Shown: positions 1-40,128 of the stretch, piece after piece | Numbering within the stretch: position 1 is the first letter of the stretch | Layout: every line of letters begins with the position of its first letter | From: an uncultured Candidatus Peribacteria bacterium | GTDB lineage: Bacteria; Patescibacteriota; Gracilibacteria; UM-FILTER-43-11 | Length of the DNA: 40,128 nt | Reading direction: 5' to 3' | Assembly: GCA_964448005.1 (NCBI GenBank) | Contig: CAYUUW010000010.1 | Span: forward strand, 1-40,128 | Notes under the pieces: generated by a model | Databases searched by the model: none | What the model saw: the letters and a program-made list of their open reading frames with translations, nothing else | Told to the model about the DNA's origin: nothing | Translations under genes and position numbers: made by a program

Positions 1-1360
<1,360 letters not shown>

Positions 1361-1384
1361 TTGGTTGGGATTATTGAGAGTCTT

Positions 1385-1468
1385 GTGATTCCAATTGTGA
1401 TTCCAGTAGTGAAGCCGGTTGTGAAAACAATAGTGATAATCACAATTGGCATCACCATCGGTTTCACA
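1385..1468. repeat. Degenerate 12-nt periodic repeat (GTGANNNCNNNT; CCAATTGTGA / CCGGTTGTGA words) between the ftsH start and the serS stop
   Basis: Read directly: gtgattccaatt gtgattccagta gtgaagccggtt gtgaaaacaata gtgataatcaca ... A related array lies at 5077-5172. Confidence 0.6.
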
Positions 1469-2744
1469 ATGGGATGTTTTTCGGCTGGATTTTTGTTATT
1501 CCCGGCAAGTAGGGATGCAGCGCCTTTGGAATTGTAACAGATCCGTCGGCGTTTTGGTGATTTTCCAGCAAGGCCACCAGGGTGCGGGTGGAGGCCATGG
1601 CCGTGCCGTTGAGCGTGTGCAGCAGCTGGGTGCCGTTTTCGTCTTTGTAGCGGATGCCGCCTCGGCGGGCCTGGAAATCGGTGCAGTTGCTGGTGGAGGT
1701 CAGCTCCCGGTAGCAGCCCTGCGTGGGGATCCACACTTCGCAGTCATATTTCTTGGCCGCGGGCGCCCCCAGGTCCCCGCCGCAGATGTTGAGCACCTGG
1801 TAGGGGAGCTCCAGCTCCTGGAAAATCTCCTCCTCCAGGCTCAGCAGCAGCTCGTGCTCCTTCCACGATTCTGAGGGGTGGCAGAAGGAGAACATCTCCA
1901 TTTTGTCGAACTGGTGCACGCGCAGGATGCCCTTGGTGTCCTTTCCGTAGCTGCCCGCCTCGCGCCGGAAGCAGCTGGAGAAGCCGATGTAGCGCTTGGG
2001 AAGCTGCTCGGCTGGAATGGGCTTGGCCATGTGCAGGCCGGCCAGAGGCACTTCGGAAGTGCCCACCAGGTACAGGTCGTCTTCGCCGGGGTTCACGTGG
2101 TAGATTTCGCTACGGTCGGCGGGAAAGTAGCCCGTGGCGAACATCATGTTCTCCTTCACCAGCATGGGCACGGTGACGGGGGTAAAGCCGCGCTGGACGT
2201 ATTTGGCGAAGAGCCAATTGACCAGGGCGAATTCCAGCAGCACGGCCTCGTTCTTGAGGTAGTAGAAGCGCGCTCCGCTCGTCTCCGCGCCGGTCTCCAG
2301 ATCGATCAGGTCGAGGGCCTTTCCCAGTTCGATGTGGTCTTTGGGCTCAAAGTCGAACTGTCGGGGCGTGCCCACGGTGCGCACGACTACGTTTTCCTGG
2401 TCGCTTTTTCCTTCGGGCACGCTTTCGTGCGGGGGATTGGGAATCTGCAGGAGCAGCCCTTTCAGCTCCGCCGCCAACTGCTCCATTTCCTCCTCGGCTT
2501 GCTTCTGCCGTTCGCCCAGTTCCTTCATTTCGGCGATCTTGGCCTGCTTTTGGTCGTTGGGCAGGGTCGGGATTTCCTTGGAAACAGCGTTCTTCTGAGC
2601 CCGCATGTCCTCCGTTTTTTGGAGCGCGCGGCGGTGCTTTTCATCCAATTCCAATAGTTTGGGAATATCCACGGTCACTTGCTTTTTCTGGAAGCCGCTT
2701 TGGTAAAGGGGAATGTTTTCGCGCAGGTGCTTGAGGTCGATCAT
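1464..2744 (-). CDS. serS: Seryl-tRNA synthetase
   Basis: Part of ORF 1464..2975. Homology starts at [15 protein letters not shown] (ATG at 2744-2742). Class II motifs are present: [24 protein letters not shown] and [20 protein letters not shown]. The 77 upstream codons (HNPHNPNHPNHP...) translate the leader repeat. Confidence 0.92.
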
Positions 2745-2809
2745 TGGGGTGGGATTATGGGGAGGGTCGGGATGATTGGGATGATTGGGATTATGGGGAT
2801 TATGGAGAG
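2745..2809 (-). repeat. 9-nt periodic, almost G-free (sense strand) leader repeat abutting the serS ATG
   Basis: The sense strand reads ctc cataatccc cataatccc aatcatccc aatcatccc gaccctccc cataatccc acccca ATG. Confidence 0.7.
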
Positions 2810-2820
2810 TTTCGCACCGC

Positions 2821-2873
2821 CTGTCATCCCGAGCCCCAAGGGGGCCACTCAGTGGCGCAGCCGAAGGATCTGC
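2821..2873. repeat. Hairpin-family element (GTCATCCCGAG...CCGAAGGATC variant)
   Basis: The sequence is ctgtcatcccgagccccaagggggccactcagtggcgcagccgaaggatctgc, an imperfect inverted repeat with an inner gccac/gtggc stem. Confidence 0.5.
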
Positions 2874-3098
2874 TTCCTCTCCTTGATTTTTGTGAGGAAA
2901 GTATACATTTTTTATGAATACATGCATATATCTTATAGATGCATAAATACAGGCCTGTCCCCATAAAGATGCCAATCTCTAAGGGTAATGCAATGTGCTA
3001 CATTGCATGAAATAGATTCGACTTTTTCTTTACAAAAATTAATTTTTAGGTTTAAAATAATAATCCTCCGTTCACGGCTCAATTCTTCATTTTTTTTC

Positions 3099-4196
3099 AT
3101 GGTCAACCCTGCTGAGGCCTACACCCCAGAGGAAAGAAGCCAGGCCCGAGAGACTCTGGACCATTTTCGTTGGCAGCTCCTGGCTTTTTTTGCCGATCGC
3201 CACGGAAAAATGCTGGAAGGCGGAGCGGAGCAGCTGGGGGAGGTGAGGGGCGAGCTGCAGAGGCTCTTCGATCTGTCGCCTTTCGCGGCCTACCTCATCC
3301 CCATGACAGAGGATTTCAACCTTTCTTTTCGCCCGGGGGCTGGCACGGAGGAGGATGAGGCTGGGTCAATCGAAGAGCCATCCTCATTCGATTGTTTCCA
3401 GTCCCCGGTACAGGCGCTGAAGGATCTGCAGCAAGAAGCCTCCTTCCCCCACCTTGATTTGACGGACGACGGAATGCTGAATGCGATGGTTCACAGGGGG
3501 GAGGAGTTTGTTCCTGACGCATTGTCCTTTGCGGACGAAGTTGCCAAATTCAGGGCTTCCATTCTGCTGATGAGAATAAGGGGCGAGTATGATGCCAAGA
3601 AAGTAAAAAGGCTGCTGGCCCATGTTTTGTCGGACTTCTTCAGGCGCTATGGGGTAGGGCCCCCCTTTCAATGGCAAACTCGCCAGCCACCTGCCGGACA
3701 CGCTTTTTTGGAGGGTCTTTTTCAGCGGTTGAGAGAGGAACTTGACTCTCCCTCCTCTGAATTGGGCTCTGTCGACGATTTGGATGATGAGTGCGAAGAA
3801 AAAGCCCTTTTGAATCACTTGGAATCAAATTTTTTGGATCTGGGCGCTTTTTTAAAGCTTTTGATGGGGGATGCTGACCAAATGCTTCAGGAAGAAGAGT
3901 GGTTGCCCGTCCTCACTGCTTGGGCTTTGCGATCATTCCTTCGGGGGCGGAAAGCTGGGCCTCTTTCAGCTTCAGCTCCTGCAGGGCCTTTTCCAGAATT
4001 CCCCTCACTTCCTCGGCTCCATTGGCCTGCATCAGCTGCATCCGCACCTCCTTGGCGCCGTCGAATCCTCGGCAGTACCAGGCCAGATGCTTGCGCATGG
4101 CGAAGAAGGCGTGGGTCATGTGCTTCTCCTCGAAGAGCTGCGAATGCTCCACGGCGGCTGCAAAGCGCTCCTCGATGCTTGGCTCGTGGCCGCTGA
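3099..4196 (+). CDS. Hypothetical acidic protein; the last ~94 codons overlap the convergent dus gene and look like antisense read-through
   Basis: Part of ORF 2988..4196; the first plausible ATG is at 3099 (MVNPAEAYTPEE...). No domain recognised. Composition turns R/A/P-rich after about 3910. Confidence 0.45.
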   Translation: MVNPAEAYTPEERSQARETLDHFRWQLLAFFADRHGKMLEGGAEQLGEVRGELQRLFDLSPFAAYLIPMTEDFNLSFRPGAGTEEDEAGSIEEPSSFDCFQSPVQALKDLQQEASFPHLDLTDDGMLNAMVHRGEEFVPDALSFADEVAKFRASILLMRIRGEYDAKKVKRLLAHVLSDFFRRYGVGPPFQWQTRQPPAGHAFLEGLFQRLREELDSPSSELGSVDDLDDECEEKALLNHLESNFLDLGAFLKLLMGDADQMLQEEEWLPVLTAWALRSFLRGRKAGPLSASAPAGPFPEFPSLPRLHWPASAASAPPWRRRILGSTRPDACAWRRRRGSCASPRRAANAPRRLQSAPRCLARGR

Positions 4197-5013
4197 AGAG
4201 CCAGGGGTTGCCGAAGGTGGCCCGGCCGATCAGCACGCCGTCCACGCCGTATTTTTCGATCCTCTCGCGCGCATCCGCCAATGAGGTCACATCGCCATTG
4301 CCCAAAAGCGTCACGCCCGCTTGGCGGCAGAGCCGGGCAGCCTTGGCGATCTCGTCCCAATCCGCCTGGCCCAGGTACATCTGCTTCAGGGTGCGTCCAT
4401 GCAGGCTCAGATTGGCGGGATGCTCTTCCAGCAGGGTGCCGATCCACCATTCGGTGACAGGGCTGTCGTAGCCGATGCGGGTTTTGACGGAAATCGGCAA
4501 GTGGTTCCGAGGCCCTTCCTCGGGCCTCATTAGCTTGAGATGGTTGATGACCTTGGGGCGAAGCTCCGCCTCTTCCAGCGTGATTCCGTTGGCCCAGTCC
4601 TGGGCCGCCTTTTGCGTCGCGTGGATGATCTGCCTGGCCCGATCGGGCAGGCGAATGAGCCCGGCGCCGGAGCCCCGGCGCGCCACCTTGTTGGCGGGGC
4701 ATCCCATGTTGATGTCGATTCCGTCGAAGCCCAAATGGCACACCATCAGAGCCACCTGGTAGAAGGATTCTGGCTCCACGCCGTAGATCTGCGCCACGCA
4801 GGGCCGTTCGATCTCGTCGTACTTGAAAGCTTCCAGCATGCTCACGGCGCCGCGCGCCAAGCCTTCCACGTTCGTGAATTCGGTCATCACCACGCTGGGC
4901 TTGCCGTGCTTGCTGCTCATGTAGCGGAAAGCCGCGTCGGTCACGCCGTCCATGGGGGAAAGGCCGATGATGGGGCGAGGGAGGGTTTCCCAGAAGCCTT
5001 TGGGGGGAGTCAC
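3913..5013 (-). CDS. dus: tRNA-dihydrouridine synthase (Dus family, FMN TIM barrel)
   Basis: The 366-aa ORF has LSPMDGVTDAAFR, FDGIDINMGCPANKV, SVKTRIGY and LSLHGRT, as in the Dus family. The start codon appears to be GTG at 5013-5011. Confidence 0.88.
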   Translation of the reverse strand: MTPPKGFWETLPRPIIGLSPMDGVTDAAFRYMSSKHGKPSVVMTEFTNVEGLARGAVSMLEAFKYDEIERPCVAQIYGVEPESFYQVALMVCHLGFDGIDINMGCPANKVARRGSGAGLIRLPDRARQIIHATQKAAQDWANGITLEEAELRPKVINHLKLMRPEEGPRNHLPISVKTRIGYDSPVTEWWIGTLLEEHPANLSLHGRTLKQMYLGQADWDEIAKAARLCRQAGVTLLGNGDVTSLADARERIEKYGVDGVLIGRATFGNPWLFSGHEPSIEERFAAAVEHSQLFEEKHMTHAFFAMRKHLAWYCRGFDGAKEVRMQLMQANGAEEVRGILEKALQELKLKEAQLSAPEGMIAKPKQ

Positions 5014-5076
5014 TATTTTTTTAGTTAAAAATTACGAATTAAGAATTAGCAATTTCCAAGCAAAGGTCCATTTTCC

Positions 5077-5172
5077 AATTGTGGACCGAACTGTAGCTCC
5101 AATTGTAGAAAAAAATGATTAAATCCACAATTGGGCCCACAACCGGAGCCACAATTGGTATCACAACCGGGT
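5077..5172. repeat. CAATTG-word repeat array (ccaattgtgg / ccacaattgg / ccacaaccgg, 12-nt period at the 3' side)
   Basis: Read directly: ccacaattgggc ccacaaccggag ccacaattggta tcacaaccgggt. Inverted partner words ccaattgtgg and ccaattgtag lie about 50 nt upstream. It sits between the dus start and the DUF167 stop. Confidence 0.6.
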
Positions 5173-5496
5173 TTCCACTTTCACCAGCTTCAGTCGATCC
5201 TTCTGGCCGCTGATAATGGTGACTTCGCTGGCTTTCAGGGATTTTTTGAGGAACTGGATCAGCTCGGCATTGGCCTTTCCGTCGGTCGCGGGGGCAGCCA
5301 GGCGAATCTTCCAGGTCCCGTCCTCCAGCCGCTCCACGATTTCGGTTTTGGGCGACTTGGGCATGGCTTTGACTTGCAGATAGAAAGGCTTCTTCTCCAA
5401 TTTTTTCCTTTCAAATTCTTCCAGGATTTTGGATTCAAATTGTCTATTATTTTTCATTCCGAGGGCACTCGAATAATGTTCTAAAAAATTGTTCAT
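5161..5496 (-). CDS. DUF167 / YggU-family protein (start uncertain: 5496 or 5457)
   Basis: FYLQVKAMPKSPKTEIV...LAAPATDGKANAELIQFLKKSL...VTIISGQKDRLKLVKV matches the YggU/UPF0235 pattern. Confidence 0.7.
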   Translation of the reverse strand: MNNFLEHYSSALGMKNNRQFESKILEEFERKKLEKKPFYLQVKAMPKSPKTEIVERLEDGTWKIRLAAPATDGKANAELIQFLKKSLKASEVTIISGQKDRLKLVKVETRL

Positions 5497-5606
5497 GAAT
5501 AAAAATTTTGATCAAAAATTCCCTCCCTTCCTAAAGCCCTTCGCAAAAGCACTTTACCTTTTCGGCGTATCCTCTGTATACTCGGGCCCTTCATTTCATA
5601 CCATTT

Positions 5607-6938
5607 ATGCCTTCCCCCTCTCTCCTTGGTTTGGTTTCGGATGCTGCTTCCCCCATGGAAACCGCAGCGCCTGAGGTGGAGCCGGCTCCGGATCTGGGCC
5701 GGATTCTTGAGGGCATTCTTGCTGGGGAATTGAATTTGGACGAAGCTTTGGCCAGGCCGCCTGAAGAGCGTTTCCATCTTCTTTCGGCTTTGCTGGAATC
5801 CAGGAAGCGATGGAGGGGTGAGCTTCAGGCCCTGCTGGAATCCTCGGGCGCAGGCTGCTTTCCGGCTTCCTTGGCTTTGAGGGCTTTGGAATGCGGCTAC
5901 CTGAAGGACGTGCTGCCCTACATGGATCGCTTTGAGGGCCTCAGTCCCTTCTTTCTGGATCAGGCGTTGGATAGGGTGGGCGACATCCGCGGTCTTTTCG
6001 CCGCCTTGGTGAAGCGGATGGAGAGCATCAGCAATCGGGTCGGCCTTGCCTTGGTTCGCTCCGGGCAGGCTGTGGCTGTGGCCACTCAGCTGCGTCATTT
6101 CTCCCCTCTCAATTCCGAGCTGGCTCAGGAGCTGAGCGCCTTGGGATTCCTTCGGCAGGTGCTCGGAGCTTCGCAGGCGACGGATGAATTTCGATTGAGG
6201 CTGATTCATCAGGCTATTTTTGGGGCTCCGGACCTTGAGAAAATCATATCGGATTACGACCTGATGAAAGGTCGCCTTAGGCTGGATAAGGATTTGGCTC
6301 GTCTGATTCTGGCTTCCGGAGAGGAATCCGCTTTGGATTTCTTTTTCGAAAACATTGCCGATTTTGACTCTTTGGATACGGAAATCGCCCAAGCCTTGAT
6401 TGGGGCGGGCGAGCTGGAGAGGCTTTTTGAGCATAGAGCTCATTTTGCCCTGAACTACGAGGCTTTGCCGGTGATTCCTATCGCTCAATTGGGCGGTCAT
6501 ATGGCAGCCGAACTGGCGTTCCAGGTTCCGCTTTCCGAGGACTTCCGCTACAGGCTGGCTGTGGCCTGCATCGATGTGGGGCAGGGGCTGGTTTTGGCGG
6601 AGCGAATGGAGGATTTTGGCCTGAGCGATCCGCTGAAGGCCCAGTGTCTGGCTTCTTTAAAAGCCAGGGGCTATGGCGAGGAGCTGCTTGCCCTTTTGAT
6701 GCGCCACACAAACCAAAGCGTGCTTCTTCTGCGCCCCTCGCTTATTTCAGCTGGCTCCTCCTCCATTTCTCGATCTGCGCATGGTGGCCGCCCAGCAGCA
6801 CCTCGGGCACTTTCATGCCTCGGAACTCCGGCGGGCGGGTGTAGTGGGGGTATTCCTTTTTGCGGTCGAGGCTTTTGGAGAAGCTTTCCTCCTGGTGCGA
6901 TTCGTTGTTGCCCAGGGCGCCAGGCACCAGGCGGCTGA
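5607..6938 (+). CDS. Hypothetical Leu/Ala/Glu-rich protein; the last ~65 codons overlap convergent trmD
   Basis: 443-aa ORF with no domain recognised. The tail after about 6740 is antisense to trmD. Confidence 0.45.
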   Translation: MPSPSLLGLVSDAASPMETAAPEVEPAPDLGRILEGILAGELNLDEALARPPEERFHLLSALLESRKRWRGELQALLESSGAGCFPASLALRALECGYLKDVLPYMDRFEGLSPFFLDQALDRVGDIRGLFAALVKRMESISNRVGLALVRSGQAVAVATQLRHFSPLNSELAQELSALGFLRQVLGASQATDEFRLRLIHQAIFGAPDLEKIISDYDLMKGRLRLDKDLARLILASGEESALDFFFENIADFDSLDTEIAQALIGAGELERLFEHRAHFALNYEALPVIPIAQLGGHMAAELAFQVPLSEDFRYRLAVACIDVGQGLVLAERMEDFGLSDPLKAQCLASLKARGYGEELLALLMRHTNQSVLLLRPSLISAGSSSISRSAHGGRPAAPRALSCLGTPAGGCSGGIPFCGRGFWRSFPPGAIRCCPGRQAPGG

Positions 6939-7392
6939 GCGCATCCACCACGACCATGGCGGCCAGCTCCCCGCCGGAGAGCACAAAATCGCCGATGGAA
7001 AGCTCCTGGTCCACCAGGGCATCGATCACGCGCTGATCTATGCCTTCGTAGTGCCCGCAAAGCAGGATTATTTGATCAAATTTTTTGTTCAGTTTTTCCA
7101 CGCGGGCCTGGGTGAGCCGCTCGCCTTTCGGCGTCAGGTAGATCACAGGGGCTTTGGGAGCCTGCTTCTTGACCGCCTCGATGCAATCGAATAAGGGCTG
7201 GGGGCTCATCACCATGCCGGCGCCGCCGCCGTAGGGCGTGTCGTCCACTTTCTTGTGCTTGTCGCTGGAATAGTCGCGGATGTTGTGCAGGATGATTTCG
7301 ATCACCCCTTTGCCCTGGGCTTTTTTCAGGATGGATTCGTTCAAGAAGCCGCTGAACATTTCCGGAAAGAGAGTGAGGATGTGGAATTTCAT
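6742..7392 (-). CDS. trmD: tRNA (guanine37-N1)-methyltransferase
   Basis: MKFHILTLFPEMF..., DDTPYGGGAGMVM, LLCGHYEGIDQRV and SIGDFVLSGGELAAMVVVDA. ATG at 7392-7390; the upstream 36 codons of the ORF are not conserved-looking. Confidence 0.93.
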   Translation of the reverse strand: MKFHILTLFPEMFSGFLNESILKKAQGKGVIEIILHNIRDYSSDKHKKVDDTPYGGGAGMVMSPQPLFDCIEAVKKQAPKAPVIYLTPKGERLTQARVEKLNKKFDQIILLCGHYEGIDQRVIDALVDQELSIGDFVLSGGELAAMVVVDALSRLVPGALGNNESHQEESFSKSLDRKKEYPHYTRPPEFRGMKVPEVLLGGHHAQIEKWRRSQLK

Positions 7393-7496
7393 GGGTGAGG
7401 CTAAATCGTCAGCCAGTTTAGCAGGATTGGGCCGCTGGGTCATGGGCTTGGCTGAATTTTGACTTTGCAGTGGCAAGGATAGAAAATTGCAAAAGC

Positions 7497-8024
7497 TCAA
7501 TCTCGAACGACCTTCTTGCCTTGGTGTATTTTTGCTGCATAGTAAATCAGGCTAGCCAAGAGTCCTGCCAGCAATGGCCCTAGGGCTAAGTAGACAAATC
7601 CGTATGCAACGGCTGCCCCTAAAAACCCTCCCCAAAGCTTGGAAAATATCGGATCAGCAATGGCCAGAAGGGGATTGAATGGACTGAGCACTGTTCCCAT
7701 TATGGCCAAAAGCCACCTGAGATTATTCAAGAGCACGGACAAATTCATAATGCCCAAAATCAAGGCCAGGATGAATCCCGCCCTAAAGATGCCTATGCTT
7801 AGCTTCCCCAATTTCTGAACTCCGTAGCTTCCCAGAACAAAAACAGTGATGGGCACGGCAATGGCTTCGAAAAGGGTCACTATATTGGTTGAAAAGTTAA
7901 GTTTGCGCACCAGAAAAACAGGCAGAGGGCTAAAGATGAGAATCAGCTCCAATACCGCAAGGAGCAGGAAGAATAGGGCGACTGGCGGGCTAATTCTCTT
8001 TTCGAATAATTTGAAGGGGCTCAT
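7497..8024 (-). CDS. Multi-pass membrane protein, unknown function (visibly lower GC)
   Basis: 175-aa ORF made of 4-5 hydrophobic segments. Confidence 0.6.
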   Translation of the reverse strand: MSPFKLFEKRISPPVALFFLLLAVLELILIFSPLPVFLVRKLNFSTNIVTLFEAIAVPITVFVLGSYGVQKLGKLSIGIFRAGFILALILGIMNLSVLLNNLRWLLAIMGTVLSPFNPLLAIADPIFSKLWGGFLGAAVAYGFVYLALGPLLAGLLASLIYYAAKIHQGKKVVRD

Positions 8025-8182
8025 TTTTCAGAAGTTAAATTCACCTCATGAGAACGGTCCTTATGCTGGAGCAGCCTTTCAGGCTGGTCCAGAATGATTC
8101 AAATGCTGAACCAATCACCATGATTGCCTCCAGCAAAAGCGGTAACTACTCAATAGTGGACCCATTTACAAAATTGCTCCAG

Positions 8183-8208
8183 CAAAAAACCGCTGGGAGG
8201 CGGTTTGG
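8183..8208 (-). terminator. Rho-independent terminator after the helicase gene
   Basis: The minus strand reads ccaaaccgcctcccagcggtttttt, with stem aaaccgc/gcggttt followed by a T run. It lies 30 nt past the stop at 8238. Confidence 0.55.
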
Positions 8209-8237
8209 GCTTGAGGGCTAGTTTTTGGGTTCTTGTC

Positions 8238-9482
8238 CTAGCGGTTCCATTTGGATTTCCTTCGCTTGAAGCCCCCGGGGGAGCGATTCTGGTGGATCGC
8301 TGCGTTTGGCTGAGGGGCGCCGGCCGTGGGATTGTGCGGGATGGGGCTGGCGTAGGGGTGCTCGTGGATGGGGTCGACGCTTTTGCCGATCAGCTTGTGG
8401 ATGTCCCGCAAATAAAGCCTTTCCTCAATGTCGCAGAAGGAGATGGCCTTGCCGCTGGCTCCCGCGCGGCCGGTGCGGCCGATGCGGTGCACATAGGTCT
8501 CCGGCACATTGGGCATGTCGAAGTTGATCACATGGCTCAGGCTGTCCACATCGATGCCTCGGGCGGCGATGTCCGTAGCCACCAGCACGCGGGTGCGGTT
8601 GCCTTTGAAGTTCTCCAAGGCCTTTTGGCGCGCGGCCTGGGATTTGTTCCCATGGATCGCCTCGGCCCGAATGCCGGCCTGCACCAGATGCTTGGCCACC
8701 TTGTTGGCGCCGTGCTTGGTGCGGGTGAAGAGCAGGGCGTTCTGGATGGCTGAATCCTGCAGCAGATGCAGGAGCAAGGCGTTCTTGTGGGTCTTTTCCA
8801 CAAAGTACACCGACTGGCCCACGGTCTCGGCCGTGGAGGAGACGGGGGCGACCGAAACGCTTTCCGGCTGATGCAGGATGGCGTGGGTCAGCTTGAGGAT
8901 CTCGGGCGGCATGGTCGCCGAAAGGAAGATCGATTGGCGCTTGGCGGGAAGCTTGGGGACGATTTTGCGAATGTCCACGATGAAGCCCATGTCCAGCATG
9001 CGGTCGGCTTCGTCCAGGACGAAGATCTCCACCTTGTCCAGCTTGATGAAGCCTTGGCCCATCAGATCGAGCAGGCGGCCCGGCGTGGCGATGAGGATAT
9101 CCACCCCGCTTTTGAGCTTGGCCACTTGAGGGTTCTGGTTCACGCCCCCGAAAATGACGGTGTGGCGCAGGGGCAGGAATTTTCCGTAGTCCCTAAAGCT
9201 TTCGCCGATCTGGATGGCCAGTTCCCGCGTGGGGGCCAGCACCAGGGCTCGGATCACATTCTTTTGGCCCGACGGGGAAGGGGATTGCGTGAGCTTTTGG
9301 AGAATAGGGAGGCTGAAGGCCGCCGTTTTGCCGGTTCCGGTTTGGGCGCATCCCAAAAGGTCTTTCCCCTGCAGCAGAATGGGGATCGATTGGGCTTGGA
9401 TGGGGGTGGGCTGGGTGTAACCGGTCTGGCGCAGGGCGTTCAGCAGGGGTTCAATCAGTTTCAGTTCAGAGAAAGAAGACAT
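8238..9482 (-). CDS. DEAD-box ATP-dependent RNA helicase (RhlE-like)
   Basis: Q-motif region [42 protein letters not shown], and [10 protein letters not shown]. Confidence 0.92.
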
Positions 9483-9517
9483 CGTTAAGGATTTTTGTTT
9501 AAAGGCTAACGATTGCT

Positions 9518-9546
9518 ATAATACATATTTTATTGTTCTTTTGCAA
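9518..9546 (-). promoter_or_regulatory. Possible sigma70-type promoter for the helicase (TTGCAA-17-TATTAT on the minus strand)
   Basis: Hexamers read by eye, about 35 nt upstream of the ATG at 9482. Confidence 0.35.
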
Positions 9547-9670
9547 TTGTTTTATTTTGCGCAGCTCAATTAGCCTTGTTGATCGGATTGCTTGATGGCC
9601 TTCGACTGCTGCTAAGCTGCGCAAATCAGCGCCTCGAAAACTGGCTTTTTCGACGCCCAAAAATATTGTA

Positions 9671-9698
9671 TTGACATTTTTAATAATTTATATATAAT
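9671..9698 (+). promoter_or_regulatory. Near-consensus sigma70-type promoter (TTGACA, 16-nt spacer, TATAAT) with no downstream + strand CDS
   Basis: ttgaca at 9671-9676 and tataat at 9693-9698. Confidence 0.5.
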
Positions 9699-9702
9699 GC
9701 CC

Positions 9703-9944
9703 ATGTTGAATCTGCATGGTGACGGCACTCAGCTGAGGTGTGCGCACTCCTAAAACAAAGCCAAGCTCGTGAAAGGAAATGAGAGGTTGGCGAAAAAAAG
9801 GATTGTCGCCTTGCTGTGGTTAGGCCTCGGATTCAGCCTCGCGGAAAAAACCTCCTGATTTATGGAGGGGCAGGGCATAAGCCTTGCTGACAAAAACCGC
9901 ATTACGGGGGTGGAGGCATTTGCTTCCGCCCCCCCTTTTTTTTT
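9703..9944 (+). ncRNA. Candidate orphan small RNA (~240 nt) delimited by the promoter above and a strong terminator; class unknown
   Basis: No credible ORF. Several local hairpins are present: ccatg..catgg, ctcagctgag, gccaa..ttggc, ggcga..tcgcc and cctcc..ggagg. It ends in a GC-rich stem plus a T9 run. I saw no SRP, RNase P, tmRNA or riboswitch consensus. Confidence 0.3.
9905..9944. terminator. Terminator hairpin plus T9 (+ strand); probably shared with the convergent KsgA-like gene
   Basis: cgggggtggaggc attt gcttccgccccc followed by ttttttttt. The T run overlaps the stop codon at 9943-9945 of the minus-strand gene. Confidence 0.6.
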
Positions 9945-10725
9945 ATTTCTTGCATAGCTTCAGCCACCCCTCCAGCCCCACCGTCTTGGGGCTCTCCACT
10001 TCCGCCGTCGGGAAGTTGGCCCAATGCTCGTTCACCACGTCCCAAAAATCCTTCGGCAGGACCACATCGTTCTGCGCGATCTTCATGATGCAGCTCATCA
10101 CCTTCGGCTCCGGGTAAACGGAGCTGGGCGGCACATCGGCCACAATCTCAATGTCGCCGTAGGCCTGGGCCTGCAGGCTCACCCGGTAGCAGCGGGGTGG
10201 CTGGCCCATCAGCGTTTGGGCATAGTTCTTGTCCGTAATGAAGACCATGCCGTAGGGCTTGTGCGTCAGGTCCGACATAAAACGGCGGTACAGGCGGCCG
10301 CTCAGGTGGAAGGGGATGTTGCCGACCAGCAGGTAGTCTTCTTTCGGCGGGTCGTAGGTGAGGATGTCCTGGTTCCGCAGGGTGGGTTTTTTCCTGCGGG
10401 GCGCAATTTGTAGGGGCGCGATTAATCGCGCCCCTACATCGGCCGACCCTGCGGAACCGATTTTTCCCCTTAGAATTTCCAGCAATTCCTCATCAATCTC
10501 CAGCACGTCCACATTGTCGAATTTTTCTGCCAGTTTTTCCGTAATGTAGCCCAAGCCGCCGCCGATCTCCACAATCCTCGTTCCCGGCCGATGCACGGAG
10601 GCAATGGCTTGGATCAGGCGATCGATGATGGCCGGATCGCTGGTGAAGACCTGGCCGTGGTACTTGCGGGGGATCAGGCCGAGCCGCTCCAGCTCTTGCT
10701 GGCAGTTTTGTTGCTCTTGGTTCAT
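9943..10725 (-). CDS. KsgA/Erm-family rRNA adenine dimethyltransferase-like protein (divergent)
   Basis: GQVFT (compare GQNFL), SAM-binding IVEIGGGLGYITEKL, VLEIDEEL, and LLVGNIPFHLS (compare GNLPYNIS). Confidence 0.75.
   Translation of the reverse strand: MNQEQQNCQQELERLGLIPRKYHGQVFTSDPAIIDRLIQAIASVHRPGTRIVEIGGGLGYITEKLAEKFDNVDVLEIDEELLEILRGKIGSAGSADVGARLIAPLQIAPRRKKPTLRNQDILTYDPPKEDYLLVGNIPFHLSGRLYRRFMSDLTHKPYGMVFITDKNYAQTLMGQPPRCYRVSLQAQAYGDIEIVADVPPSSVYPEPKVMSCIMKIAQNDVVLPKDFWDVVNEHWANFPTAEVESPKTVGLEGWLKLCKK
10409..10438. repeat. Perfect 30-nt palindrome embedded in frame in the KsgA-like CDS
   Basis: tgtaggggcgcgatt|aatcgcgcccctaca encodes VGARLIAPLQ between the SAM-binding and GNIPF motifs. 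Confidence 0.9.
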
Positions 10726-10730
10726 TTTCT

Positions 10731-10797
10731 TAGCTTAGGAGCTTATCCGCTTCGCTAGCTTATAAGCTTATTAAGCTCTGTAAGCTCCTAAGCTAAT
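10731..10797. repeat. AAGCT-word leader element, copy 1
   Basis: cttagcttaggagcttatccgcttcgctagcttataagcttattaagctctgtaagctcctaagcta. It shares agcttaggagctta, agcttattaagct, gtaagct and taagcta with 27257-27313. Confidence 0.6.
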
Positions 10798-10846
10798 ATA
10801 CAAAACCCAATTCAATTCCTCAATAACAAAAGGTATAGTGTGAGAG

Positions 10847-12109
10847 ATGCAAACCCTGCTCCGCTTCCTCTTCGGCCTCTTGATTTTGGCTCCTGTTGCA
10901 GGGGAGCTCTTCCGCATCCCTGTGGGTCCGCTGGAGCTTCTGCCTGCCGACCTGATCATTCCAGCAATCTTCATCGCATGGGTGATTCACAAGGTCCGCA
11001 GCGATAGGCACTGGCGCTGGGGCAAGGTTGGCAAGATGGCCATGCTCTTTCTTTTCGTTGTCACGCTGAGCTATTCCCTCAATCTGCTGCGCTTCGATCC
11101 GGAGCAAATGCTCTCGGCTTTTCCTGCCCTGGGGCGCCTGGGCATGTACGTGGTGCTGGCCCCCATGGCCTACGATCTGCTTCATAATGATTCCAGCGGC
11201 CGTTTCCGCAAGATGCTTTTGGCTTGCATGCTGCTGGCCATGCTCCTGATTGCCCTGCTGGGCTTCGCGCAGCTGCATTTCTTCCCCAGCTTCCTGGAGC
11301 TGGGCCTTTACCTGGACGGGTGGGATCCTCACATCGGGAGGCTGCTTTCCACCTGGTTCGATCCGAATTTCGTCGCAGGCTACTTGGCGTTCATGCTGCC
11401 TGTGGCTTTGGCCTTGGCGCTCTATTTTTGGCGGATCCGGCGCTACTGGCTTTTCGCCCTGCTGGCTTTCCTGGCCCTCATTGCTCTGGTGGCCCTTTAC
11501 CTCACTTTCTCCCGTAGCGGCTATTTGGCCTTCTTGGCTGCCTTGGGCCTGCTTTCCCTGCTCAAGTCTCCTCGGCTTCTGGCGGCGGGGCTGCTGGCTT
11601 TCGCGCTGGCCTTCAGCGCTTCGCCCCGCATGCAGCAGCGCAGCCTGGAGGCGGTGGATTCGGCCAAATCGCTGATCGGGCTGGATTCGCAGAAGCCTCT
11701 GGATCCCACGGCCCGATTCCGGGTGGAATCCTGGCAGATCGCCGGGGAGATCATCGCCGAGCATCCGCTGCTGGGCATTGGCTACAACCGCTACGCCCAC
11801 GAGATCAATCGGCGGGGCTACGGGGAGCTTTCTGGCCATGCGTCCAGCGGCTCGGACAGCTCGCTCCTCACGATTTGGGCGACCACGGGCCTTTTCGGGC
11901 TTCTGAGCTACTTGGCCATGGCCTTTGTGGCGGCCGCCCTGGCCTTCCGCCGGGCCTGGACTGCCTCGGATCTGCCGAGCACCCGTTCTGCAGGCCTGCT
12001 GGCCGGCTTCGGAGGGCTTTTCGTCCATTCCTTCTTCGTCAATTCGCTGCTGTACGCCCTCATCATGACCACTTTCTGGGTAGGCTTGGCGCTGCTGGAT
12101 GAGATATAG
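10847..12109 (+). CDS. O-antigen ligase/polymerase (Wzy_C-like) family membrane protein
   Basis: Polytopic 420-aa protein with LYLTFSRSGYLAFLAALGLL and LLGIGYNRY, typical of the family. Confidence 0.8.
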   Translation: MQTLLRFLFGLLILAPVAGELFRIPVGPLELLPADLIIPAIFIAWVIHKVRSDRHWRWGKVGKMAMLFLFVVTLSYSLNLLRFDPEQMLSAFPALGRLGMYVVLAPMAYDLLHNDSSGRFRKMLLACMLLAMLLIALLGFAQLHFFPSFLELGLYLDGWDPHIGRLLSTWFDPNFVAGYLAFMLPVALALALYFWRIRRYWLFALLAFLALIALVALYLTFSRSGYLAFLAALGLLSLLKSPRLLAAGLLAFALAFSASPRMQQRSLEAVDSAKSLIGLDSQKPLDPTARFRVESWQIAGEIIAEHPLLGIGYNRYAHEINRRGYGELSGHASSGSDSSLLTIWATTGLFGLLSYLAMAFVAAALAFRRAWTASDLPSTRSAGLLAGFGGLFVHSFFVNSLLYALIMTTFWVGLALLDEI

Positions 12110-12178
12110 CGAAAGAATTGACAGGTTTTTTATTAGATGATTGAATGACAAACCTTCTATCAAGCTAACCCCTAAAGA

Positions 12179-13090
12179 ATGAAAAAGATATTTGAATCAA
12201 CATCTCAACTGACGAGTTTGGCTGGGGCTGCATTAGGGTCTTTCATGTTTTTGGCTACAAGTTGTAACCTTCCATCTGCACAGGAGGTTGCCAAAGCCGA
12301 ACGAGATGCACGATCTGCTTCGGATGGAATGGAACGTTTTAAGCTGGAGCTTAGAAATTCAGTTGTAAGCTGTAGGCAGAAAATTTCAGCCGTACGGAGG
12401 CCTCGAGATATGACCGTAGGAGATGGTTTCAACTACGATGCTCGCCAGCTAGTTGAAAATAGAGCTTGGATTGATAATCGAGAGGGCATTCTGGTTCAAC
12501 ATACATTAATTGAGTGCTATACAGAATTGGGGACTGCCCAGGAGGCTCGTCGAGCAGAAGATGAGAAAATTGCTGCACTCGAGAACTTACAACAAGAAAG
12601 AGCTAAGCTTAGAGACATTGTGTGTGAGGAATATCCTGCGGATAGAGTTTGCAATCCAGAATATGCCAATAGTCCAGATTTTGCCGCACATTGCTATTTT
12701 GATAGAGCTGATTTACCTCATCCCAGAGATATACCCGCTCAAATGGATGGTATGGACTGTAATAGATATGAAGGTTATTTGTTAGCTGATTTGGAGGAAG
12801 TGATTAATGTATGGGGTCAATTTAGCATGGGTGAAAGCTCGTGGATGGATGATGCAGATGAAGATTTTACAGAAGCCGGAGGTTTATCCTTGCTTGCTGA
12901 GATGAGAGAAAAACCATCTTTAGTTAATAAAGTCGCAAAATCCCTTGGCTTATCAACTTCTGAGCTAAGAAAACGAATTGAAGTTTTAAGAAAAATTAGT
13001 AATGAGTATAAATCTGGTCATTTTGATGCGAATGAAACACTTCCTATTCGTTTCGCCTTATTGGAGGAAATACCAACCCAGAAAAAATAA
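12179..13090 (+). CDS. Putative lipoprotein, unknown function, visibly low GC
   Basis: Signal peptide with a lipobox-like FLATSC; the rest is hydrophilic with several Cys. Confidence 0.6.
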   Translation: MKKIFESTSQLTSLAGAALGSFMFLATSCNLPSAQEVAKAERDARSASDGMERFKLELRNSVVSCRQKISAVRRPRDMTVGDGFNYDARQLVENRAWIDNREGILVQHTLIECYTELGTAQEARRAEDEKIAALENLQQERAKLRDIVCEEYPADRVCNPEYANSPDFAAHCYFDRADLPHPRDIPAQMDGMDCNRYEGYLLADLEEVINVWGQFSMGESSWMDDADEDFTEAGGLSLLAEMREKPSLVNKVAKSLGLSTSELRKRIEVLRKISNEYKSGHFDANETLPIRFALLEEIPTQKK

Positions 13091-13170
13091 GCATTTCAAA
13101 ATAGATTATTTGTTTTTTTTGGGATTGTTGGTTGGGTTGGATCCTGATCAAGGCTTACAGCTTAGCTTGC

Positions 13171-13503
13171 CTAATAAATCAGCACCTCGTTCAGGGCAAA
13201 AATAGCCTTCTTCAACTGTTCCTTGCTCACCCGGCCCAGGCGTTCGCCGAGGCGCTTCCCGGAAAGGGTCCGGATCTGGAAGGTGAGGATTTCCGAATCT
13301 TTTTCCAGCCCGTTGCCTGGGCTTTTAGGAATGAAGACGGAGCCTGGATAATCCTTTTTTGACGAGGAAAAAGGGCACACGATGACTAGGCCTAAATGCT
13401 CGTTCATCGCATTCCCCGAAACAATCAGCACGGGCCGTTTTCCATTCTGCTCCCTGCCCAGGGCTGGGTTCAGTTCGGCCCAATAGATCTCGCCTTGCTT
13501 CAT
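13171..13503 (-). CDS. mazF: MazF/PemK-family endoribonuclease toxin
   Basis: MKQGEIYWAELNPALGREQNGKRPVLIVS...LVIVCPFSS is the classic PemK N-terminus. There is a 4-nt ATGA overlap with the upstream gene. Confidence 0.85.
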   Translation of the reverse strand: MKQGEIYWAELNPALGREQNGKRPVLIVSGNAMNEHLGLVIVCPFSSSKKDYPGSVFIPKSPGNGLEKDSEILTFQIRTLSGKRLGERLGRVSKEQLKKAIFALNEVLIY

Positions 13504-13751
13504 AGGTCCAATTGCTTAAGCTGCCCTTCATAATCTTCCACCCCCATTTCGGCCAATTCAAAAAGATCGGCATCTTTGGAGGCGCGCTTGAATCCCTCGG
13601 CGAAGGTGCGGCGCTTCGCCTGGAAACGATAGGCTTTTAGGGCTTCCTCCAGAACCGAGCGCTGGGTGCTGCGCTGCTCCTTGGAAAATTCCCGCAGCCA
13701 CTGCAGAAGCTCTGCAGAGAGGGCGGTGGTGAACATTGGAGCGTTTGCCAT
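13500..13751 (-). CDS. Cognate antitoxin, probably ribbon-helix-helix
   Basis: 83 aa. FTTALSAELLQWLREFSKEQRSTQRSVLEEALKAY resembles a CopG/RHH fold. It is translationally coupled to mazF. Confidence 0.65.
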   Translation of the reverse strand: MANAPMFTTALSAELLQWLREFSKEQRSTQRSVLEEALKAYRFQAKRRTFAEGFKRASKDADLFELAEMGVEDYEGQLKQLDL

Positions 13752-13777
13752 AAAAAAATTAAATAAATTTCTTAAAT

Positions 13778-13806
13778 ATTATATTTAAATATTCTCCAAA
13801 GGTCAA
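13778..13806 (-). promoter_or_regulatory. Promoter of the TA operon (TTGACC-17-TATAAT on the minus strand) overlapping an AT palindrome that may be the operator
   Basis: On the + strand, ggtcaa is at 13801-13806 and attata at 13778-13783. The palindrome atatttaaatat lies at 13781-13792. Confidence 0.55.
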
Positions 13807-13829
13807 ACCTCTATTTTTTGCCAAGTTCA

Positions 13830-13856
13830 AGAGCCCCGACGTGACGTCGGGGCTCT
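13830..13856 (-). terminator. Perfect 12-bp hairpin just downstream of the 13875 stop (no clear T run)
   Basis: agagccccgacg tga cgtcggggctct. Confidence 0.4.
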
Positions 13857-13874
13857 GTGAAGTTCCGGGGTGGC

Positions 13875-14654
13875 CTACTGCCAAGAGGCCAGCGTTTTTT
13901 CCAGCCAGCTGGTTGGCATGTACACGAAGCGATTGGGGCAGCTTCGGCCGCAATCCTGGTCGTAGCGAACGAAGCCCACCTCCGTCAGGTAGTCGGCCAC
14001 CGTTCGGTTATCGGCGACTTTCTGATCGGGGTGCAGCGGCATCACCACGATGCCGAAATGCGAGAGGCTGTGGCCAGGTTTGCCGGCCAGACTTGTGTCG
14101 CCATTTGCCGCACTGAAGAGGCGCTCCTGATGATCCATGGATCGCCAGGCGCCGGAGGCGCGCAGCTCGATGGTCATGGCCTCGCCGCTGTCTGCCCACA
14201 CGGCCTCGTTGGCTGCCTCGAATGCTTCCGCGGCGGGTTTGGCCAGGTGCAGCTCTGCTTTGTTCCAGGCCGAGTCGTAGCCTTTGCCTTCGGCTTTCAT
14301 TCGCCGCAGCGTGTCCTCCCAGGGGCGCAAGGGCTTCCACCAGGCTTCCGGATGGTGCAGGCGCTGGAGGCGCATTTTGCGCAGCTCGAGGCCGCTCAGC
14401 GCTTCAGCCTCTTCCAGGCGCGATTCTGACGTGCAGATCCGTCCGAGCTTTCGGAGGCAAATTTCCTCCCCTCCTTGCTTTTCTTTTTGCTCGTAATAGG
14501 CCTGATCTTCAGGCCCTCGGGGCGAAAAGCTTTCGAAGTACTTGTTGTCGTGCTCTTCGGGAACGTGTTCGTATCCCCAGTAAATCAATGCTGTCAGGAG
14601 GAGTAAGATAGTGGTTGTGATCAGGATGTAGCTTGTCCAAAACTTGCGTGACAT
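13875..14654 (-). CDS. Hypothetical membrane-anchored protein
   Basis: Within ORF 13875..14864. The likely start is MSRKFWTSYILITTTILLLLTALIYWGY (ATG at 14654-14652). No domain recognised. Confidence 0.55.
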   Translation of the reverse strand: MSRKFWTSYILITTTILLLLTALIYWGYEHVPEEHDNKYFESFSPRGPEDQAYYEQKEKQGGEEICLRKLGRICTSESRLEEAEALSGLELRKMRLQRLHHPEAWWKPLRPWEDTLRRMKAEGKGYDSAWNKAELHLAKPAAEAFEAANEAVWADSGEAMTIELRASGAWRSMDHQERLFSAANGDTSLAGKPGHSLSHFGIVVMPLHPDQKVADNRTVADYLTEVGFVRYDQDCGRSCPNRFVYMPTSWLEKTLASWQ

Positions 14655-14963
14655 CTTTCGCCTTTCGTGTTTTGTTTCCGGTAGCCTTCCAGGCTCCATT
14701 CGGGCTGCCCAAAAGGCTTCCGGAAACGGCTCTCTGCCCGGAACTTCTCGCTCTCCAGTCGGGGCCACACCCTGCGAACAGAGGGTTGGCCACAGGAACT
14801 GAGGGGCAGAAATCGGGTCAGCGAGCGCCGGTGCTGCTAAGGATCGTTGGCTGAAAAATAACATAAAAATTAAATTACGTCAATAAAAATTCAGCGCCCC
14901 GTCTCTTTGATTGGCGCCTATTTTTCTGTTTCTTTACTGAAGAATAATGAGCGGGAAAATCAG

Positions 14964-15040
14964 GTCAGATTCTTCGCTGCGCTCTGAATGACGGATGGGC
15001 TCAGTCAAATCGTAGGCAGGTCGGGGCACGGAATGACAGG
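14964..15040. repeat. Two hairpin-family elements in the 14655-15147 spacer
   Basis: gtcagattcttcgctgcgctctgaatgac lies at 14964-14992. A truncated inverted copy of the 38210-type element lies at 15011-15040 (reverse complement cctgtcattccgtgccccgacctgcctacg). Confidence 0.6.
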
Positions 15041-15147
15041 CGGGGAATGAGAAAGGGGTCCCTCCACCTTGGTCGGGACGACGAAAAAGAGGGGCTTTAG
15101 GTTGATTTCCCCCCCGTTTTTTGCTAAAATAGATAGAAAAAAAATAA

Positions 15148-17985
15148 ATGGAGCAAAGCAAAAACAGCATCTTCTCGCCCCGCATTGTTGCCCTTTCGCT
15201 CCTTTTCATGCTGGCCAATGCGGCCTTCTATTTCCTGCTGTTCTCCTCGTCCCGCTCCGGCCCGCCCGAGCCTTTGGGCCCGTGGATCGCCTTCTCCGGC
15301 TCCGCCCCGCAGATCGCTTCCCCCTACGCCCCCTCCGTAGGGCCTGCCCAGCAGGGGCAGCTGATGATGGTGGGCGCCAGCCTTTCCACAGGGCCAGGCC
15401 AGTTCGCCGAAATCCTGCTGGGGGGCAATGCGGTTCGGCTGGACGAAAACACCCAGCTTGTTTTGCTGCAGAACAATCTTCCGCCGGAGGCCAATGGGCT
15501 TTCCTGGCCTAGCCGCTTGGCTTTCCGCCTTCAGAAAGGCTCGCTTTGGATCAAGGCTTCTGATCCTATTCTTGTTCTTGCTCCTCGAGTTTCGCTTCAT
15601 CTCCAGAGTGCTTCCGGAGCTTTTTTCCATAGCCCAGAGGGCCTCAATCGCTCCATGGTGTTCAGCGGAACAGGGGATTTGGCTCTTTACGGAGAAGACC
15701 AGCGGCCCATTGCTTCTTTGGCCCTCCCCCTTTTTTCCCAAGCCACTTTCCTGGATGCTTCCATCCTTCCGGATTTTGCCTTGCTGCAGCCCTCCAAGCT
15801 TAAGAAGGAGCTCCGGGTCTCCCCGCTTTCCAAAGAGGTGATGCAGGACCCTTGGGTCTTGGCCAATCAGGCGGTGGACGGCGAGCTGCCCGGGGCCGCC
15901 CTGGAGCCGATCCATTCTTTCCTGGGCTACGCCTTTAGGCAGGGGGCAAACGGCTTCCGGTCGACCCTCTCTTTCTACGCCTCGGGCGATCGGCGCGCTT
16001 TTTTCGCCCGGGCCAAAAACATCCTCCGCTACTGGTCCGGAGGGGTGGCCGAGGGCAACAGCCTCAAAAGAGCTCAGGCACTCGAGCGTTCGTGGAAAGC
16101 CCTTTCCCCTTTGCTGGAGGGGCCCGAGTGGAGCGCATGGAGGAGGGGGCATTTCTTCGCCTTGCCGTGGGGCGAAGCCGATTCCGCCCAATTCCTGCTT
16201 AAGCGGATGCTGCTTTCGGAACTTTCTTCCCCTGAAAACGCCAGAATCCTGCGCGCCCCCCTCGCCCAGGCCCGATGGCACCTTTCAAGGAACGAGCCGG
16301 CCCAAGCCGATCGCTTGGCGGAGCTTTGGCTCTCCGAATGGAAGGCTCTTCCTGCCCAAAGCTTTCCTGAAGAAATGGGGCAGCAGTTGGACATGGTGCG
16401 CCAGCTGGCCTTGGCCTATGCCGATCGCATCTCCCTTCGTTGGCTTTCCCTTGCGGATGAAGCCTCCGCCCTGGCTGCAGCCGGGCAGCCCGCTATGGAG
16501 GACTTCAGCCTTTCCCTGACCCAGGAGCGGCTAGATGCGGTGGCGGCCTTGCTGGGGGCTTACCGCTACGGCGAAGCCAAGCAGTATCTTAAGGCCTCTT
16601 ACTTGGCCCTGCAGCAGGTTCCTGCCCCAGCCCTTTCGGCCAGCCAGGAGGTTTTCCTGCAGATGGGGAAGCTCTTGGCCCAGCGCATCGAATACGCTCA
16701 AACGGAGCTCCGCTCCTCGCCGGTTCCCATCGACGAGGAGGCGTTCCGCCTCTTCATCCAGAAGAAGAACAGGGATGAGCTACTTTCCAGCGACCTCAAG
16801 TCTTTCCTTTCCGATGGGGAGCCTGTGCTTGCTCCCTCCGATATGATCCACCTTCCTTCCGCGGAAGAGGCCTTGGCTTGGCTGGCCGAAGCCGGCATTC
16901 GGGTCAGCGCTTCCGGCATCGAGCCGCTGGAGGGCCGCCTGGTCTTTTCGCTGAAGGGCGCCGAGCTTTCCGAAGCCGGGAAGGACCTCCAGGTTTTCGA
17001 TGCCCTTTACGACCCTTTCTCCGCCTCCTTTTCTCAGATCCTCACCCAGCAGGGGCGCGCGCTGAAGGGGTCCTTCGCGCTTTCGGACCTGAAGTCCGCC
17101 CTTCGCCCCTCCGAAATCCTTCCCTCTCCCGGAGAGGGGGAATCAGCCGATCCAGACACGCTTTTGAGCCAAGCCGAACAAGAGGAGGCCGGCCGGCAGC
17201 AGGCCGTTGCCGAAGGGGTGGCCCAAAGGCTGGCCATGGCCCAATTGGAGAAGGCGGGATTCCTTTTAGCCAGTCCGAAGGTCCTGGAGGTGCTCGATCC
17301 TTTGGGCTTGGACCGTTTCTCCGTTCGGCAATCTGCTCTCCGCTCCCAGGACGGCCTCCGCAATGAGGAGGTCTCTTTCCGCTACGATTCGTCTTCGCAG
17401 GAGCTTTCGGAGATTGCCCAGCTTCCGGCAGGCGAGCCTCTTCTGGATCGGGCAGGCTTGGCTGAAGCCCGGGAGAGGATTTTCGCCGCTCTGGATAGGC
17501 GCCAAGAGGAGTCTGCGGCCCTGGACCTTTTGAAGAAGGCCCTGGAAGGCCAGCCGGTGAAATGGGAGCCTTCGCAGGTCCGATTCCTTTCGCCTCAGCT
17601 CCTGCAGCTTCCCCAAATCCGCCTCTTGGCTCCGCCTCTCGATTTCAGCGGGCTTTTCGATGCGTCTGCCGGCAGCTTTTCGGTGCTCAGCCACTCCCTG
17701 CATTCGGGGTACCGGGTGACGATGGAAGAGTACCTGAGCGGACTGCTTTTGGCCTACGCCAAAAGCCTTTTCGCCCAGCAGGGGCTCCCGACCGAAACAG
17801 GCCAATGGAGCGCCCTGCCCGCTTCCGCCGAAGTATCGGCCGAAGGGTATTCCTACGGCAACTTCGAATTCTCATTCCTCTTCGATGCCGCCGCCGGCCG
17901 CTTCAAGCGACTAGAGGCCAAGGGGCCGGGCTGGGTGGTGGAGGATGCGGAGTTTGAAGATCTGAAGAGTTTGGCGTTCAAATAG
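15148..17985 (+). CDS. Large (945 aa) N-terminally membrane-anchored protein with a possible FecR-like domain
   Basis: A TM helix at residues ~15-33 is followed by GQFAEILLGGNAVRLDENTQLVLLQ...RLQKGSLWIKA, which resembles FecR (PF04773). The remaining ~700 aa are helical with no recognised domain. Confidence 0.7.
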   Translation: MEQSKNSIFSPRIVALSLLFMLANAAFYFLLFSSSRSGPPEPLGPWIAFSGSAPQIASPYAPSVGPAQQGQLMMVGASLSTGPGQFAEILLGGNAVRLDENTQLVLLQNNLPPEANGLSWPSRLAFRLQKGSLWIKASDPILVLAPRVSLHLQSASGAFFHSPEGLNRSMVFSGTGDLALYGEDQRPIASLALPLFSQATFLDASILPDFALLQPSKLKKELRVSPLSKEVMQDPWVLANQAVDGELPGAALEPIHSFLGYAFRQGANGFRSTLSFYASGDRRAFFARAKNILRYWSGGVAEGNSLKRAQALERSWKALSPLLEGPEWSAWRRGHFFALPWGEADSAQFLLKRMLLSELSSPENARILRAPLAQARWHLSRNEPAQADRLAELWLSEWKALPAQSFPEEMGQQLDMVRQLALAYADRISLRWLSLADEASALAAAGQPAMEDFSLSLTQERLDAVAALLGAYRYGEAKQYLKASYLALQQVPAPALSASQEVFLQMGKLLAQRIEYAQTELRSSPVPIDEEAFRLFIQKKNRDELLSSDLKSFLSDGEPVLAPSDMIHLPSAEEALAWLAEAGIRVSASGIEPLEGRLVFSLKGAELSEAGKDLQVFDALYDPFSASFSQILTQQGRALKGSFALSDLKSALRPSEILPSPGEGESADPDTLLSQAEQEEAGRQQAVAEGVAQRLAMAQLEKAGFLLASPKVLEVLDPLGLDRFSVRQSALRSQDGLRNEEVSFRYDSSSQELSEIAQLPAGEPLLDRAGLAEARERIFAALDRRQEESAALDLLKKALEGQPVKWEPSQVRFLSPQLLQLPQIRLLAPPLDFSGLFDASAGSFSVLSHSLHSGYRVTMEEYLSGLLLAYAKSLFAQQGLPTETGQWSALPASAEVSAEGYSYGNFEFSFLFDAAAGRFKRLEAKGPGWVVEDAEFEDLKSLAFK

Positions 17986-18006
17986 TGAGATTATGGGGAG
18001 TTTTGG

Positions 18007-18091
18007 CCTGCCTGCCGGCAGGGATAGTTGTTATTATTGAGAGCCCCCCTCTGTCATTCCGACCGAAGCGCAGCGCAGCGGAGGAATCTTC
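18007..18091. repeat. Palindrome cctgcctgccggcagg plus hairpin-family element
   Basis: ctgtcattccgaccgaagcgcagcgcagcggaggaatcttc lies at 18051-18091. The cctgccggcagg core at 18011-18022 recurs at 38229-38248 and 39119-39139. Confidence 0.6.
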
Positions 18092-18127
18092 ACCATATTT
18101 CCTTTCTCTTCTCTTTTTCTCAAATTT

Positions 18128-18169
18128 CCCAATAATCCCTATCACTCCCAATCATCCCCCAATAGGCCC
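18128..18169 (+). repeat. CCC-N6-type G-poor leader repeat upstream of gyrB
   Basis: cccaataat ccctatcac tcccaatca tcccccaat aggccc. Confidence 0.55.
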
Positions 18170-18217
18170 TAGACACTTCTCGGCCTGTGCGATACACTCT
18201 GGTGGGCGTTTTTTTGA

Positions 18218-20257
<2,040 letters not shown>

Positions 20258-20329
20258 CCCCGTTTAGACTTCCGGCTGGCCAGGCCTCCTGGCCAAGCCT
20301 CCATTAACCATAATCAATCCCTCTTCCCC

Positions 20330-21265
20330 ATGAAAAAGCATTTCAGCTTCATCCGCCTCAGCTGGCTCTGGTTTTCTCTCTCTGCCGCAGTCATCCTTGT
20401 CGGAGCGGCAAGCATGGTCATCAACCAGGTTCGCCTGGGATCCCCTTTGGCCCTGGGAATCGATTTCGCGGGAGGTTCTTTGATGGAGCTGGATTTTGAG
20501 GCGGAAAGTGTCGATCGCCAGGCTCTGGAAGAAGCGATCCATGCCGCCTATCCGGACAGCGTCAGCCAGATCACCCTCAATGACCAGGGCAGCTATATGG
20601 TCCAAGCCAAGGACATGTCGCAGGAGCAGATGCTTCAGGTCAGCGAGTCCATTCGCCAGAAACTGGGGGATTTCCAGCTCCTGCGCTTCAACACGATCGG
20701 CCCCAAAATCGGAGCGACGCTCAGGCAGAAGGCGATTGTCGCCCTTTCCATTGCTTCAATCGCCATCGTGCTTTACATCGCCTACGCCTTCCGCACCATT
20801 CCCAAGCGAGTGAGTCCGTGGCGCTTCGGCTTCGCCGCCATTGCGGCCCTGCTGCACGATATCCTGATCACCCTGGGGGTCTTCGCCCTCCTTGGCTACG
20901 AGATCGATGCCCTGTTCATCACGGCCCTGCTCACCATCATGGGCTTTTCCGTGCACGACACGATCGTGGTTTTCGACCGCATCCGGGAGAATCTCAAGGG
21001 TCAAACCCGCGATCAGACTTTCTCCGACATCGCCGACATCAGCTTGCGCCAGACCATGGCCCGATCCATCAACACGTCGCTTTCCACCCTGCTGCCTCTT
21101 CTGGCCCTCTATTTCTGGGGCTCAGAATCGATCCATCATTTCGTCTTTGCCCTGATCGTCGGAATCGTGGTGGGAACCTATTCCTCCGTTTTCATCGCCA
21201 GCCCGCTGCTGAGCCTGTGGCAGGGCAGAAAGGAGCTGCGCCAGTCCATCAAGCCTACTGCGTAG
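20330..21265 (+). CDS. secF: Protein translocase subunit SecF (no adjacent secD)
   Basis: LGIDFAGGSLMEL, FNTIGPKIGATLRQKA, LLHDILITLGVFALLGYEID and GFSVHDTIVVFDRIREN. Confidence 0.9.
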   Translation: MKKHFSFIRLSWLWFSLSAAVILVGAASMVINQVRLGSPLALGIDFAGGSLMELDFEAESVDRQALEEAIHAAYPDSVSQITLNDQGSYMVQAKDMSQEQMLQVSESIRQKLGDFQLLRFNTIGPKIGATLRQKAIVALSIASIAIVLYIAYAFRTIPKRVSPWRFGFAAIAALLHDILITLGVFALLGYEIDALFITALLTIMGFSVHDTIVVFDRIRENLKGQTRDQTFSDIADISLRQTMARSINTSLSTLLPLLALYFWGSESIHHFVFALIVGIVVGTYSSVFIASPLLSLWQGRKELRQSIKPTA

Positions 21266-21323
21266 CCCGACCCCGGAATTCCCCTGGGCGGACAGGCAAG
21301 GGAAGGGTATGCTTCTTGCACAT

Positions 21324-21417
21324 GCGCCCATAGCCCCGAAGGGGGGCCTTCGGCCCTTAACGGATAAAGTCCCGGTCTTCGGTCCCGATGTTCATCGGGA
21401 CGATTCCCCTGGGCGGA
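21324..21417 (+). pseudogene. Degenerate tRNA-Arg-like copy carrying two hairpin insertions
   Basis: It shares gcgcccatagc and ttaacggataaagtcccggtcttcgg with the intact gene. A 22-nt insert lies in the D region (21335-21356), and the hairpin tcccgatgttcatcggga replaces the 3' anticodon stem. The acceptor 3' strand is imperfect. Confidence 0.5.
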
Positions 21418-21448
21418 CAGGCAGCCTAAGGGTATTCTTCTGGCACAT

Positions 21449-21523
21449 GCGCCCATAGCTTAACGGATAAAGTCCCGGTCTTCGGAACCGGTTATGGGGG
21501 TTCGATTCCCTCTGGGCGCACCA
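21449..21523 (+). tRNA. tRNA-Arg (anticodon TCG), CCA encoded
   Basis: Hand-folded cloverleaf: acceptor gcgccca/tgggcgc, anticodon stem ccggt/accgg with loop cTTCGga, and T arm ggggg-ttcgatt-ccctc. Confidence 0.9.
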
Positions 21524-21534
21524 TCAAAAACCAC

Positions 21535-21612
21535 GGGCGGGTAGCTCAGTTTGGCTAGAGCGCAGCATTCGCATTGCTGAGGTCGAGGGTTCGAGTCCCT
21601 TCCGGTCCACCA
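21535..21612 (+). tRNA. tRNA-Ala (anticodon CGC), CCA encoded
   Basis: Hand-folded: D arm gctc/gagc, anticodon stem cagca/tgctg with loop ttCGCat, and T arm gaggg-ttcgagt-ccctt. The G3:U70 alanine identity pair is present. There is one G5-G68 acceptor mismatch. Confidence 0.85.
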
Positions 21613-21655
21613 GCCTTCGTTTGCCGTGAATGAAATGAGCGGGAATAAGAAGGCT

Positions 21656-21683
21656 GTCATTCGTAGCTTAAGCGAAGAATGGC
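21656..21683. repeat. Hairpin-family element immediately after tRNA-Ala
   Basis: gtcattcgtagcttaagcgaagaatggc, preceded by aatgagcgggaataa, which also precedes the 14964 copy (aatgagcgggaaaat). Confidence 0.55.
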
Positions 21684-21880
21684 AAACTTCGGCTGGCAAG
21701 CCATTCAAGGAACTCGAATTTTTTTATCCCTTAAATGAGCTACGGATAGTTGGCCATCCATAAATGAGCATGATAACCGTCTGTAGCTCTTGCCGTTGCG
21801 TAGCCGCTATGGCGAAGCACGGTTAGCGAAAAAGCCTAATCGTTTTCATTTTCCAGAAGCTCTGCAAAGTATTTCTTAGG

Positions 21881-21926
21881 AAAAGAAAAAAGCCTTGCGC
21901 GGTCTCATTGACCGCGCAAGGCTTTT
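21881..21926 (-). terminator. Strong bidirectional-type terminator after the GCS2-like gene
   Basis: Perfect 13-bp stem gccttgcgcggtc / gaccgcgcaaggc flanked by an A run and a T run. It lies directly after the stop at 21929. Confidence 0.75.
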
Positions 21927-21928
21927 GG

Positions 21929-22816
21929 CTACGCGCAGACGATGGCCAGCACCTTCTCTAGCTGGCGCTGGAATTGCTCGTCCGCCCTGCGAGCCATGGG
22001 GCGAACTTCGATGCACAGGGCGTTGCCGTAACGCCTGAGCCTAAAGTGCCACCAAATGCTGCGCAGGTAGAGAGGCGCCTGCAGACGGCTCACCGCTTGA
22101 AGCGGCACAAGGCGGGCGCCCTGCACCACATCGTGTCGGGCAAGCGCTTGGCAGTAATCCTCCAGCGATTCAAACGCCAGGGGGCCTCCGTAGCGGTCGG
22201 AAAGATACTGCGCAGAGGAACCTGCGATATATCGTTTCCAAACCGCATCTTGCGGAAAATCCGCCAAGAACGAACCGACGCCTTGCCCGAGCCTGTTCAG
22301 GATCCCCATCGCTTCCTGCGGAGAGACCGAGAGGGTGAACTGAACCGACGAGGTGCGCGCAAGCGGAGCAAGCGCCTCTCGTCCATCCAGCTTCAGCCAG
22401 GTCGCATCCCTCTCGTCCGGAATGACCAGCAGGTCTTCGTCGCCGTGCAGGATTGGCGCAAGGAATGGCTGCGCGCCGACCCTGCGAGCAGACTCGTAGA
22501 GCTGGGCGAGGCATTTCCGCATGACATCGAGCACCCCAGTGGGCGTCGAGGCTGCCGTGGCGACCTCCATGTTGTGGCGGCCAAGCTCGTAGAAGATCTT
22601 GTTGCCGTCCGGATCCGCAAGGGCTGTTGTCAGATCGCCTTTGCGGCCATTCACGGTCCAGCCGTTTTCGGCCAGGTGGCCCAGCATTTTTTGAGACGTT
22701 TGGGTCTGGACGGCTTGGCCGTCCCTATCCACAAACTGGGTTTCCACCTCCGCTCCAATAGTCGCAAGTGTCCGCGATGTGATTCCGTCCGTGAAGTAGC
22801 TGACGAGCCTCTGCAT
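21929..22816 (-). CDS. Glutamate-cysteine ligase family 2 / carboxylate-amine ligase-like protein
   Basis: IGAEVETQFVD, FYELGRHNMEVATA, SSVQFTLSV and ALCIEVRPMARR fit the GCS2 pattern. ATG at 22816 is preceded by the only canonical SD in the window (AAGGAGGG, + strand 22821-22828). Confidence 0.65.
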   Translation of the reverse strand: MQRLVSYFTDGITSRTLATIGAEVETQFVDRDGQAVQTQTSQKMLGHLAENGWTVNGRKGDLTTALADPDGNKIFYELGRHNMEVATAASTPTGVLDVMRKCLAQLYESARRVGAQPFLAPILHGDEDLLVIPDERDATWLKLDGREALAPLARTSSVQFTLSVSPQEAMGILNRLGQGVGSFLADFPQDAVWKRYIAGSSAQYLSDRYGGPLAFESLEDYCQALARHDVVQGARLVPLQAVSRLQAPLYLRSIWWHFRLRRYGNALCIEVRPMARRADEQFQRQLEKVLAIVCA

Positions 22817-22926
22817 GTTTCCCTCCTTTTTCAAGGAACTGTATTCGCCATTCTGTCGTGGGTAGGCAAACGCAACCCTCCTCCAATCATGGAGGGGGCT
22901 GGCTTCATGCGAGACGGAAATTCATA

Positions 22927-23241
22927 TCAAGACAACCCTCTCCGTGATTGGATGGGGCTATGATGATGAAGCCTGCCGATAATCATTCTGTAGCCAGCCC
23001 CTTTGCCGTTCAGCCATTTCGCGACACGGGCAACGGTGGCCGAGCTTAAGCCGGTCTCCTTTTCAATGAGTGAGTATGGTATTTTTTCCGTGAGCATTTC
23101 CGCTGCTTTTAGACGATTCGCCAATTCCATGATTTCCTTCTCTGTCATCAGGTCGCGCAAAAACCGCTCGGCTTCATTCTCCGTTTTAAGCGCCAAGATG
23201 GCCTGGATCAGCCTTTGATTTCCTTTGCCTTTCCAATCCAT
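22927..23241 (-). CDS. TrpR-like YerC/YecD-family DNA-binding protein
   Basis: ENEAERFLRDLMTEKEIMELANRLKAAEML...IEKETGLSSATVARVAKWLNGKGAGY. Confidence 0.75.
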   Translation of the reverse strand: MDWKGKGNQRLIQAILALKTENEAERFLRDLMTEKEIMELANRLKAAEMLTEKIPYSLIEKETGLSSATVARVAKWLNGKGAGYRMIIGRLHHHSPIQSRRGLS

Positions 23242-23319
23242 GCCGTCACTTTATCAAAGTAAAGCGATTTGGTCAAATAAAAAAACTTCTCCATGCCTTG
23301 AAATTTAAGCGCACATCCC

Positions 23320-23745
23320 ATGACTCAGGATTTTTCGGCCCAGCGGGTGAAGGAATATCGCTTCTGGGAAATCTATGTTCATCCGAACCAGGGGTACCTT
23401 GGGCGCTGTGTGGTTTGGTGCAAAAGGCCTGATGCTCTGGATCTGGCCGATGCCCTTCCTGAAGAGCAGTCTGAGCTGTTTTCCGTTTTGCATGAATTGA
23501 GGGCGGCTGCGAAAGGGGCTTTTGGGCCCGATTGGTTCAACTACGCTTTTTTGGGAAACGAAACCCGGCACTTGCATGGCCATTTCATTCCCCGCTATCA
23601 AGCAGAAAGGCATTTCATGGGCTTCTCCTTTAAGGATGAGCGCTTTGGCCTCAATTACCTCACCGACAAGAATTTCATCACTGCCTCCGAGCTGCTTGAG
23701 GCTGTGAAGGGGGTCTATAGGGCTGCCCTGAATCAAGTTGCTTGA
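23320..23745 (+). CDS. HIT (histidine triad) family protein
   Basis: The HxHxHxx motif is present as HLHGHFIPRY; 141 aa. Confidence 0.85.
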   Translation: MTQDFSAQRVKEYRFWEIYVHPNQGYLGRCVVWCKRPDALDLADALPEEQSELFSVLHELRAAAKGAFGPDWFNYAFLGNETRHLHGHFIPRYQAERHFMGFSFKDERFGLNYLTDKNFITASELLEAVKGVYRAALNQVA

Positions 23746-24046
23746 GGGCTTGGCTCCAATCCGGAGCATTCCCTAAGCTGCTTCTGCTAGTTTTTCGAGG
23801 CTTATTTTTGCTTGAACCTTTGCCTTTGCCTCTTTTTCGCCTACACTATTCCCGCCCATGCCAATCCCTCCGAATCCTCCAACTCCATCCGTTTAGCCAG
23901 ACCCGTCGTGCCCCCATGATCCATCGTATCGGACGCTTTTGGGGCGGTGCGAACAGTGCGGTAGGGAGGTGGGGACGCTTGATCCGCCACCTTCTCCTGC
24001 AGAGGAGTCTGGTCCGCCGCTCTCTCCGACCGATGGCTGAACCTTG

Positions 24047-24076
24047 GCTGGGCGCCTTGCGCCCAGCTTCTTTTTT
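24047..24076 (+). terminator. GC-rich hairpin plus T run, 19 nt upstream of the GT4 start
   Basis: gctgggcgc cttg... gcgcccagc followed by ttctttttt. Confidence 0.6.
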
Positions 24077-24094
24077 GCGTGCTACACTGGGCCC

Positions 24095-25231
24095 ATGAAA
24101 ATCGCCATCGACCTTCGTCCGCTCATGGGCGGAAACACCAGCGGAGTGGAGCTTTACCTTCGCCGGATGCTCGAGGTCCTTATGGAACTGGATCCGACGA
24201 ATGAGTACCTGCTGTGGTGGAATGCCTTCGGAAAAATAGAAATCCCTGGCCTGCCTCCACCTTCCGCCCGGGTGCGGCTGCGCCAGACCCGCTGGCCCAA
24301 CCGGCTGCTGAACCTGTGCCTGAGCCTATTGCGCTGGCCCAAGATCGATCGCCTGATCGGCGAAAGGATCGATGCGCTGTGGGTGCCCGATCCTCGTCCC
24401 GCTCCGGTTTCGGCCCATTGCCGCAAGCTCATCACCTTCCACGATCTTTCCTTCCACGACTTTCCTTCCTCCTTCAACTTCAAGACCCGCTTGTGGCACA
24501 AGCTGCTGCGGCCAAAAAAAGAGGCGCGGGAAGCCGATCGGATCATCGCCGTCAGCCGCTTCACCCAAACTCGCCTCACGGAGGCCTATGGCCTGCCTTT
24601 GGGCAAAATCAGCGCCCTTCACGAAGCGTCGCCCATTCTGCAGCGGGATTTGCAGCGGACGGACGATTGGCCGGCGATCCGAGGACGCTACGGCCTGCCC
24701 GATGGCCCTTACTTCCTCTGCCTTTCCACCTTGGAGCCGCGCAAAAACCTGAAAGGCGTGCTGCAGGCCTATGCCCTGTACCGCAGTCAGGGCGGGGGAG
24801 TGCCCCTGGTGATCGCCGGCAAGCTTCGCCCAGACATCTTCGCCCGATTCGATCTGCCGGCCTGCGAAGGGGTGCTTTTCACAGGCTTCGTGGAAGAGGC
24901 GCACAAGCCCGCCCTCTATCGGCACGCCCTGGCTTTTCTTTACCTTTCGCTCTACGAAGGCTTCGGGCTGCCGATTCTGGAAGCCATGCACTGCGGCACC
25001 CCAGTGCTCTGCTCCAATCGGGGGGCGATGGCCGAAGTGGCCGGGCGAGGGGCCTTTTTGGTCGACCCCAAAGACGAGGCGGCACTGGCCCGGGCGATGG
25101 CCAGAATAGAGCGGGATGGGGACCTTCGGCTTCATCTGATCCGCCAGGGGCGGCTTCGGGCGAAGGAATTCTCCTGGAAGGATTGCGGCAGGGGTTTGCT
25201 GGAACTGCTGTCCTCCCAGGCTCGAGGCTGA
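24095..25231 (+). CDS. Family 4 (GT-B) glycosyltransferase
   Basis: MKIAIDLRPL... at the N-terminus. The C-terminal half has LVIAGK, the EX7E-type block YLSLYEGFGLPILEAMHCGTPVL, and so on. Confidence 0.88.
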   Translation: MKIAIDLRPLMGGNTSGVELYLRRMLEVLMELDPTNEYLLWWNAFGKIEIPGLPPPSARVRLRQTRWPNRLLNLCLSLLRWPKIDRLIGERIDALWVPDPRPAPVSAHCRKLITFHDLSFHDFPSSFNFKTRLWHKLLRPKKEAREADRIIAVSRFTQTRLTEAYGLPLGKISALHEASPILQRDLQRTDDWPAIRGRYGLPDGPYFLCLSTLEPRKNLKGVLQAYALYRSQGGGVPLVIAGKLRPDIFARFDLPACEGVLFTGFVEEAHKPALYRHALAFLYLSLYEGFGLPILEAMHCGTPVLCSNRGAMAEVAGRGAFLVDPKDEAALARAMARIERDGDLRLHLIRQGRLRAKEFSWKDCGRGLLELLSSQARG

Positions 25232-25275
25232 TACTATGGTTTCGCCCCCCAATTTATTTCCCTTTTTTCTGCCTT

Positions 25276-25923
25276 ATGGAAAAACGCATTCTTTTGGGGG
25301 CCTTGGGAGGCTTGGCTGTGCTAGGCCTGCTTTACGGGTTGGGATTCAAGGCCTATGAGGCGACCCTGGAAAAGCCCGAATACTCCGTGGTCAAAAAAAC
25401 CAAAGCCTACCAGGTTCGCCGCTATGCTCCTATGCTGGTGGCGGAAGTGGAGGTGGATCAGGCTGGGGACGAGGGATTGAGACAGGGGTTCATGCTTTTG
25501 GCCGAATACATTTTTGGCGGCAACCAGGCGGCCTCTGGACCTCAAAAAATCGCGATGACGGCTCCGGTGATGGACAGTCGGCCTTCCCAGAAGATCGCGA
25601 TGACGGCTCCGGTGATGGATCAGCCCAGCCCGAGTGGCAGGACCGTTTCTTTCATGATGCCTTCGCAGTGGACCGAATCTACTTTGCCCACGCCGAACAA
25701 TCCCTCCATCCGCTTTCGCCAATGGCCGAAAAGGGACTTGGCTGCCTTCCGCTTTGCGGGCCGCTGGAGCCAGGCTGAGCTGGACCAGAAATCCAAGGAA
25801 TTCAGCCGCATTCTGGAGGAAGAGGGGGTAGCCTTCTCGGGCCCTACTTTCGCCTTTTACGATCCTCCCGCCTCCCTTCCTTTTTTCCGCCGGAATGAGA
25901 TCCTTTTCGAGCTTCTTCCCTGA
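25276..25923 (+). CDS. SOUL heme-binding family protein with an N-terminal anchor
   Basis: EKPEYSVVKKTKAYQVRRY, two KIAMTAPVMD motifs, and FAFYDPP...RRNEILFEL. It is the last 215 codons of the 24214..25923 track ORF. Confidence 0.85.
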   Translation: MEKRILLGALGGLAVLGLLYGLGFKAYEATLEKPEYSVVKKTKAYQVRRYAPMLVAEVEVDQAGDEGLRQGFMLLAEYIFGGNQAASGPQKIAMTAPVMDSRPSQKIAMTAPVMDQPSPSGRTVSFMMPSQWTESTLPTPNNPSIRFRQWPKRDLAAFRFAGRWSQAELDQKSKEFSRILEEEGVAFSGPTFAFYDPPASLPFFRRNEILFELLP

Positions 25924-25953
25924 GGGGGGGTGGCTTGGCTATTCGGCCCTCCG

Positions 25954-27210
25954 TCATTTGTTTTTTTGCGTGTAATCCTCCACGAAGATCGAGACGATGT
26001 TGGCTACGGGAACGGAAATGATCATTCCCACCAGGCCCATGCCCGTCCCGCCGAAGTGATTCCCAAGACTGGCTCCTGCCAGGAGCGAGAACATCACCAC
26101 CACAGGATTCATCCCCACGGATCTTCCCATCACCAAGGGCACCAGAATGTTGCTCTCCACGAATTGGATGAAGGCGTAGCCGATGGCCACCCACAGCAGC
26201 ATGATGGGGGACTGGTTCACGGCGATCAGGGAGGCTGAGATCAAAGTGACCAATGGCCCCAAATAGGGAATGAACTCCGCCAGGGCCGCGATCATGGCCA
26301 GGGTCAGAGCGTACTTCACTCCGATCAGGCCGAACACCGTGAAGGTCAAAAGGCCCATCAGAAAAGCCAGAATCAGCTGGCCTTGAATCCATTCGCCCAT
26401 GCGGTAGCTCACCTCCTTGCTTTTGGCGCTGATGTAGCCGGAGTATTTTTTGGGAAACAGCGAATGGAAGAAGGAGCTGGAGGAATGGGAGCTGATGGTC
26501 ATGAAGAAGGTGACGATGATGACCAGGATCACGTTCATGACCCCGCTGAAGACCGTCTTGACTGCTCCGAAGGCGTTGCCAGCGAAGCTGGTGAACTGCG
26601 TGCCTACCGTTTGGAGCGTGTTGGTGAGGGTTCCGATCAGCTGCTCCTGATCCACGTTCTCCCAAAGCCGGCTCAGCACAGGGCGGATCTTTTCGGCCAG
26701 CCAGGAATTTCCGGTGCTTCCGTTCGCCACATTCACGATCATGTCTTTGATGGAGCCGCCCAAGGACTTGATTTGCTCCCCCACAATCGGAACCAGAAGG
26801 CTGAACAGCAGGGTGAGGACCCCGATGACCAAAAGGTACATGATCAGCACTCCCGCTGCGCGCGGAATTTTCCGCTTCTCCAGCCAATCCACCGAGGGCT
26901 GCAGGGCGGAAGAGAAGAACAGGGCCACCAGGAAAAGGATGATGGGCTTTTTGATGATGTCCAGCCCTTGGGCCAGCCCCAAGGTCAGCAGCACCCCCAA
27001 GGTGGCCTTGATGGCGGAGCTGAAGGACAGGCTGATGCTGATGTCTTTTTCTGAGCCGTTTTTCCCCGAAGGCTCTTCCTGCCGGTCCGTCGGCATCGGC
27101 TGCTCCTCCCCTGCTTTCAGGGCGTAGATCTTCTCCTTGATCTCCTCCAGCTTCCTCTGTGATTCCTGCAGGAGCCGTTGGGAATGCTTCAGGTATTTTC
27201 GGATGGCCAT
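25954..27210 (-). CDS. AI-2E family transporter (PerM/UPF0118-like)
   Basis: Polytopic 418 aa. The C-terminal block IPYLGPLVTLI...QFVESNILVPLVMGRSVGMNPVVVMFSLLAG is typical of the family. Confidence 0.85.
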   Translation of the reverse strand: MAIRKYLKHSQRLLQESQRKLEEIKEKIYALKAGEEQPMPTDRQEEPSGKNGSEKDISISLSFSSAIKATLGVLLTLGLAQGLDIIKKPIILFLVALFFSSALQPSVDWLEKRKIPRAAGVLIMYLLVIGVLTLLFSLLVPIVGEQIKSLGGSIKDMIVNVANGSTGNSWLAEKIRPVLSRLWENVDQEQLIGTLTNTLQTVGTQFTSFAGNAFGAVKTVFSGVMNVILVIIVTFFMTISSHSSSSFFHSLFPKKYSGYISAKSKEVSYRMGEWIQGQLILAFLMGLLTFTVFGLIGVKYALTLAMIAALAEFIPYLGPLVTLISASLIAVNQSPIMLLWVAIGYAFIQFVESNILVPLVMGRSVGMNPVVVMFSLLAGASLGNHFGGTGMGLVGMIISVPVANIVSIFVEDYTQKNK

Positions 27211-27256
27211 AGTTCTTTAATTAATTACGAGTTAAGAGTTGATAATTAAGAGTTGC

Positions 27257-27313
27257 AGCTTAGGAGCTTACAGAGCTTATTAAGCTTCTAAGCTATGTAA
27301 GCTTTATAAGCTA
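27257..27313. repeat. AAGCT-word leader element, copy 2
   Basis: agcttaggagcttacagagcttattaagcttctaagctatgtaagctttataagcta. It is in the same orientation relative to its downstream minus-strand gene as copy 1. Confidence 0.6.
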
Positions 27314-27318
27314 GGTTT

Positions 27319-27759
27319 TTATTCGGTGACAAAGCGCAGAACAGTATCCACCAGGATCCAGGCCATTAGGCTTACCGCCAGCCCTGCCAGGGCGTAGGTG
27401 ATGGTCTTTTTGGCGGCCTCTTTTTCATCGGGGCCGAAAAGCGCGTACTTGTACCCCCCCACCATCACGAAGATCACCGAGAGGCTTCCGGCCACGGCGA
27501 TGAGGGTTTGCGAAAAGAACTTGATGAAGCAGGGGATCTGCCGGAGCGAGATGTCTCCAGTTCGGATCAGATTCGCCAGGCCGATGCAGGCGTCGCCGTA
27601 GCCCCCCAGGTTCTGGTTGTTGCTGGGCAGCAGGCTGGGCGGATTGAAGTTGCTTTGCGCATGGCTCAGGGGCAGGCTCAGAAAAAAGCCAAAAAGGGCC
27701 ATGCCCAGCCGCATTCCGCTCCGCCTCAGGATGTTGCTGGGGGCCTTGGCCATCTTCAT
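27319..27759 (-). CDS. TrbC/VirB2-like type IV secretion pilin-family small membrane protein
   Basis: A signal peptide is followed by IPCFIKFFSQTLIAVAGSLSVIFVMVGGYKY...AAKKTITYALAGLAVSLMAWILV. This is two TM helices with a K-rich loop, as in the T4SS_pilin family common in CPR genomes. Confidence 0.6.
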   Translation of the reverse strand: MKMAKAPSNILRRSGMRLGMALFGFFLSLPLSHAQSNFNPPSLLPSNNQNLGGYGDACIGLANLIRTGDISLRQIPCFIKFFSQTLIAVAGSLSVIFVMVGGYKYALFGPDEKEAAKKTITYALAGLAVSLMAWILVDTVLRFVTE

Positions 27760-27932
27760 CTTTATCTTGCCTTCATCCTAGCAAAAGCTTGCCTCCAGGG
27801 CAATCGGGAAAAGCCGGGGTCTTGAATAATAAATTGAAACATTGAAATTAATTGGTCAATTCTTTTTGCTCCTTTTCCTTGCTACACTTCCTATCTTGGC
27901 AGCGAATCTTATTTCTAGCCTCTCCTCTTTCC

Positions 27933-28721
27933 ATGAAAGGAATCATTCTGGCAGGCGGCAGCGGAACCCGTCTTCACCCGCTCACCAAAATCACCAGCAA
28001 GCAGCTTCTGCCTGTCTACAACAAGCCGATGATCTATTATCCCCTGAACACCCTGCTCCGCGCGGGGATACGGGATATCCTGATCATTGTGGCCCCCGAG
28101 CGCTCGGGGGACTTCCTCAATCTTTTGGGCAGCGGAAAGGAGTTCGGCGCGCGCTTCGCCTACGAGGTGCAGGACCAGCCCCGGGGAATCGCCCAGGCCT
28201 TTGTGATCGGCAGGGATTTCATCCAGGATGAGGCTTGCGCGCTGATCCTGGGGGACAACATCTACGCCGACGATTTTTCCGAAGCGATCCGCACGCACCG
28301 GCAAGGGGCGAAGATCTTCGTGAAGAAGGTCCATGATCCGGAGCGCTTCGGCGTGGTGGAGATGGGCGAGAACCATCGGGTGCTCAGCATTGAGGAGAAG
28401 CCACAGCGGCCCAAAGCCAACTTTGCCCAGACAGGCCTTTACCTGTACGACCACACGGTGGCCGACTACGCCGCCCAGCTTCGGCCTTCCGGCCGGCTGG
28501 AGTACGAGATCACCGATCTGAACAACATTTACCTGCAGCAGGGCAAGCTGACGGCGGACATTGTGGAGGGGGAGTGGATCGATGCGGGGACCTTCGAGAG
28601 CCTGCATCGGGCGTCGGTGCTCGCCCGCGAGAAGGAACTGGGCCTTGGCCTGCCCGAAGGCTCCAGCAGCCTCAAGGTCACTATTCAGGCGCCTCAGGCC
28701 GCTTTTCAGCCTCAGGGGTAG
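27933..28721 (+). CDS. rfbA: Glucose-1-phosphate thymidylyltransferase (RmlA/RfbA-like)
   Basis: MKGIILAGGSGTRLHPLTKITSKQLLPVYNKPMIYYPLNTLLRAGIRDILII, FGVVE and EEKP. Confidence 0.88.
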   Translation: MKGIILAGGSGTRLHPLTKITSKQLLPVYNKPMIYYPLNTLLRAGIRDILIIVAPERSGDFLNLLGSGKEFGARFAYEVQDQPRGIAQAFVIGRDFIQDEACALILGDNIYADDFSEAIRTHRQGAKIFVKKVHDPERFGVVEMGENHRVLSIEEKPQRPKANFAQTGLYLYDHTVADYAAQLRPSGRLEYEITDLNNIYLQQGKLTADIVEGEWIDAGTFESLHRASVLAREKELGLGLPEGSSSLKVTIQAPQAAFQPQG

Positions 28722-28902
28722 GGCGCTCCGTCCCTCCGCAGCTAAAAGCCTGATCGAAGCGAGGAAGAGGTGTTTTTTTGTTGACCCCGTATTATTTTTA
28801 TTTTACAATAATTACAGATTATTACTAGATCATCCATCGGACAGCGATGGTGCCCAGGCACGATTTAAGCCCTCCGCTTTTATCCGCCTAAACACCTCTA
28901 GC

Positions 28903-30885
28903 ATGGCTACCGACAAAAGAGACGAAGATGGAAAAGGGCCGGACCGCGAAGGGGAAGATTCTTTCCTTCCTGTTGCTCCTCCCCGGGAAGAAAGGGTCTC
29001 CGGAAGCGCTGCGGAAACTCCGCCTGCGGAACAGGCTCCTCAAGGTTCCATGGTTCCATTGGAAACAATAACGAGCCTTCGCCGTGACGGGGTGGCGGCT
29101 CTTGTGGCCAGGCTTGCGCAAGAGGCTAAGGTTCCCTCATCTTCCTCCCAGGAGAGCCTGGCAACCGCCCTCCAGAAGCTGGATTCGCTTTCTTCGGAGT
29201 CACCTTCTTCCGAGGGGGAGCGAAGCGAAGCCCAATTGGACCTCCAGGAAGCCTTCGACGATTTTTTCTCCTTGCTGTGGCGCCTGGAAGAAGAGCATGC
29301 CCAACAGCTGCTGCAGGCTATGGTCGAACGCTTTCCTGAAGCCCTTTGGCAAAGGGATTTGGGCCTGATCGACCTTTTCTGCTCCGGCTTCTTGCGGGGA
29401 GAAAAGGCATTGGCGATGCTTAGTCTGATTACCGAAAAACTTCCTGGCCATCCTTTGGCGGCTCTCTGCGCGGAGCATCTGCCTGGCATCGTGGAGCTGC
29501 GTCAGGCCCTTTCAGAAACCCCTTCACTCGTTGAGGAGGGGGCCGAAGAAAAGCTCCGGGCTTATTTTACTATGGGAAAATATTATTTGTTGAATGATTA
29601 TCCGCTCGGCTCCGCCACTCGCTACAGCATGGCTTCCTCTATGCTGAAAGCTGAAGGGAAAAGGCGGAATAATCCCCAATGGACGGAGGCGGCCAAATCG
29701 TGGGGGGAGCTTGCGATTTCCTTGGATCCGACCGTGGCCCGGAGACAGGTTCGCCTTTTTCTCAGCTACATCGACTCCGGACAGCTGGATCGAGCCTTGA
29801 AGGTCTTTAGGCCAGAGGCTCAATTTTCGCCTCGTGATCTCAAGGATCTTCATAGGCTTTTCCGCTCTCTGTTGGAGCAGTGCAAAGAGCTGCATTTGAC
29901 CGATTTTGAATCCAAAGGAGAAGCCCAAAGAGAGGAGCGGCGGCTTAAGGAGGCGCAGACCTTCAGGCGCATTCTGGGGGTGCTCACAGGCATTCTGCAG
30001 CCTCTCCAAGGCGAAGAGTTTGAGGGCTACTACACTGCTTCCCTGAATGCATTGGATGAGATGATTGAAGAGGTAGCCGCCTTTGAAAGGGTTATGGACG
30101 GGCAGCCGATCGCCGAATCGGATGTGGATACTTCCTCGCCGGGGCATCTTCTGGCTTATGCTCAGCAGCTCTGCGATGCAAACGAGCACGAAAAGGCTTT
30201 GCTTTGGCTCATGAAGTCTTGGGAAATAAAGCCTCAAGATCCGTCCACTGCTTTTCAGTTCGCGGTCTGCTACGAAGCTCTGGAACGAAATCTTGAGGCT
30301 TTGCCCTATGCCCGCATCGCTGCTGAAAGTTTCCCCGGACAAAGCGATCCTCAGCTGATACTGGGAAGGGTGCTCTTGGCATGCGGCCAAGGGCAGGAGG
30401 CGCTTGCCACTTTGGAAAAAGCCCTCCGGCTGGGGCGAAGCCATCAGACATTGTTCGCTTTGGCCTGGGCGAAAGTGCTTTTGCAGCAGGACAATGATCC
30501 GGAGGAGCCGGCCGAAGTCCTCTTGGAAGAAGCGGAGCATTTGGCGCCAGGTTCAGAATATGCGGATCCCTACCGCGCAGCCCGATGCCTGCTTCTCATT
30601 GGCAAAGATAGAACTGAAGAAGCCATTGCCTTGGCCTTGCAGCTTTCGTCTGAGACAACGGATTCAAATTTGCTTGCCTTTGCCGCAGGCTGCCTTTGCA
30701 TGCTAGGGAAGCGGGAAGAAGCCTTGGCGACCGTGGCCAGGGCAGTTCAAGGGGATCCCCAATGGCTGGATCTGAGCTTCAGGATTGCTGCCGGTCCGCT
30801 TGGTCAAGGCGAACTGCGCTTGATTTTGGAACCTCGCATTCTTCATCTTGTTCCTAAGCCCAGCGCCAACGATCCGGAAATCTAA
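28903..30885 (+). CDS. Hypothetical protein with C-terminal TPR-like repeats
   Basis: ATG at 28903 within track ORF 28561..30885. The C-terminal third has TPR-like A/L/Y periodicity (EKALLWLMKSWEIKPQDPSTAFQFAVCYEALERNLEAL...). Confidence 0.65.
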   Translation: MATDKRDEDGKGPDREGEDSFLPVAPPREERVSGSAAETPPAEQAPQGSMVPLETITSLRRDGVAALVARLAQEAKVPSSSSQESLATALQKLDSLSSESPSSEGERSEAQLDLQEAFDDFFSLLWRLEEEHAQQLLQAMVERFPEALWQRDLGLIDLFCSGFLRGEKALAMLSLITEKLPGHPLAALCAEHLPGIVELRQALSETPSLVEEGAEEKLRAYFTMGKYYLLNDYPLGSATRYSMASSMLKAEGKRRNNPQWTEAAKSWGELAISLDPTVARRQVRLFLSYIDSGQLDRALKVFRPEAQFSPRDLKDLHRLFRSLLEQCKELHLTDFESKGEAQREERRLKEAQTFRRILGVLTGILQPLQGEEFEGYYTASLNALDEMIEEVAAFERVMDGQPIAESDVDTSSPGHLLAYAQQLCDANEHEKALLWLMKSWEIKPQDPSTAFQFAVCYEALERNLEALPYARIAAESFPGQSDPQLILGRVLLACGQGQEALATLEKALRLGRSHQTLFALAWAKVLLQQDNDPEEPAEVLLEEAEHLAPGSEYADPYRAARCLLLIGKDRTEEAIALALQLSSETTDSNLLAFAAGCLCMLGKREEALATVARAVQGDPQWLDLSFRIAAGPLGQGELRLILEPRILHLVPKPSANDPEI

Positions 30886-31331
30886 AACCCCTCCTTCATC
30901 TCCTGGATGCCCTGGGCGATCCTTTTCTGCAGCTTCCTCTCGCCCAAGGCCAGAATGCGCAGCGCCGCCAGGGCGGCGTTTTGGGGGCTGGCGCTCACCA
31001 GGCTCGGCGCATCCGCAGGGGGCTGCAGCGAGGAGTGGATGTTGGCCAGGTAATCGGCCCGGTCTTTGAAGAGGGGGCAGGCGATCACCGGATGCACCGC
31101 ATTGGCCGCCACCAGGCCCGAGAGCGCATTGGCCCCGCCGCTGAGCGTGATGTACACCATCTGATCCTGGCTCCGGTTGAACTCCCGGACGATGTCCAGC
31201 GCCAGCTCGGGAACCTTGTAGGCAGAGACGCAGTACAGCTCGGTTTTCACCCCGAAGCTTTCCACGGTTTCGGCGATCCTTTGGGCGCAGGCCTGATCGG
31301 CTTTGGATTCCATGAGGATGGCGACGAGCAT
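30882..31331 (-). CDS. PurE (AIR carboxylase) superfamily protein, active-site-divergent
   Basis: VAILMESKAD aligns with VIMGSKSD, VSAYKVPE with VSAHRTPD, and ITLSGGANALSGLVAANAVHPVIACP with IAGAGGAAHLPGMIAA..PVLGVP. Confidence 0.7.
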   Translation of the reverse strand: MLVAILMESKADQACAQRIAETVESFGVKTELYCVSAYKVPELALDIVREFNRSQDQMVYITLSGGANALSGLVAANAVHPVIACPLFKDRADYLANIHSSLQPPADAPSLVSASPQNAALAALRILALGERKLQKRIAQGIQEMKEGF

Positions 31332-31514
31332 GGGAGCGAATTAGGGGATTGAATCTGAAGCGAGTTTATCGGAAAAGCTCTCTTTTTAAAACCTCCCTCT
31401 ATTCTCTTTTCCCTTCAAAACAGTGCGGAAATTGCGTAAACTGTGCGTTGAAAAACATGCGGCAGGCGGCCAGCTGTCTGCCGCAAGCGGTTGCAGCCAC
31501 TGGCCTGCATCAGT

Positions 31515-31559
31515 CCCAATAATCCCCACACTCCCCACGCTCCCAATAATCCCACCCAA
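31515..31559 (+). repeat. Five in-phase CCC-N6 9-mers abutting the gatB ATG
   Basis: cccaataat ccccacact ccccacgct cccaataat cccacccaa ATG. Confidence 0.75.
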
Positions 31560-32990
31560 ATGATTTACGAAACCGTCATCGGCCTGGAAGTGCATTGCCG
31601 GCTGAAAACCAAAAGCAAGCTGTTCTGCCGCTGCGCCAACGAAGGGGTGGCCGACGAAGCCCCCAACAGCCGCGTCTGCCCCATCTGCATGGGCTTTCCC
31701 GGCATGCTGCCTTTGATGAACCAGGCGGCTGTGGAGAAGGGGGTGCAGGCGGCTTTGGCCTTGGGCTGCACAATTCCGGAATTCTCGAAGATGGACCGCA
31801 AGAGCTACTTCTACCCCGATCTGCCCATGGGCTACCAGATCTCGCAGTACGATCTGCCCGTGTCGCAGAAGGGGGCGGTGAGCATCACGCTGTCCGACGG
31901 ATCCGAGAAAGCCATCGGCGTGACCCGGCTGCACCTGGAGAACGACGCAGGCAAGCTGACGCACGGCGCCAATGGAACCCTCGTCGATTACAACCGGGGC
32001 GGCGTTCCCCTGATGGAGATTGTGAGCGAGCCGGATCTGCGCACGCCCGAGGAGGCGGTGGAATACGCCCGCCAGCTGCAGAAGATCGTGCGCTACGTGG
32101 GGGCGAGCGATGCGGACATGGAAAAGGGGCAGATGCGCTTCGACCTGAACCTTTCCCTGCGCCCTGTGGGCCAGGCGGCCTTCGGCACCCGCTCGGAAGT
32201 CAAGAACCTCAATTCCTTCCGCTCGCTGCAGAAGGCTGCGGAGTACGAGATCAGGCGCCAGACGGAGCTGCTGGAGAAGGGCGAGAAGATCGTTCAGGAA
32301 ACCCGCGGCTGGGACGACGAAAAAGAGATCACCGTGTCGCAGCGCAGCAAGGAGGAGGCGGCCGACTACCGCTACTTTCCCGAGCCGGATCTGCCTCCTT
32401 TGCGGATGACGAAGGAGATGGTGGAGGCGCTGCGCGCCCAGCTTCCCGAGCTGCCCGAGGCCAAAGCGAAGCGCTACCAAAGCGAGTTGGGCCTGCCTGC
32501 GGCCGATGCGCGCCAGATCGCGGAGGACCGGGCCTTGGCCGAGTACTACGAGGCGGCGCTGGCGACATCCGGCGAGGCGAAGAAGACGGCGAACTGGCTG
32601 CTGAGCGAGCTACTGGCCCTGCTGAAGCCGGAGGGGCTGACGATCGAGCAATCGAAGCTCTCTGCTCCGAACTTGGGCAAATTGGTCAAATTGATTGAAT
32701 CCGGCGCGATCACGGGCAGGATCGCCAAGGACCTTTTCCCCGAGCTTTACGCGGGGGATCTGAATCCGGAGAAGCTGGTGGAGGAGAGGGGACTTACGGT
32801 GATGGAAGATGCCGGCGCCTTGGAGGCGATCTGCCGCCAGGTGATCGAGCGCAATCCGCAGATCGTGGCGGACTTCAAGGCCGGCAAGGAAAAGGCCTTG
32901 GGCGGCTTGGTGGGTCAGGTGATGGCGGCGACGAAGGGGGCGGCGAATCCGGGGAAAGTGAATGAGGTGTTGAGGGAATTGCTTCGGTAA
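31560..32990 (+). CDS. gatB: Asp/Glu-tRNA(Asn/Gln) amidotransferase subunit B
   Basis: MIYETVIGLEVHCRLKTKSKLFCRC, CPICMGFPGMLP, DRKSYFYPDLPMGYQISQ, VTRLHLENDAGK, and the C-terminal YqeY-like tail. Confidence 0.93.
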   Translation: MIYETVIGLEVHCRLKTKSKLFCRCANEGVADEAPNSRVCPICMGFPGMLPLMNQAAVEKGVQAALALGCTIPEFSKMDRKSYFYPDLPMGYQISQYDLPVSQKGAVSITLSDGSEKAIGVTRLHLENDAGKLTHGANGTLVDYNRGGVPLMEIVSEPDLRTPEEAVEYARQLQKIVRYVGASDADMEKGQMRFDLNLSLRPVGQAAFGTRSEVKNLNSFRSLQKAAEYEIRRQTELLEKGEKIVQETRGWDDEKEITVSQRSKEEAADYRYFPEPDLPPLRMTKEMVEALRAQLPELPEAKAKRYQSELGLPAADARQIAEDRALAEYYEAALATSGEAKKTANWLLSELLALLKPEGLTIEQSKLSAPNLGKLVKLIESGAITGRIAKDLFPELYAGDLNPEKLVEERGLTVMEDAGALEAICRQVIERNPQIVADFKAGKEKALGGLVGQVMAATKGAANPGKVNEVLRELLR

Positions 32991-33002
32991 GGATTGTTTT
33001 AA

Positions 33003-34011
33003 AGAATGCTTGTTATGGGAAACAATAAAAATCTCATCATCTATCAGGCTAAAACCGGAGCCATTGAGCTTAAGGGTGATTTTAAAAAAGAGACGGTATG
33101 GGCTAATTTGAATCAAATTGCTCAGCTTTTTGATACTGATAAATCAGGTATATCTAGGCATATCAAGAACATTTTTAAAATCAAAGAACTTAAACAAAAA
33201 TCAAGTGTTGCAATTTTTGCAACAGTTCAAAAGGAAGGTGGTAAGCAAGTGAAGCGCGATATAGAATACTATAATTTAGACATGATTCTTTCCGTTGGCT
33301 ATAGGGTGAATAGTAAAAAAGCAACTTCATTCCGCCAATGGGCGACTAAAACTTTGCGTTCCCACCTCATTCAGGGCTATACCATTAATCGCTCTCAAAT
33401 TGGCAGGAACTACGAGAAATTTATGAAGGCCGTGGCAGAAGTTAAGTTGCTTTTGCCTCCTTCGGACTTGGTCGACGCCAACGATGCCCTTGAACTGGCT
33501 CAGCTTTTCGCCAATACGTGGTTTTCTCTGGATGCTTATGATAGGTCCACTTTTCCCGTAAAAGGATTGATGAAAAAGGAAGTTGATTTTACTGCCAATC
33601 AGCTTGCTCAAGCTTTGGCTGAGCTTAAAAAGGGGCTCATGGCCAAAAAGGAGGCTTCGGGGCTTTTCGGTTCCGAGCGGGGTGGTCAGAGCTTGGCGGG
33701 GATTGTGGGGAATGTTTTTCAGTCTTTTGAGGGTGAGGATTTATATGTGACGATTGAAGAGAAGGCAGCTCATTTGCTTTACTTCATTGTTAAAAACCAT
33801 CCTTTTGTGGATGGAAACAAGCGTTCCGGGGCTTTTGCCTTTGTTTGGTTTTTGAATCGGAGTGGAATTCTGGAGAAAGAGAAAATGAACCCCGTTGCCC
33901 TCACTGTGTTGACTTTGCTGGTGGCAGAGAGTGATCCAAAGGAAAAGGATAGAATTATTGGATTGATTTTATTGCTTCTGAGATAGGCGATCTTAAAAAA
34001 TGATCAGGGGG
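33003..34011 (+). mobile_element. Putative inserted single-gene cassette (RhuM-Fic/Doc) bounded by duplicated gatB 3' ends; no recombinase
   Basis: See the direct repeats 32943-33002 and 34012-34071. The interior has visibly lower GC. Confidence 0.45.
33006..33986 (+). CDS. RhuM-family N-terminal domain fused to a Fic/Doc (death-on-curing type) domain
   Basis: RhuM block: ETVWANLNQIAQLF...ISRHIKNIF...YYNLDMILSVGYRVNSKKATSFRQWATKTLRSHLIQGY. Doc-type Fic motif: HPFVDGNKRSGAFAF. Confidence 0.85.
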   Translation: MLVMGNNKNLIIYQAKTGAIELKGDFKKETVWANLNQIAQLFDTDKSGISRHIKNIFKIKELKQKSSVAIFATVQKEGGKQVKRDIEYYNLDMILSVGYRVNSKKATSFRQWATKTLRSHLIQGYTINRSQIGRNYEKFMKAVAEVKLLLPPSDLVDANDALELAQLFANTWFSLDAYDRSTFPVKGLMKKEVDFTANQLAQALAELKKGLMAKKEASGLFGSERGGQSLAGIVGNVFQSFEGEDLYVTIEEKAAHLLYFIVKNHPFVDGNKRSGAFAFVWFLNRSGILEKEKMNPVALTVLTLLVAESDPKEKDRIIGLILLLLR

Positions 34012-34059
34012 GCGAATCCGGGGGAGCTGAATGAGATTTTGAGGGGGATGTTGGGGTAG
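34012..34059 (+). pseudogene. Relic copy of the gatB 3' end (ANPGELNEILRGMLG*)
   Basis: It is gap-free and 36/48 nt identical to 32943-32990 (ANPGKVNEVLRELLR*). The phase is the same and the stop falls at the equivalent codon. Confidence 0.6.
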
Positions 34060-34096
34060 GGGAGTTTTATTGATTTTACTATTTTAACAATTAACT

Positions 34097-34594
34097 ATGG
34101 AAAAAGAATATTTTGAGTACAAAAAAGAGTATTGGAAAGAAGAGCTTTTCAGATCCTCTGATAAGGCAAATTTTCATTCACACAATTTTTGCAATACCCA
34201 AGCAAATTTAGCCTCGATAGTGATAGGATTCCTCTCATTCAGTATTTATTTTGATGTAGGGGTTTTTTCCGACACAAAAATATTGATATTTCTGACCTAT
34301 ATGTCTGCATTTTTGTCCTTAGCATTTGGTTTGTTTAATTTCGGCCTCAAGCGTAGATTTTGGTCTGATTCTACTGATAAAATTCAGAAAATTAATGGAG
34401 AGTATCTTAAATTCTTAAAAACAAAAAAGGATGATACGAAGCAGGAGGACTACAGATGTTTATTTGAAAAAGAGAAATTGATTTTAGGTGAGAAGAAAGT
34501 CTCGTCAAATTCTTGGGCATGGATATCACAAAGTATTTTTTTGGCAGTAAGTTTTTTACTTTTTATTCTAGTTTCATGGAAAGCGGCATTCTGA
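34097..34594 (+). CDS. Hypothetical 3-TM membrane protein, low GC
   Basis: 165 aa. Hydrophobic segments lie at ~37-57, 64-88 and 141-162, with a K/E-rich loop between. No domain recognised. Confidence 0.55.
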   Translation: MEKEYFEYKKEYWKEELFRSSDKANFHSHNFCNTQANLASIVIGFLSFSIYFDVGVFSDTKILIFLTYMSAFLSLAFGLFNFGLKRRFWSDSTDKIQKINGEYLKFLKTKKDDTKQEDYRCLFEKEKLILGEKKVSSNSWAWISQSIFLAVSFLLFILVSWKAAF

Positions 34595-34637
34595 GCTGGG
34601 GCAGATCTTTAATCTGTTTCAGCATCCTCACGGCTGC

Positions 34638-34927
34638 CATGGACTCCGGATCGGGTCCGGAGTGACGGAGGGGGAGGGCATGGACTCCGGCCCTGCCTAC
34701 CGTCGCCGGAATGACGGCCATTCATCCAGCAAACCATCCGTCATTCCGTGCCACGACACGGAATCCACCTGTCCCTCCAATTCACCTTTTAGACTGTGGC
34801 AGATCTGCCTCCCGCCGCCACCCATGGACTCCGGATCGGGTCCGAAGTGACGCTCCCCACCCGTCATTCCGTGCTACGACACGGAATCCACCTACCCCTC
34901 TATCATTCCGGCGAAAGCCGGGATCCA
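34638..34927. repeat. Pile-up of six hairpin-family elements upstream of the GIY-YIG gene
   Basis: The elements lie at 34638-34668(-), 34679-34717(-), 34738-34769(+), 34823-34852(-), 34861-34892(+) and 34902-34927(+). The consensus is CCGTCAYTCCG-loop-CGGARTCCA. Confidence 0.8.
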
Positions 34928-35266
34928 TACCAAAACAGTCATCATGAAGCAGCCCTGCGTTTACATTCTGGCTAGCCAGCCGCAGGGCACCTTGTACATC
35001 GGCGTCACGAGCGACCTGATGAAAAGGGTGCATGAGCACAAGCAGAAGCTCGTGGAGGGGTTCACTAAAAAATACAATGTAGATCGACTCGTCTATTTTG
35101 AGCTCCATGAGGATATGCCTTCGGCCATTGAGCGTGAGAAGCATTTGAAGGAGTGGAAAAGGCGATGGAAGATCGAACTCATAGAAAAGGAGAATCCCCT
35201 TTGGACCGATCTGTATGAGAGTCTGCTGGAGTGAAAAGCGTGGATTCCGGCTTTCGCCGGAATGAC
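34902..35266 (+). mobile_element. Putative 365-bp unit: a GIY-YIG gene bracketed by 26-nt inverted hairpin elements
   Basis: atcattccggcgaaagccgggatcca at 34902-34927 matches the reverse complement of 35241-35266 (gtcattccggcgaaagccggaatcca) at 24/26 positions. The repeats lie 16 nt before the ATG and 6 nt after the stop. Confidence 0.45.
34944..35234 (+). CDS. GIY-YIG nuclease superfamily protein (UPF0213/YhbQ-like, COG2827 type)
   Basis: CVYILASQPQGTLYIGVTSDLMKRVHEHK...VYFELHEDMPSAIEREKHLKEWKRRWK. Confidence 0.88.
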   Translation: MKQPCVYILASQPQGTLYIGVTSDLMKRVHEHKQKLVEGFTKKYNVDRLVYFELHEDMPSAIEREKHLKEWKRRWKIELIEKENPLWTDLYESLLE

Positions 35267-35368
35267 GAATGGTGTGGTCCTTAGGCTTTTATTGAATAAA
35301 AAATTTGTTCAATTAAATCCAAACCCACCCGTCATTCTGGCGCTGCCCATCGACGCCGGATCGTGGCT
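35241..35368. repeat. Two further hairpin-family elements downstream of the GIY-YIG gene
   Basis: tggattccggctttcgccggaatgac lies at 35241-35266, and cccgtcattctggcgctgcccatcgacgccggatcg at about 35328-35368. Confidence 0.7.
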
Positions 35369-35461
35369 TGGTGTGACGATTGGCGTTAGGCGTGAATCAT
35401 CAAAAAATACAGGCGGGGCAATGTCCCGCCTGTATTTCGCCTCTTTCCTCAGTTTATCCGA

Positions 35462-36895
35462 TTAGGGGCACATCATTCCTCCATCGTCGATGCTCCACAA
35501 ATGGGCAGTGATCAGGCTGCTCCGATCCGGTTCGCTCTTGCAGTAGGTGGAATCGCCTCCGTGGAAGGGGACCTTGGGCTGCACGGCCTGGGCGTTCCAT
35601 CCTGCCAAAAGGGAATCGTAATTCGGGGTGGAAAGGCGGGCACCTGTAAACATATCCGTCATATCGGTGACGGAAGCTATATTCCAATTGCCGATATTCT
35701 GGTCGAAATCGATGGCATCGGCGAACATGAAGTGCATGTCGGTCACTTTGCTGACGTCCCAGCCTCCGATGTCCTGGTTGAAGGGGGTGTCTGCGAACAT
35801 TCCTGTCATATTCGTCACGTTGCTCACGTCCCAATTGCCAAGGTTATGGTTGAAAGGGGTATATGAGAACATGTCGGTCATATTCGTGACATTTCCCACA
35901 TTCCAGCCCCCGATATCCTGATTGAATGCGGCCGCACCCGAAAATATTCCGCTCATGTCTGTGACGCCGCTAACATCCCAATTGCCAATGGCTTGATTGA
36001 AGGCGGTGTTTTGGGCGAACATTCCCCTCATTTCTTTCACATTGCCTACATCCCAGCTGCCGATCTTCTGGTTGAAAGCAGTATTATGAGCGAGCATGTA
36101 GGACATATCTGTTACGTTTCCTACATCCCAGCTGCCGATGTCTTCGTTGAAAAGGGTCGATGAAAACATTCCGAACATATTTTTCACACCACTCACATCC
36201 CAGTTGCTTATTTTCTGGTTGAACGCATTGTTACCAGCAAACATATCACTCATGCTTGCCACCTTGCTCACATCCCAACTGCTGATGTCTTGGTTGAAGA
36301 AGGGGGTCGCTGCGAACAGGGCGCTCATGTCCGTCACCTTGCCCACATCCCAACCGCTGATGTCTTGGTTTAAGGAGGTTTCCGCGAACATGGCGCTCAT
36401 GTCCGTGACATGCGAAAGGTTGGGGCTGTCGGTGGCGTTGAGGGTCATGTTGTACGCTCCACTGAAAGCGCGAGCCATAGAAGTCCATGGGCTCTTGCCC
36501 CATTGCTCCACACTAAGCAGCTTTCCGCCTTCCGCCGTATAGGCAAAATAGATTCGCGGAAAAGTGCCGGAGATAGAGATGTTATAGGTTCCTGGCCCAG
36601 CGTAGTCACACGTGTAATCCCCGATTTGGTGGGTTGCTTCATGGATACCGTCGCTGTCGCAATCGACGCTGTAGTCGTAGACCTCCCCTGGAAAGGTGGG
36701 GATGGTGAACTGGTCATTGGCCGAGATTCCGGGATTGTCCGTCTTCGCTTTGATCACGAAATCATTGGGATCGTTCTTCGCGGAGATCGTCAAATCGTTG
36801 GGAGCGTAGGGGGTGCGGGAGGCATGCGCATAATTCATGTCCAAGAATCCTGCCAGCAGGACTAGGGCGGCTAGGGCGAATGAAATTTTCTTCAT
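35462..36895 (-). CDS. BspA-family leucine-rich-repeat surface protein (DUF285 repeats)
   Basis: A signal peptide is followed by about 10 repeats of FNQDIxxWDVSxVTxMxxMF. Confidence 0.85.
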   Translation of the reverse strand: MKKISFALAALVLLAGFLDMNYAHASRTPYAPNDLTISAKNDPNDFVIKAKTDNPGISANDQFTIPTFPGEVYDYSVDCDSDGIHEATHQIGDYTCDYAGPGTYNISISGTFPRIYFAYTAEGGKLLSVEQWGKSPWTSMARAFSGAYNMTLNATDSPNLSHVTDMSAMFAETSLNQDISGWDVGKVTDMSALFAATPFFNQDISSWDVSKVASMSDMFAGNNAFNQKISNWDVSGVKNMFGMFSSTLFNEDIGSWDVGNVTDMSYMLAHNTAFNQKIGSWDVGNVKEMRGMFAQNTAFNQAIGNWDVSGVTDMSGIFSGAAAFNQDIGGWNVGNVTNMTDMFSYTPFNHNLGNWDVSNVTNMTGMFADTPFNQDIGGWDVSKVTDMHFMFADAIDFDQNIGNWNIASVTDMTDMFTGARLSTPNYDSLLAGWNAQAVQPKVPFHGGDSTYCKSEPDRSSLITAHLWSIDDGGMMCP

Positions 36896-37259
36896 AGAAT
36901 ATAGAGTTTAAGAAAATAAAAGCAAGGCAATAAGAAGGGAAAAAATTATCCCCAAATGCCTTCATTCTTCATGAAACAAAGGCGAGCTGCTTTTGCCGAT
37001 TATTTTGAAGATTGCCTGAAGAAGCCTGATGCTTCCTTCGAGTCGGCTTCCAAACGGAATGGCTCCATTCCTGCGCCTCTTTCAGAATACCATTAAAATC
37101 AGGAAAAAGCCACCCAAGAGGACAGGTTCCAGGAATGGCTTTCAATGCCTGAAGCCCAATGGGCTTCCGTCCGAAGAGAGCAGGATCTATTCAATTTAAT
37201 GGAAAAGTGATACCATGCTAATGGGCTTGAGCTCGGTTTAGTCATTAACCCTTGCTACC

Positions 37260-38129
37260 ATGAAAAAGCGCACTTTTGCAGCCCTCTTTTTTGCTGCCCT
37301 GTTCCTGGCCGCATGCGACTGGAAAAACCCCTTCTCTTCGGAGGAGGCGACCTCGCCGGAGAGTCCCAATCTGAGCCAAAGCAGTGCGGAGGAGGCGGAT
37401 GCTTCCGGCCTGGAAAAAAGAACCGAGGAGGAAGAGGAAAGAATGGTTGCGGCAGCAGAAGGTAAATTTGGCGCCGAGATACGAAGCCTAGACGGCTTTT
37501 ACTATACGGACGGCAAACAGGTCTATTTTGCCTACAGCAGCATGGGGGCCGATGATGAATTGAGGCTGGTGGATGGGGCGGATGCCGGCACGTTTGAGGT
37601 CATTGAAATGGATGGAGATGATTCCTGGATCCGTTTCGGCAAGGACGCGAACTATGTTTATTCGGATGGGGAAAGAATCGAGGGGGTCAGCGGCGAGGAT
37701 TTTGAGTTTCTCGCCGATCCCAACGGAACTCCGCTTTACGCGAAAGACGCGAACAGCGTTTACATGCTGTACGACGATCTGATGGGCGGCGCAGGAAGCC
37801 TGACCCACTTCATTGAGCTGGAGGAGGCGGACCCGGCCACGTTCGAATTCTTCGATCATGAGAACCGGAACAGCGTGAATGCCCGCTACGCCCACGATGA
37901 CAAGCAGGCCTACTTTGGATCCAAGCTGATCGCAGGCGCGGACGGGGAAACCTTTGAGCATGTCCAGTATTCCGTGGCGAAGGACGGCGAGAATGTTTAT
38001 TTCTTGGGGGAAAAGGTGGAAGGCGCCGATCCGGACAGCATCGAGTACGCCCCTGGATCCTGCGACACCTGCTACAAAGACAAGAACGCCGTGTTCGAAT
38101 GCTTCAACACCTGCAAGATCCGGGAATAG
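37260..38129 (+). CDS. DKNYY-repeat lipoprotein
   Basis: Lipobox FLAAC, then repeats DANYVYSDGERIEG, DANSVYMLYD, DDKQAYFGSKLIAGADGETFE, DGENVYFLGEKVEGADPDSIE and DKNAVFE. Confidence 0.8.
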   Translation: MKKRTFAALFFAALFLAACDWKNPFSSEEATSPESPNLSQSSAEEADASGLEKRTEEEEERMVAAAEGKFGAEIRSLDGFYYTDGKQVYFAYSSMGADDELRLVDGADAGTFEVIEMDGDDSWIRFGKDANYVYSDGERIEGVSGEDFEFLADPNGTPLYAKDANSVYMLYDDLMGGAGSLTHFIELEEADPATFEFFDHENRNSVNARYAHDDKQAYFGSKLIAGADGETFEHVQYSVAKDGENVYFLGEKVEGADPDSIEYAPGSCDTCYKDKNAVFECFNTCKIRE

Positions 38130-38174
38130 CCTTGTTATTCTGAGGCACGACCCGGAGCCCAGGCTCCAATTTCA

Positions 38175-38258
38175 GGACCTCCTCCGGCTCCTCCAAGGGG
38201 GGAGGGTTGCTGTCATTCCGTGCTCCGACCTGCCTGCCGGCAGGCAGGCACGGAATCC
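38175..38258. repeat. Composite repeat (GGACCTCCTCC...GGAGG module plus GTCATTCCGTGC-palindrome-GCACGGAATCC hairpin), left of the ORF6N gene
   Basis: 38210-38248 is 38/39 identical to 39101-39139. The inner perfect palindrome is ctgcctgccggcaggcag. Confidence 0.8.
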
Positions 38259-38273
38259 ATCCAATCTTCTAAG

Positions 38274-38305
38274 CTTGAGGTCGCAATTTGCGACCTCAAG
38301 TTTTT
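38274..38305 (+). terminator. Terminator-like perfect 26-nt palindrome plus T5
   Basis: cttgaggtcgcaa|ttgcgacctcaag followed by ttttt. A near copy occurs inside the ORF6N CDS at 38616-38642. Confidence 0.6.
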
Positions 38306-38397
38306 CTGGCCGAGATAGCCGACTATCTCTTGGTTTTTTTAAAATCACTTGATAAGTAAACTTTTGTTTACTAGAATGAGTAGGAAATTGGAATTTG

Positions 38398-38964
38398 ATG
38401 AATAGCAGCATGAAAAAGGAATCTGTGCCCATGACTATTTTTCCTGAAAAAATTCAGGATTTCATTTATGTCATTCGTGATCAGCGAGTGATTTTGGATA
38501 AAGATCTCGCGAAGCTGTATGGCGTGGAAACCAGGAGGCTGAACGAGCAGGTAAAAAGGAATATCGACCGATTCCCGGAGGATTTTATGTTTCAGCTAAC
38601 AGAGAAGGAGGTTGCTTTAAGATCGCAAATTGCGACCTTAAAGAAAAGGCGTGGTGAACATCGTAAATACTTGCCCTTTGCTTTTACTGAGCATGGTGCC
38701 ATCATGGCCGCCAATTTGCTCAGGAGTCCTCAGGCGATCTCGGTAAGTATTCAGGTTGTCCGTACTTTTATCGAACTCCGCAAATGGACCCAATCCCATC
38801 AGGCGCTTATTGAGGAAGTAGACTCACTCAAAAATTTTGTGCTCAAAAATTCACAAACAAGCAGCCAAGAATTCAGGAAGGTCTGGAGGGCGATCGAGAA
38901 ATTGATGGTTCCTGAACCCAAACCAGAGGAAAGGCGAATTGGATTTAGGCTGGAAGGGGATTGA
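38398..38964 (+). CDS. ORF6N (KilA-N-related) domain DNA-binding protein
   Basis: IRDQRVILDKDLAKLYGVETRRLNEQVKRNIDRFPEDFMFQLTEKE...RKYLPFAFTEHGAIMAANLL. Alternative starts lie at 38395, 38410 and 38431. Confidence 0.8.
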   Translation: MNSSMKKESVPMTIFPEKIQDFIYVIRDQRVILDKDLAKLYGVETRRLNEQVKRNIDRFPEDFMFQLTEKEVALRSQIATLKKRRGEHRKYLPFAFTEHGAIMAANLLRSPQAISVSIQVVRTFIELRKWTQSHQALIEEVDSLKNFVLKNSQTSSQEFRKVWRAIEKLMVPEPKPEERRIGFRLEGD

Positions 38965-38987
38965 GCCAGGAGTATTTCCTAAATTTT

Positions 38988-39186
38988 GGACCTCCTCCCG
39001 GCCTCCTCCAAAGGAGGAGGGGAAATGCAAAATACAGATCCCCCCTGCCCCCCCCTTTCGCAAGGGGGGTGTCGTTGCCAATCACAGGTCTTCTCCCACT
39101 CCGTCATTCCGTGCTCCGACCTGCCTGCCGGCAGGCAGGCTCCTCCAAAGGAGGAGGGGTGCTGTCATTTCGGCGAAAGCATTAAT
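38988..39186. repeat. Composite repeat block right of the ORF6N gene
   Basis: ggacctcctcccggcctcctccaaaggaggagggg lies at 38988-39022, and the hairpin cccccc-tttcgcaa-gggggg at about 39051-39070. ccgtcattccgtgctccgacctgcctgccggcaggcagg lies at 39101-39139, ctcctccaaaggaggagggg at 39140-39159, and gtcatttcggcgaaagc at 39164-39180. Confidence 0.8.
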
Positions 39187-39224
39187 TCAGGTGGTACTAA
39201 GCCACAGACTCATCTAACCCTGAA

Positions 39225-40043
39225 TCAGGGGATATGTCCTGCGGGCAGATCGGCCACAGCTTCTGGGATCAATTCCTCAGCTTCTTTCTCCATTAATTTA
39301 TCAATACGATATATCGCCTTCATGTTTCCTTTGTAATCTTCAATTGCCTTTTTATCCTTGAAATATTTGAAAGAAATTCCTTCATGTTTCCATAGGGCCC
39401 TATGGTAATTTTTCATTAATTTCAAATTGTAGATTTTGGCTTGGAAAATTTCTTTGATTTTTTCTTTTTCCATCGAATCCAGTAAATTTTCTACTATATT
39501 AGAGAACCCAGCTAGATTTTCGGAATGAGATTTTTGTTGATTCATGGGGGGCATTTTTTCCGCAAATGCCTCGTTTCTTCTGAGTAGATTTTCGAATTCA
39601 ACTTTAAACTGTTCGAATGTTCTATTTGCCCATCTAATTGTATGGTCGATAATCAAAATCTTATTGTGTAAGTAATAGCTCCCAAATTTCATTTTCGTTA
39701 ATCCTGTATCGAATTGAATAGTTGTAGTTATTGGAGAGTTGGTGTAATTCAAAACGAACACTCTGGGATCATTGGTTGACTTAACTTCTTCAATTAAGAT
39801 TTTTACCCTTTTTATAAACTCCCTCCATTCTTTTATGGATAAAGAAAGGTCGTTTAGAGTTTGTGAAAAAGCAATTTCTGCTCTTCTTATTGCTTCCTTC
39901 CTATCGTTCCTTCTTTGAAAAAGACCTTTTATAAGAAAGCCTATTGCAGAAAGAGTTATTGCTAAAAATGGACCTAAGGCTGAGCAAATTAGGGTTTGCC
40001 ACCTTTCTATAAAGGCGGTAGTTGTTGTTGATATCGATATCAT
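39225..40043 (-). CDS. Hypothetical N-terminally anchored protein, low GC
   Basis: 272-aa ORF with a TM segment at ~18-40, then K/E-rich helical sequence. No domain recognised. Confidence 0.55.
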   Translation of the reverse strand: MISISTTTTAFIERWQTLICSALGPFLAITLSAIGFLIKGLFQRRNDRKEAIRRAEIAFSQTLNDLSLSIKEWREFIKRVKILIEEVKSTNDPRVFVLNYTNSPITTTIQFDTGLTKMKFGSYYLHNKILIIDHTIRWANRTFEQFKVEFENLLRRNEAFAEKMPPMNQQKSHSENLAGFSNIVENLLDSMEKEKIKEIFQAKIYNLKLMKNYHRALWKHEGISFKYFKDKKAIEDYKGNMKAIYRIDKLMEKEAEELIPEAVADLPAGHIP

Positions 40044-40071
40044 TCTTACTTTTTGAATATTTAAACCAAAA

Positions 40072-40095
40072 CCCCGCCATGAGGCGGGGTTTTTT
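40072..40095. terminator. Bidirectional terminator hairpin
   Basis: ccccgcc atga ggcgggg, flanked by aaaa on one side and tttttt on the other. Confidence 0.7.
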
Positions 40096-40109
40096 CGATT
40101 CCGATCTGC

Positions 40110-40128
40110 CTACATCATCCCTCCCATG
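40110..40128 (-). CDS. Last 5 codons of a gene entering from the right edge (...MGGMM*), a tail typical of GroEL
   Basis: The reverse complement of the window end reads atg gga ggg atg atg tag. A terminator follows on the minus strand. Only 5 codons are visible, so the identification is weak. Confidence 0.3.

Follow-up and report, generated by a model that had tools for sequence, protein, structure and literature searches.

The closest described relative of the repeats studied here is the Ssn/SRM system (Chenal et al., Nat Commun 2025, PMC11893778). In Neisseria, the Ssn nuclease binds a hairpin in single-stranded DNA but not in RNA or duplex DNA, cuts just upstream of this hairpin and restrains natural transformation, a role demonstrated only in Neisseria meningitidis (PMC11893778). 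The residues mutated by Chenal et al. are Y6, Y17 and E64 of SsnA, and the authors remark that the NTS-ssnA-NTS arrangement resembles an insertion sequence (PMC11893778).

We analyzed a stretch of 40,128 nucleotides (the window) from the 1.5-Mb draft genome of an uncultured Candidatus Peribacteria bacterium. The hairpins dispersed through this window are, with high probability, SRMs of the same kind as the Neisseria NTS/dRS3 elements, and the gene at 34944-35234 encodes their putative cognate Ssn nuclease, a GIY-YIG protein of 96 aa. In contrast to the Neisseria system, the present one is known from sequence alone, and its host has a genome of ~1.5 Mb and probably belongs to the candidate phyla radiation, a group not mentioned in PMC11893778. 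Some members of the host's class recode TGA, and it was from TGA read-through in sister families that we inferred this class.

Our data support a single large dispersed family with strong lineage-specific copy-number variation. Exact hairpins of the form GTCATTCCG-N4-44-CGGAATCC occurred 49 times in the draft genome and never in the reversed control, and ~68 copies were found genome-wide at up to 2 mismatches. Within the window, GTCATTCCG with at most 1 mismatch was present 23 times against 9.5 expected. The sequence-only reading, whose sequences stand where it had placed them, was thus right to propose a family beyond chance. The 40 relatives inspected carried 0-13 exact copies each, versus 49 in the genome of the window. 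Only 12 of the 68 copies lie inside ORFs flagged as coding, though such ORFs make up 80% of the genome; NTS/SRM repeats likewise occur in tens to hundreds of copies that are mostly intergenic.

The consensus, cGTCATTCCGGCGAAAGCCGGAATCCAg, is identical to the published Neisseria NTS, CGTCATTCCCGCGMAVGCGGGAATCYRG, except for one compensatory C:G to G:C swap in the stem, and a GCGAAAGC subfamily departs from NTS in one compensated pair. As in NTS, the hairpin is oriented, with a 5' (C)GTCAT leading into a palindromic stem of 8 bp, a short loop and a C directly 3' of the stem; the dominant stem is ATTCCG/CGGAAT here rather than ATTCCC/GGGAAT. GTCA and the post-stem C were invariant across 69 distinct aligned copies. 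Six of the eight stem pairs vary on both sides with pairing kept; this speaks only to the variety of pairs, as the input had been pre-selected for pairing. The published degenerate SRM string, HGTCWYN(0-2)YYVSBRHN(0-5)WNVSBRGN(0-2)RNCYNB, matched the genome 34 times versus 8.6 times in simulated genomes, and its matches include 35240-35267, the right bracket of the nuclease gene (see below). Several loop subfamilies lie outside this string, including most of those with loops of 5-7 nt, and so do all copies of a second motif class, type 2.

The palindromic core is also shared with the Neisseria dRS3/NIME elements, as is the formation of mosaic arrays, in which hairpins alternate with repeated segments of 50-130 nt that are common to several loci. 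However, the segments between the hairpins show no sequence relationship to those of Neisseria, and the genome holds 4 exact dRS3 copies (ATTCCC-N8-GGGAAT) next to 14 of the form ATTCCG-N8-CGGAAT. Such cores could be read as integration sites of filamentous prophages that employ an IS110-type recombinase, as for Neisseria dRS3. We consider this highly improbable, as neither a prophage nor a recombinase adjoins any copy within the window, and integration would be a secondary use that leaves the origin of the repeats unexplained.

The putative cognate nuclease gene, ssn (34944..35234, plus strand), sits inside the hairpin cluster at 34.6-35.4 kb and had escaped the sequence-only reading. Its product is a single-domain protein in which the GIY-YIG domain (Pfam PF01541, E=1.9e-16) spans residues 4-77 of 96. 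All 18 homologues compared keep Y7, Y18 and E65, the counterparts of the catalytic Y6, Y17 and E64 in the Neisseria protein. The protein thus shows the Ssn features of a single-domain GIY-YIG protein of ~94 aa with catalytic Tyr, Tyr and Glu; the assignment was made by these sequence features and the architecture. A search of the PDB matched no solved structure to the 96-aa protein, NCBIfam has no specific model for it, and looking up its contigs by exact sequence gave no record.

Like ssnA, a gene for a protein of ~95 aa between inverted NTS copies, ssn is bracketed on both sides by inverted hairpins with their GTCAT ends pointing outward. The left bracket, ATCATTCCGGCGAAAGCCGGGATCCA (34902..34927, plus strand), ends 16 nt before the ATG and scores 29.4 bits with R1, our covariance model of the type-1 motif. 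The right bracket, GTCATTCCGGCGAAAGCCGGAATCCA (35241..35266, minus strand), begins 6 nt past the stop codon and scores 42.6 bits, with a DNA fold of -10.6 kcal/mol (z = -4.8 relative to shuffled sequences, as for all z-scores below). The hairpin-gene-hairpin cassette measures 365 bp. Upstream of it lie five further type-1 copies: a compensated-stem variant, GTCACTCCGG...CCGGAGTCCA (34640..34666, minus strand, 38 bits); a copy whose enlarged loop holds a fragment of a nested palindrome (34681..34715, minus strand, 26.9 bits); GTCATTCCGTGCCACGACACGGAATCCA (34740..34767, plus strand, 35 bits, fold z = -2.9); a slightly decayed copy with 3 mismatches (34825..34851, minus strand, 21.7 bits); and GTCATTCCGTGCTACGACACGGAATCCA (34863..34890, plus strand, 35 bits). 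Of the eight copies claimed earlier for this cluster, seven therefore hold, with 22-43 bits, while the eighth, GTCATTCTGGCG...CGCCGGATCGTGG (35331..35378, plus strand), is a decayed copy that was read from the sequence, is not matched by R1 and folds no better than shuffles. DUF285 and DKNYY genes adjoin the cluster, and NTS/SRM clusters similarly adjoin accessory genes of the surface or lipoprotein type.

The linkage between gene and motif extends far beyond this genome. Homologues of ssn with 60-76% identity were found in many phyla with the same bracketing hairpins. Across 107 homologue loci from Proteobacteria, Chloroflexi, Planctomycetes, Patescibacteria and others, a hairpin was located within 150 nt at 84%, and 56 (52%) showed the complete outward bracket. 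The orientation was strongly biased, with 74 forward versus 15 reverse hairpins upstream and 71 reverse versus 29 forward downstream. In a scan of 401 genomes of the same class, from which the window's own genome was left out, the presence of Ssn and of hairpins co-occurred with an odds ratio of 9.8 (p = 3e-22; the statistic ignores kinship). Hairpins without a strong Ssn match were seen in 53 of these genomes and Ssn without hairpins in 37; hairpins were counted up to a maximum of 18 per genome, and ssn reached 8 copies in 1-Mb genomes.

These data also bear on whether the hairpins belong to a mobile family of REP/RAYT or MITE type, in which hairpins and their inverted doublets of ~100 nt would be non-autonomous and depend for their copying on a transposase, either a Y1 (RAYT/IS200-like) enzyme or the GIY-YIG protein in the part of the mobilizing nuclease. 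The lineage-specific amplification and the up to 8 ssn copies per 1-Mb genome are in line with this, and the scatter of ssn homologues over phyla suggests horizontal spread. Moreover, the genome contains gene-less doublets of ~70-120 nt with GTC outward, which mimic the gene cassette without its gene and also adjoin gatB in a distant contig (L162). Outward pairs outnumber inward ones by ~9:2 among the adjacent pairs listed, and Chenal et al. likened NTS-ssnA-NTS to an insertion sequence (PMC11893778). The short extragenic hairpins, the inverted doublets and a small gene flanked by its own inverted repeat are features shared with REP/REPIN-RAYT, as is, probably, a persistence mainly by vertical descent, with bursts in single lineages. 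However, the linked protein is a GIY-YIG nuclease and not a Y1/HUH transposase, and strand transfer is not known for the 96-aa nuclease. The three Y1_Tnp-like genes of the genome are weak matches and none is bracketed by hairpins. No target-site duplication above chance was detected at single copies, doublets or the cassette, where flanking direct repeats were no longer than at random sites. In the metagenome scan, the closest contigs were at most 73% identical in GatB and thus too distant for a strain-level comparison. Taken together, we judge a mobile family of this type to be possible but on balance unlikely. The MITE-like, active or recently active family proposed from sequence alone is borne out in its copy-number variation; its status as a classical MITE is unsupported, because neither target-site duplications nor a transposase was found and the only linked gene encodes a nuclease.

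Outside the cluster, type-1 copies occur in several further spacers. An intact SRM at 38212..38259 (plus strand; fold -15.7 kcal/mol, z = -4.1), 83 nt past the stop codon of the DKNYY lipoprotein-like gene, carries the 20-nt palindrome CCTGCCTGCCGGCAGGCAGG in its loop (38229-38248). Three other sites that had been listed as members do belong to type 1 but are truncated or decayed: 39103..39139 (plus strand) retains the 5' arm and the nested palindrome and lacks the 3' arm, 15011..15037 (minus strand) retains the 5' arm and half of this palindrome, and GTCATTTCGGCGAAAGCATTAATTCA (39164..39190, plus strand) reaches 8 bits (E=5). The nested palindrome described earlier, CCTGCCTRCCGGCAGGCAGG, is real, with 20 sites genome-wide, about half of which lie within hairpin loops of the family (~nine loops); a partial copy outside any SRM is found at 18007..18023, with no strand assigned. 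Conversely, aatgagcgggaa, taken before for an upstream module, does not belong to the family as such a module, because it occurs at only 3 sites in the genome, next to hairpins of opposite orientation.

The position of many copies shortly past stop codons, e.g. at 18053, 34640, 38212 and 39103, had led to the suggestion that they double as transcription terminators or RNA-stability hairpins, which would then be repeated through functional convergence. The stable type-1 stems are in line with this. Of the eight loci, however, only about five come after a stop codon or tRNA gene; 5' or divergent spacers hold 2823 and 14967/15011, and at three loci no stop codon precedes the copy. Directly past the motif stands G or T, and the sequence beyond it is mixed, without a T-run, and none of the 29 terminator-like sites called in 21-40 kb is a copy. 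Given the lack of T-tails, the hairpins are not intrinsic terminators. Rfam returned only two tRNAs and no RNA family for the hairpins. Furthermore, copies stand in both orientations relative to neighboring genes, eight copies within 730 bp would be superfluous for termination, and the hairpin in its RNA form is not a ligand of the Neisseria enzyme (PMC11893778). A terminator function would also account neither for the flanking GTC and CCA, which are conserved and unpaired, nor for the link to a nuclease gene across phyla. In addition, the closest gatB-bearing contigs lack copies beside gatB; this and the copy-number variation among relatives show that the repeats are not syntenically conserved terminators. 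We therefore regard this explanation as very unlikely.

The claim of one single family stood for the dispersed hairpins as such, but four of the listed sites belong to the second, imperfect class (type 2), with the pattern GTCATyCnGAsC...GArGrAT. These are GTCATCCCGAGC...GCCGAAGGATCT, which has a loop insertion and lies in the spacer upstream of serS (assigned by Pfam; 2823..2871, plus strand, fold no better than for shuffles); TCATTCAGAGCGCAGCGAAGAATCT (14967..14991, minus strand, weak fold); GTCATTCCGACCGAAGCGCAGCGCAGCGGAGGAATCT, between the stop codon of a 945-aa ORF and gyrB (assigned by Pfam; 18053..18089, plus strand, fold -8 kcal/mol, z = -1.7); and a degenerate, type-2-like motif 47 nt past the second tRNA gene (21656..21682, plus strand). 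None of the four is matched by the type-1 model, and two of them fold no better than shuffles. The type-2 structure is described only loosely, because our first regular expressions for its stem matched few copies. Contig C20 carries a second paralogue of ssn. This gene and its closest homologues are bracketed by type-2 motifs, and the motif at 18053..18089 shares its subtype with the left bracket of the C20 gene. In this arrangement, the type-2 class pairs with the second Ssn paralogue. This second class and its paralogue, as well as the 20-nt palindrome in the loops, distinguish the present system from NTS/SRM; the nested palindromes, gene-less doublets and mosaic arrays are minor additions to it.

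The oriented hairpin is made up of the conserved 5' (C)GTCAT, the 8-bp stem, which tolerates only compensated changes, and the conserved C (here CCA) after the stem. By analogy to the characterized enzymes, Ssn is predicted to recognize the hairpin only on the single-stranded form of that strand and to ignore the opposite strand as well as RNA and double-stranded DNA. The cut is predicted to fall a short way outside the motif on its 5' side, by a few nucleotides, in a region that here carries a conserved C-rich CC-n-n-C-Y before GTCAT. The likely role of the 96-aa protein would be the restriction or trimming of single-stranded DNA, e.g. incoming transforming DNA, and motif-flanked genes would then recombine less readily. 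The genome encodes ComEC and DprA.

As to how the copies multiply, the ssn cassette and the gene-less, GTC-outward doublets of ~100 nt may form a self-propagating pair similar to RAYT/REPIN, driven by the 96-aa GIY-YIG ssDNA nuclease rather than by a transposase. Cleavage at hairpins extruded on single-stranded DNA would then be followed by repair or template switching, without target duplication. We put this forward tentatively and think it rather improbable; if true, this small genome would harbor a further pair, the second paralogue and its imperfect motif, that co-evolves independently of the first. The natural loop insertions, doublets and mosaic arrays bear on how SRMs multiply.

The assignment to Ssn/SRM removes the apparent novelty of these repeats, for which a published explanation exists, and extends the system to very small, probably episymbiotic genomes. 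As such genomes are thought to depend on DNA uptake, restriction of single-stranded DNA could matter there. Two co-resident enzyme-motif pairs with distinct motifs would moreover be useful for studies of specificity and for ssDNA tools.

The hairpin repeats proposed in the sequence-only reading proved to be a genuine family. The draft genome comprises 1.50 Mb in 98 contigs with 55% G+C, and the window is one entire contig (C10). With up to one mismatch, GTCATTCCG occurs 23 times in the window compared to 9.5 expected, and the exact pattern GTCATTCCG-N4-44-CGGAATCC was found 49 times genome-wide, whereas its reversed control gave no match. The canonical hairpin class, termed type 1, has the form c-GTCATTCCG-(two covarying stem pairs and a 4-7-nt loop)-CGGAATCCA-g/t. 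Allowing up to two arm mismatches and requiring an 8-bp stem, we counted ~68 copies in the genome, 12 of them inside a crude coding mask that covers 80% of it. An alignment of 69 distinct copies shows GTCA and the C following the stem to be invariant, with both-sided changes at six of the eight stem pairs; as these copies had been selected for pairing, this result informs solely on the diversity of pair types. The stem is preserved by double changes in the variants ATTCCC/GGGAAT, ATCCCG/CGGGAT and ACTCCG/CGGAGT, and canonical copies fold well as DNA (z = -2.9 to -4.8). The 10 nt 5' of the copies are G-poor: C is conserved at -6 and -5, positions -4 and -3 are rich in A, and -2 and -1 are occupied by C and by C or T, respectively.

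We derived a covariance model, R1, from family members, and it recovered seven copies between 34639 and 35268, seven of the eight read at 34.6-35.4 kb; the eighth (35331-35378) is decayed. Within this stretch, a gene for a 96-aa GIY-YIG protein (34944-35234) is bracketed by a plus-strand copy 16 nt upstream (34902-34927) and a minus-strand copy 6 nt downstream (35241-35266), which are identical at 24/26 positions as an inverted repeat with their GTCAT ends outward. Genes were assigned from Pfam and ORF reading. The array is followed by a DUF285 gene (35462-36895, minus strand), a DKNYY gene whose product starts with a lipoprotein-like leader (37260-38129) and an ORF6N gene (38395-38964). An intact copy carrying a 20-nt palindrome within its loop lies at 38212-38259, a copy lacking the 3' arm at 39103-39139, a decayed one at 39164-39190 and a truncated one at 15011-15037. 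That the hairpins act as transcription terminators, as had been suggested, is unsupported: T-tails are absent, a terminator scan called none of the copies, and several reside in 5' spacers. Directly before the array and after gatB (31491-32990), we observed a low-GC3 island (33006-34594) bearing a RhuM/Fic gene (33006-33986) and a 165-aa ORF (34097-34594) without a family match. Elsewhere the window encodes serS (within 1464-2975, minus strand), a Dus-family gene (3913-5013, minus strand), gyrB (18242-20257) and two tRNAs (21449-21609). On the minus strand at 13171-13751, an 83-aa ORF shares its last 4 nt with a MazF/PemK-like toxin ORF (110 aa) downstream of it; judging from the translations only, the two are probably a toxin-antitoxin pair.

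Judged by sequence and architecture, the hairpins and the GIY-YIG gene belong to the already published Ssn/SRM system, of which they are a new member. Chenal et al. 2025 (PMC11893778) described the Neisseria Transformation Sequence (NTS), CGTCATTCCCGCGMAVGCGGGAATCYRG, as a subset of the dRS3 repeats and generalised it to Ssn-related motifs (SRM), which in many phyla flank genes of the 94-aa single-domain GIY-YIG protein SsnA (CDD cd10448). The NTS equals our type-1 consensus except for one compensated C:G to G:C swap. The published degenerate SRM string matched 34 times against 8.6 expected, the right bracket of the gene being among the matches, and the SsnA residues Y6, Y17 and E64 mutated in that study correspond to invariant Y7, Y18 and E65 here. 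Candidate-phyla-radiation lineages are not mentioned in that paper, and our literature search found no later papers on SsnA.

Gene and hairpin are also linked across genomes. Of 401 genomes of the same class, 159 encode homologues of the window protein, and as many as eight copies were counted in 1-Mb genomes; homologues of 60-76% identity also occur in Proteobacteria, Chloroflexi, Planctomycetes, Patescibacteria, Omnitrophica and others. At 84% of 107 homologue loci, a GTC-stem-loop-stem-C hairpin lies within 150 nt of the gene, and 52% show an outward bracket. Orientation is strongly biased, with 74 forward versus 15 reverse hairpins upstream and 71 reverse versus 29 forward downstream. Deltaproteobacterial, Dehalococcoidia, Propionivibrio and Micavibrio assemblies contain homologues with brackets of exactly the hairpin variant seen in the window. 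Among the 401 class genomes, the presence of strong homologues is associated with that of R1 hairpins (85/37 versus 53/226; odds ratio 9.8, p = 3e-22, kinship being ignored; the top hairpin counts stand for at least 18 per genome). In some sister families, many Ssn homologues carry 1-7 in-frame TGA codons, which suggests that TGA is recoded in those lineages, though not in the family of the window.

The sequence-only reading had assumed a single family and thereby merged two motif classes. Four of its sites (2823-2871, 14967-14991, 18053-18089 and 21656-21682) are of an imperfect second class, type 2, and none was recovered by the type-1 model. They have only their GTCATyC...GrAT(CT) ends in common, the interior between these ends follows an imperfect GAsCG...GArG pattern, and two of the four fold no better than shuffled sequence. 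Genome-wide, we found ~27 type-2 copies, whereas reversing the 5' half as a control gave 12. Type-2 motifs bracket a second GIY-YIG (Ssn) paralogue on another contig (C20:14586-15088), which is 47% identical to the window protein; its closest homologues in other class genomes are bracketed by related motifs, tttGTCATyyCGAsC...GGAGrrATCCCTT. In the left flank of this paralogue there is, in addition, a type-1-like hairpin that has decayed and contains a fragment of the palindrome. Two type-2 motifs of opposite orientation each adjoin a similar stretch of ~22 nt, GAAT-AATGAGCGGGAA-A-AGG (14940-14965 and 21626-21655), whose 12-mer is present at just one other place in the genome.

The nested palindrome noticed in some hairpins was borne out: the perfect 20-nt palindrome CCTGCCTRCCGGCAGGCAGG has 20 genome sites (window 38229-38248, 39120-39139 and 18007-18023; C24:5484, C21:20588, C12:9767 and others). 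About nine are in type-1 loops and several more in loops of unrelated terminator-like hairpins, usually immediately beside CGA/TCG, and it has the look of a very small element, or of a process, that inserts into hairpin loops. A small CCTCC-loop-GGAGG hairpin followed by GKTGCT immediately precedes two motifs (38190-38211 and 39139-39163) and belongs to a larger mosaic unit common to four other contigs (C37, C54, C5 and C17).

Such embedding of the motifs in larger mosaic repeats common to several loci, much like the mosaic arrays of neisserial NIMEs, speaks for a reading of the hairpins as mobile elements. In favor of the same reading, copy abundance is lineage-specific, and doublets of ~70-120 nt (two inverted hairpins with GTC ends outward and no gene between) resemble a hairpin-ssn-hairpin cassette minus its gene. 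Doublets of GTCATTCCCGCTTGTCGGGAATC also adjoin gatB on both flanks on a contig of a distant relative (L162:2720-2856 and 6209-6342). Judged by architecture, a classical MITE or REP/RAYT family appears disfavored: target-site duplications do not exceed chance, and the three Y1-transposase genes (weak matches) are not bracketed by hairpins. A metagenome scan with GatB found no near-identical strains for comparison.

SsnA binds the hairpin as single-stranded DNA only and cuts a few nucleotides upstream, leaving duplex DNA, RNA and the complementary strand alone; its effect in N. meningitidis is to reduce transformation by motif-bearing DNA (PMC11893778). By analogy with these findings, the 96-aa protein of the window would cut single-stranded DNA 5' of its own hairpins, and the C-rich, G-poor 10-nt upstream stretch spans the position of the Neisseria cut. 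The genome encodes ComEC and DprA, which makes uptake of single-stranded DNA by this organism plausible. The motifs are densest around the DUF285 and DKNYY genes, which are of an accessory, surface-related type, and NTS clusters in Neisseria surround such genes as well. By inference from N. meningitidis, motif and nuclease may have a role in transformation here too.

What the first reader, a model, noticed from the sequence alone, without database searches (positions are those of the whole stretch)
31515..31562. Shared, nearly G-free ATAATCCCAMCCMA motif abutting the start codons of ftsH, serS and gatB, embedded in 9-nt periodic repeats
The sense-strand sequences immediately 5' of the ATG are as follows. 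For gatB: tcccaataatcccacccaa-ATG. For serS (reverse complement of 2745-2770): ccccataatcccacccca-ATG. For ftsH (reverse complement of 1361-1385): ctcaataatcccaaccaa-ATG. In gatB and serS the motif is the last unit of 5-6 tandem CCC-N6 9-mers that are in phase with the ATG. Similar C/A/T-only tracts precede secF (ccataatcaatccctcttcccc-ATG), the PurE-like gene (aatcccctaattcgctccc-ATG) and gyrB (18128-18169). Three unrelated housekeeping genes sharing about 14 nt at a fixed distance from the ATG is unlikely to be chance. The tracts contain no purine-rich SD. They could be an SD-independent translation enhancer or unstructured landing pad, or a common operator for an RNA-binding regulator.
Basis: seen in the sequence. 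Interest (0 to 1): 0.65.

Follow-up and report, generated by a model that had tools for sequence, protein, structure and literature searches.

The report
Repeat-built G-free leaders abutting start codons
In an uncultured bacterium (Peregrinibacteria, candidate phyla radiation) that does not use Shine-Dalgarno sites, three housekeeping genes carry the same guanine-free 15-base block, the last unit of a 9-base tandem repeat, set exactly against their start codons. It is most likely an unstructured ribosome-loading leader and less likely a start-codon-adjacent promoter, and it is one case of this lineage's undescribed habit of filling gene-upstream spacers with short tandem repeats.

Summary
[A/C]ATAATCCCAMCCMA abuts the ATG of gatB, serS and ftsH: 3 hits against 0.09 expected. 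In gatB and serS it is the last unit of a 9-nt CCCMATMAT array.

The ATGs are the true starts, so the tract is non-coding.

The window comes from a Peregrinibacteria-like CPR bacterium. A relative with 81% GatB identity keeps the array and the hexamer-N9-ATG spacing upstream of gatB. Another relative has AATAATCCCAACAAA-ATG at a different gene. More distant relatives have other repeat families in the same position.

The clade is SD-less. SD-like tetramers occur in 6 of 134 SD windows against 17-20 in control windows, and G is about 0.1 upstream of starts. Start regions are unstructured, and serS and gatB are the least structured in the window.

Best reading (about 0.45): a transcribed, structure-free, SD-independent initiation leader whose AAUAAU block sits where an SD would sit.

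Main rival (about 0.25): a -10-like element with a C-rich discriminator that gives near-leaderless mRNAs.

Short tandem arrays are 13-fold enriched in co-directional spacers across the clade and often form hairpin arms.

This is a new variant of known kinds and of moderate interest. TSS mapping would decide between the readings.

The parts
31514..31559 (+). gatB leader: five 9-nt units, CCCAATAAT CCCCACACT CCCCACGCT CCCAATAAT CCCACCCAA, ending at the gatB ATG (31560). It contains one G in 46 nt.
   Evidence: predicted fully unpaired
31545..31562 (+). Terminal motif AATAATCCCACCCAA plus the ATG of gatB
2745..2812 (-). serS leader: six to seven 9-nt units (CATAATCCC / AATCATCCC type) ending in CATAATCCCACCCCA, followed by the ATG (2744-2742)
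2799..2827 (-). Sigma-70-like site ATGACA-17-CATAAT. Its -10 hexamer is the first unit of the serS array. If used, it would make the remaining ~45 nt of the array a transcribed 5' UTR.
   Evidence: 10 of 12 matches
1358..1375 (-). Terminal motif AATAATCCCAACCAA plus the ATG of ftsH. This is a single unit with no 9-nt array.
1383..1470 (-). serS-ftsH spacer made of 12-nt CCAATTGTGATT / ATCACAATTGGA-type units in inverted order. It folds into a hairpin of -30.8 kcal/mol (z = -4.4) that ends about 15 nt before the ftsH motif.
18127..18163 (+). Array of the same family (CCCAATAAT CCCTATCACT CCCAATCAT CCCCCAATA) upstream of gyrB, 84 nt from the ATG (18248) and upstream of TAGACA-17-TACACT (18170-18198)
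20298..20329 (+). G-free secF leader with one degenerate unit (CCATAATCAATCCC) before the ATG (20330)
31332..31360 (-). purE leader (cttcagattcaatcccctaattcgctccc-ATG): G-poor with degenerate units, divergent from gatB

Best explanation
The block (A/C)ATAATCCCAMCCMA is the start-codon-proximal unit of a lineage-specific 9-bp tandem-repeat family (CCCMATMAT). This family forms the 5' leader and translation-initiation region of a subset of housekeeping genes in a Peregrinibacteria (CPR) bacterium that does not use Shine-Dalgarno pairing.

**Shown**
- The motif is real and strongly non-random.
- It is non-coding and lies on the sense strand.
- It keeps a fixed hexamer-N9-ATG register in five copies across three genomes.
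- The clade lacks SD motifs and depletes G upstream of starts.
- The tract cannot fold.

**Inferred**
- The array is transcribed. In serS this would be from a promoter whose -10 is the first repeat unit. In ftsH it would be by read-through from serS or from a promoter in the spacer.
- The array gives the 30S subunit a long single-stranded C/A/U landing region.
- Its A/U-rich AAUAAU block (-15 to -10) and invariant A at -6 occupy the positions where SD-less Bacteroidia carry positive A determinants that have been proposed to contact bS1.
- Direct repeats without G guarantee absence of structure. That may be why repeats were recruited for this role.
For: - **Non-random and at true starts.**
- **Conserved in relatives.** L118 (GatB 81% identical, GC 43% against 55% in the window) keeps five units and AATCAT-CCCAACCTT-ATG upstream of gatB. 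L242 (SerS 77% identical) has AATAATCCCAACAAA-ATG in frame upstream of a TPR gene.
- **The clade is SD-less.** SD-like tetramers occur in 6 of 134 windows at -20..-4, against 20 and 17 in control windows. G is 0.02-0.15 at -25..-1, with A peaks at -11 and at -4/-3. Published work puts Ca. [quoted passage not shown]
- **Low structure.** Mean MFE of -40..+20 is -5.8 kcal/mol against -14.2 for background, p = 7e-12. serS (0.0) and gatB (-0.5) are the extremes, and only 1.2% of random windows reach -2 or weaker. The arrays are fully unpaired in the MFE structures.
- **Orientation.** Seven of eight ATAATCCC copies are on the sense strand upstream of genes.
- **A plausible promoter for serS.** ATGACA-17-CATAAT sits at the 5' end of the serS array.
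- **Contrast with better leaderless candidates.** Genes in the window with a TG-extended -10 six nt from the ATG (trpR-like and GT1) have 7 and 9 G in -40..-1, against 1-3 for the motif genes, and fold much more strongly upstream. That is expected if their upstream DNA is not RNA.
- **Parallel with Flavobacterium johnsoniae.** A at -3, -6, -12 and -13 and low structure tune initiation there (PMC6847099).
Against: - No transcript data exist, so it is not shown that the array is RNA.
- G-freeness could be only the composition of a DNA repeat unit.
- An unstructured landing pad does not need 14-15 conserved bases or an exact 9-nt register. That points to sequence-specific recognition, either as a -10 element or by a trans factor.
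- Position -3 is C in four of five copies, unlike the Kozak-like A of Bacteroidia.
- The gyrB copy of the array lies upstream of a likely promoter, 84 nt from the ATG.
- Other repeat families in the clade contain G and form strong hairpins. 'Unstructured leader' therefore cannot explain the arrays as a class.
- The orthologous serS and ftsH of L242 lack the motif.
Confidence: 0.45

Rival explanations
1. **Core promoter for near-leaderless mRNAs.** (A/C)AT(A/C)AT is the -10 hexamer and CCCAMCNNN is a long, C-rich discriminator like that of rrnB P1. Transcription would start at or 1-2 nt before the A of the ATG. The upstream units would be redundant -10-like sites. (The rrnB P1 comparison is from my own knowledge.)
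For: - The hexamer keeps A at -11 and T at -7 in all five copies and matches TATAAT at 5 of 6 positions in four of them.
- Spacing to the ATG is exactly 9 nt in all five copies, including the orthologous gatB pair whose discriminator has diverged.
- Across 124 starts in the clade, -10-like hexamers are bimodal. There is a cluster at 7-9 nt (10 in genes without the motif), almost none at 10-18 nt, and a broad cluster at 19-31 nt.
- The window has convincing start-adjacent extended -10 sites: TGaTAAAGT-N6-ATG at the trpR-like gene and TGcTACACT-N6-ATG at GT1. Leaderless expression therefore probably exists in this organism.
- The ftsH motif is the only -10-like element between a strong spacer hairpin and the ATG.
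Against: - Nine nt is longer than the 6-7 nt seen at the better leaderless candidates in the same window. Those have G-initial discriminators and a TG extension, and the motif has neither.
- There is no -35 match for gatB.
- T at -12 is absent.
- A promoter does not explain 45-55 nt of sense-strand G-freeness.
- In L118 the bases before the ATG are CTT. A purine start would therefore need a 9-nt discriminator.
Confidence: 0.25
2. **Shared operator.** The conserved block, or the CCAAT / TAATCCC core repeated in the array, is bound by a sequence-specific DNA- or RNA-binding protein that co-regulates a small housekeeping regulon. The different repeat families (AAGCT-type, CAATTG-type) would mark other regulons.
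For: - There are 14-15 conserved bases at unrelated genes.
- The same three repeat families recur in the window, L118 and L242, but at partly different genes. That pattern resembles regulon turnover.
- CCAATCCC-type units also occur in more distant relatives: queF in L246 and coaE in L248.
Against: - No candidate regulator was identified.
- The fixed register to the ATG is not required for an operator.
- Only five copies are known, so no functional coherence can be tested.
Confidence: 0.12
3. **Non-adaptive repeat DNA.** Slippage-generated, STRR-like tandem repeats accumulate in spacers and are merely tolerated next to start codons because they lack G and structure. The shared 14-mer would reflect common descent or gene conversion of array ends.
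For: - Short-period arrays occur at 3.5 per kb in co-directional spacers against 0.26 per kb in CDS. They belong to many unrelated unit families that differ between relatives.
- Cyanobacterial STRR arrays are a precedent for abundant intergenic tandem repeats without known function (PMC2670836).
Against: - The array length (5 units) and the register are kept at gatB despite 19% protein divergence and a 12-point GC shift.
- The terminal unit differs consistently from the internal units.
- There is no copy-number difference in 1,638 intergenic bases between population variants that are 99.8% identical.
- These genomes are compact, so neutral DNA should be lost.
Confidence: 0.1
4. **Template-strand G-quadruplex.** The antisense strand of the arrays (GGG-N6 repeated) folds into a G4 that modulates transcription or replication at these genes.
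For: Four of the six canonical G3+N1-7 x4 motifs in the window are the antisense strands of the serS, gatB and gyrB arrays.
Against: - The window total of 6 is not far above the composition-based expectation (mean 3.6, maximum 7).
- ftsH has a single unit and cannot form a G4.
- L118 has one 13-nt loop.
- The other repeat families have no G runs.
- A G4 does not explain the register to the ATG.
Confidence: 0.04
5. **N-terminal extension.** The in-phase CCC-N6 repeat is translated as a P-x-x peptide (PNNPHTPHAPNNPTQ-M...).
For: The gene frame stays open upstream of all three ATGs and the repeat is in phase with them.
Against: - No ATG or GTG start lies in frame within or just before the arrays.
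- In L118 an in-frame TAA lies 30 nt upstream of the gatB ATG, inside the array (sequence).
- Homologues and Pfam profiles begin at the ATG.
- Being in phase follows automatically from a 9-nt period and a 9-nt register.
Confidence: 0.01

Closest known systems
SD-independent translation-initiation regions of Bacteroidia (Flavobacterium johnsoniae; PMC6847099, PMC7797042)
   Same: SD motifs are absent genome-wide. Structure around the start is low. The region at about -15 to -11 is A-rich, and A at -6 is invariant in the motif.
   Different: - The phylum is different (CPR).
- The motif is a specific conserved 14-15-mer built from tandem repeats, not a loose A preference.
- Position -3 is C in four of five copies.
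- It is C-rich.
- Peregrinibacteria often lack bS21 (PMC9297842), the protein that sequesters the anti-SD in Bacteroidia. One member is reported to lack CCUCC altogether (PMC10783764).
Ribosome standby sites and CA-rich unstructured enhancers (from my own knowledge; not checked in the paper library)
   Same: A long single-stranded, G-poor 5' tract next to the start codon.
   Different: Those were mostly defined with artificial or individual leaders in SD-using bacteria. Here the tract is a natural, conserved, repeat-built element in an SD-less lineage.
Leaderless-mRNA promoters (Actinobacteria, Deinococcus) and rRNA-type promoters with C-rich discriminators (from my own knowledge)
   Same: A -10-like hexamer at a fixed short distance from the start codon, followed by C-rich sequence.
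   Different: The spacing is 9 nt rather than 6-7 nt. There is no T at -12, no TG extension and no -35, and the hexamer is tandemly iterated. The TSS is unknown.
Cyanobacterial STRR (short tandemly repeated repetitive) sequences (PMC2670836)
   Same: Several families of short tandem repeats are confined to intergenic DNA near gene ends. Some can form hairpins. Their function is unresolved.
   Different: STRR units are heptamers in filamentous cyanobacteria. Here the periods are 6-12 nt (9 nt for this family), the host is a CPR bacterium, and one family has a specialised terminal unit locked to the ATG.
Phase-variable promoter or 5'-UTR simple-sequence repeats (Neisseria, Haemophilus, Mycoplasma; from my own knowledge)
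   Same: Tandem repeats lie between the promoter and the start codon.
   Different: The units are degenerate (75-80% matches), the genes are housekeeping genes, and no copy-number variation was seen in the one population comparison that was possible.

Membership tests
Shine-Dalgarno ribosome-binding site | Purine-rich GGAGG-like core 5-10 nt upstream of the start codon | tested here: not met
   There is no G within 14-25 nt of the three ATGs. Across the clade only 6 of 134 starts have GGAG, GAGG or AGGA at -20..-4, against 17-20 in control windows.
Bacteroidia-type SD-independent TIR | Genome-wide lack of SD together with reduced mRNA structure around starts | tested here: met
   (mean MFE -5.8 against -14.2 kcal/mol, p = 7e-12).
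Bacteroidia-type SD-independent TIR | A enrichment at -11 to -14 and at -6 | tested here: met
   The motif has A at -15, -14, -12, -11 and -6. In clade genes without the motif, A is 0.51 at -11.
Bacteroidia-type SD-independent TIR | A at -3 (Kozak-like) | tested here: not met
   Position -3 is C in four of five motif copies. Other clade genes do show A at about 0.5 at -3 and -4.
Bacteroidia-type SD-independent TIR | Anti-SD present but sequestered by bS21/bS18/bS6 | not testable with these tools
   No 16S rRNA gene or rpsU gene is present in the window or the fetched loci. The literature suggests Peregrinibacteria often lack bS21 (PMC9297842).
Leaderless-mRNA promoter | -10 hexamer of TANNNT type | tested here: inconclusive
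   AATAAT, CATAAT and AATCAT all keep A at -11 and T at -7 but lack T at -12 and a TG extension.
Leaderless-mRNA promoter | -10 hexamer 6-7 nt upstream of the start codon | tested here: not met
   The spacing is 9 nt in all five copies. Other start-adjacent -10 sites in the window are at 6-7 nt.
Leaderless-mRNA promoter | Transcript 5' end at the A of the ATG | not testable with these tools
   No transcript data are available.
STRR-like intergenic tandem repeats | Tandem short units confined to intergenic DNA, with several families per genome | tested here: met
   Density is 3.5 per kb in co-directional spacers against 0.26 per kb in CDS. There are at least 3 families in the window.
STRR-like intergenic tandem repeats | Heptamer unit in heterocystous cyanobacteria | tested here: not met
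   The period is 9 nt and the host is a Peregrinibacteria-like organism.
Phase-variable simple-sequence repeat | Near-perfect units and copy-number polymorphism between close strains | tested here: not met
   Units match at 75-80%. There are 0 differences in 1,638 intergenic bases between L119 and L120 at 99.8% identity. Those loci carry other array families, so the test is indirect.
Curated RNA families (Rfam 15) | Match at or above the gathering score | tested here: not met
   Only the two tRNAs matched.
G-quadruplex motif (antisense strand) | G3+ N1-7 repeated four times | tested here: met
   Met for the serS, gatB and gyrB arrays but not for ftsH. Whether a G4 forms was not testable.

The most novel reading that the evidence does not exclude
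A clade of Peregrinibacteria may have replaced SD/anti-SD recognition by a repeat-based cis-regulatory architecture.

- Family-specific tandem-repeat arrays occupy most gene-upstream spacers.
- They are often arranged as inverted arms around a -10-like element. Read-through RNA would then fold into a hairpin that occludes the next start, while RNA made from the embedded promoter carries only the unstructured 3' arm.
- At least one family (CCCMATMAT with the terminal unit CCCAMCMAA) would act as a sequence-specific initiation signal, read by a ribosomal or accessory factor at a fixed 9-nt register from the AUG.
Probability: 0.15. Interest if true: 0.8.

Novelty: new variant of a known kind. Interest (0 to 1): 0.55.

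Why it matters
How SD-less bacteria choose and tune start codons is still open, and almost nothing is known about gene expression signals in CPR bacteria, which cannot be grown alone.

A sharply defined, conserved 15-mer locked to the AUG of housekeeping genes gives a concrete sequence to mutate. It can be tested in toeprinting or reporter assays, or looked for in metatranscriptome 5' ends.

If it is a promoter instead, it would document near-leaderless expression of core genes in the CPR.

In either case, the abundance of tandem-repeat arrays in upstream spacers matters for annotating these genomes. Gene callers extend ORFs through such arrays. For example, a TPR gene in L242 is probably called 39 nt too short, and several GatB relatives carry spurious N-terminal extensions.

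Tried and rejected
- **Genome-collection scan for the 17-mer.** It returned only single hits in unrelated taxa. About 280 are expected by chance in 596 Gb, and none has an array context.
- **Metagenome scan for two consecutive units, CCCMATMATCCCMATMATCCC.** It returned 120 loci. These were mostly unrelated coding repeats (P-N-N or D-D-G type) or other organisms. None has the unit-N6-ATG ending.
- **N-terminal extension.** Rejected (see rival explanations).
- **Known RNA family.** None matched.
- **Pairing of the arrays with upstream G-rich segments.** Folding the longer upstream regions gave z = -1.1, -1.2 and -0.1, which is not significant.
- **Phase variation.** No copy-number difference was found between near-identical population variants.
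- **Conservation at orthologous serS, ftsH and gyrB.**
  - It is absent in L242, L244, L246, L249 and L250, which share 76-77% protein identity with the window.
  - In L245, the same genome as L118, gyrB has only a related TTAATCCCGAAAACCAAA-ATG.
- **Complementarity of the motif to 16S rRNA.** It could not be tested because no rRNA gene was available. A recalled partial match of UAAUCC to the universal GGAUUA of helix 24 is only a lead.
Full report
**1. The observation**

The quoted sequences are correct.
- ATAATCCCAMCCMA occurs exactly three times in the window: 31546-31559 (+), 2745-2758 (-) and 1361-1374 (-). Each copy is followed at once by an ATG.
- With the preceding base and the ATG included, three matches at up to 3 mismatches compare with 0.09 expected, and none of 100 dinucleotide-preserving shuffles reaches three.
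- ATAATCCC alone occurs 8 times against 1.06 expected. Seven copies lie on the sense strand upstream of serS, ftsH, gyrB or gatB, and one lies inside a TPR-protein gene.
- TRF finds period-9 arrays at 2751-2805 (6.1 copies), 31514-31554 (4.6 copies) and 18127-18158 (3.4 copies).

The gene identities hold. FtsH matches AAA and M41. SerS has Seryl_tRNA_N aligned from residue 1 to profile position 1. GyrB, SecF and PurE (AIRC) also match.

All close GatB relatives start M-x-YE-x-V-x-G-x-E where the window protein does. The ATGs are therefore the real starts.

- The gyrB tract ends 84 nt before the gyrB ATG, and a TAGACA-17-TACACT site lies between them.
- The purE tract contains one G.
- The secF and purE tracts carry only single degenerate units.

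**2. The tract is not coding**

The gene frames stay open upstream, and the repeats read as P-x-x peptides. However, no usable start codon lies in or before the arrays.

In the closest relative an in-frame TAA lies inside the array, 30 nt before the gatB ATG (sequence).

Being in phase with the ATG is an automatic result of a 9-nt period combined with a 9-nt register.

**3. The organism**

GatB, SerS and GyrB all find their best relatives, at 72-81% identity, among proteins named Candidatus Peregrinibacteria or Patescibacteria. The window is a complete 40,128-nt contig of such an organism, with GC of about 55%.

**4. Conservation in relatives**

*L118* (GatB 81% identical; GC 43%) has CCCAATCAT CCCAATAAT CTCAATACC CCAATCAT CCCAACCTT-ATG upstream of gatB.
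- The array length is the same as in the window.
- The -10-like hexamer is the same.
- The hexamer-N9-ATG register is the same.
- All this holds despite a 12-point GC shift.

*L242* (SerS 77% identical) shares synteny (dus, serS, ftsH) but lacks the motif at serS and ftsH. It has AATAATCCCAACAAA-ATG 39 nt upstream of, and in frame with, the called start of a TPR gene.

*The five-way alignment* shows an invariant core AT-AT-CCCA-C---ATG.

*L245* (same sample as L118) has TTAATCCCGAAAACCAAA-ATG at gyrB.

*More distant relatives* (73-76% identity: L119, L244, L246-L250) lack this family. They carry other tandem families in the same places:
- CGTTAY-N3 and TTTTGTAAT in L119;
- AAGTGT/ACACTT, AATCTGTA and CATAAAT in L246;
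- CGTAATT, AATTTACA and CAATCCC/ATTGGAA in L248;
- CACCGCT in L247.

*The window's other two families* are the AAGCT-type 8-9-mers (10757-10798, 27274-27312) and the CAATTG/TTGTGG-type 12-mers (1383-1470, 5125-5170). Both recur in L242 at other genes.

**5. Clade-wide properties of start regions**

These figures come from the 124-134 gene starts that had enough flanking sequence, taken from the window and ten Peregrinibacteria loci (L118, L119, L242, L244-L250).
- GGAG, GAGG or AGGA occurs at -20..-4 in 6 of 134 genes, against 20 and 17 in control windows. SD-like sequence is therefore depleted where an SD should be.
- G is 0.02-0.15 at every position from -25 to -1, against 0.21-0.28 genome-wide.
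- A peaks at -11 (0.51) and at -4/-3.
- In the window, the -40..+20 regions fold at a mean of -5.8 kcal/mol against -14.2 for random 60-mers (p = 7e-12).
- serS (0.0) and gatB (-0.5) are the two least structured of the 28 starts, and their arrays are fully unpaired.

Published work agrees with this picture.
- A Peregrinibacteria member is listed among SD-scarce organisms lacking CCUCC (PMC10783764).
- Peregrinibacteria often lack bS21 (PMC9297842).
- In SD-less Flavobacterium, A at -3, -6, -12 and -13 and low structure tune initiation (PMC6847099).

**6. The arrays as a class**

Arrays with a period of 6-13 nt have these densities:

| Region | Arrays per kb |
|---|---|
| CDS | 0.26 |
| Co-directional spacers | 3.5 |
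| Divergent spacers | 1.6 |
| Convergent spacers | 0.6 |

Many arrays come as inverted pairs that fold into long hairpins (z from -3.0 to -9.9) ending 5-18 nt before the ATG. A -10-like element often sits at the apex, for example TGATATAAT at prfA of L246.

The window's serS-ftsH spacer is of this type (-30.8 kcal/mol, z = -4.4). The ftsH motif lies in the roughly 35-nt stretch between that main stem and the AUG, and in the predicted fold the motif itself is unpaired.

Two population variants that are 99.8% identical show no difference in 1,638 intergenic bases. The arrays are therefore not hypervariable.

**7. Leader or promoter?**

Points in favour of a transcribed leader:
- sense-strand G-freeness over 45-55 nt;
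- extreme lack of structure;
- a 10-of-12 sigma-70-like site whose -10 is the first unit of the serS array;
- the contrast with genes whose extended -10 lies 6 nt from the ATG (trpR-like and GT1). Those genes have 7 and 9 G in -40..-1, against 1-3 for the motif genes, and fold much more strongly upstream.

Points in favour of a promoter:
- the hexamer is -10-like with A at -11 and T at -7 invariant;
- the register is exact;
- across the clade, -10-like hexamers cluster at 7-9 nt and again at 19-31 nt from the ATG, with a gap between the two clusters.

Points against a promoter:
- the 9-nt spacing;
- no TG extension, no -35 and no T at -12;
- a C-rich rather than G-initial discriminator.

I put the leader (TIR) reading at about 0.45 and the promoter reading at about 0.25. 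The two could coexist, with upstream units acting as the promoter and the terminal unit as the TIR.

Lower-ranked readings are an operator (0.12), tolerated repeat DNA (0.10) and an antisense G4 (0.04).

**8. Comparison with known systems**

It works most like the SD-independent initiation regions of Bacteroidia and like standby or landing-pad leaders. In form it resembles cyanobacterial STRR arrays (PMC2670836).

It is not a member of any of these.
- It fails the A-3 feature of the Bacteroidia TIR and belongs to a different taxon.
- It fails the 6-7-nt spacing of leaderless promoters.
- It fails the heptamer unit and the host range of STRR.

No paper in the searched library describes tandem-repeat leaders or arrays in Peregrinibacteria or the CPR.

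**9. Verdict**

The feature is real, conserved and lineage-specific. It is a new variant of known kinds and of moderate interest. TSS mapping is the single decisive experiment.

Noticed in passing
window 10757-10798 and 27274-27312; also L242 upstream of rfbA (10125) and of the CTP_transf gene (11712): A second tandem family of 8-9-nt units built on AAGCT(T), which contains the palindrome AAGCTT. It lies in the divergent ksgA/Wzy spacer and upstream of the AI-2E transporter gene, and it is shared with relative L242 at other genes.
   Followed up: partly
window 1383-1470 and 5075-5170; L242 3201-3290: A third family of 12-nt units, CCAATTGTGNNN / CARGTTGTGGGN, arranged in inverted order. The serS-ftsH spacer folds at -30.8 kcal/mol (z = -4.4). 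A similar array lies between the DUF167 gene and dus, and upstream of serS in L242.
   Followed up: partly
L246 5610-5694, 12038-12139 and 18769-18840; L248 4826-4913, 4148-4246 and 1143-1256; L119 9908-10003: In relatives, upstream spacers are long hairpins whose two arms are tandem-repeat arrays (z from -3.0 to -9.9). An extended -10-like sequence often sits at the apex and the 3' arm ends 5-18 nt before the ATG. This may be a hairpin-embedded promoter or insulator design.
   Followed up: partly
window 23241 (-) trpR-like gene, 24095 (+) glycosyltransferase gene, 10847 (+) Wzy-like gene: Good extended -10 or -10 sites lie 6-7 nt from the ATG: TGaTAAAGT-gacggc-ATG with TTGACC at -35, TGcTACACT-gggccc-ATG, and TATAGT-gtgagag-ATG. 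These genes are candidate leaderless genes. TGCTACACT recurs upstream of rfbA (27933), 44 nt before the ATG.
   Followed up: partly
window 2823, 15029, 18053, 22418, 34707-34910, 35258, 38212, 39103 and other sites: A REP-like palindromic element with the core GTCATTCCG...CGGAAT occurs 23 times at up to 1 mismatch, against 9.5 expected. Copies cluster around a GIY-YIG nuclease gene (34944-35234; Pfam E = 2e-16) and lie just upstream of the serS and gyrB arrays.
   Followed up: partly
window 21266-21448: Two copies of a roughly 50-nt direct repeat (ttcccctgggcggacaggca...gggtat.cttct.gcacat) precede the tRNA-Arg(TCG)/tRNA-Ala(CGC) pair. They may be duplicated promoter or processing elements.
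   Followed up: no
window 12176-13751, 33003-34594 and 38380-40128: Low-GC, low-GC3 islands carry likely imported genes: a MazF/PemK toxin with an antitoxin, a RhuM/Fic protein, and an ORF6N-domain protein.
   Followed up: partly
window 35462-36895 (-): A DUF285 ('Mycoplasma') repeat protein contains internal 72-75-nt DNA repeats at 35742-35926 and 36260-36406.
   Followed up: no
L242 11026 against the called start at 11065; GatB relatives P0019, P0023 and P0026: Gene callers mis-place starts around these arrays. The TPR gene in L242 probably starts 39 nt upstream, at the motif-adjacent ATG. Several GatB relatives carry 15-63-residue N-terminal extensions that look like translated upstream repeats.
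   Followed up: partly

Follow-up and report, generated by a model that had tools for sequence, protein, structure and literature searches.

The window analyzed here is a contiguous stretch of 40,128 nucleotides from an uncultured Candidatus Peribacteria bacterium, and the gatB gene, repeats, insert, and islet described below lie on its forward strand. Positions 31560–32990 hold an intact gatB gene of 476 codons for amino acids plus its stop. In a Pfam search its product matches GatB_N over profile positions 1–277 of 277 (E = 1.8e-116) and GatB_Yqey over positions 1–148 of 148, the second match ending at residue 475 of 476, and it scores 648 bits against the NCBIfam GatB equivalog NF004012 (cut-off 338; E = 8e-195). 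With the equivalog and both full-length Pfam domains matched, the protein is GatB, subunit B of the Asp/Glu-tRNA amidotransferase, and its C-terminus is complete.

The 3′ end of this gene is present a second time. The 48 nucleotides at 32943–32990, which encode ANPGKVNEVLRELLR followed by the stop, and those at 34012–34059, which encode ANPGELNEILRGMLG followed by a stop, align without gaps and are identical at 36 positions; they are read in the same phase and stop at the equivalent codon, as an earlier note on this DNA had described, while the runner-up 48-mer match, with both strands of the window scanned, reaches 27 of 48. A direct-repeat search widens the pair to 55 nt with 76% identity, consisting of an attL-like copy 1 that forms the end of the functional gatB (32938–32992) and an attR-like copy 2 downstream (34007–34061). 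Similarity had been thought to continue about 12 nt past both stops, but it is weak there, and the repeat is supported for only approximately 2 nt beyond the stop. The longest exact words common to the copies are a 13-mer, GGCGAATCCGGGG (32942–32954 and 34011–34023), and an octamer, TGAATGAG (32959–32966 and 34028–34035). No third copy of the tail is found in the window or in L004, the closest relative.

A PSSM made from the GatB C-termini of 117 relatives was scored on the 80,174 six-frame 14-mers of the window. Copy 2 scores +16.1 bits and ranks second, the real gatB tail scoring +29.7 and the best 14-mer after copy 2 only −11.7, with a mean of −64.7 (sd 9.9). The right halves of both copies are also GatB-like by profile (top 1e-5 to 4e-5), the 6-mer of the present gatB tail falling in the top 4e-5 among six-frame 6-mers, and therefore the last eight codons of gatB (VLRELLR and the stop, 32967–32990), here termed the surrogate tail, derive from some gatB. 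That the duplication is a chance resemblance or an assembly chimera is so improbable as to be effectively refuted already. The window is admittedly a metagenome-assembled contig, and the right halves taken alone are identical at 15 of 24 positions, near the best random level of 16/24. A chance match, however, is countered by the gap between 36/48 and 27/48, by the profile rank, and by the common frame and stop position. A chimera is countered by an independent Logan contig (L001) that is identical to the window over 32973–34451, and therefore reproduces both junctions of the gene between the repeats, and by a longest exact word of 13 nt, which is too short to mislead an assembler.

Approximately 1,069 bp of foreign DNA with one gene separates the final gatB codons from the stranded copy of them. 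The start-to-start spacing of the repeats is 1069 nt, and if the crossover occurred in the octamer the inserted segment is 32967–34035 (1,069 nt), in which case its parts are, in order, the surrogate tail, a 24-nt spacer, a gene encoding a RhuM N-terminal domain fused to a Doc-type Fic domain, a 20-nt spacer, and the left arm of a gatB-tail mimic. GC falls from about 0.62 to 0.32–0.48 across this segment. The RhuM-Fic gene (33015–33986, 323 amino acids, with an alternative ATG at 33006) is the sole gene between the repeat copies and has a GC content of 41.6% and a GC3 of 0.435, compared with 62.8% and 0.847 for gatB, in agreement with the earlier description of a visibly low-GC fusion. The GC drop itself stands, but the low-GC DNA is not bounded by copy 2, since the tract extends past it to about 34600 and takes in a second, unrelated gene.

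The RhuM-Fic protein matches Virulence_RhuM (PF13310) with 81.5 bits (GA 33.7; E = 7.7e-23; profile positions 3–69 of 252) and Fic (PF02661) with 51.8 bits (GA 24; E = 1.6e-13), and it carries HPFVDGNKRSG, which fits the Doc-type motif H-x-F-x-(D/N)-(A/G)-N-K-R. The PADLOC profile PDC-S23 is matched nearly end to end (2.6e-111; residues 1–322 against profile positions 1–323 of 327), the PHROG match is a Doc-like toxin, and the PDB match is the death-on-curing protein 9vzc (6.5e-4). With both domains above curated cut-offs and the Doc motif present, the protein belongs to the RhuM/Fic/DOC family (PDC-S23), one in which it has more than 7,998 homologues. As judged from its family, the protein probably serves as the toxin-type effector in a candidate anti-phage system, where PDC systems are defense candidates by genomic association only; a literature search found no papers naming PDC-S23. 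By analogy within the family, sensing or binding would fall to the RhuM/Bro-like N-terminal module, with the Doc-type kinase domain as the part that acts on a target. The gene starts 15–24 nt past the gatB stop, and a scan of the interval revealed no promoter or terminator signals above background, which is why we infer that its transcription is probably due to read-through from gatB.

The absence of an integrase, transposase, or tRNA target noted previously was confirmed in that Pfam recombinase and transposase families match none of the 35 ORFs scanned across the 40-kb window, and the only tRNA genes in the window, at 21449–21612, are not near the insert. No terminal inverted repeats were found, nor an inverted repeat at either insert boundary; the inverted-repeat core typical of tyrosine-recombinase sites is not evident, and Rfam gives no match near the gathering score at the repeat. 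The second low-GC gene (34097–34594) is a single-gene islet (32% GC) that is not part of the RhuM-Fic insert and encodes a membrane-type protein of 165 amino acids without a family, there being no Pfam, PADLOC, or PHROG match. It has six homologues, and in two of these loci (L170 and L171) the gene is likewise alone, of low GC, and located 42–43 nt downstream of a housekeeping gene. What follows gatB also differs among relatives, being a 73-aa ORF in L166, an acetyltransferase 13 nt past the stop in L169, and low-GC ORFs in L004. Both the islet and this diversity mark the 3′ flank of gatB as variable in this Peregrinibacteria clade.

The sole close reference for an uninterrupted site is L004, the closest relative's gatB (81% amino acid and 74% nucleotide identity), in which the tail is one contiguous piece. 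When the end of the L004 gene (2681–2770) is compared with a window sequence spliced from 32901–32966 and 34036–34059, 77 of 90 positions agree, in contrast to 68 of 90 for the present contiguous end. The two copies differ at 12 sites. At two of them, 13 and 16, L004 has the base of copy 1, and at every one of the nine that fall within 25–48 it has the base of copy 2; for these 11 informative sites, two on the left for copy 1 and nine on the right for copy 2, the chance of so clean a partition is 1 in 55. Its allegiance switches between copies within TGAATGAG, and therefore the octamer is the most likely crossover interval. The surrogate tail matches L004 at only 13 of 24 positions, whereas 34036–34059 matches at 22 of 24, including eight of eight third positions, and copy 2 has in common with the L004 protein (P0122) a rare methionine, M13, that occurs in 2 of 117 relatives. 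The copy 2 right part also has a host-like GC3 of 0.81, while that of the surrogate tail is 5/8 against 0.85 for the gene. Replacement of a longer gatB segment was rejected, because identity to L004 stays at 82–85% over the 60–80 nt up to 32966 and falls only in the final 24 nt. From this mosaic, which is the pattern that one reciprocal crossover would leave, it follows that 32967–32990 is foreign and that 34036–34059 is the former tail. Hence the question of which copy is native has a split answer, copy 1 being native in its left part and copy 2 in its last 24 nt, and the scar with a replacement gatB end that the earlier note had postulated is supported.

We propose, as the reading that is reasonably likely to be correct, that a reciprocal crossover inserted the DNA, so that gatB acquired a substitute end and its former one was left stranded downstream. 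The incoming DNA would have carried a mimic of the gatB 3′ end of approximately 55–60 nt, about 75% identical to that of the host, and a single reciprocal crossover between this mimic and the host tail, in TGAATGAG or, less likely, in GGCGAATCCGGGG, would have integrated it Campbell-style. In this scheme gatB keeps its own sequence to about 32966 and then closes with the insert's eight codons, VLRELLR and the stop, and therefore the essential gene remains whole; ILRGMLG and its stop (34036–34059), the former tail, would have been displaced downstream by 1,069 nt and would now be preceded by the left arm of the insert's mimic (34007–34027). The empty site would read CCGGGGAAAGTGAATGAG joined directly to ATTTTGAGGGGGATGTTGGGGTAGGGGAGTTTTATTG, and the circle or attP junction would read ATGATCAGGGGGGCGAATCCGGGGGAGCTGAATGAG joined to GTGTTGAGGGAATTGCTTCGGTAAGGATTG, or GGGGGAGCTGAATGAG joined to GTGTTGAGGGAATTG. 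The reverse polarity, with copy 1 native and copy 2 imported, would imply an uninterrupted same-species gatB ending in GTGTTGAGGGAATTGCTTCGGTAA and joined directly to 34060 onward. Since the insert encodes no recombinase and none is visible in the window, the module is passive; it may be what decay has left of a larger integrative element, or an enzyme acting in trans may have inserted it, and either way it resembles a CIME (cis-mobilizable element).

Several observations sit less easily with this reciprocal crossover, one of them being that an inverted-repeat core of the tyrosine-recombinase type is not evident. A glycine at tail position 4 (ANPG) is present in both copies but in 0 of 117 relatives, which is awkward for an element from far away, and therefore either the mimic derives from a very closely related gatB lineage or this stretch has been homogenized. 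The gene is flush with the repeats, and origin from a larger element thus needs a tidy deletion; the informative sites are few and come from one close reference with a compositionally odd tail; and to the right of the former tail the GC content is low once more, so that the original chromosomal flank is unrecognizable. The same glycine would be expected if the duplication had arisen in situ, either as a long target-site duplication or from a prior small tandem duplication of the gatB end, with initially identical copies diverging to 75%, and near-identical flanking repeats of 23–92 nt do occur at other RhuM-Fic loci (92 nt at 99% in L029, 43 nt in L157, and 23 nt in L002). We nevertheless consider such an origin very improbable. 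Relative to L004 it is the functional, selected copy that would have changed about four times more (approximately 9.5 versus 2.5 substitutions), with its changes clustered in the last 24 nt, and an unameliorated insert (GC3 of 0.44 versus 0.85) is hard to square with the time needed for 25% divergence.

Surveys of other loci bear on whether a mobile element need be involved at all. In tblastn and motif searches, gatB or a gatB tail adjoined RhuM-Fic at 0 of about 160 other loci, and alignments of the cassettes in the window, L002, and L003 revealed no homology outside the ORF; the conserved cassette ends that would mark a unit were therefore rejected, the closest cassettes being alike in the ORF only, and the suggestion that a toxin gene moves as a single-gene cassette into gatB found no support. 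A gatB-tail duplicate is also absent from the loci of four relatives (L166–L169), which, together with its absence from L004 and the RhuM-Fic loci, is a further point against the proposed crossover. Also counting against it, our searches turned up no integrase-bearing element with the 3′ end of gatB as its target. A 5.8-billion-protein collection has no GatB closer than 81%, and hence no same-species empty site was found, nor did a degenerate 30-nt pattern of the former tail match anything in JGI metagenomes. A link to phages amounts to one distant RhuM-Fic match in IMG/VR and one full-length match among 50,697 phage records, with no match to GatB in viral contigs.

These results are compatible with a single event in which transforming DNA recombined illegitimately or with the help of homology, involving neither mobile element nor site-specific enzyme, an alternative that we regard as unlikely but worth serious consideration. 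A linear fragment of another Peregrinibacteria genome in which RhuM-Fic already followed gatB would have been joined at its left end through short gatB-tail homology and at its right end illegitimately, just upstream of the recipient's tail, which was kept as a stump. Exact matches of at most 13 and 8 nt are on the scale of microhomology, the window lacks a recombinase, conserved sequence outside the ORF is missing from the closest cassettes, and gatB is not a recurrent target; in addition, other lone low-GC genes lie 13–43 nt after Patescibacteria housekeeping genes in repeat-free settings, which suggests general, non-specific gene gain. Such an event, however, predicts that 34007–34027 was identical to 32938–32958 when it occurred, and three of the four bases between the 13-mer and the octamer differ, as do several bases upstream, yet the adjacent right part matches L004 at 22 of 24 positions. 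A diverged left part next to an undecayed right part of copy 2 is therefore better explained by reciprocal exchange between tails that had already diverged, and no donor in which RhuM-Fic follows gatB was found.

A rather improbable variant of site-specific entry is tandem accretion at a recurrent att site, in which the right half of copy 2 would not be ancestral and would instead have arrived as the surrogate tail of a previous element, possibly the islet at 34097–34594 and beyond, with the L004 tail derived from the same type of element and the RhuM-Fic module arriving later. Over the last approximately 30 gatB codons, synonymous-site similarity between L004 and the spliced window is 0.80–0.94, compared with 0.47 (sd 0.14) for the whole gene; the L004 tail codons are the most atypical of their gene (G3 of 0.67 versus a mean of 0.35, rank 1 of 447); and low-GC DNA directly follows the tail in both genomes, all of which accretion would account for. 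On the other hand, neither the window nor L004 has the third tail copy to be expected, the DNA past the two tails is without homology between them, and the synonymous similarity would be accounted for equally well by raised recombination of the core genes next to a hotspot.

A more general form of the proposed crossover would be that single defense or toxin genes such as RhuM-Fic travel in Patescibacteria as minimal recombinase-less modules with decoy housekeeping-gene ends, a conjecture that we think quite improbable at present. Such modules would enter through reciprocal recombination at short homologies, for instance following natural transformation or via a host enzyme, would leave the essential gene intact, and would borrow its transcription. 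Hints in this direction are that an exact 23-nt repeat of a neighboring essential gene, tRNA-Met, also lies on either side of the closest homologue (L002, 80% identity), that the gatB 3′ end has signs of recent inter-lineage exchange, and that genes of the 165-aa type form lone, very-low-GC islets right behind housekeeping genes. Flanking repeats as a hallmark of RhuM-Fic were dropped, because strong direct repeats flank 8 of 100 RhuM-Fic loci (about six of them independent) and control neighbor genes in these loci reach an equal score about as frequently (6/190). If decoy-end modules were common, they would provide CPR bacteria with a route of gene gain that is independent of element-encoded recombinases. 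The present evidence is a single, well-resolved scar of known type, and it lets one follow at base resolution how a candidate defense or toxin gene came to lie inside an essential gene of a reduced, uncultivated CPR genome and left that gene undamaged.

Several known systems do not fit the insert. An insertion sequence or transposon is rejected because there are neither terminal inverted repeats nor a transposase and the flanking repeat is 55 nt long and only 76% identical, and an integron gene cassette because there is no attC, the boundaries having no inverted repeat and the RNA folds being no better than shuffles (33975–34100, z = −0.79; 32925–33015, z = +1.05). A tRNA-targeting genomic island is rejected on the distance to the nearest tRNA genes. 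Phd-Doc type II toxin-antitoxin modules have the Doc-type Fic catalytic motif in common with RhuM-Fic, but the 15–24 nt after gatB hold no antitoxin ORF, Doc is fused to RhuM, and the TIGR01550 score of 34.6 is below the cut-off of 38.65. A RhuM-like domain fused to DOC was described by Anantharaman et al. (2013; PMC3710099). The protein studied here resembles the family named RhuM/Fic/DOC by NCBI (PDC-S23) in its two-domain architecture, its HxFxDGNKR motif, and its full-length profile match; family members are typically described from restriction-modification neighborhoods and occur also on plasmids, whereas this candidate defense protein is encoded alone, directly behind gatB.

Phage 21 and e14 enter icd and supply a substitute end to that gene. 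In such elements, as in the insert, the target gene is rebuilt with codons of the element and a pseudo-end is left at the far junction, but the icd and dusA elements have their own integrase and span tens of kilobases, while the insert has one gene and no integrase. The dusA-specific islands (PMC4482086) likewise integrate into a protein-coding gene and provide it with a substitute end.

The missing recombinase is not unusual in itself, since integrase-less, att-flanked elements are already established as CIMEs, which occupy the 3′ ends of streptococcal rpmG, rpsI, fda, and rplL and measure 1.2–13 kb (PMC7563491). The insert is unlike them in that no cognate ICE, IME, or phage targeting gatB is known or was found (the window has no integrase, viral contigs have no gatB-linked element, and the loci of four relatives have no tail duplicate), and in that the repeats are only 75% alike, the gene nearly fills the element, and the host belongs to the Patescibacteria (Peregrinibacteria). 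The attL- and attR-like repeats (32938–32992 and 34007–34061) correspond to the end of the target gene, as shown by the L004 mosaic, and RhuM-Fic being the sole ORF, there are no recombination, conjugation, or mobilization genes inside. Both CIMEs and the insert are small, cargo-only pieces of foreign DNA without integrase or transfer genes, both are bounded by direct repeats of a housekeeping-gene 3′ end with the gene itself intact, and at 1.07 kb the insert is near the 1.2-kb lower end for gene-carrying CIMEs. The insert thus adds a small new case to a kind of insertion scar that was already known.

The organisms from which the best GatB and RhuM-Fic homologues come indicate that the window's host belongs to the Peregrinibacteria (Patescibacteria/CPR). 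Its gatB (31560-32990) matches both Pfam domains and the NCBIfam equivalog in full. The last 48 nt of this gene (copy 1, 32943-32990) are repeated 1,069 nt downstream (copy 2, 34012-34059) with 36 of 48 positions identical, no gaps, the same phase and a stop at the equivalent codon, and a repeat search widens the pair to 32938-32992 and 34007-34061. Chance resemblance or a chimera is excluded, as the next-best match to the gatB end among all 48-mers of the window, both strands included, reaches no more than 27 of 48 positions, and an independent Logan contig is identical to the window over 32973-34451. The peptide of copy 2 also stands far above other window peptides when scored with a position-specific matrix derived from 117 related GatB proteins at their C-terminal tails: among 80,174 six-frame 14-mers it ranks second (+16.1 bits) behind the real gatB tail, and the third scores -11.7 bits. 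The tail duplication described in the earlier note is thereby confirmed, and the similarity said to continue past both stop codons is weak. Most differences of copy 2 from copy 1 are changes to G, and the stretch 34000-34066 contains five runs of at least four G (G6, G5, G5, G4, G4) that could form a G-quadruplex, as well as an in-frame ATG in the stranded tail region that opens MIRGANPGELNEILRGMLG before the stop (34000-34059).

Searches of the protein collection and JGI metagenomes found no empty site from the same species, and the closest gatB is that of a relative (locus L004; 81% amino acid and 74% nucleotide identity), in which the homologous site is uninterrupted. Where the window copies differ (12 sites), L004 has the copy 1 base at positions 13 and 16, a base found in neither copy at position 15, and the copy 2 base at each of the nine sites that lie in 25-48. 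In the final 24 nt it matches copy 2 at 22 positions and copy 1 at 13, and the 60-80 nt of gatB before these are 82-85% identical to it. With the insert spliced out (32901-32966 joined to 34036-34059), 77 of the last 90 nt match L004, compared with 68 of 90 for the present contiguous end, and the spliced tail regains two residues, a Val at position 6 that is almost invariant and the Ile that is usual at position 9. Copy 2 and the L004 protein have in common a Met at tail position 13 that is rare (2 of 117 relatives), and the right halves of both copies each score alone as GatB C-termini. The simplest reading of these sequences is that one reciprocal crossover with a mimic accounts for both gatB tails. 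We propose that the host gatB tail recombined with a ∼75%-identical gatB-tail mimic on incoming DNA within the shared TGAATGAG (32959-32966 and 34028-34035), and hence the present gatB would end in eight imported codons, with its former eight codons left stranded at 34036-34059. Insertion into the gatB 3′ end with a replacement end supplied, as had been claimed, is thus supported by both the mosaic and the spliced tail. Duplication in situ followed by divergence is disfavored, since it is the functional copy that has diverged more and the insert has not ameliorated.

The mosaic favors reciprocal exchange of two diverged tails, the kind of outcome that a site-specific recombinase yields from attB and attP. 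The main rival is a one-off illegitimate or homology-facilitated event following DNA uptake, which is consistent with exact matches as short as 13 and 8 nt and with the many lone low-GC genes directly behind housekeeping genes in these genomes, but which accounts less well for the divergence in the left arm of copy 2. Over the last ∼30 gatB codons, the spliced tail and L004 (2681-2770) have an unusually high third-position identity of 0.80-0.94 versus 0.47 gene-wide, and in L004 these codons have an odd composition, richer in G3 than any other stretch of the gene (rank 1 of 447). Both features suggest that the gatB 3′ end was recently exchanged or that the tail was borne by an earlier element. 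Accretion at a recurrent att site is likewise suggested by these values, although the window and L004 have neither a third tail copy nor common downstream DNA.

The sole gene between the copies, RhuM-Fic (33015-33986, alternative ATG 33006), starts 15-24 nt past the gatB stop and ends 20 nt ahead of copy 2. Its product consists of an N-terminal RhuM domain fused to a Fic domain, which bears the Doc-type motif HPFVDGNKR. The protein matches the PADLOC candidate single-gene defense family PDC-S23 over its whole length (2.6e-111) as well as the PHROG "Doc-like toxin". The family is very large, with at least 7,998 homologues in CPR bacteria, Campylobacterota, Chlorobi, Firmicutes and Bacteroidota, and also on plasmids, whose annotations call it "virulence protein RhuM/Fic/DOC family protein". 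The RhuM-DOC fusion has been described among restriction-modification and PrrC-type defense genes (Anantharaman et al., 2013; PMC3710099). The gene is foreign in composition (GC 0.416 and GC3 0.435, versus 0.628 and 0.847 for gatB). The low-GC tract is not confined between the copies, as it extends past copy 2 to ∼34600 and includes a second gene.

The proposal that RhuM-Fic moves as a single-gene cassette into gatB fared poorly. Neither gatB nor a GatB tail lies beside the gene in any of ∼160 further RhuM-Fic loci, and the three closest cassettes (the window, L002 at 80% and L003 at 67%) have no common sequence outside the ORF. Strong direct repeats within 400-nt flanks were found at 8 of 100 RhuM-Fic loci (∼6 independent; L029, L157, L032, L162, L002 and the window are included), versus 6 of 190 neighboring control genes from the same loci at equal score, an enrichment that is not convincing. 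Near-identical direct repeats bracket the gene in several Firmicutes MAGs, namely 92 nt at 99% in L029 (3708-3799 and 4967-5058) and duplicated terminator hairpins in L157 (43 nt; 2820-2862 and 3944-3986) and L032 (3689-3745 and 5085-5141), where similarly bracketed neighbors suggest arrays of repeat-separated cassettes. L002 (659-684, 1857-1933 and 2004-2031) is suggestive because it carries the closest homologue, and there too a piece of an essential gene stands on both sides: RhuM-Fic lies 20 nt from a tRNA-Met gene, between exact 23-nt repeats of the tRNA 5′ part (positions 3-25). This does not fit a standard att duplication since that part is present in three copies, one more partial copy lying upstream of the tRNA.

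From gatB to the contig end (33000-40128) the window looks wholly accessory or defense-like in gene content, unlike relatives, which have coaE-gatB-[variable gene]-clpP. RhuM-Fic is followed by ORF165 (34097-34594), which encodes a membrane-type protein of 165 residues with no family match and has only six homologues, all in Patescibacteria (60-65% identity). In the window and in two homologous loci, L170 (4755-5246) and L171 (5001-5516), it is a lone very-low-GC gene (23-32% versus 43-63% for the host) without flanking repeats, 37-43 nt past a gene end. In the window this end is that of the stranded gatB tail, and in L170 and L171 that of a housekeeping gene (YggS-like or Mur ligase). Next come a small GIY-YIG nuclease gene (34944-35234, 96 residues) between 25-nt inverted repeats (34903-34927 and 35241-35265, 96% complementary), a unit that looks like a miniature mobile element; a DUF285 repeat protein (35462-36895, minus strand) with 72-75-nt periodicity; a DKNYY protein (37260-38129); an ORF6N/anti-repressor-like protein matching PDC-S05 (38395-38964); and a low-GC ORF of 272 residues (39225-40043, minus strand). 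GC-rich REP-like repeats lie between the accessory genes of these 7 kb (34619-34927, 38186-38271 and 39003-39189), for example GTCATTCCG...CGGAATCCAC units, CATGGACTCCGGATCGGGTCCG, the palindrome CCTGCCTGCCGGCAGGCAGG and CTCCTCCAAAGGAGGAGGGG.

The earlier note's statements that there is no integrase, transposase or tRNA target hold: none of the 35 window ORFs scanned, a set that takes in all those between 33000 and the contig end, matches an integrase, a transposase or another recombinase family, and the only tRNA genes in the window are 11 kb from the insert. Terminal inverted repeats are absent from the insert, as is any fold that is attC-like or significant in another way; the insert also has no Rfam match close to the gathering score and no antitoxin ORF beside RhuM-Fic. 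It therefore lacks the defining features of an integron cassette (attC-like fold), an IS or transposon (terminal inverted repeats and transposase), a tRNA island, and a Phd-Doc module (antitoxin).

The base-resolved scar of a candidate defense/toxin gene inserted into the end of an essential gene, with a substitute ending, is real. That recombinase-less single-gene modules with decoy ends form a family in CPR bacteria is improbable; the idea draws on one further suggestive locus. As no recombinase is present in cis, the module is best described as resembling a cis-mobilizable element (CIME), that is, as a putatively decayed or trans-dependent att-flanked cargo element; the label is kept to "CIME-like" because no cognate gatB-targeting element was found among relatives' gatB loci or viral contigs. 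Streptococcal CIMEs are 1.2-13 kb and lie at the 3′ ends of fda, rpsI, rpmG and rplL (PMC7563491). Scars of this type and the lack of a recombinase both have precedents; the new details are gatB as the target, the clade of the host and the minimal size.

What the first reader, a model, noticed from the sequence alone, without database searches (positions are those of the whole stretch)
34638..35368. GIY-YIG gene tightly bracketed by inverted hairpin repeats inside a nest of related hairpin elements
The 96-aa GIY-YIG (UPF0213-type) gene is flanked 16 nt upstream and 6 nt downstream by inverted copies of one 26-nt element, 24/26 identical. This gives a 365-bp unit with terminal inverted repeats that are themselves stem-loops (attccggc-gaaa-gccggaat). 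Six more members of the family (CCGTCAYTCCG-loop-CGGARTCCA, in both orientations) are packed into the 300 nt upstream, and one more lies downstream. Solo copies occur in distant spacers of this window. This resembles the REP/RAYT relationship, a nuclease gene next to the hairpin repeats it may mobilise, but with a GIY-YIG nuclease instead of a Y1 transposase. I do not know of a formal description of such a system.
Basis: partly seen in the sequence, partly recalled or inferred. Interest (0 to 1): 0.75.

Follow-up and report, generated by a model that had tools for sequence, protein, structure and literature searches.

The report
Ssn nuclease gene with hairpin repeats
This is a small GIY-YIG nuclease gene flanked by its own hairpin repeats, a pairing already described in 2025 as the Ssn/NTS system (a single-stranded-DNA cutter and its target repeats); here it occurs in an uncultured Patescibacteria (CPR), probably Peregrinibacteria, genome, so it is a new example, not a new kind.

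Summary
A 96-aa single-domain GIY-YIG gene (34944-35234, +) is bracketed by inverted copies of one hairpin element, 16 nt upstream and 6 nt downstream. It sits in a cluster of eight related hairpins, and further copies lie in distant spacers, far more than chance gives.

It is not undescribed. Chenal et al. (Nat Commun 2025, PMC11893778) defined the Ssn family. These are about 94-aa GIY-YIG enzymes that bind an NTS/SRM hairpin only as single-stranded DNA and cut a few nucleotides 5' of it. Their genes are typically flanked by those hairpins.

The window protein is 58% identical to the Neisseria gonorrhoeae SsnA orthologue and keeps the Tyr, Tyr and Glu residues whose mutation abolished cleavage. 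Its downstream hairpin differs from the Neisseria NTS core by one compensatory base-pair swap (the last two, non-core, bases also differ).

In 80 homologous loci from more than twelve phyla, the commonest arrangement is the same: hairpin, gene, inverted hairpin, with a median of 16 nt before ATG. DNA homology between unrelated loci stops at the outer hairpin edges.

The host is a Patescibacteria (CPR), probably Peregrinibacteria, MAG.

Verdict: a new member of a known kind, of low to moderate interest.

The parts
34944..35234 (+). ssn gene: a 96-aa single-domain GIY-YIG nuclease of the Ssn family
   Evidence: It matches Pfam PF01541 at E=1.9e-16. It is 58% identical (E=5e-42 pairwise) to the 94-aa N. 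gonorrhoeae SsnA orthologue. Y7, Y18, R28, H32, E65 and N84 are invariant across 78 homologues.
34901..34929 (+). Upstream flanking hairpin (type D), TATCATTCCGGCGAAAGCCGGGATCCATA. It is a slightly decayed copy: ATC replaces GTC, and the stem has one T.G mismatch.
   Evidence: pair I1; (-6.4 kcal/mol, z=-2.2); alignment to the NTS. It fails the published SRM pattern only at the G of GTC.
35240..35268 (-). Downstream flanking hairpin (type D), CGTCATTCCGGCGAAAGCCGGAATCCACG. It is intact and NTS-like.
   Evidence: pair I1; (-10.6 kcal/mol, z=-4.4). It matches the published SRM degenerate pattern. In the hairpin core it differs from the Neisseria NTS consensus by one compensatory C-G to G-C pair; the last two non-core bases also differ.
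34638..34667 (-). Hairpin type A1, CGTCACTCCGGACCCGATCCGGAGTCCATG
   Evidence: (-8.6 kcal/mol).
34682..34716 (-). Hairpin type B: the 5' and 3' boxes are intact but the loop is expanded. It does not fold as one hairpin better than shuffles.
   Evidence: (z=-0.6).
34739..34768 (+). Hairpin type C1, CGTCATTCCGTGCCACGACACGGAATCCAC
   Evidence: (-7.1 kcal/mol, z=-3.0).
34823..34852 (-). Hairpin type A2, with one stem mismatch. It is part of a 49-nt direct repeat of the A1 region.
   Evidence: families D3 and I2.
34862..34891 (+). Hairpin type C2, a 91%-identical direct repeat of C1
   Evidence: family D4; (z=-3.9).
35330..35366 (+). Degenerate copy E: the 5' box CCGTCATTCTG is kept and the 3' box has decayed
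   Evidence: (z=+0.6).
14962..15039 (-). Two partial or degenerate solo copies in an intergenic spacer
18052..18090 (+). Solo copy with a long loop (TGTCATTCCGACCGAAGCGCAGCGCAGCGGAGGAATC) in an intergenic spacer
38211..38260 (+). Solo copy whose loop contains a second palindrome (CCTGCCTGCCGGCAGGCAGG), giving a nested hairpin
   Evidence: (-16 kcal/mol, z=-3.7).
39102..39185 (+). One truncated copy (5' half only, 39102-39139) and one degenerate copy (39163-39185)

Best explanation
The locus is an Ssn/SRM module. It consists of a gene for a small single-domain GIY-YIG endonuclease of the Ssn family (Chenal et al. 2025) and the enzyme's cognate hairpin repeats (NTS-like 'Ssn-related motifs').

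By homology to the characterised Neisseria, N. elongata, N. wadsworthii and Wolbachia enzymes, the protein should behave as follows:
- It recognises the hairpin only when the DNA is single-stranded and only on the strand that reads CGTCAYTCC...GGARTCC.
- It uses the conserved GTC box and the C that follows the stem.
- It makes one Mg-dependent cut a few nucleotides 5' of the motif.

In the cell this would fragment ssDNA that carries the repeats, whether incoming transforming or conjugative strands or exposed genomic ssDNA. That would modulate recombination around repeat-marked regions.

The hairpin, gene, inverted-hairpin unit behaves as one cassette that has been exchanged widely between phyla. 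The surrounding cluster of three stem variants in mixed, largely alternating orientation is a BIME-like array of the same repeat family.

Shown here: family membership, cassette architecture, repeat excess and conservation of catalytic residues. Inferred from the literature: ssDNA cleavage. Speculative for this host: the role in DNA uptake.
For: 1. Literature. PMC11893778 defines the family, the NTS consensus CGTCATTCCCGCGMAVGCGGGAATCYRG, the NTS-ssnA-NTS architecture, ssDNA-only cleavage 5' of the motif, and the loss-of-cleavage mutants Y6A, Y17A and E64A.

2. Protein.
- It has a GIY-YIG domain only and is 96 aa long.
- tblastn to an N. gonorrhoeae chromosome gives E=1e-30.
- The gonococcal ORF is 94 aa with Y6, Y17 and E64. 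It aligns at 58% identity without gaps, placing the window's Y7, Y18 and E65 on those residues.
- The same residues, plus R28, H32 and N84, are invariant in 78 homologues.

3. Repeats.
- The downstream flank copy matches the published SRM pattern, with 0.17 hits per shuffle expected in the whole window.
- Alignment with the gonococcal NTS copies shows the same 5' box, the same 3' box and a compensatory stem change.
- The copies fold as ssDNA hairpins.

4. Generality.
- 586 relatives were found in representative genomes, and the best 80 loci come from more than 12 phyla.
- 56 of 80 loci have a GTCWY-hairpin within 200 nt on both sides.
- Orientation counts: upstream, 55 (+) against 13 (-); downstream, 50 (-) against 15 (+).
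- Hairpins are 17-fold enriched next to the gene, and the median upstream spacing of 16 nt equals that in the window.
- Stems covary between lineages, and usually the two flanks of one locus carry the same variant.

5. Cassette boundaries. In all-against-all blastn, homology between non-syntenic loci ends at -35 to -45 from the ATG and +25 to +45 after the stop. These are the outer GTCA edges of the hairpins. For the window the boundaries are -41 and +33.

6. Nothing else fits. No Rfam family reaches threshold, and no terminator-like T-runs follow the hairpins.
Against:
- The CDD model cd10448 that the authors use to delimit the family could not be run.
- The N. meningitidis protein itself was not available. 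The gonococcal orthologue was used, and its identity as SsnA is inferred from its length, its residues and its NTS context.
- Only one of the eight clustered copies fully matches the published SRM pattern. The A, B and C types have other stems or longer loops, so some may not be substrates of this enzyme.
- The upstream flank copy carries a change in the GTC triplet, which the paper found most important for cleavage.
- The biological role was shown only in a naturally competent Neisseria. Whether this CPR host uses the system in the same way is unknown.
- Only 40 kb of the genome is available.
Confidence: 0.85

Rival explanations
1. The cassette is, or recently was, an autonomous mobile element. 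The GIY-YIG nuclease nicks at the hairpins and thereby drives movement of the hairpin, gene, hairpin unit and the spread of solo hairpins. This would make it a functional analogue of REP/RAYT or a new insertion-sequence class. It extends the best explanation and does not exclude it.
For: - The unit has sharply defined ends at the outer hairpin edges across non-syntenic loci. These edges are where Ssn is predicted to cut, 5' of each motif.
- Homologues at 59-72% amino-acid identity occur in more than 12 phyla in unrelated gene contexts. One example lies between hsdR and hsdM in a cyanobacterium and in a Nitrosomonas.
- Some loci carry two copies (L029, L035, L058).
- Close relatives differ by indels that carry hairpins.
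- In L047 vs L056 the coding sequence is nearly identical while the flanks are about 85-90% identical.
- The window has a dense BIME-like array and dispersed solo copies.
- The authors raise the same hypothesis.
Against: - GIY-YIG enzymes are hydrolytic nucleases with no known strand-transfer or covalent intermediate (established knowledge of the superfamily). A 96-aa protein would therefore need host repair or recombination to complete any movement.
- The two flanking motifs lie on opposite strands. A single strand then carries only one cleavable site, which is unlike IS200/IS605 peel-and-paste.
- The L029 duplicate is a 700-bp segmental duplication that includes extra flank, not a clean cassette copy.
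- Hairpin indels can arise by slippage or recombination within repeat arrays.
- There is no homologue in 50,697 phage records, and only 33 plasmid records hold one, mostly megaplasmids, chromids or mislabelled chromosomes.
- The window has a single gene copy.
Confidence: 0.2
2. The hairpins are ordinary REP-like stem-loops that act as transcript stabilisers, terminators or protein-binding sites. On this view they are unrelated to the nuclease, and their position next to the gene is coincidental.
For: - All copies are intergenic.
- The upstream copy sits 16 nt from the ATG, so it would lie in the 5' UTR, and the downstream copy sits just after the stop.
- REP elements are known to stabilise mRNA (established knowledge).
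Against: - The same association and spacing recur in 80 loci across phyla, with 17-fold enrichment next to the gene.
- Specific binding and cleavage of the motif was shown for four homologues.
- No T-run follows the hairpins, and a separate terminator-like palindrome lies at 35405-35437.
Confidence: 0.03
3. The gene is a UPF0213/YhbQ-type DNA-damage-response nuclease or a free-standing GIY-YIG homing endonuclease. In that case the hairpins are not its substrate.
For: - It is a small stand-alone GIY-YIG protein, like YhbQ, and pairwise similarity to YhbQ is detectable (E=6e-6).
- It has a weak match to the group I intron endonuclease model TIGR01453.
Against: - Identity to YhbQ is only 28%, against 58% to gonococcal SsnA.
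- The TIGR01453 score is 20.7 bits against a cut-off of 56 and covers 31 residues.
- The protein has no DNA-binding extension of the kind homing endonucleases carry.
- There is no intron or phage context.
Confidence: 0.03

Closest known systems
Ssn family of site-specific ssDNA endonucleases with NTS/SRM hairpin repeats (SsnA, NMV_0044/NMB0047 of Neisseria meningitidis; Chenal et al., Nat Commun 2025, PMC11893778)
   Same: - The protein is a single-domain GIY-YIG enzyme of about 95 aa and is 58% identical to the gonococcal orthologue.
- The catalytic Tyr, Tyr and Glu residues are conserved.
- The gene is flanked by inverted hairpin repeats with the same CGTCAYTCC 5' box, an 8-bp stem, a short loop and a GGAATCC 3' box.
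- The repeats are clustered and intergenic.
   Different: - The host is a Patescibacteria (CPR), probably Peregrinibacteria, MAG and not a member of the Pseudomonadati.
- The stem has a compensatory C-G to G-C swap.
- The cluster mixes at least three stem and loop variants, most of which fall outside the published SRM search pattern.
- The flank orientation is hairpin (+), gene, hairpin (-), which is the commonest form. At the gonococcal locus the arrangement is hairpin (-), gene, hairpin (+), hairpin (+).
- No activity data exist for this member.
REP/BIME elements and their RAYT (REP-associated tyrosine transposase) genes
   Same: - A nuclease gene is flanked by inverted copies of a short extragenic palindrome.
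- That palindrome is dispersed through the genome and forms arrays of alternating orientation and subtype (BIME-like).
- Hairpin recognition takes place on ssDNA.
   Different: The enzyme is a hydrolytic GIY-YIG nuclease, not an HUH/Y1 transposase. No strand transfer is known, and mobilisation has not been demonstrated.
IS200/IS605 insertion sequences
   Same: The elements are small, have subterminal hairpins recognised as ssDNA, and are cut at a distance from the hairpin.
   Different: - In IS200/IS605 both end hairpins are read on the same strand. Here they lie on opposite strands.
- The catalytic family is different.
- No evidence for excision or insertion exists.
Neisserial dRS3 repeats and intergenic mosaic elements
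   Same: The NTS contains the dRS3 core ATTCCC-N8-GGGAAT, and the window's type D element is the same design with ATTCCGGC/GCCGGAAT. Both are clustered between genes.
   Different: dRS3 was defined as the bare palindrome and is also used as a phage integration site. The oriented 5' and 3' boxes that define the NTS are what is conserved here.
UPF0213 / YhbQ small GIY-YIG nucleases (E. coli)
   Same: Both are stand-alone GIY-YIG domains of about 100 aa.
   Different: Identity is only 28%.

Membership tests
Ssn (cd10448) ssDNA endonuclease family | Single-domain GIY-YIG protein of about 94-100 aa with no extra DNA-binding domain | tested here: met
   The protein is 96 aa. Pfam GIY-YIG covers residues 4-77 and no other domain is found.
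Ssn (cd10448) ssDNA endonuclease family | Homology to Neisseria SsnA (the paper's criterion is E < 1e-10) | tested here: met
   tblastn to the N. gonorrhoeae chromosome gives E=1e-30 at 58% identity. Pairwise comparison gives E=5e-42 with 54 of 93 residues identical. Caveat: the gonococcal orthologue was used, not the N. meningitidis protein itself.
Ssn (cd10448) ssDNA endonuclease family | Catalytic residues equivalent to Y6, Y17 and E64 of SsnA | tested here: met
   Y7, Y18 and E65 align to Y6, Y17 and E64. They are invariant in 78 homologues.
Ssn (cd10448) ssDNA endonuclease family | Gene flanked by NTS/SRM hairpin repeats on both sides | tested here: met
   Inverted copies lie 16 nt upstream and 6 nt downstream.
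Ssn (cd10448) ssDNA endonuclease family | Repeats match the published SRM degenerate pattern HGTCWYN(0-2)YYVSBRHN(0-5)WNVSBRGN(0-2)RNCYNB | tested here: inconclusive
   The downstream flank copy matches fully, and one further partial hit is found, against 0.17 expected per shuffle. The upstream flank copy fails by one base (ATC for GTC). Types A and C fail on stem or loop details.
Ssn (cd10448) ssDNA endonuclease family | Assignment to CDD model cd10448 (GIY-YIG_unchar_3) | not testable with these tools
   No CDD library is available. NCBIfam has no specific model for this family.
Ssn (cd10448) ssDNA endonuclease family | Binds and cuts only ssDNA, 5' of the motif, on the motif strand only | not testable with these tools
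   This needs purified protein and oligonucleotides. It has been shown for four homologues in PMC11893778.
REP/RAYT | The associated gene encodes an HUH/Y1 (IS200-like) transposase | tested here: not met
   The protein is GIY-YIG and has no Y1_Tnp match.
REP/RAYT | Gene flanked by inverted copies of a dispersed extragenic palindrome | tested here: met
IS200/IS605 | Left-end and right-end hairpins recognised on the same (top) strand | tested here: not met
   The two flanking motifs are in inverted orientation, so their recognisable strands are opposite.
GIY-YIG homing endonucleases (I-TevI type) | Nuclease domain plus a linker and a DNA-binding domain, with an intron, phage or free-standing mobile context | tested here: not met
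   The protein is 96 aa with one domain. TIGR01453 scores 20.7 bits against a 56-bit cut-off. There are no phage homologues.
UPF0213 / YhbQ | Close sequence relationship to E. coli YhbQ | tested here: not met
   Identity is 28% over 79 residues at E=6e-6, against 58% to SsnA.

The most novel reading that the evidence does not exclude
The hairpin, ssn, hairpin cassette may be an active mobile element. On this reading a hydrolytic GIY-YIG nuclease, helped by host replication or repair, moves the cassette and seeds solo hairpins and BIME-like arrays. That would make it a bacterial transposable-element class built on a GIY-YIG enzyme, the counterpart of REP/RAYT. It would be active even in a reduced CPR genome. 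The predicted cut sites would coincide with the cassette boundaries that I see conserved across phyla.
Probability: 0.2. Interest if true: 0.7.

Novelty: new member of a known kind. Interest (0 to 1): 0.25.

Why it matters
As it stands, this locus adds a CPR (probably Peregrinibacteria) example to a nuclease and repeat system published in 2025. It shows the typical cassette layout with several co-resident hairpin variants.

- **Annotation.** The many small 'GIY-YIG nuclease family protein' genes and the hairpin-derived pseudo-ORFs around them can be labelled correctly.
- **Enzyme discovery.** Each Ssn and hairpin pair is a candidate sequence-specific ssDNA cutter.
- **The open question.** It is not known whether these cassettes are mobile and whether Ssn generates the repeat families. 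The boundary analysis across 80 loci (homology ending at the outer hairpin edges) and the hairpin indels between close relatives give concrete starting points for testing that.

Tried and rejected
- **Known RNA family or terminator.** Rfam gave only sub-threshold noise. The terminator scan found none, and the real terminator-like palindrome is a separate feature at 35405-35437.
- **Solved structure.** phmmer against PDB sequences gave no hit at E<=0.01, so no structure of a close relative is deposited. I did not run a structure prediction because the Pfam and SsnA matches already settle the fold.
- **Identifying the source record.** An exact-protein look-up found no indexed contig. The cluster look-up gave 'NCBI, no name'. 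Taxonomy was instead inferred from GatB homologues.
- **Getting the N. meningitidis SsnA sequence.** The paper's supplements are not held. I obtained the gonococcal orthologue by chance from a chromosome filed as a plasmid in PLSDB.
- **Empty-site comparison.** The nearest available relative is L083, whose GatB is 81% identical. It is too divergent: everything downstream of gatB differs, and no hairpins of the family occur in its 4.4 kb.
- **Clean cassette duplication as evidence of transposition.** The two copies in L029 are part of a 700-bp segmental duplication, so this is not diagnostic.
- **Paralogues in the window.** There are none.
- **Integron attC sites.** I considered this and rejected it on sequence. 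There is no GTTRRRY/RYYYAAC core, and orientations are mixed where attC arrays are unidirectional. This rests on established knowledge of attC and was not formally tested.
Full report
**What is in the sequence.**

Between 34638 and 35368 the window holds a 96-aa ORF (34944-35234, +). Its only Pfam match is the GIY-YIG catalytic domain, at E=1.9e-16 over residues 4-77. The ORF is bracketed by an inverted repeat with arms 34903-34927 and 35241-35265, 25 nt long and 96% complementary.

The upstream arm ends 16 nt before the ATG, and the downstream arm begins 6 nt after the stop. Together they form a 365-bp unit. Each arm is itself a stem-loop:
- The downstream copy (read on the minus strand, CGTCATTCCGGCGAAAGCCGGAATCCACG) folds as ssDNA at -10.6 kcal/mol, z=-4.4.
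- The upstream copy has a T.G mismatch in the stem and reads ATC where the family has GTC. It folds at -6.4 kcal/mol.

Five further copies lie in the 270 nt upstream, at 34639-, 34682-, 34740+, 34824- and 34863+. One decayed copy lies downstream at 35330+. These copies share a 5' box CGTCAYTCCG and a 3' box CGGARTCCA, but they have at least three different stem and loop fillings. Part of the array is a duplicated module (families D3 and D4).

Solo, partial or nested copies sit in intergenic spacers near 14962-15039, 18052, 38211 and 39102-39185.

The excess over chance is clear:
- The full pattern gives 5 hits against 0.01 expected.
- The 5' box with up to one mismatch gives 11 hits against 0.96 expected.

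There are five extra upstream copies, not six. The upstream flank copy is slightly decayed. The label 'UPF0213-type' is imprecise.

**What it is.**

A full-text search for GIY-YIG together with hairpin repeats returned Chenal et al., Nat Commun 2025 (PMC11893778). That paper reports the following:
- It defines the Neisseria Transformation Sequence (NTS), CGTCATTCCCGCGMAVGCGGGAATCYRG.
- It finds that a 94-aa single-domain GIY-YIG gene, ssnA (NMV_0044/NMB0047), is flanked by NTS-like 'Ssn-related motifs' (SRM) across bacteria. 71% of homologues have at least one SRM nearby, and 42% have one on both sides.
- It shows in vitro, for four homologues, that the enzyme binds the hairpin only as ssDNA and only on the motif strand, and cuts a few nucleotides 5' of it.
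- The mutants Y6A, Y17A and E64A bind but do not cut.
- The three bases 5' of the palindrome (the GTC of the CGTC box, by my reading of the NTS consensus) matter most for cleavage. The C after the palindrome matters most for binding.
- In N. meningitidis the system lowers integration of NTS-bearing transforming DNA.
- The authors themselves point out that NTS-ssnA-NTS looks like an insertion sequence. They compare it with IS200/IS605 and REP/BIME/RAYT and propose domestication as a hypothesis.

Further searches found no other description.

**Membership tests.**

A tblastn search of PLSDB hit a 2.17-Mb N. gonorrhoeae replicon that is filed as a plasmid, at E=1e-30. The ORF there is 94 aa, has Y6, Y17 and E64, and lies among canonical NTS copies.

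The window protein aligns to that ORF without gaps at 58% identity (E=5e-42). The alignment places Y7, Y18 and E65 on the three mutated residues. In an alignment of 78 homologues, Y7, Y18, R28, H32, E65 and N84 are invariant. E. coli YhbQ (UPF0213) is only 28% identical.

On the DNA side:
- The downstream flank copy satisfies the published SRM search pattern, with 0.17 hits expected per shuffled window.
- It differs from the NTS core by one compensatory C-G to G-C pair (the last two, non-core, bases also differ).
- The upstream flank copy fails that pattern by one base.
- The A and C types fail on stem or loop details. They are variants outside the published search pattern.

CDD cd10448 assignment and enzymatic activity could not be tested.

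**Generality and cassette boundaries.**

A scan of one genome per species found 586 relatives. The best 80 loci are 59-72% identical at the protein level. They come from Cyanobacteria; Alpha-, Beta-, Gamma- and Deltaproteobacteria; Planctomycetes; Omnitrophota; Patescibacteria; Chloroflexota; Ignavibacteria; Nitrospirae; Zixibacteria; Bacteroidetes; Caldisericota; and a Neisseriaceae MAG.

A simple detector (GTCWY followed by a perfect stem of at least 6 bp) gave these results:
- 56 of 80 loci have such hairpins within 200 nt on both sides of the gene.
- Upstream orientation is + in 55 loci and - in 13. Downstream orientation is - in 50 and + in 15.
- With stricter settings the hairpins are 17-fold denser within 80 nt of the gene than elsewhere in the loci (7.9 against 0.47 per kb).
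- The median distances are 16 nt upstream and 10 nt downstream, which matches the window.

Stem sequences covary between lineages. Examples are ATTCCCGCG, ATTCCGGCG, ATTCCAGCG, ATTGCGGCG, ACCCCCGCG and ATACCGGCG, each with its complement. The two flanks of one locus usually share the variant.

In all-against-all blastn, nucleotide homology between non-syntenic loci ends in two narrow zones: -35 to -45 from the ATG and +25 to +45 after the stop. These are the outer GTCA edges of the hairpins. For the window the limits are -41 and +33, that is 34903 and 35267. The cassette is therefore a discrete unit whose ends coincide with where Ssn is expected to cut.

I did not see this boundary analysis in the sections of the paper that I read. 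It is consistent with movement of the unit as a whole but does not prove it.

**Dynamics.**

- Between two syntenic Dehalococcoidia loci (L047 and L056), a 90-nt indel directly after the ssn stop carries an extra hairpin. The coding sequence is nearly identical while the flanks are about 85-90% identical.
- Between two Zhongshania loci, a 145-nt indel carries two hairpins.
- Betaproteobacterial loci (L009, L021, L064) have the cassette embedded in arrays of two alternating hairpin types, much like the cluster in the window.
- Some loci have two gene copies, but the L029 pair is a segmental duplication and not a clean cassette copy.
- In Leptolyngbya and a Nitrosomonas MAG the cassette sits between hsdR and hsdM.
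- No homologue occurs in 50,697 phage records.

**Host and context.**

The window is an entire 40,128-bp NCBI contig. Its GatB is 65-73% identical to proteins named Patescibacteria group or Candidatus Peregrinibacteria, so the host is a CPR bacterium.

The cassette lies at the right edge of a low-GC stretch (33-45% GC, 33.0-34.6 kb). That stretch includes a RhuM/Fic gene bracketed by the gatB 3' end and a 55-nt remnant copy of that end. This suggests an integrated island.

No second GIY-YIG gene is present in the window. The nearest available relative contig (L083) is too divergent to serve as an empty-site comparison.

**Mechanism and rivals.**

Best explanation (confidence about 0.85 for identity and biochemical mode): this is an Ssn nuclease with its cognate SRM hairpins. 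The enzyme reads the hairpin on ssDNA and nicks just 5' of it. The repeat-marked regions are thereby subject to ssDNA fragmentation, which modulates recombination. The role in this CPR host is inferred, not shown.

The main rival, or extension, is that the cassette is itself mobile and that Ssn spreads the hairpins (about 0.2).
- In favour: the sharp boundaries, the phylum-wide distribution in unrelated contexts, and the hairpin indels.
- Against: GIY-YIG enzymes are hydrolytic and lack strand-transfer chemistry. The two cleavable motifs lie on opposite strands, unlike IS200/IS605. Repeat-array indels have simpler explanations.

Two other readings are each unlikely, at about 0.03. One is that the stem-loops are merely regulatory and the co-location is coincidental. 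The other is that the gene is a YhbQ-type or homing endonuclease.

**Verdict.**

The feature is real and was well observed, but the system has been formally described since March 2025, including the REP/RAYT analogy. This locus is a new member of that kind. Its minor particularities are the host phylum, a compensatory stem variant, several co-resident hairpin subtypes and a nested hairpin. Interest is low to moderate. The open and interesting question is whether these cassettes are mobile.

Noticed in passing
window 32935-32990 and 34006-34062 (with 33006-33986 between them): A remnant of about 55 nt of the gatB 3' end lies 1 kb downstream of the intact gatB end. It matches the gatB end of a relative (L083) at 82%. 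The two copies bracket a low-GC (35-45%) insert that carries a RhuM/Fic-domain gene, which looks like an island integrated into the 3' end of gatB.
   Followed up: partly
window 18007-18026, 38229-38248, 39120-39139: A second palindrome family, CCTGCCTGCCGGCAGGCAGG, gives 4 hits against 0.01 expected. At 38212-38260 it sits inside the loop of an SRM-type hairpin, forming a nested hairpin. At 39103 the same 5' half lacks the 3' arm.
   Followed up: partly
window about 38176-38206, 38988-39023 and 39139-39158: A third short palindromic repeat (GGACCTCCTCC..GGC.TCCTCCAAAGGAGGAGGGG) recurs in the same spacers, next to the SRM copies. I read it from the sequence only.
   Followed up: no
window 14 hairpin copies, positions -8 to -1 relative to GTCA: A C-rich, semi-conserved extension (roughly CCCNYCY) precedes the GTCA box in most copies. 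This is the region where Ssn enzymes cut, which the paper describes as variable.
   Followed up: partly
L082 (N. gonorrhoeae NZ_CP119140.1, positions 1880778-1884056): A 2.17-Mb gonococcal chromosome is filed as a 'plasmid' in PLSDB. At its ssnA locus the NTS copies are arranged as hairpin (-), gene, hairpin (+), hairpin (+). This is the opposite of the hairpin (+), gene, hairpin (-) layout that predominates in the 80 other loci.
   Followed up: partly
L001:485-5052 and L010:579-3784: In Leptolyngbya sp. PCC 6406 and a Nitrosomonas MAG, the ssn cassette lies between genes I judged to be the type I restriction-modification genes hsdR and hsdM from their N-terminal sequences (no family search was run), with about 71% nucleotide identity through hsdR. 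The operon and the cassette appear to have travelled together.
   Followed up: partly
L047:3285-3400 vs L056; L016:1613-1757 vs L018: Syntenic close relatives differ by indels of 90 nt and 145 nt that carry one or two extra hairpin copies. In L047 vs L056 the ssn coding sequence is almost identical while the flanks are about 85-90% identical.
   Followed up: partly
window 35462-36895 (-): The convergent downstream gene encodes a 477-aa DUF285 repeat protein (E=7e-95). It shares the palindrome at 35405-35437 as a likely bidirectional terminator.
   Followed up: no
window 38395-38964 (+): A 189-aa ORF lies in the hairpin-rich spacer region. It is preceded by a palindrome (GAGGTCGCAATTTGCGACCTC, about 38278-38298), and a similar sequence recurs inside the ORF at about 38623-38640. 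I did not analyse it.
   Followed up: no
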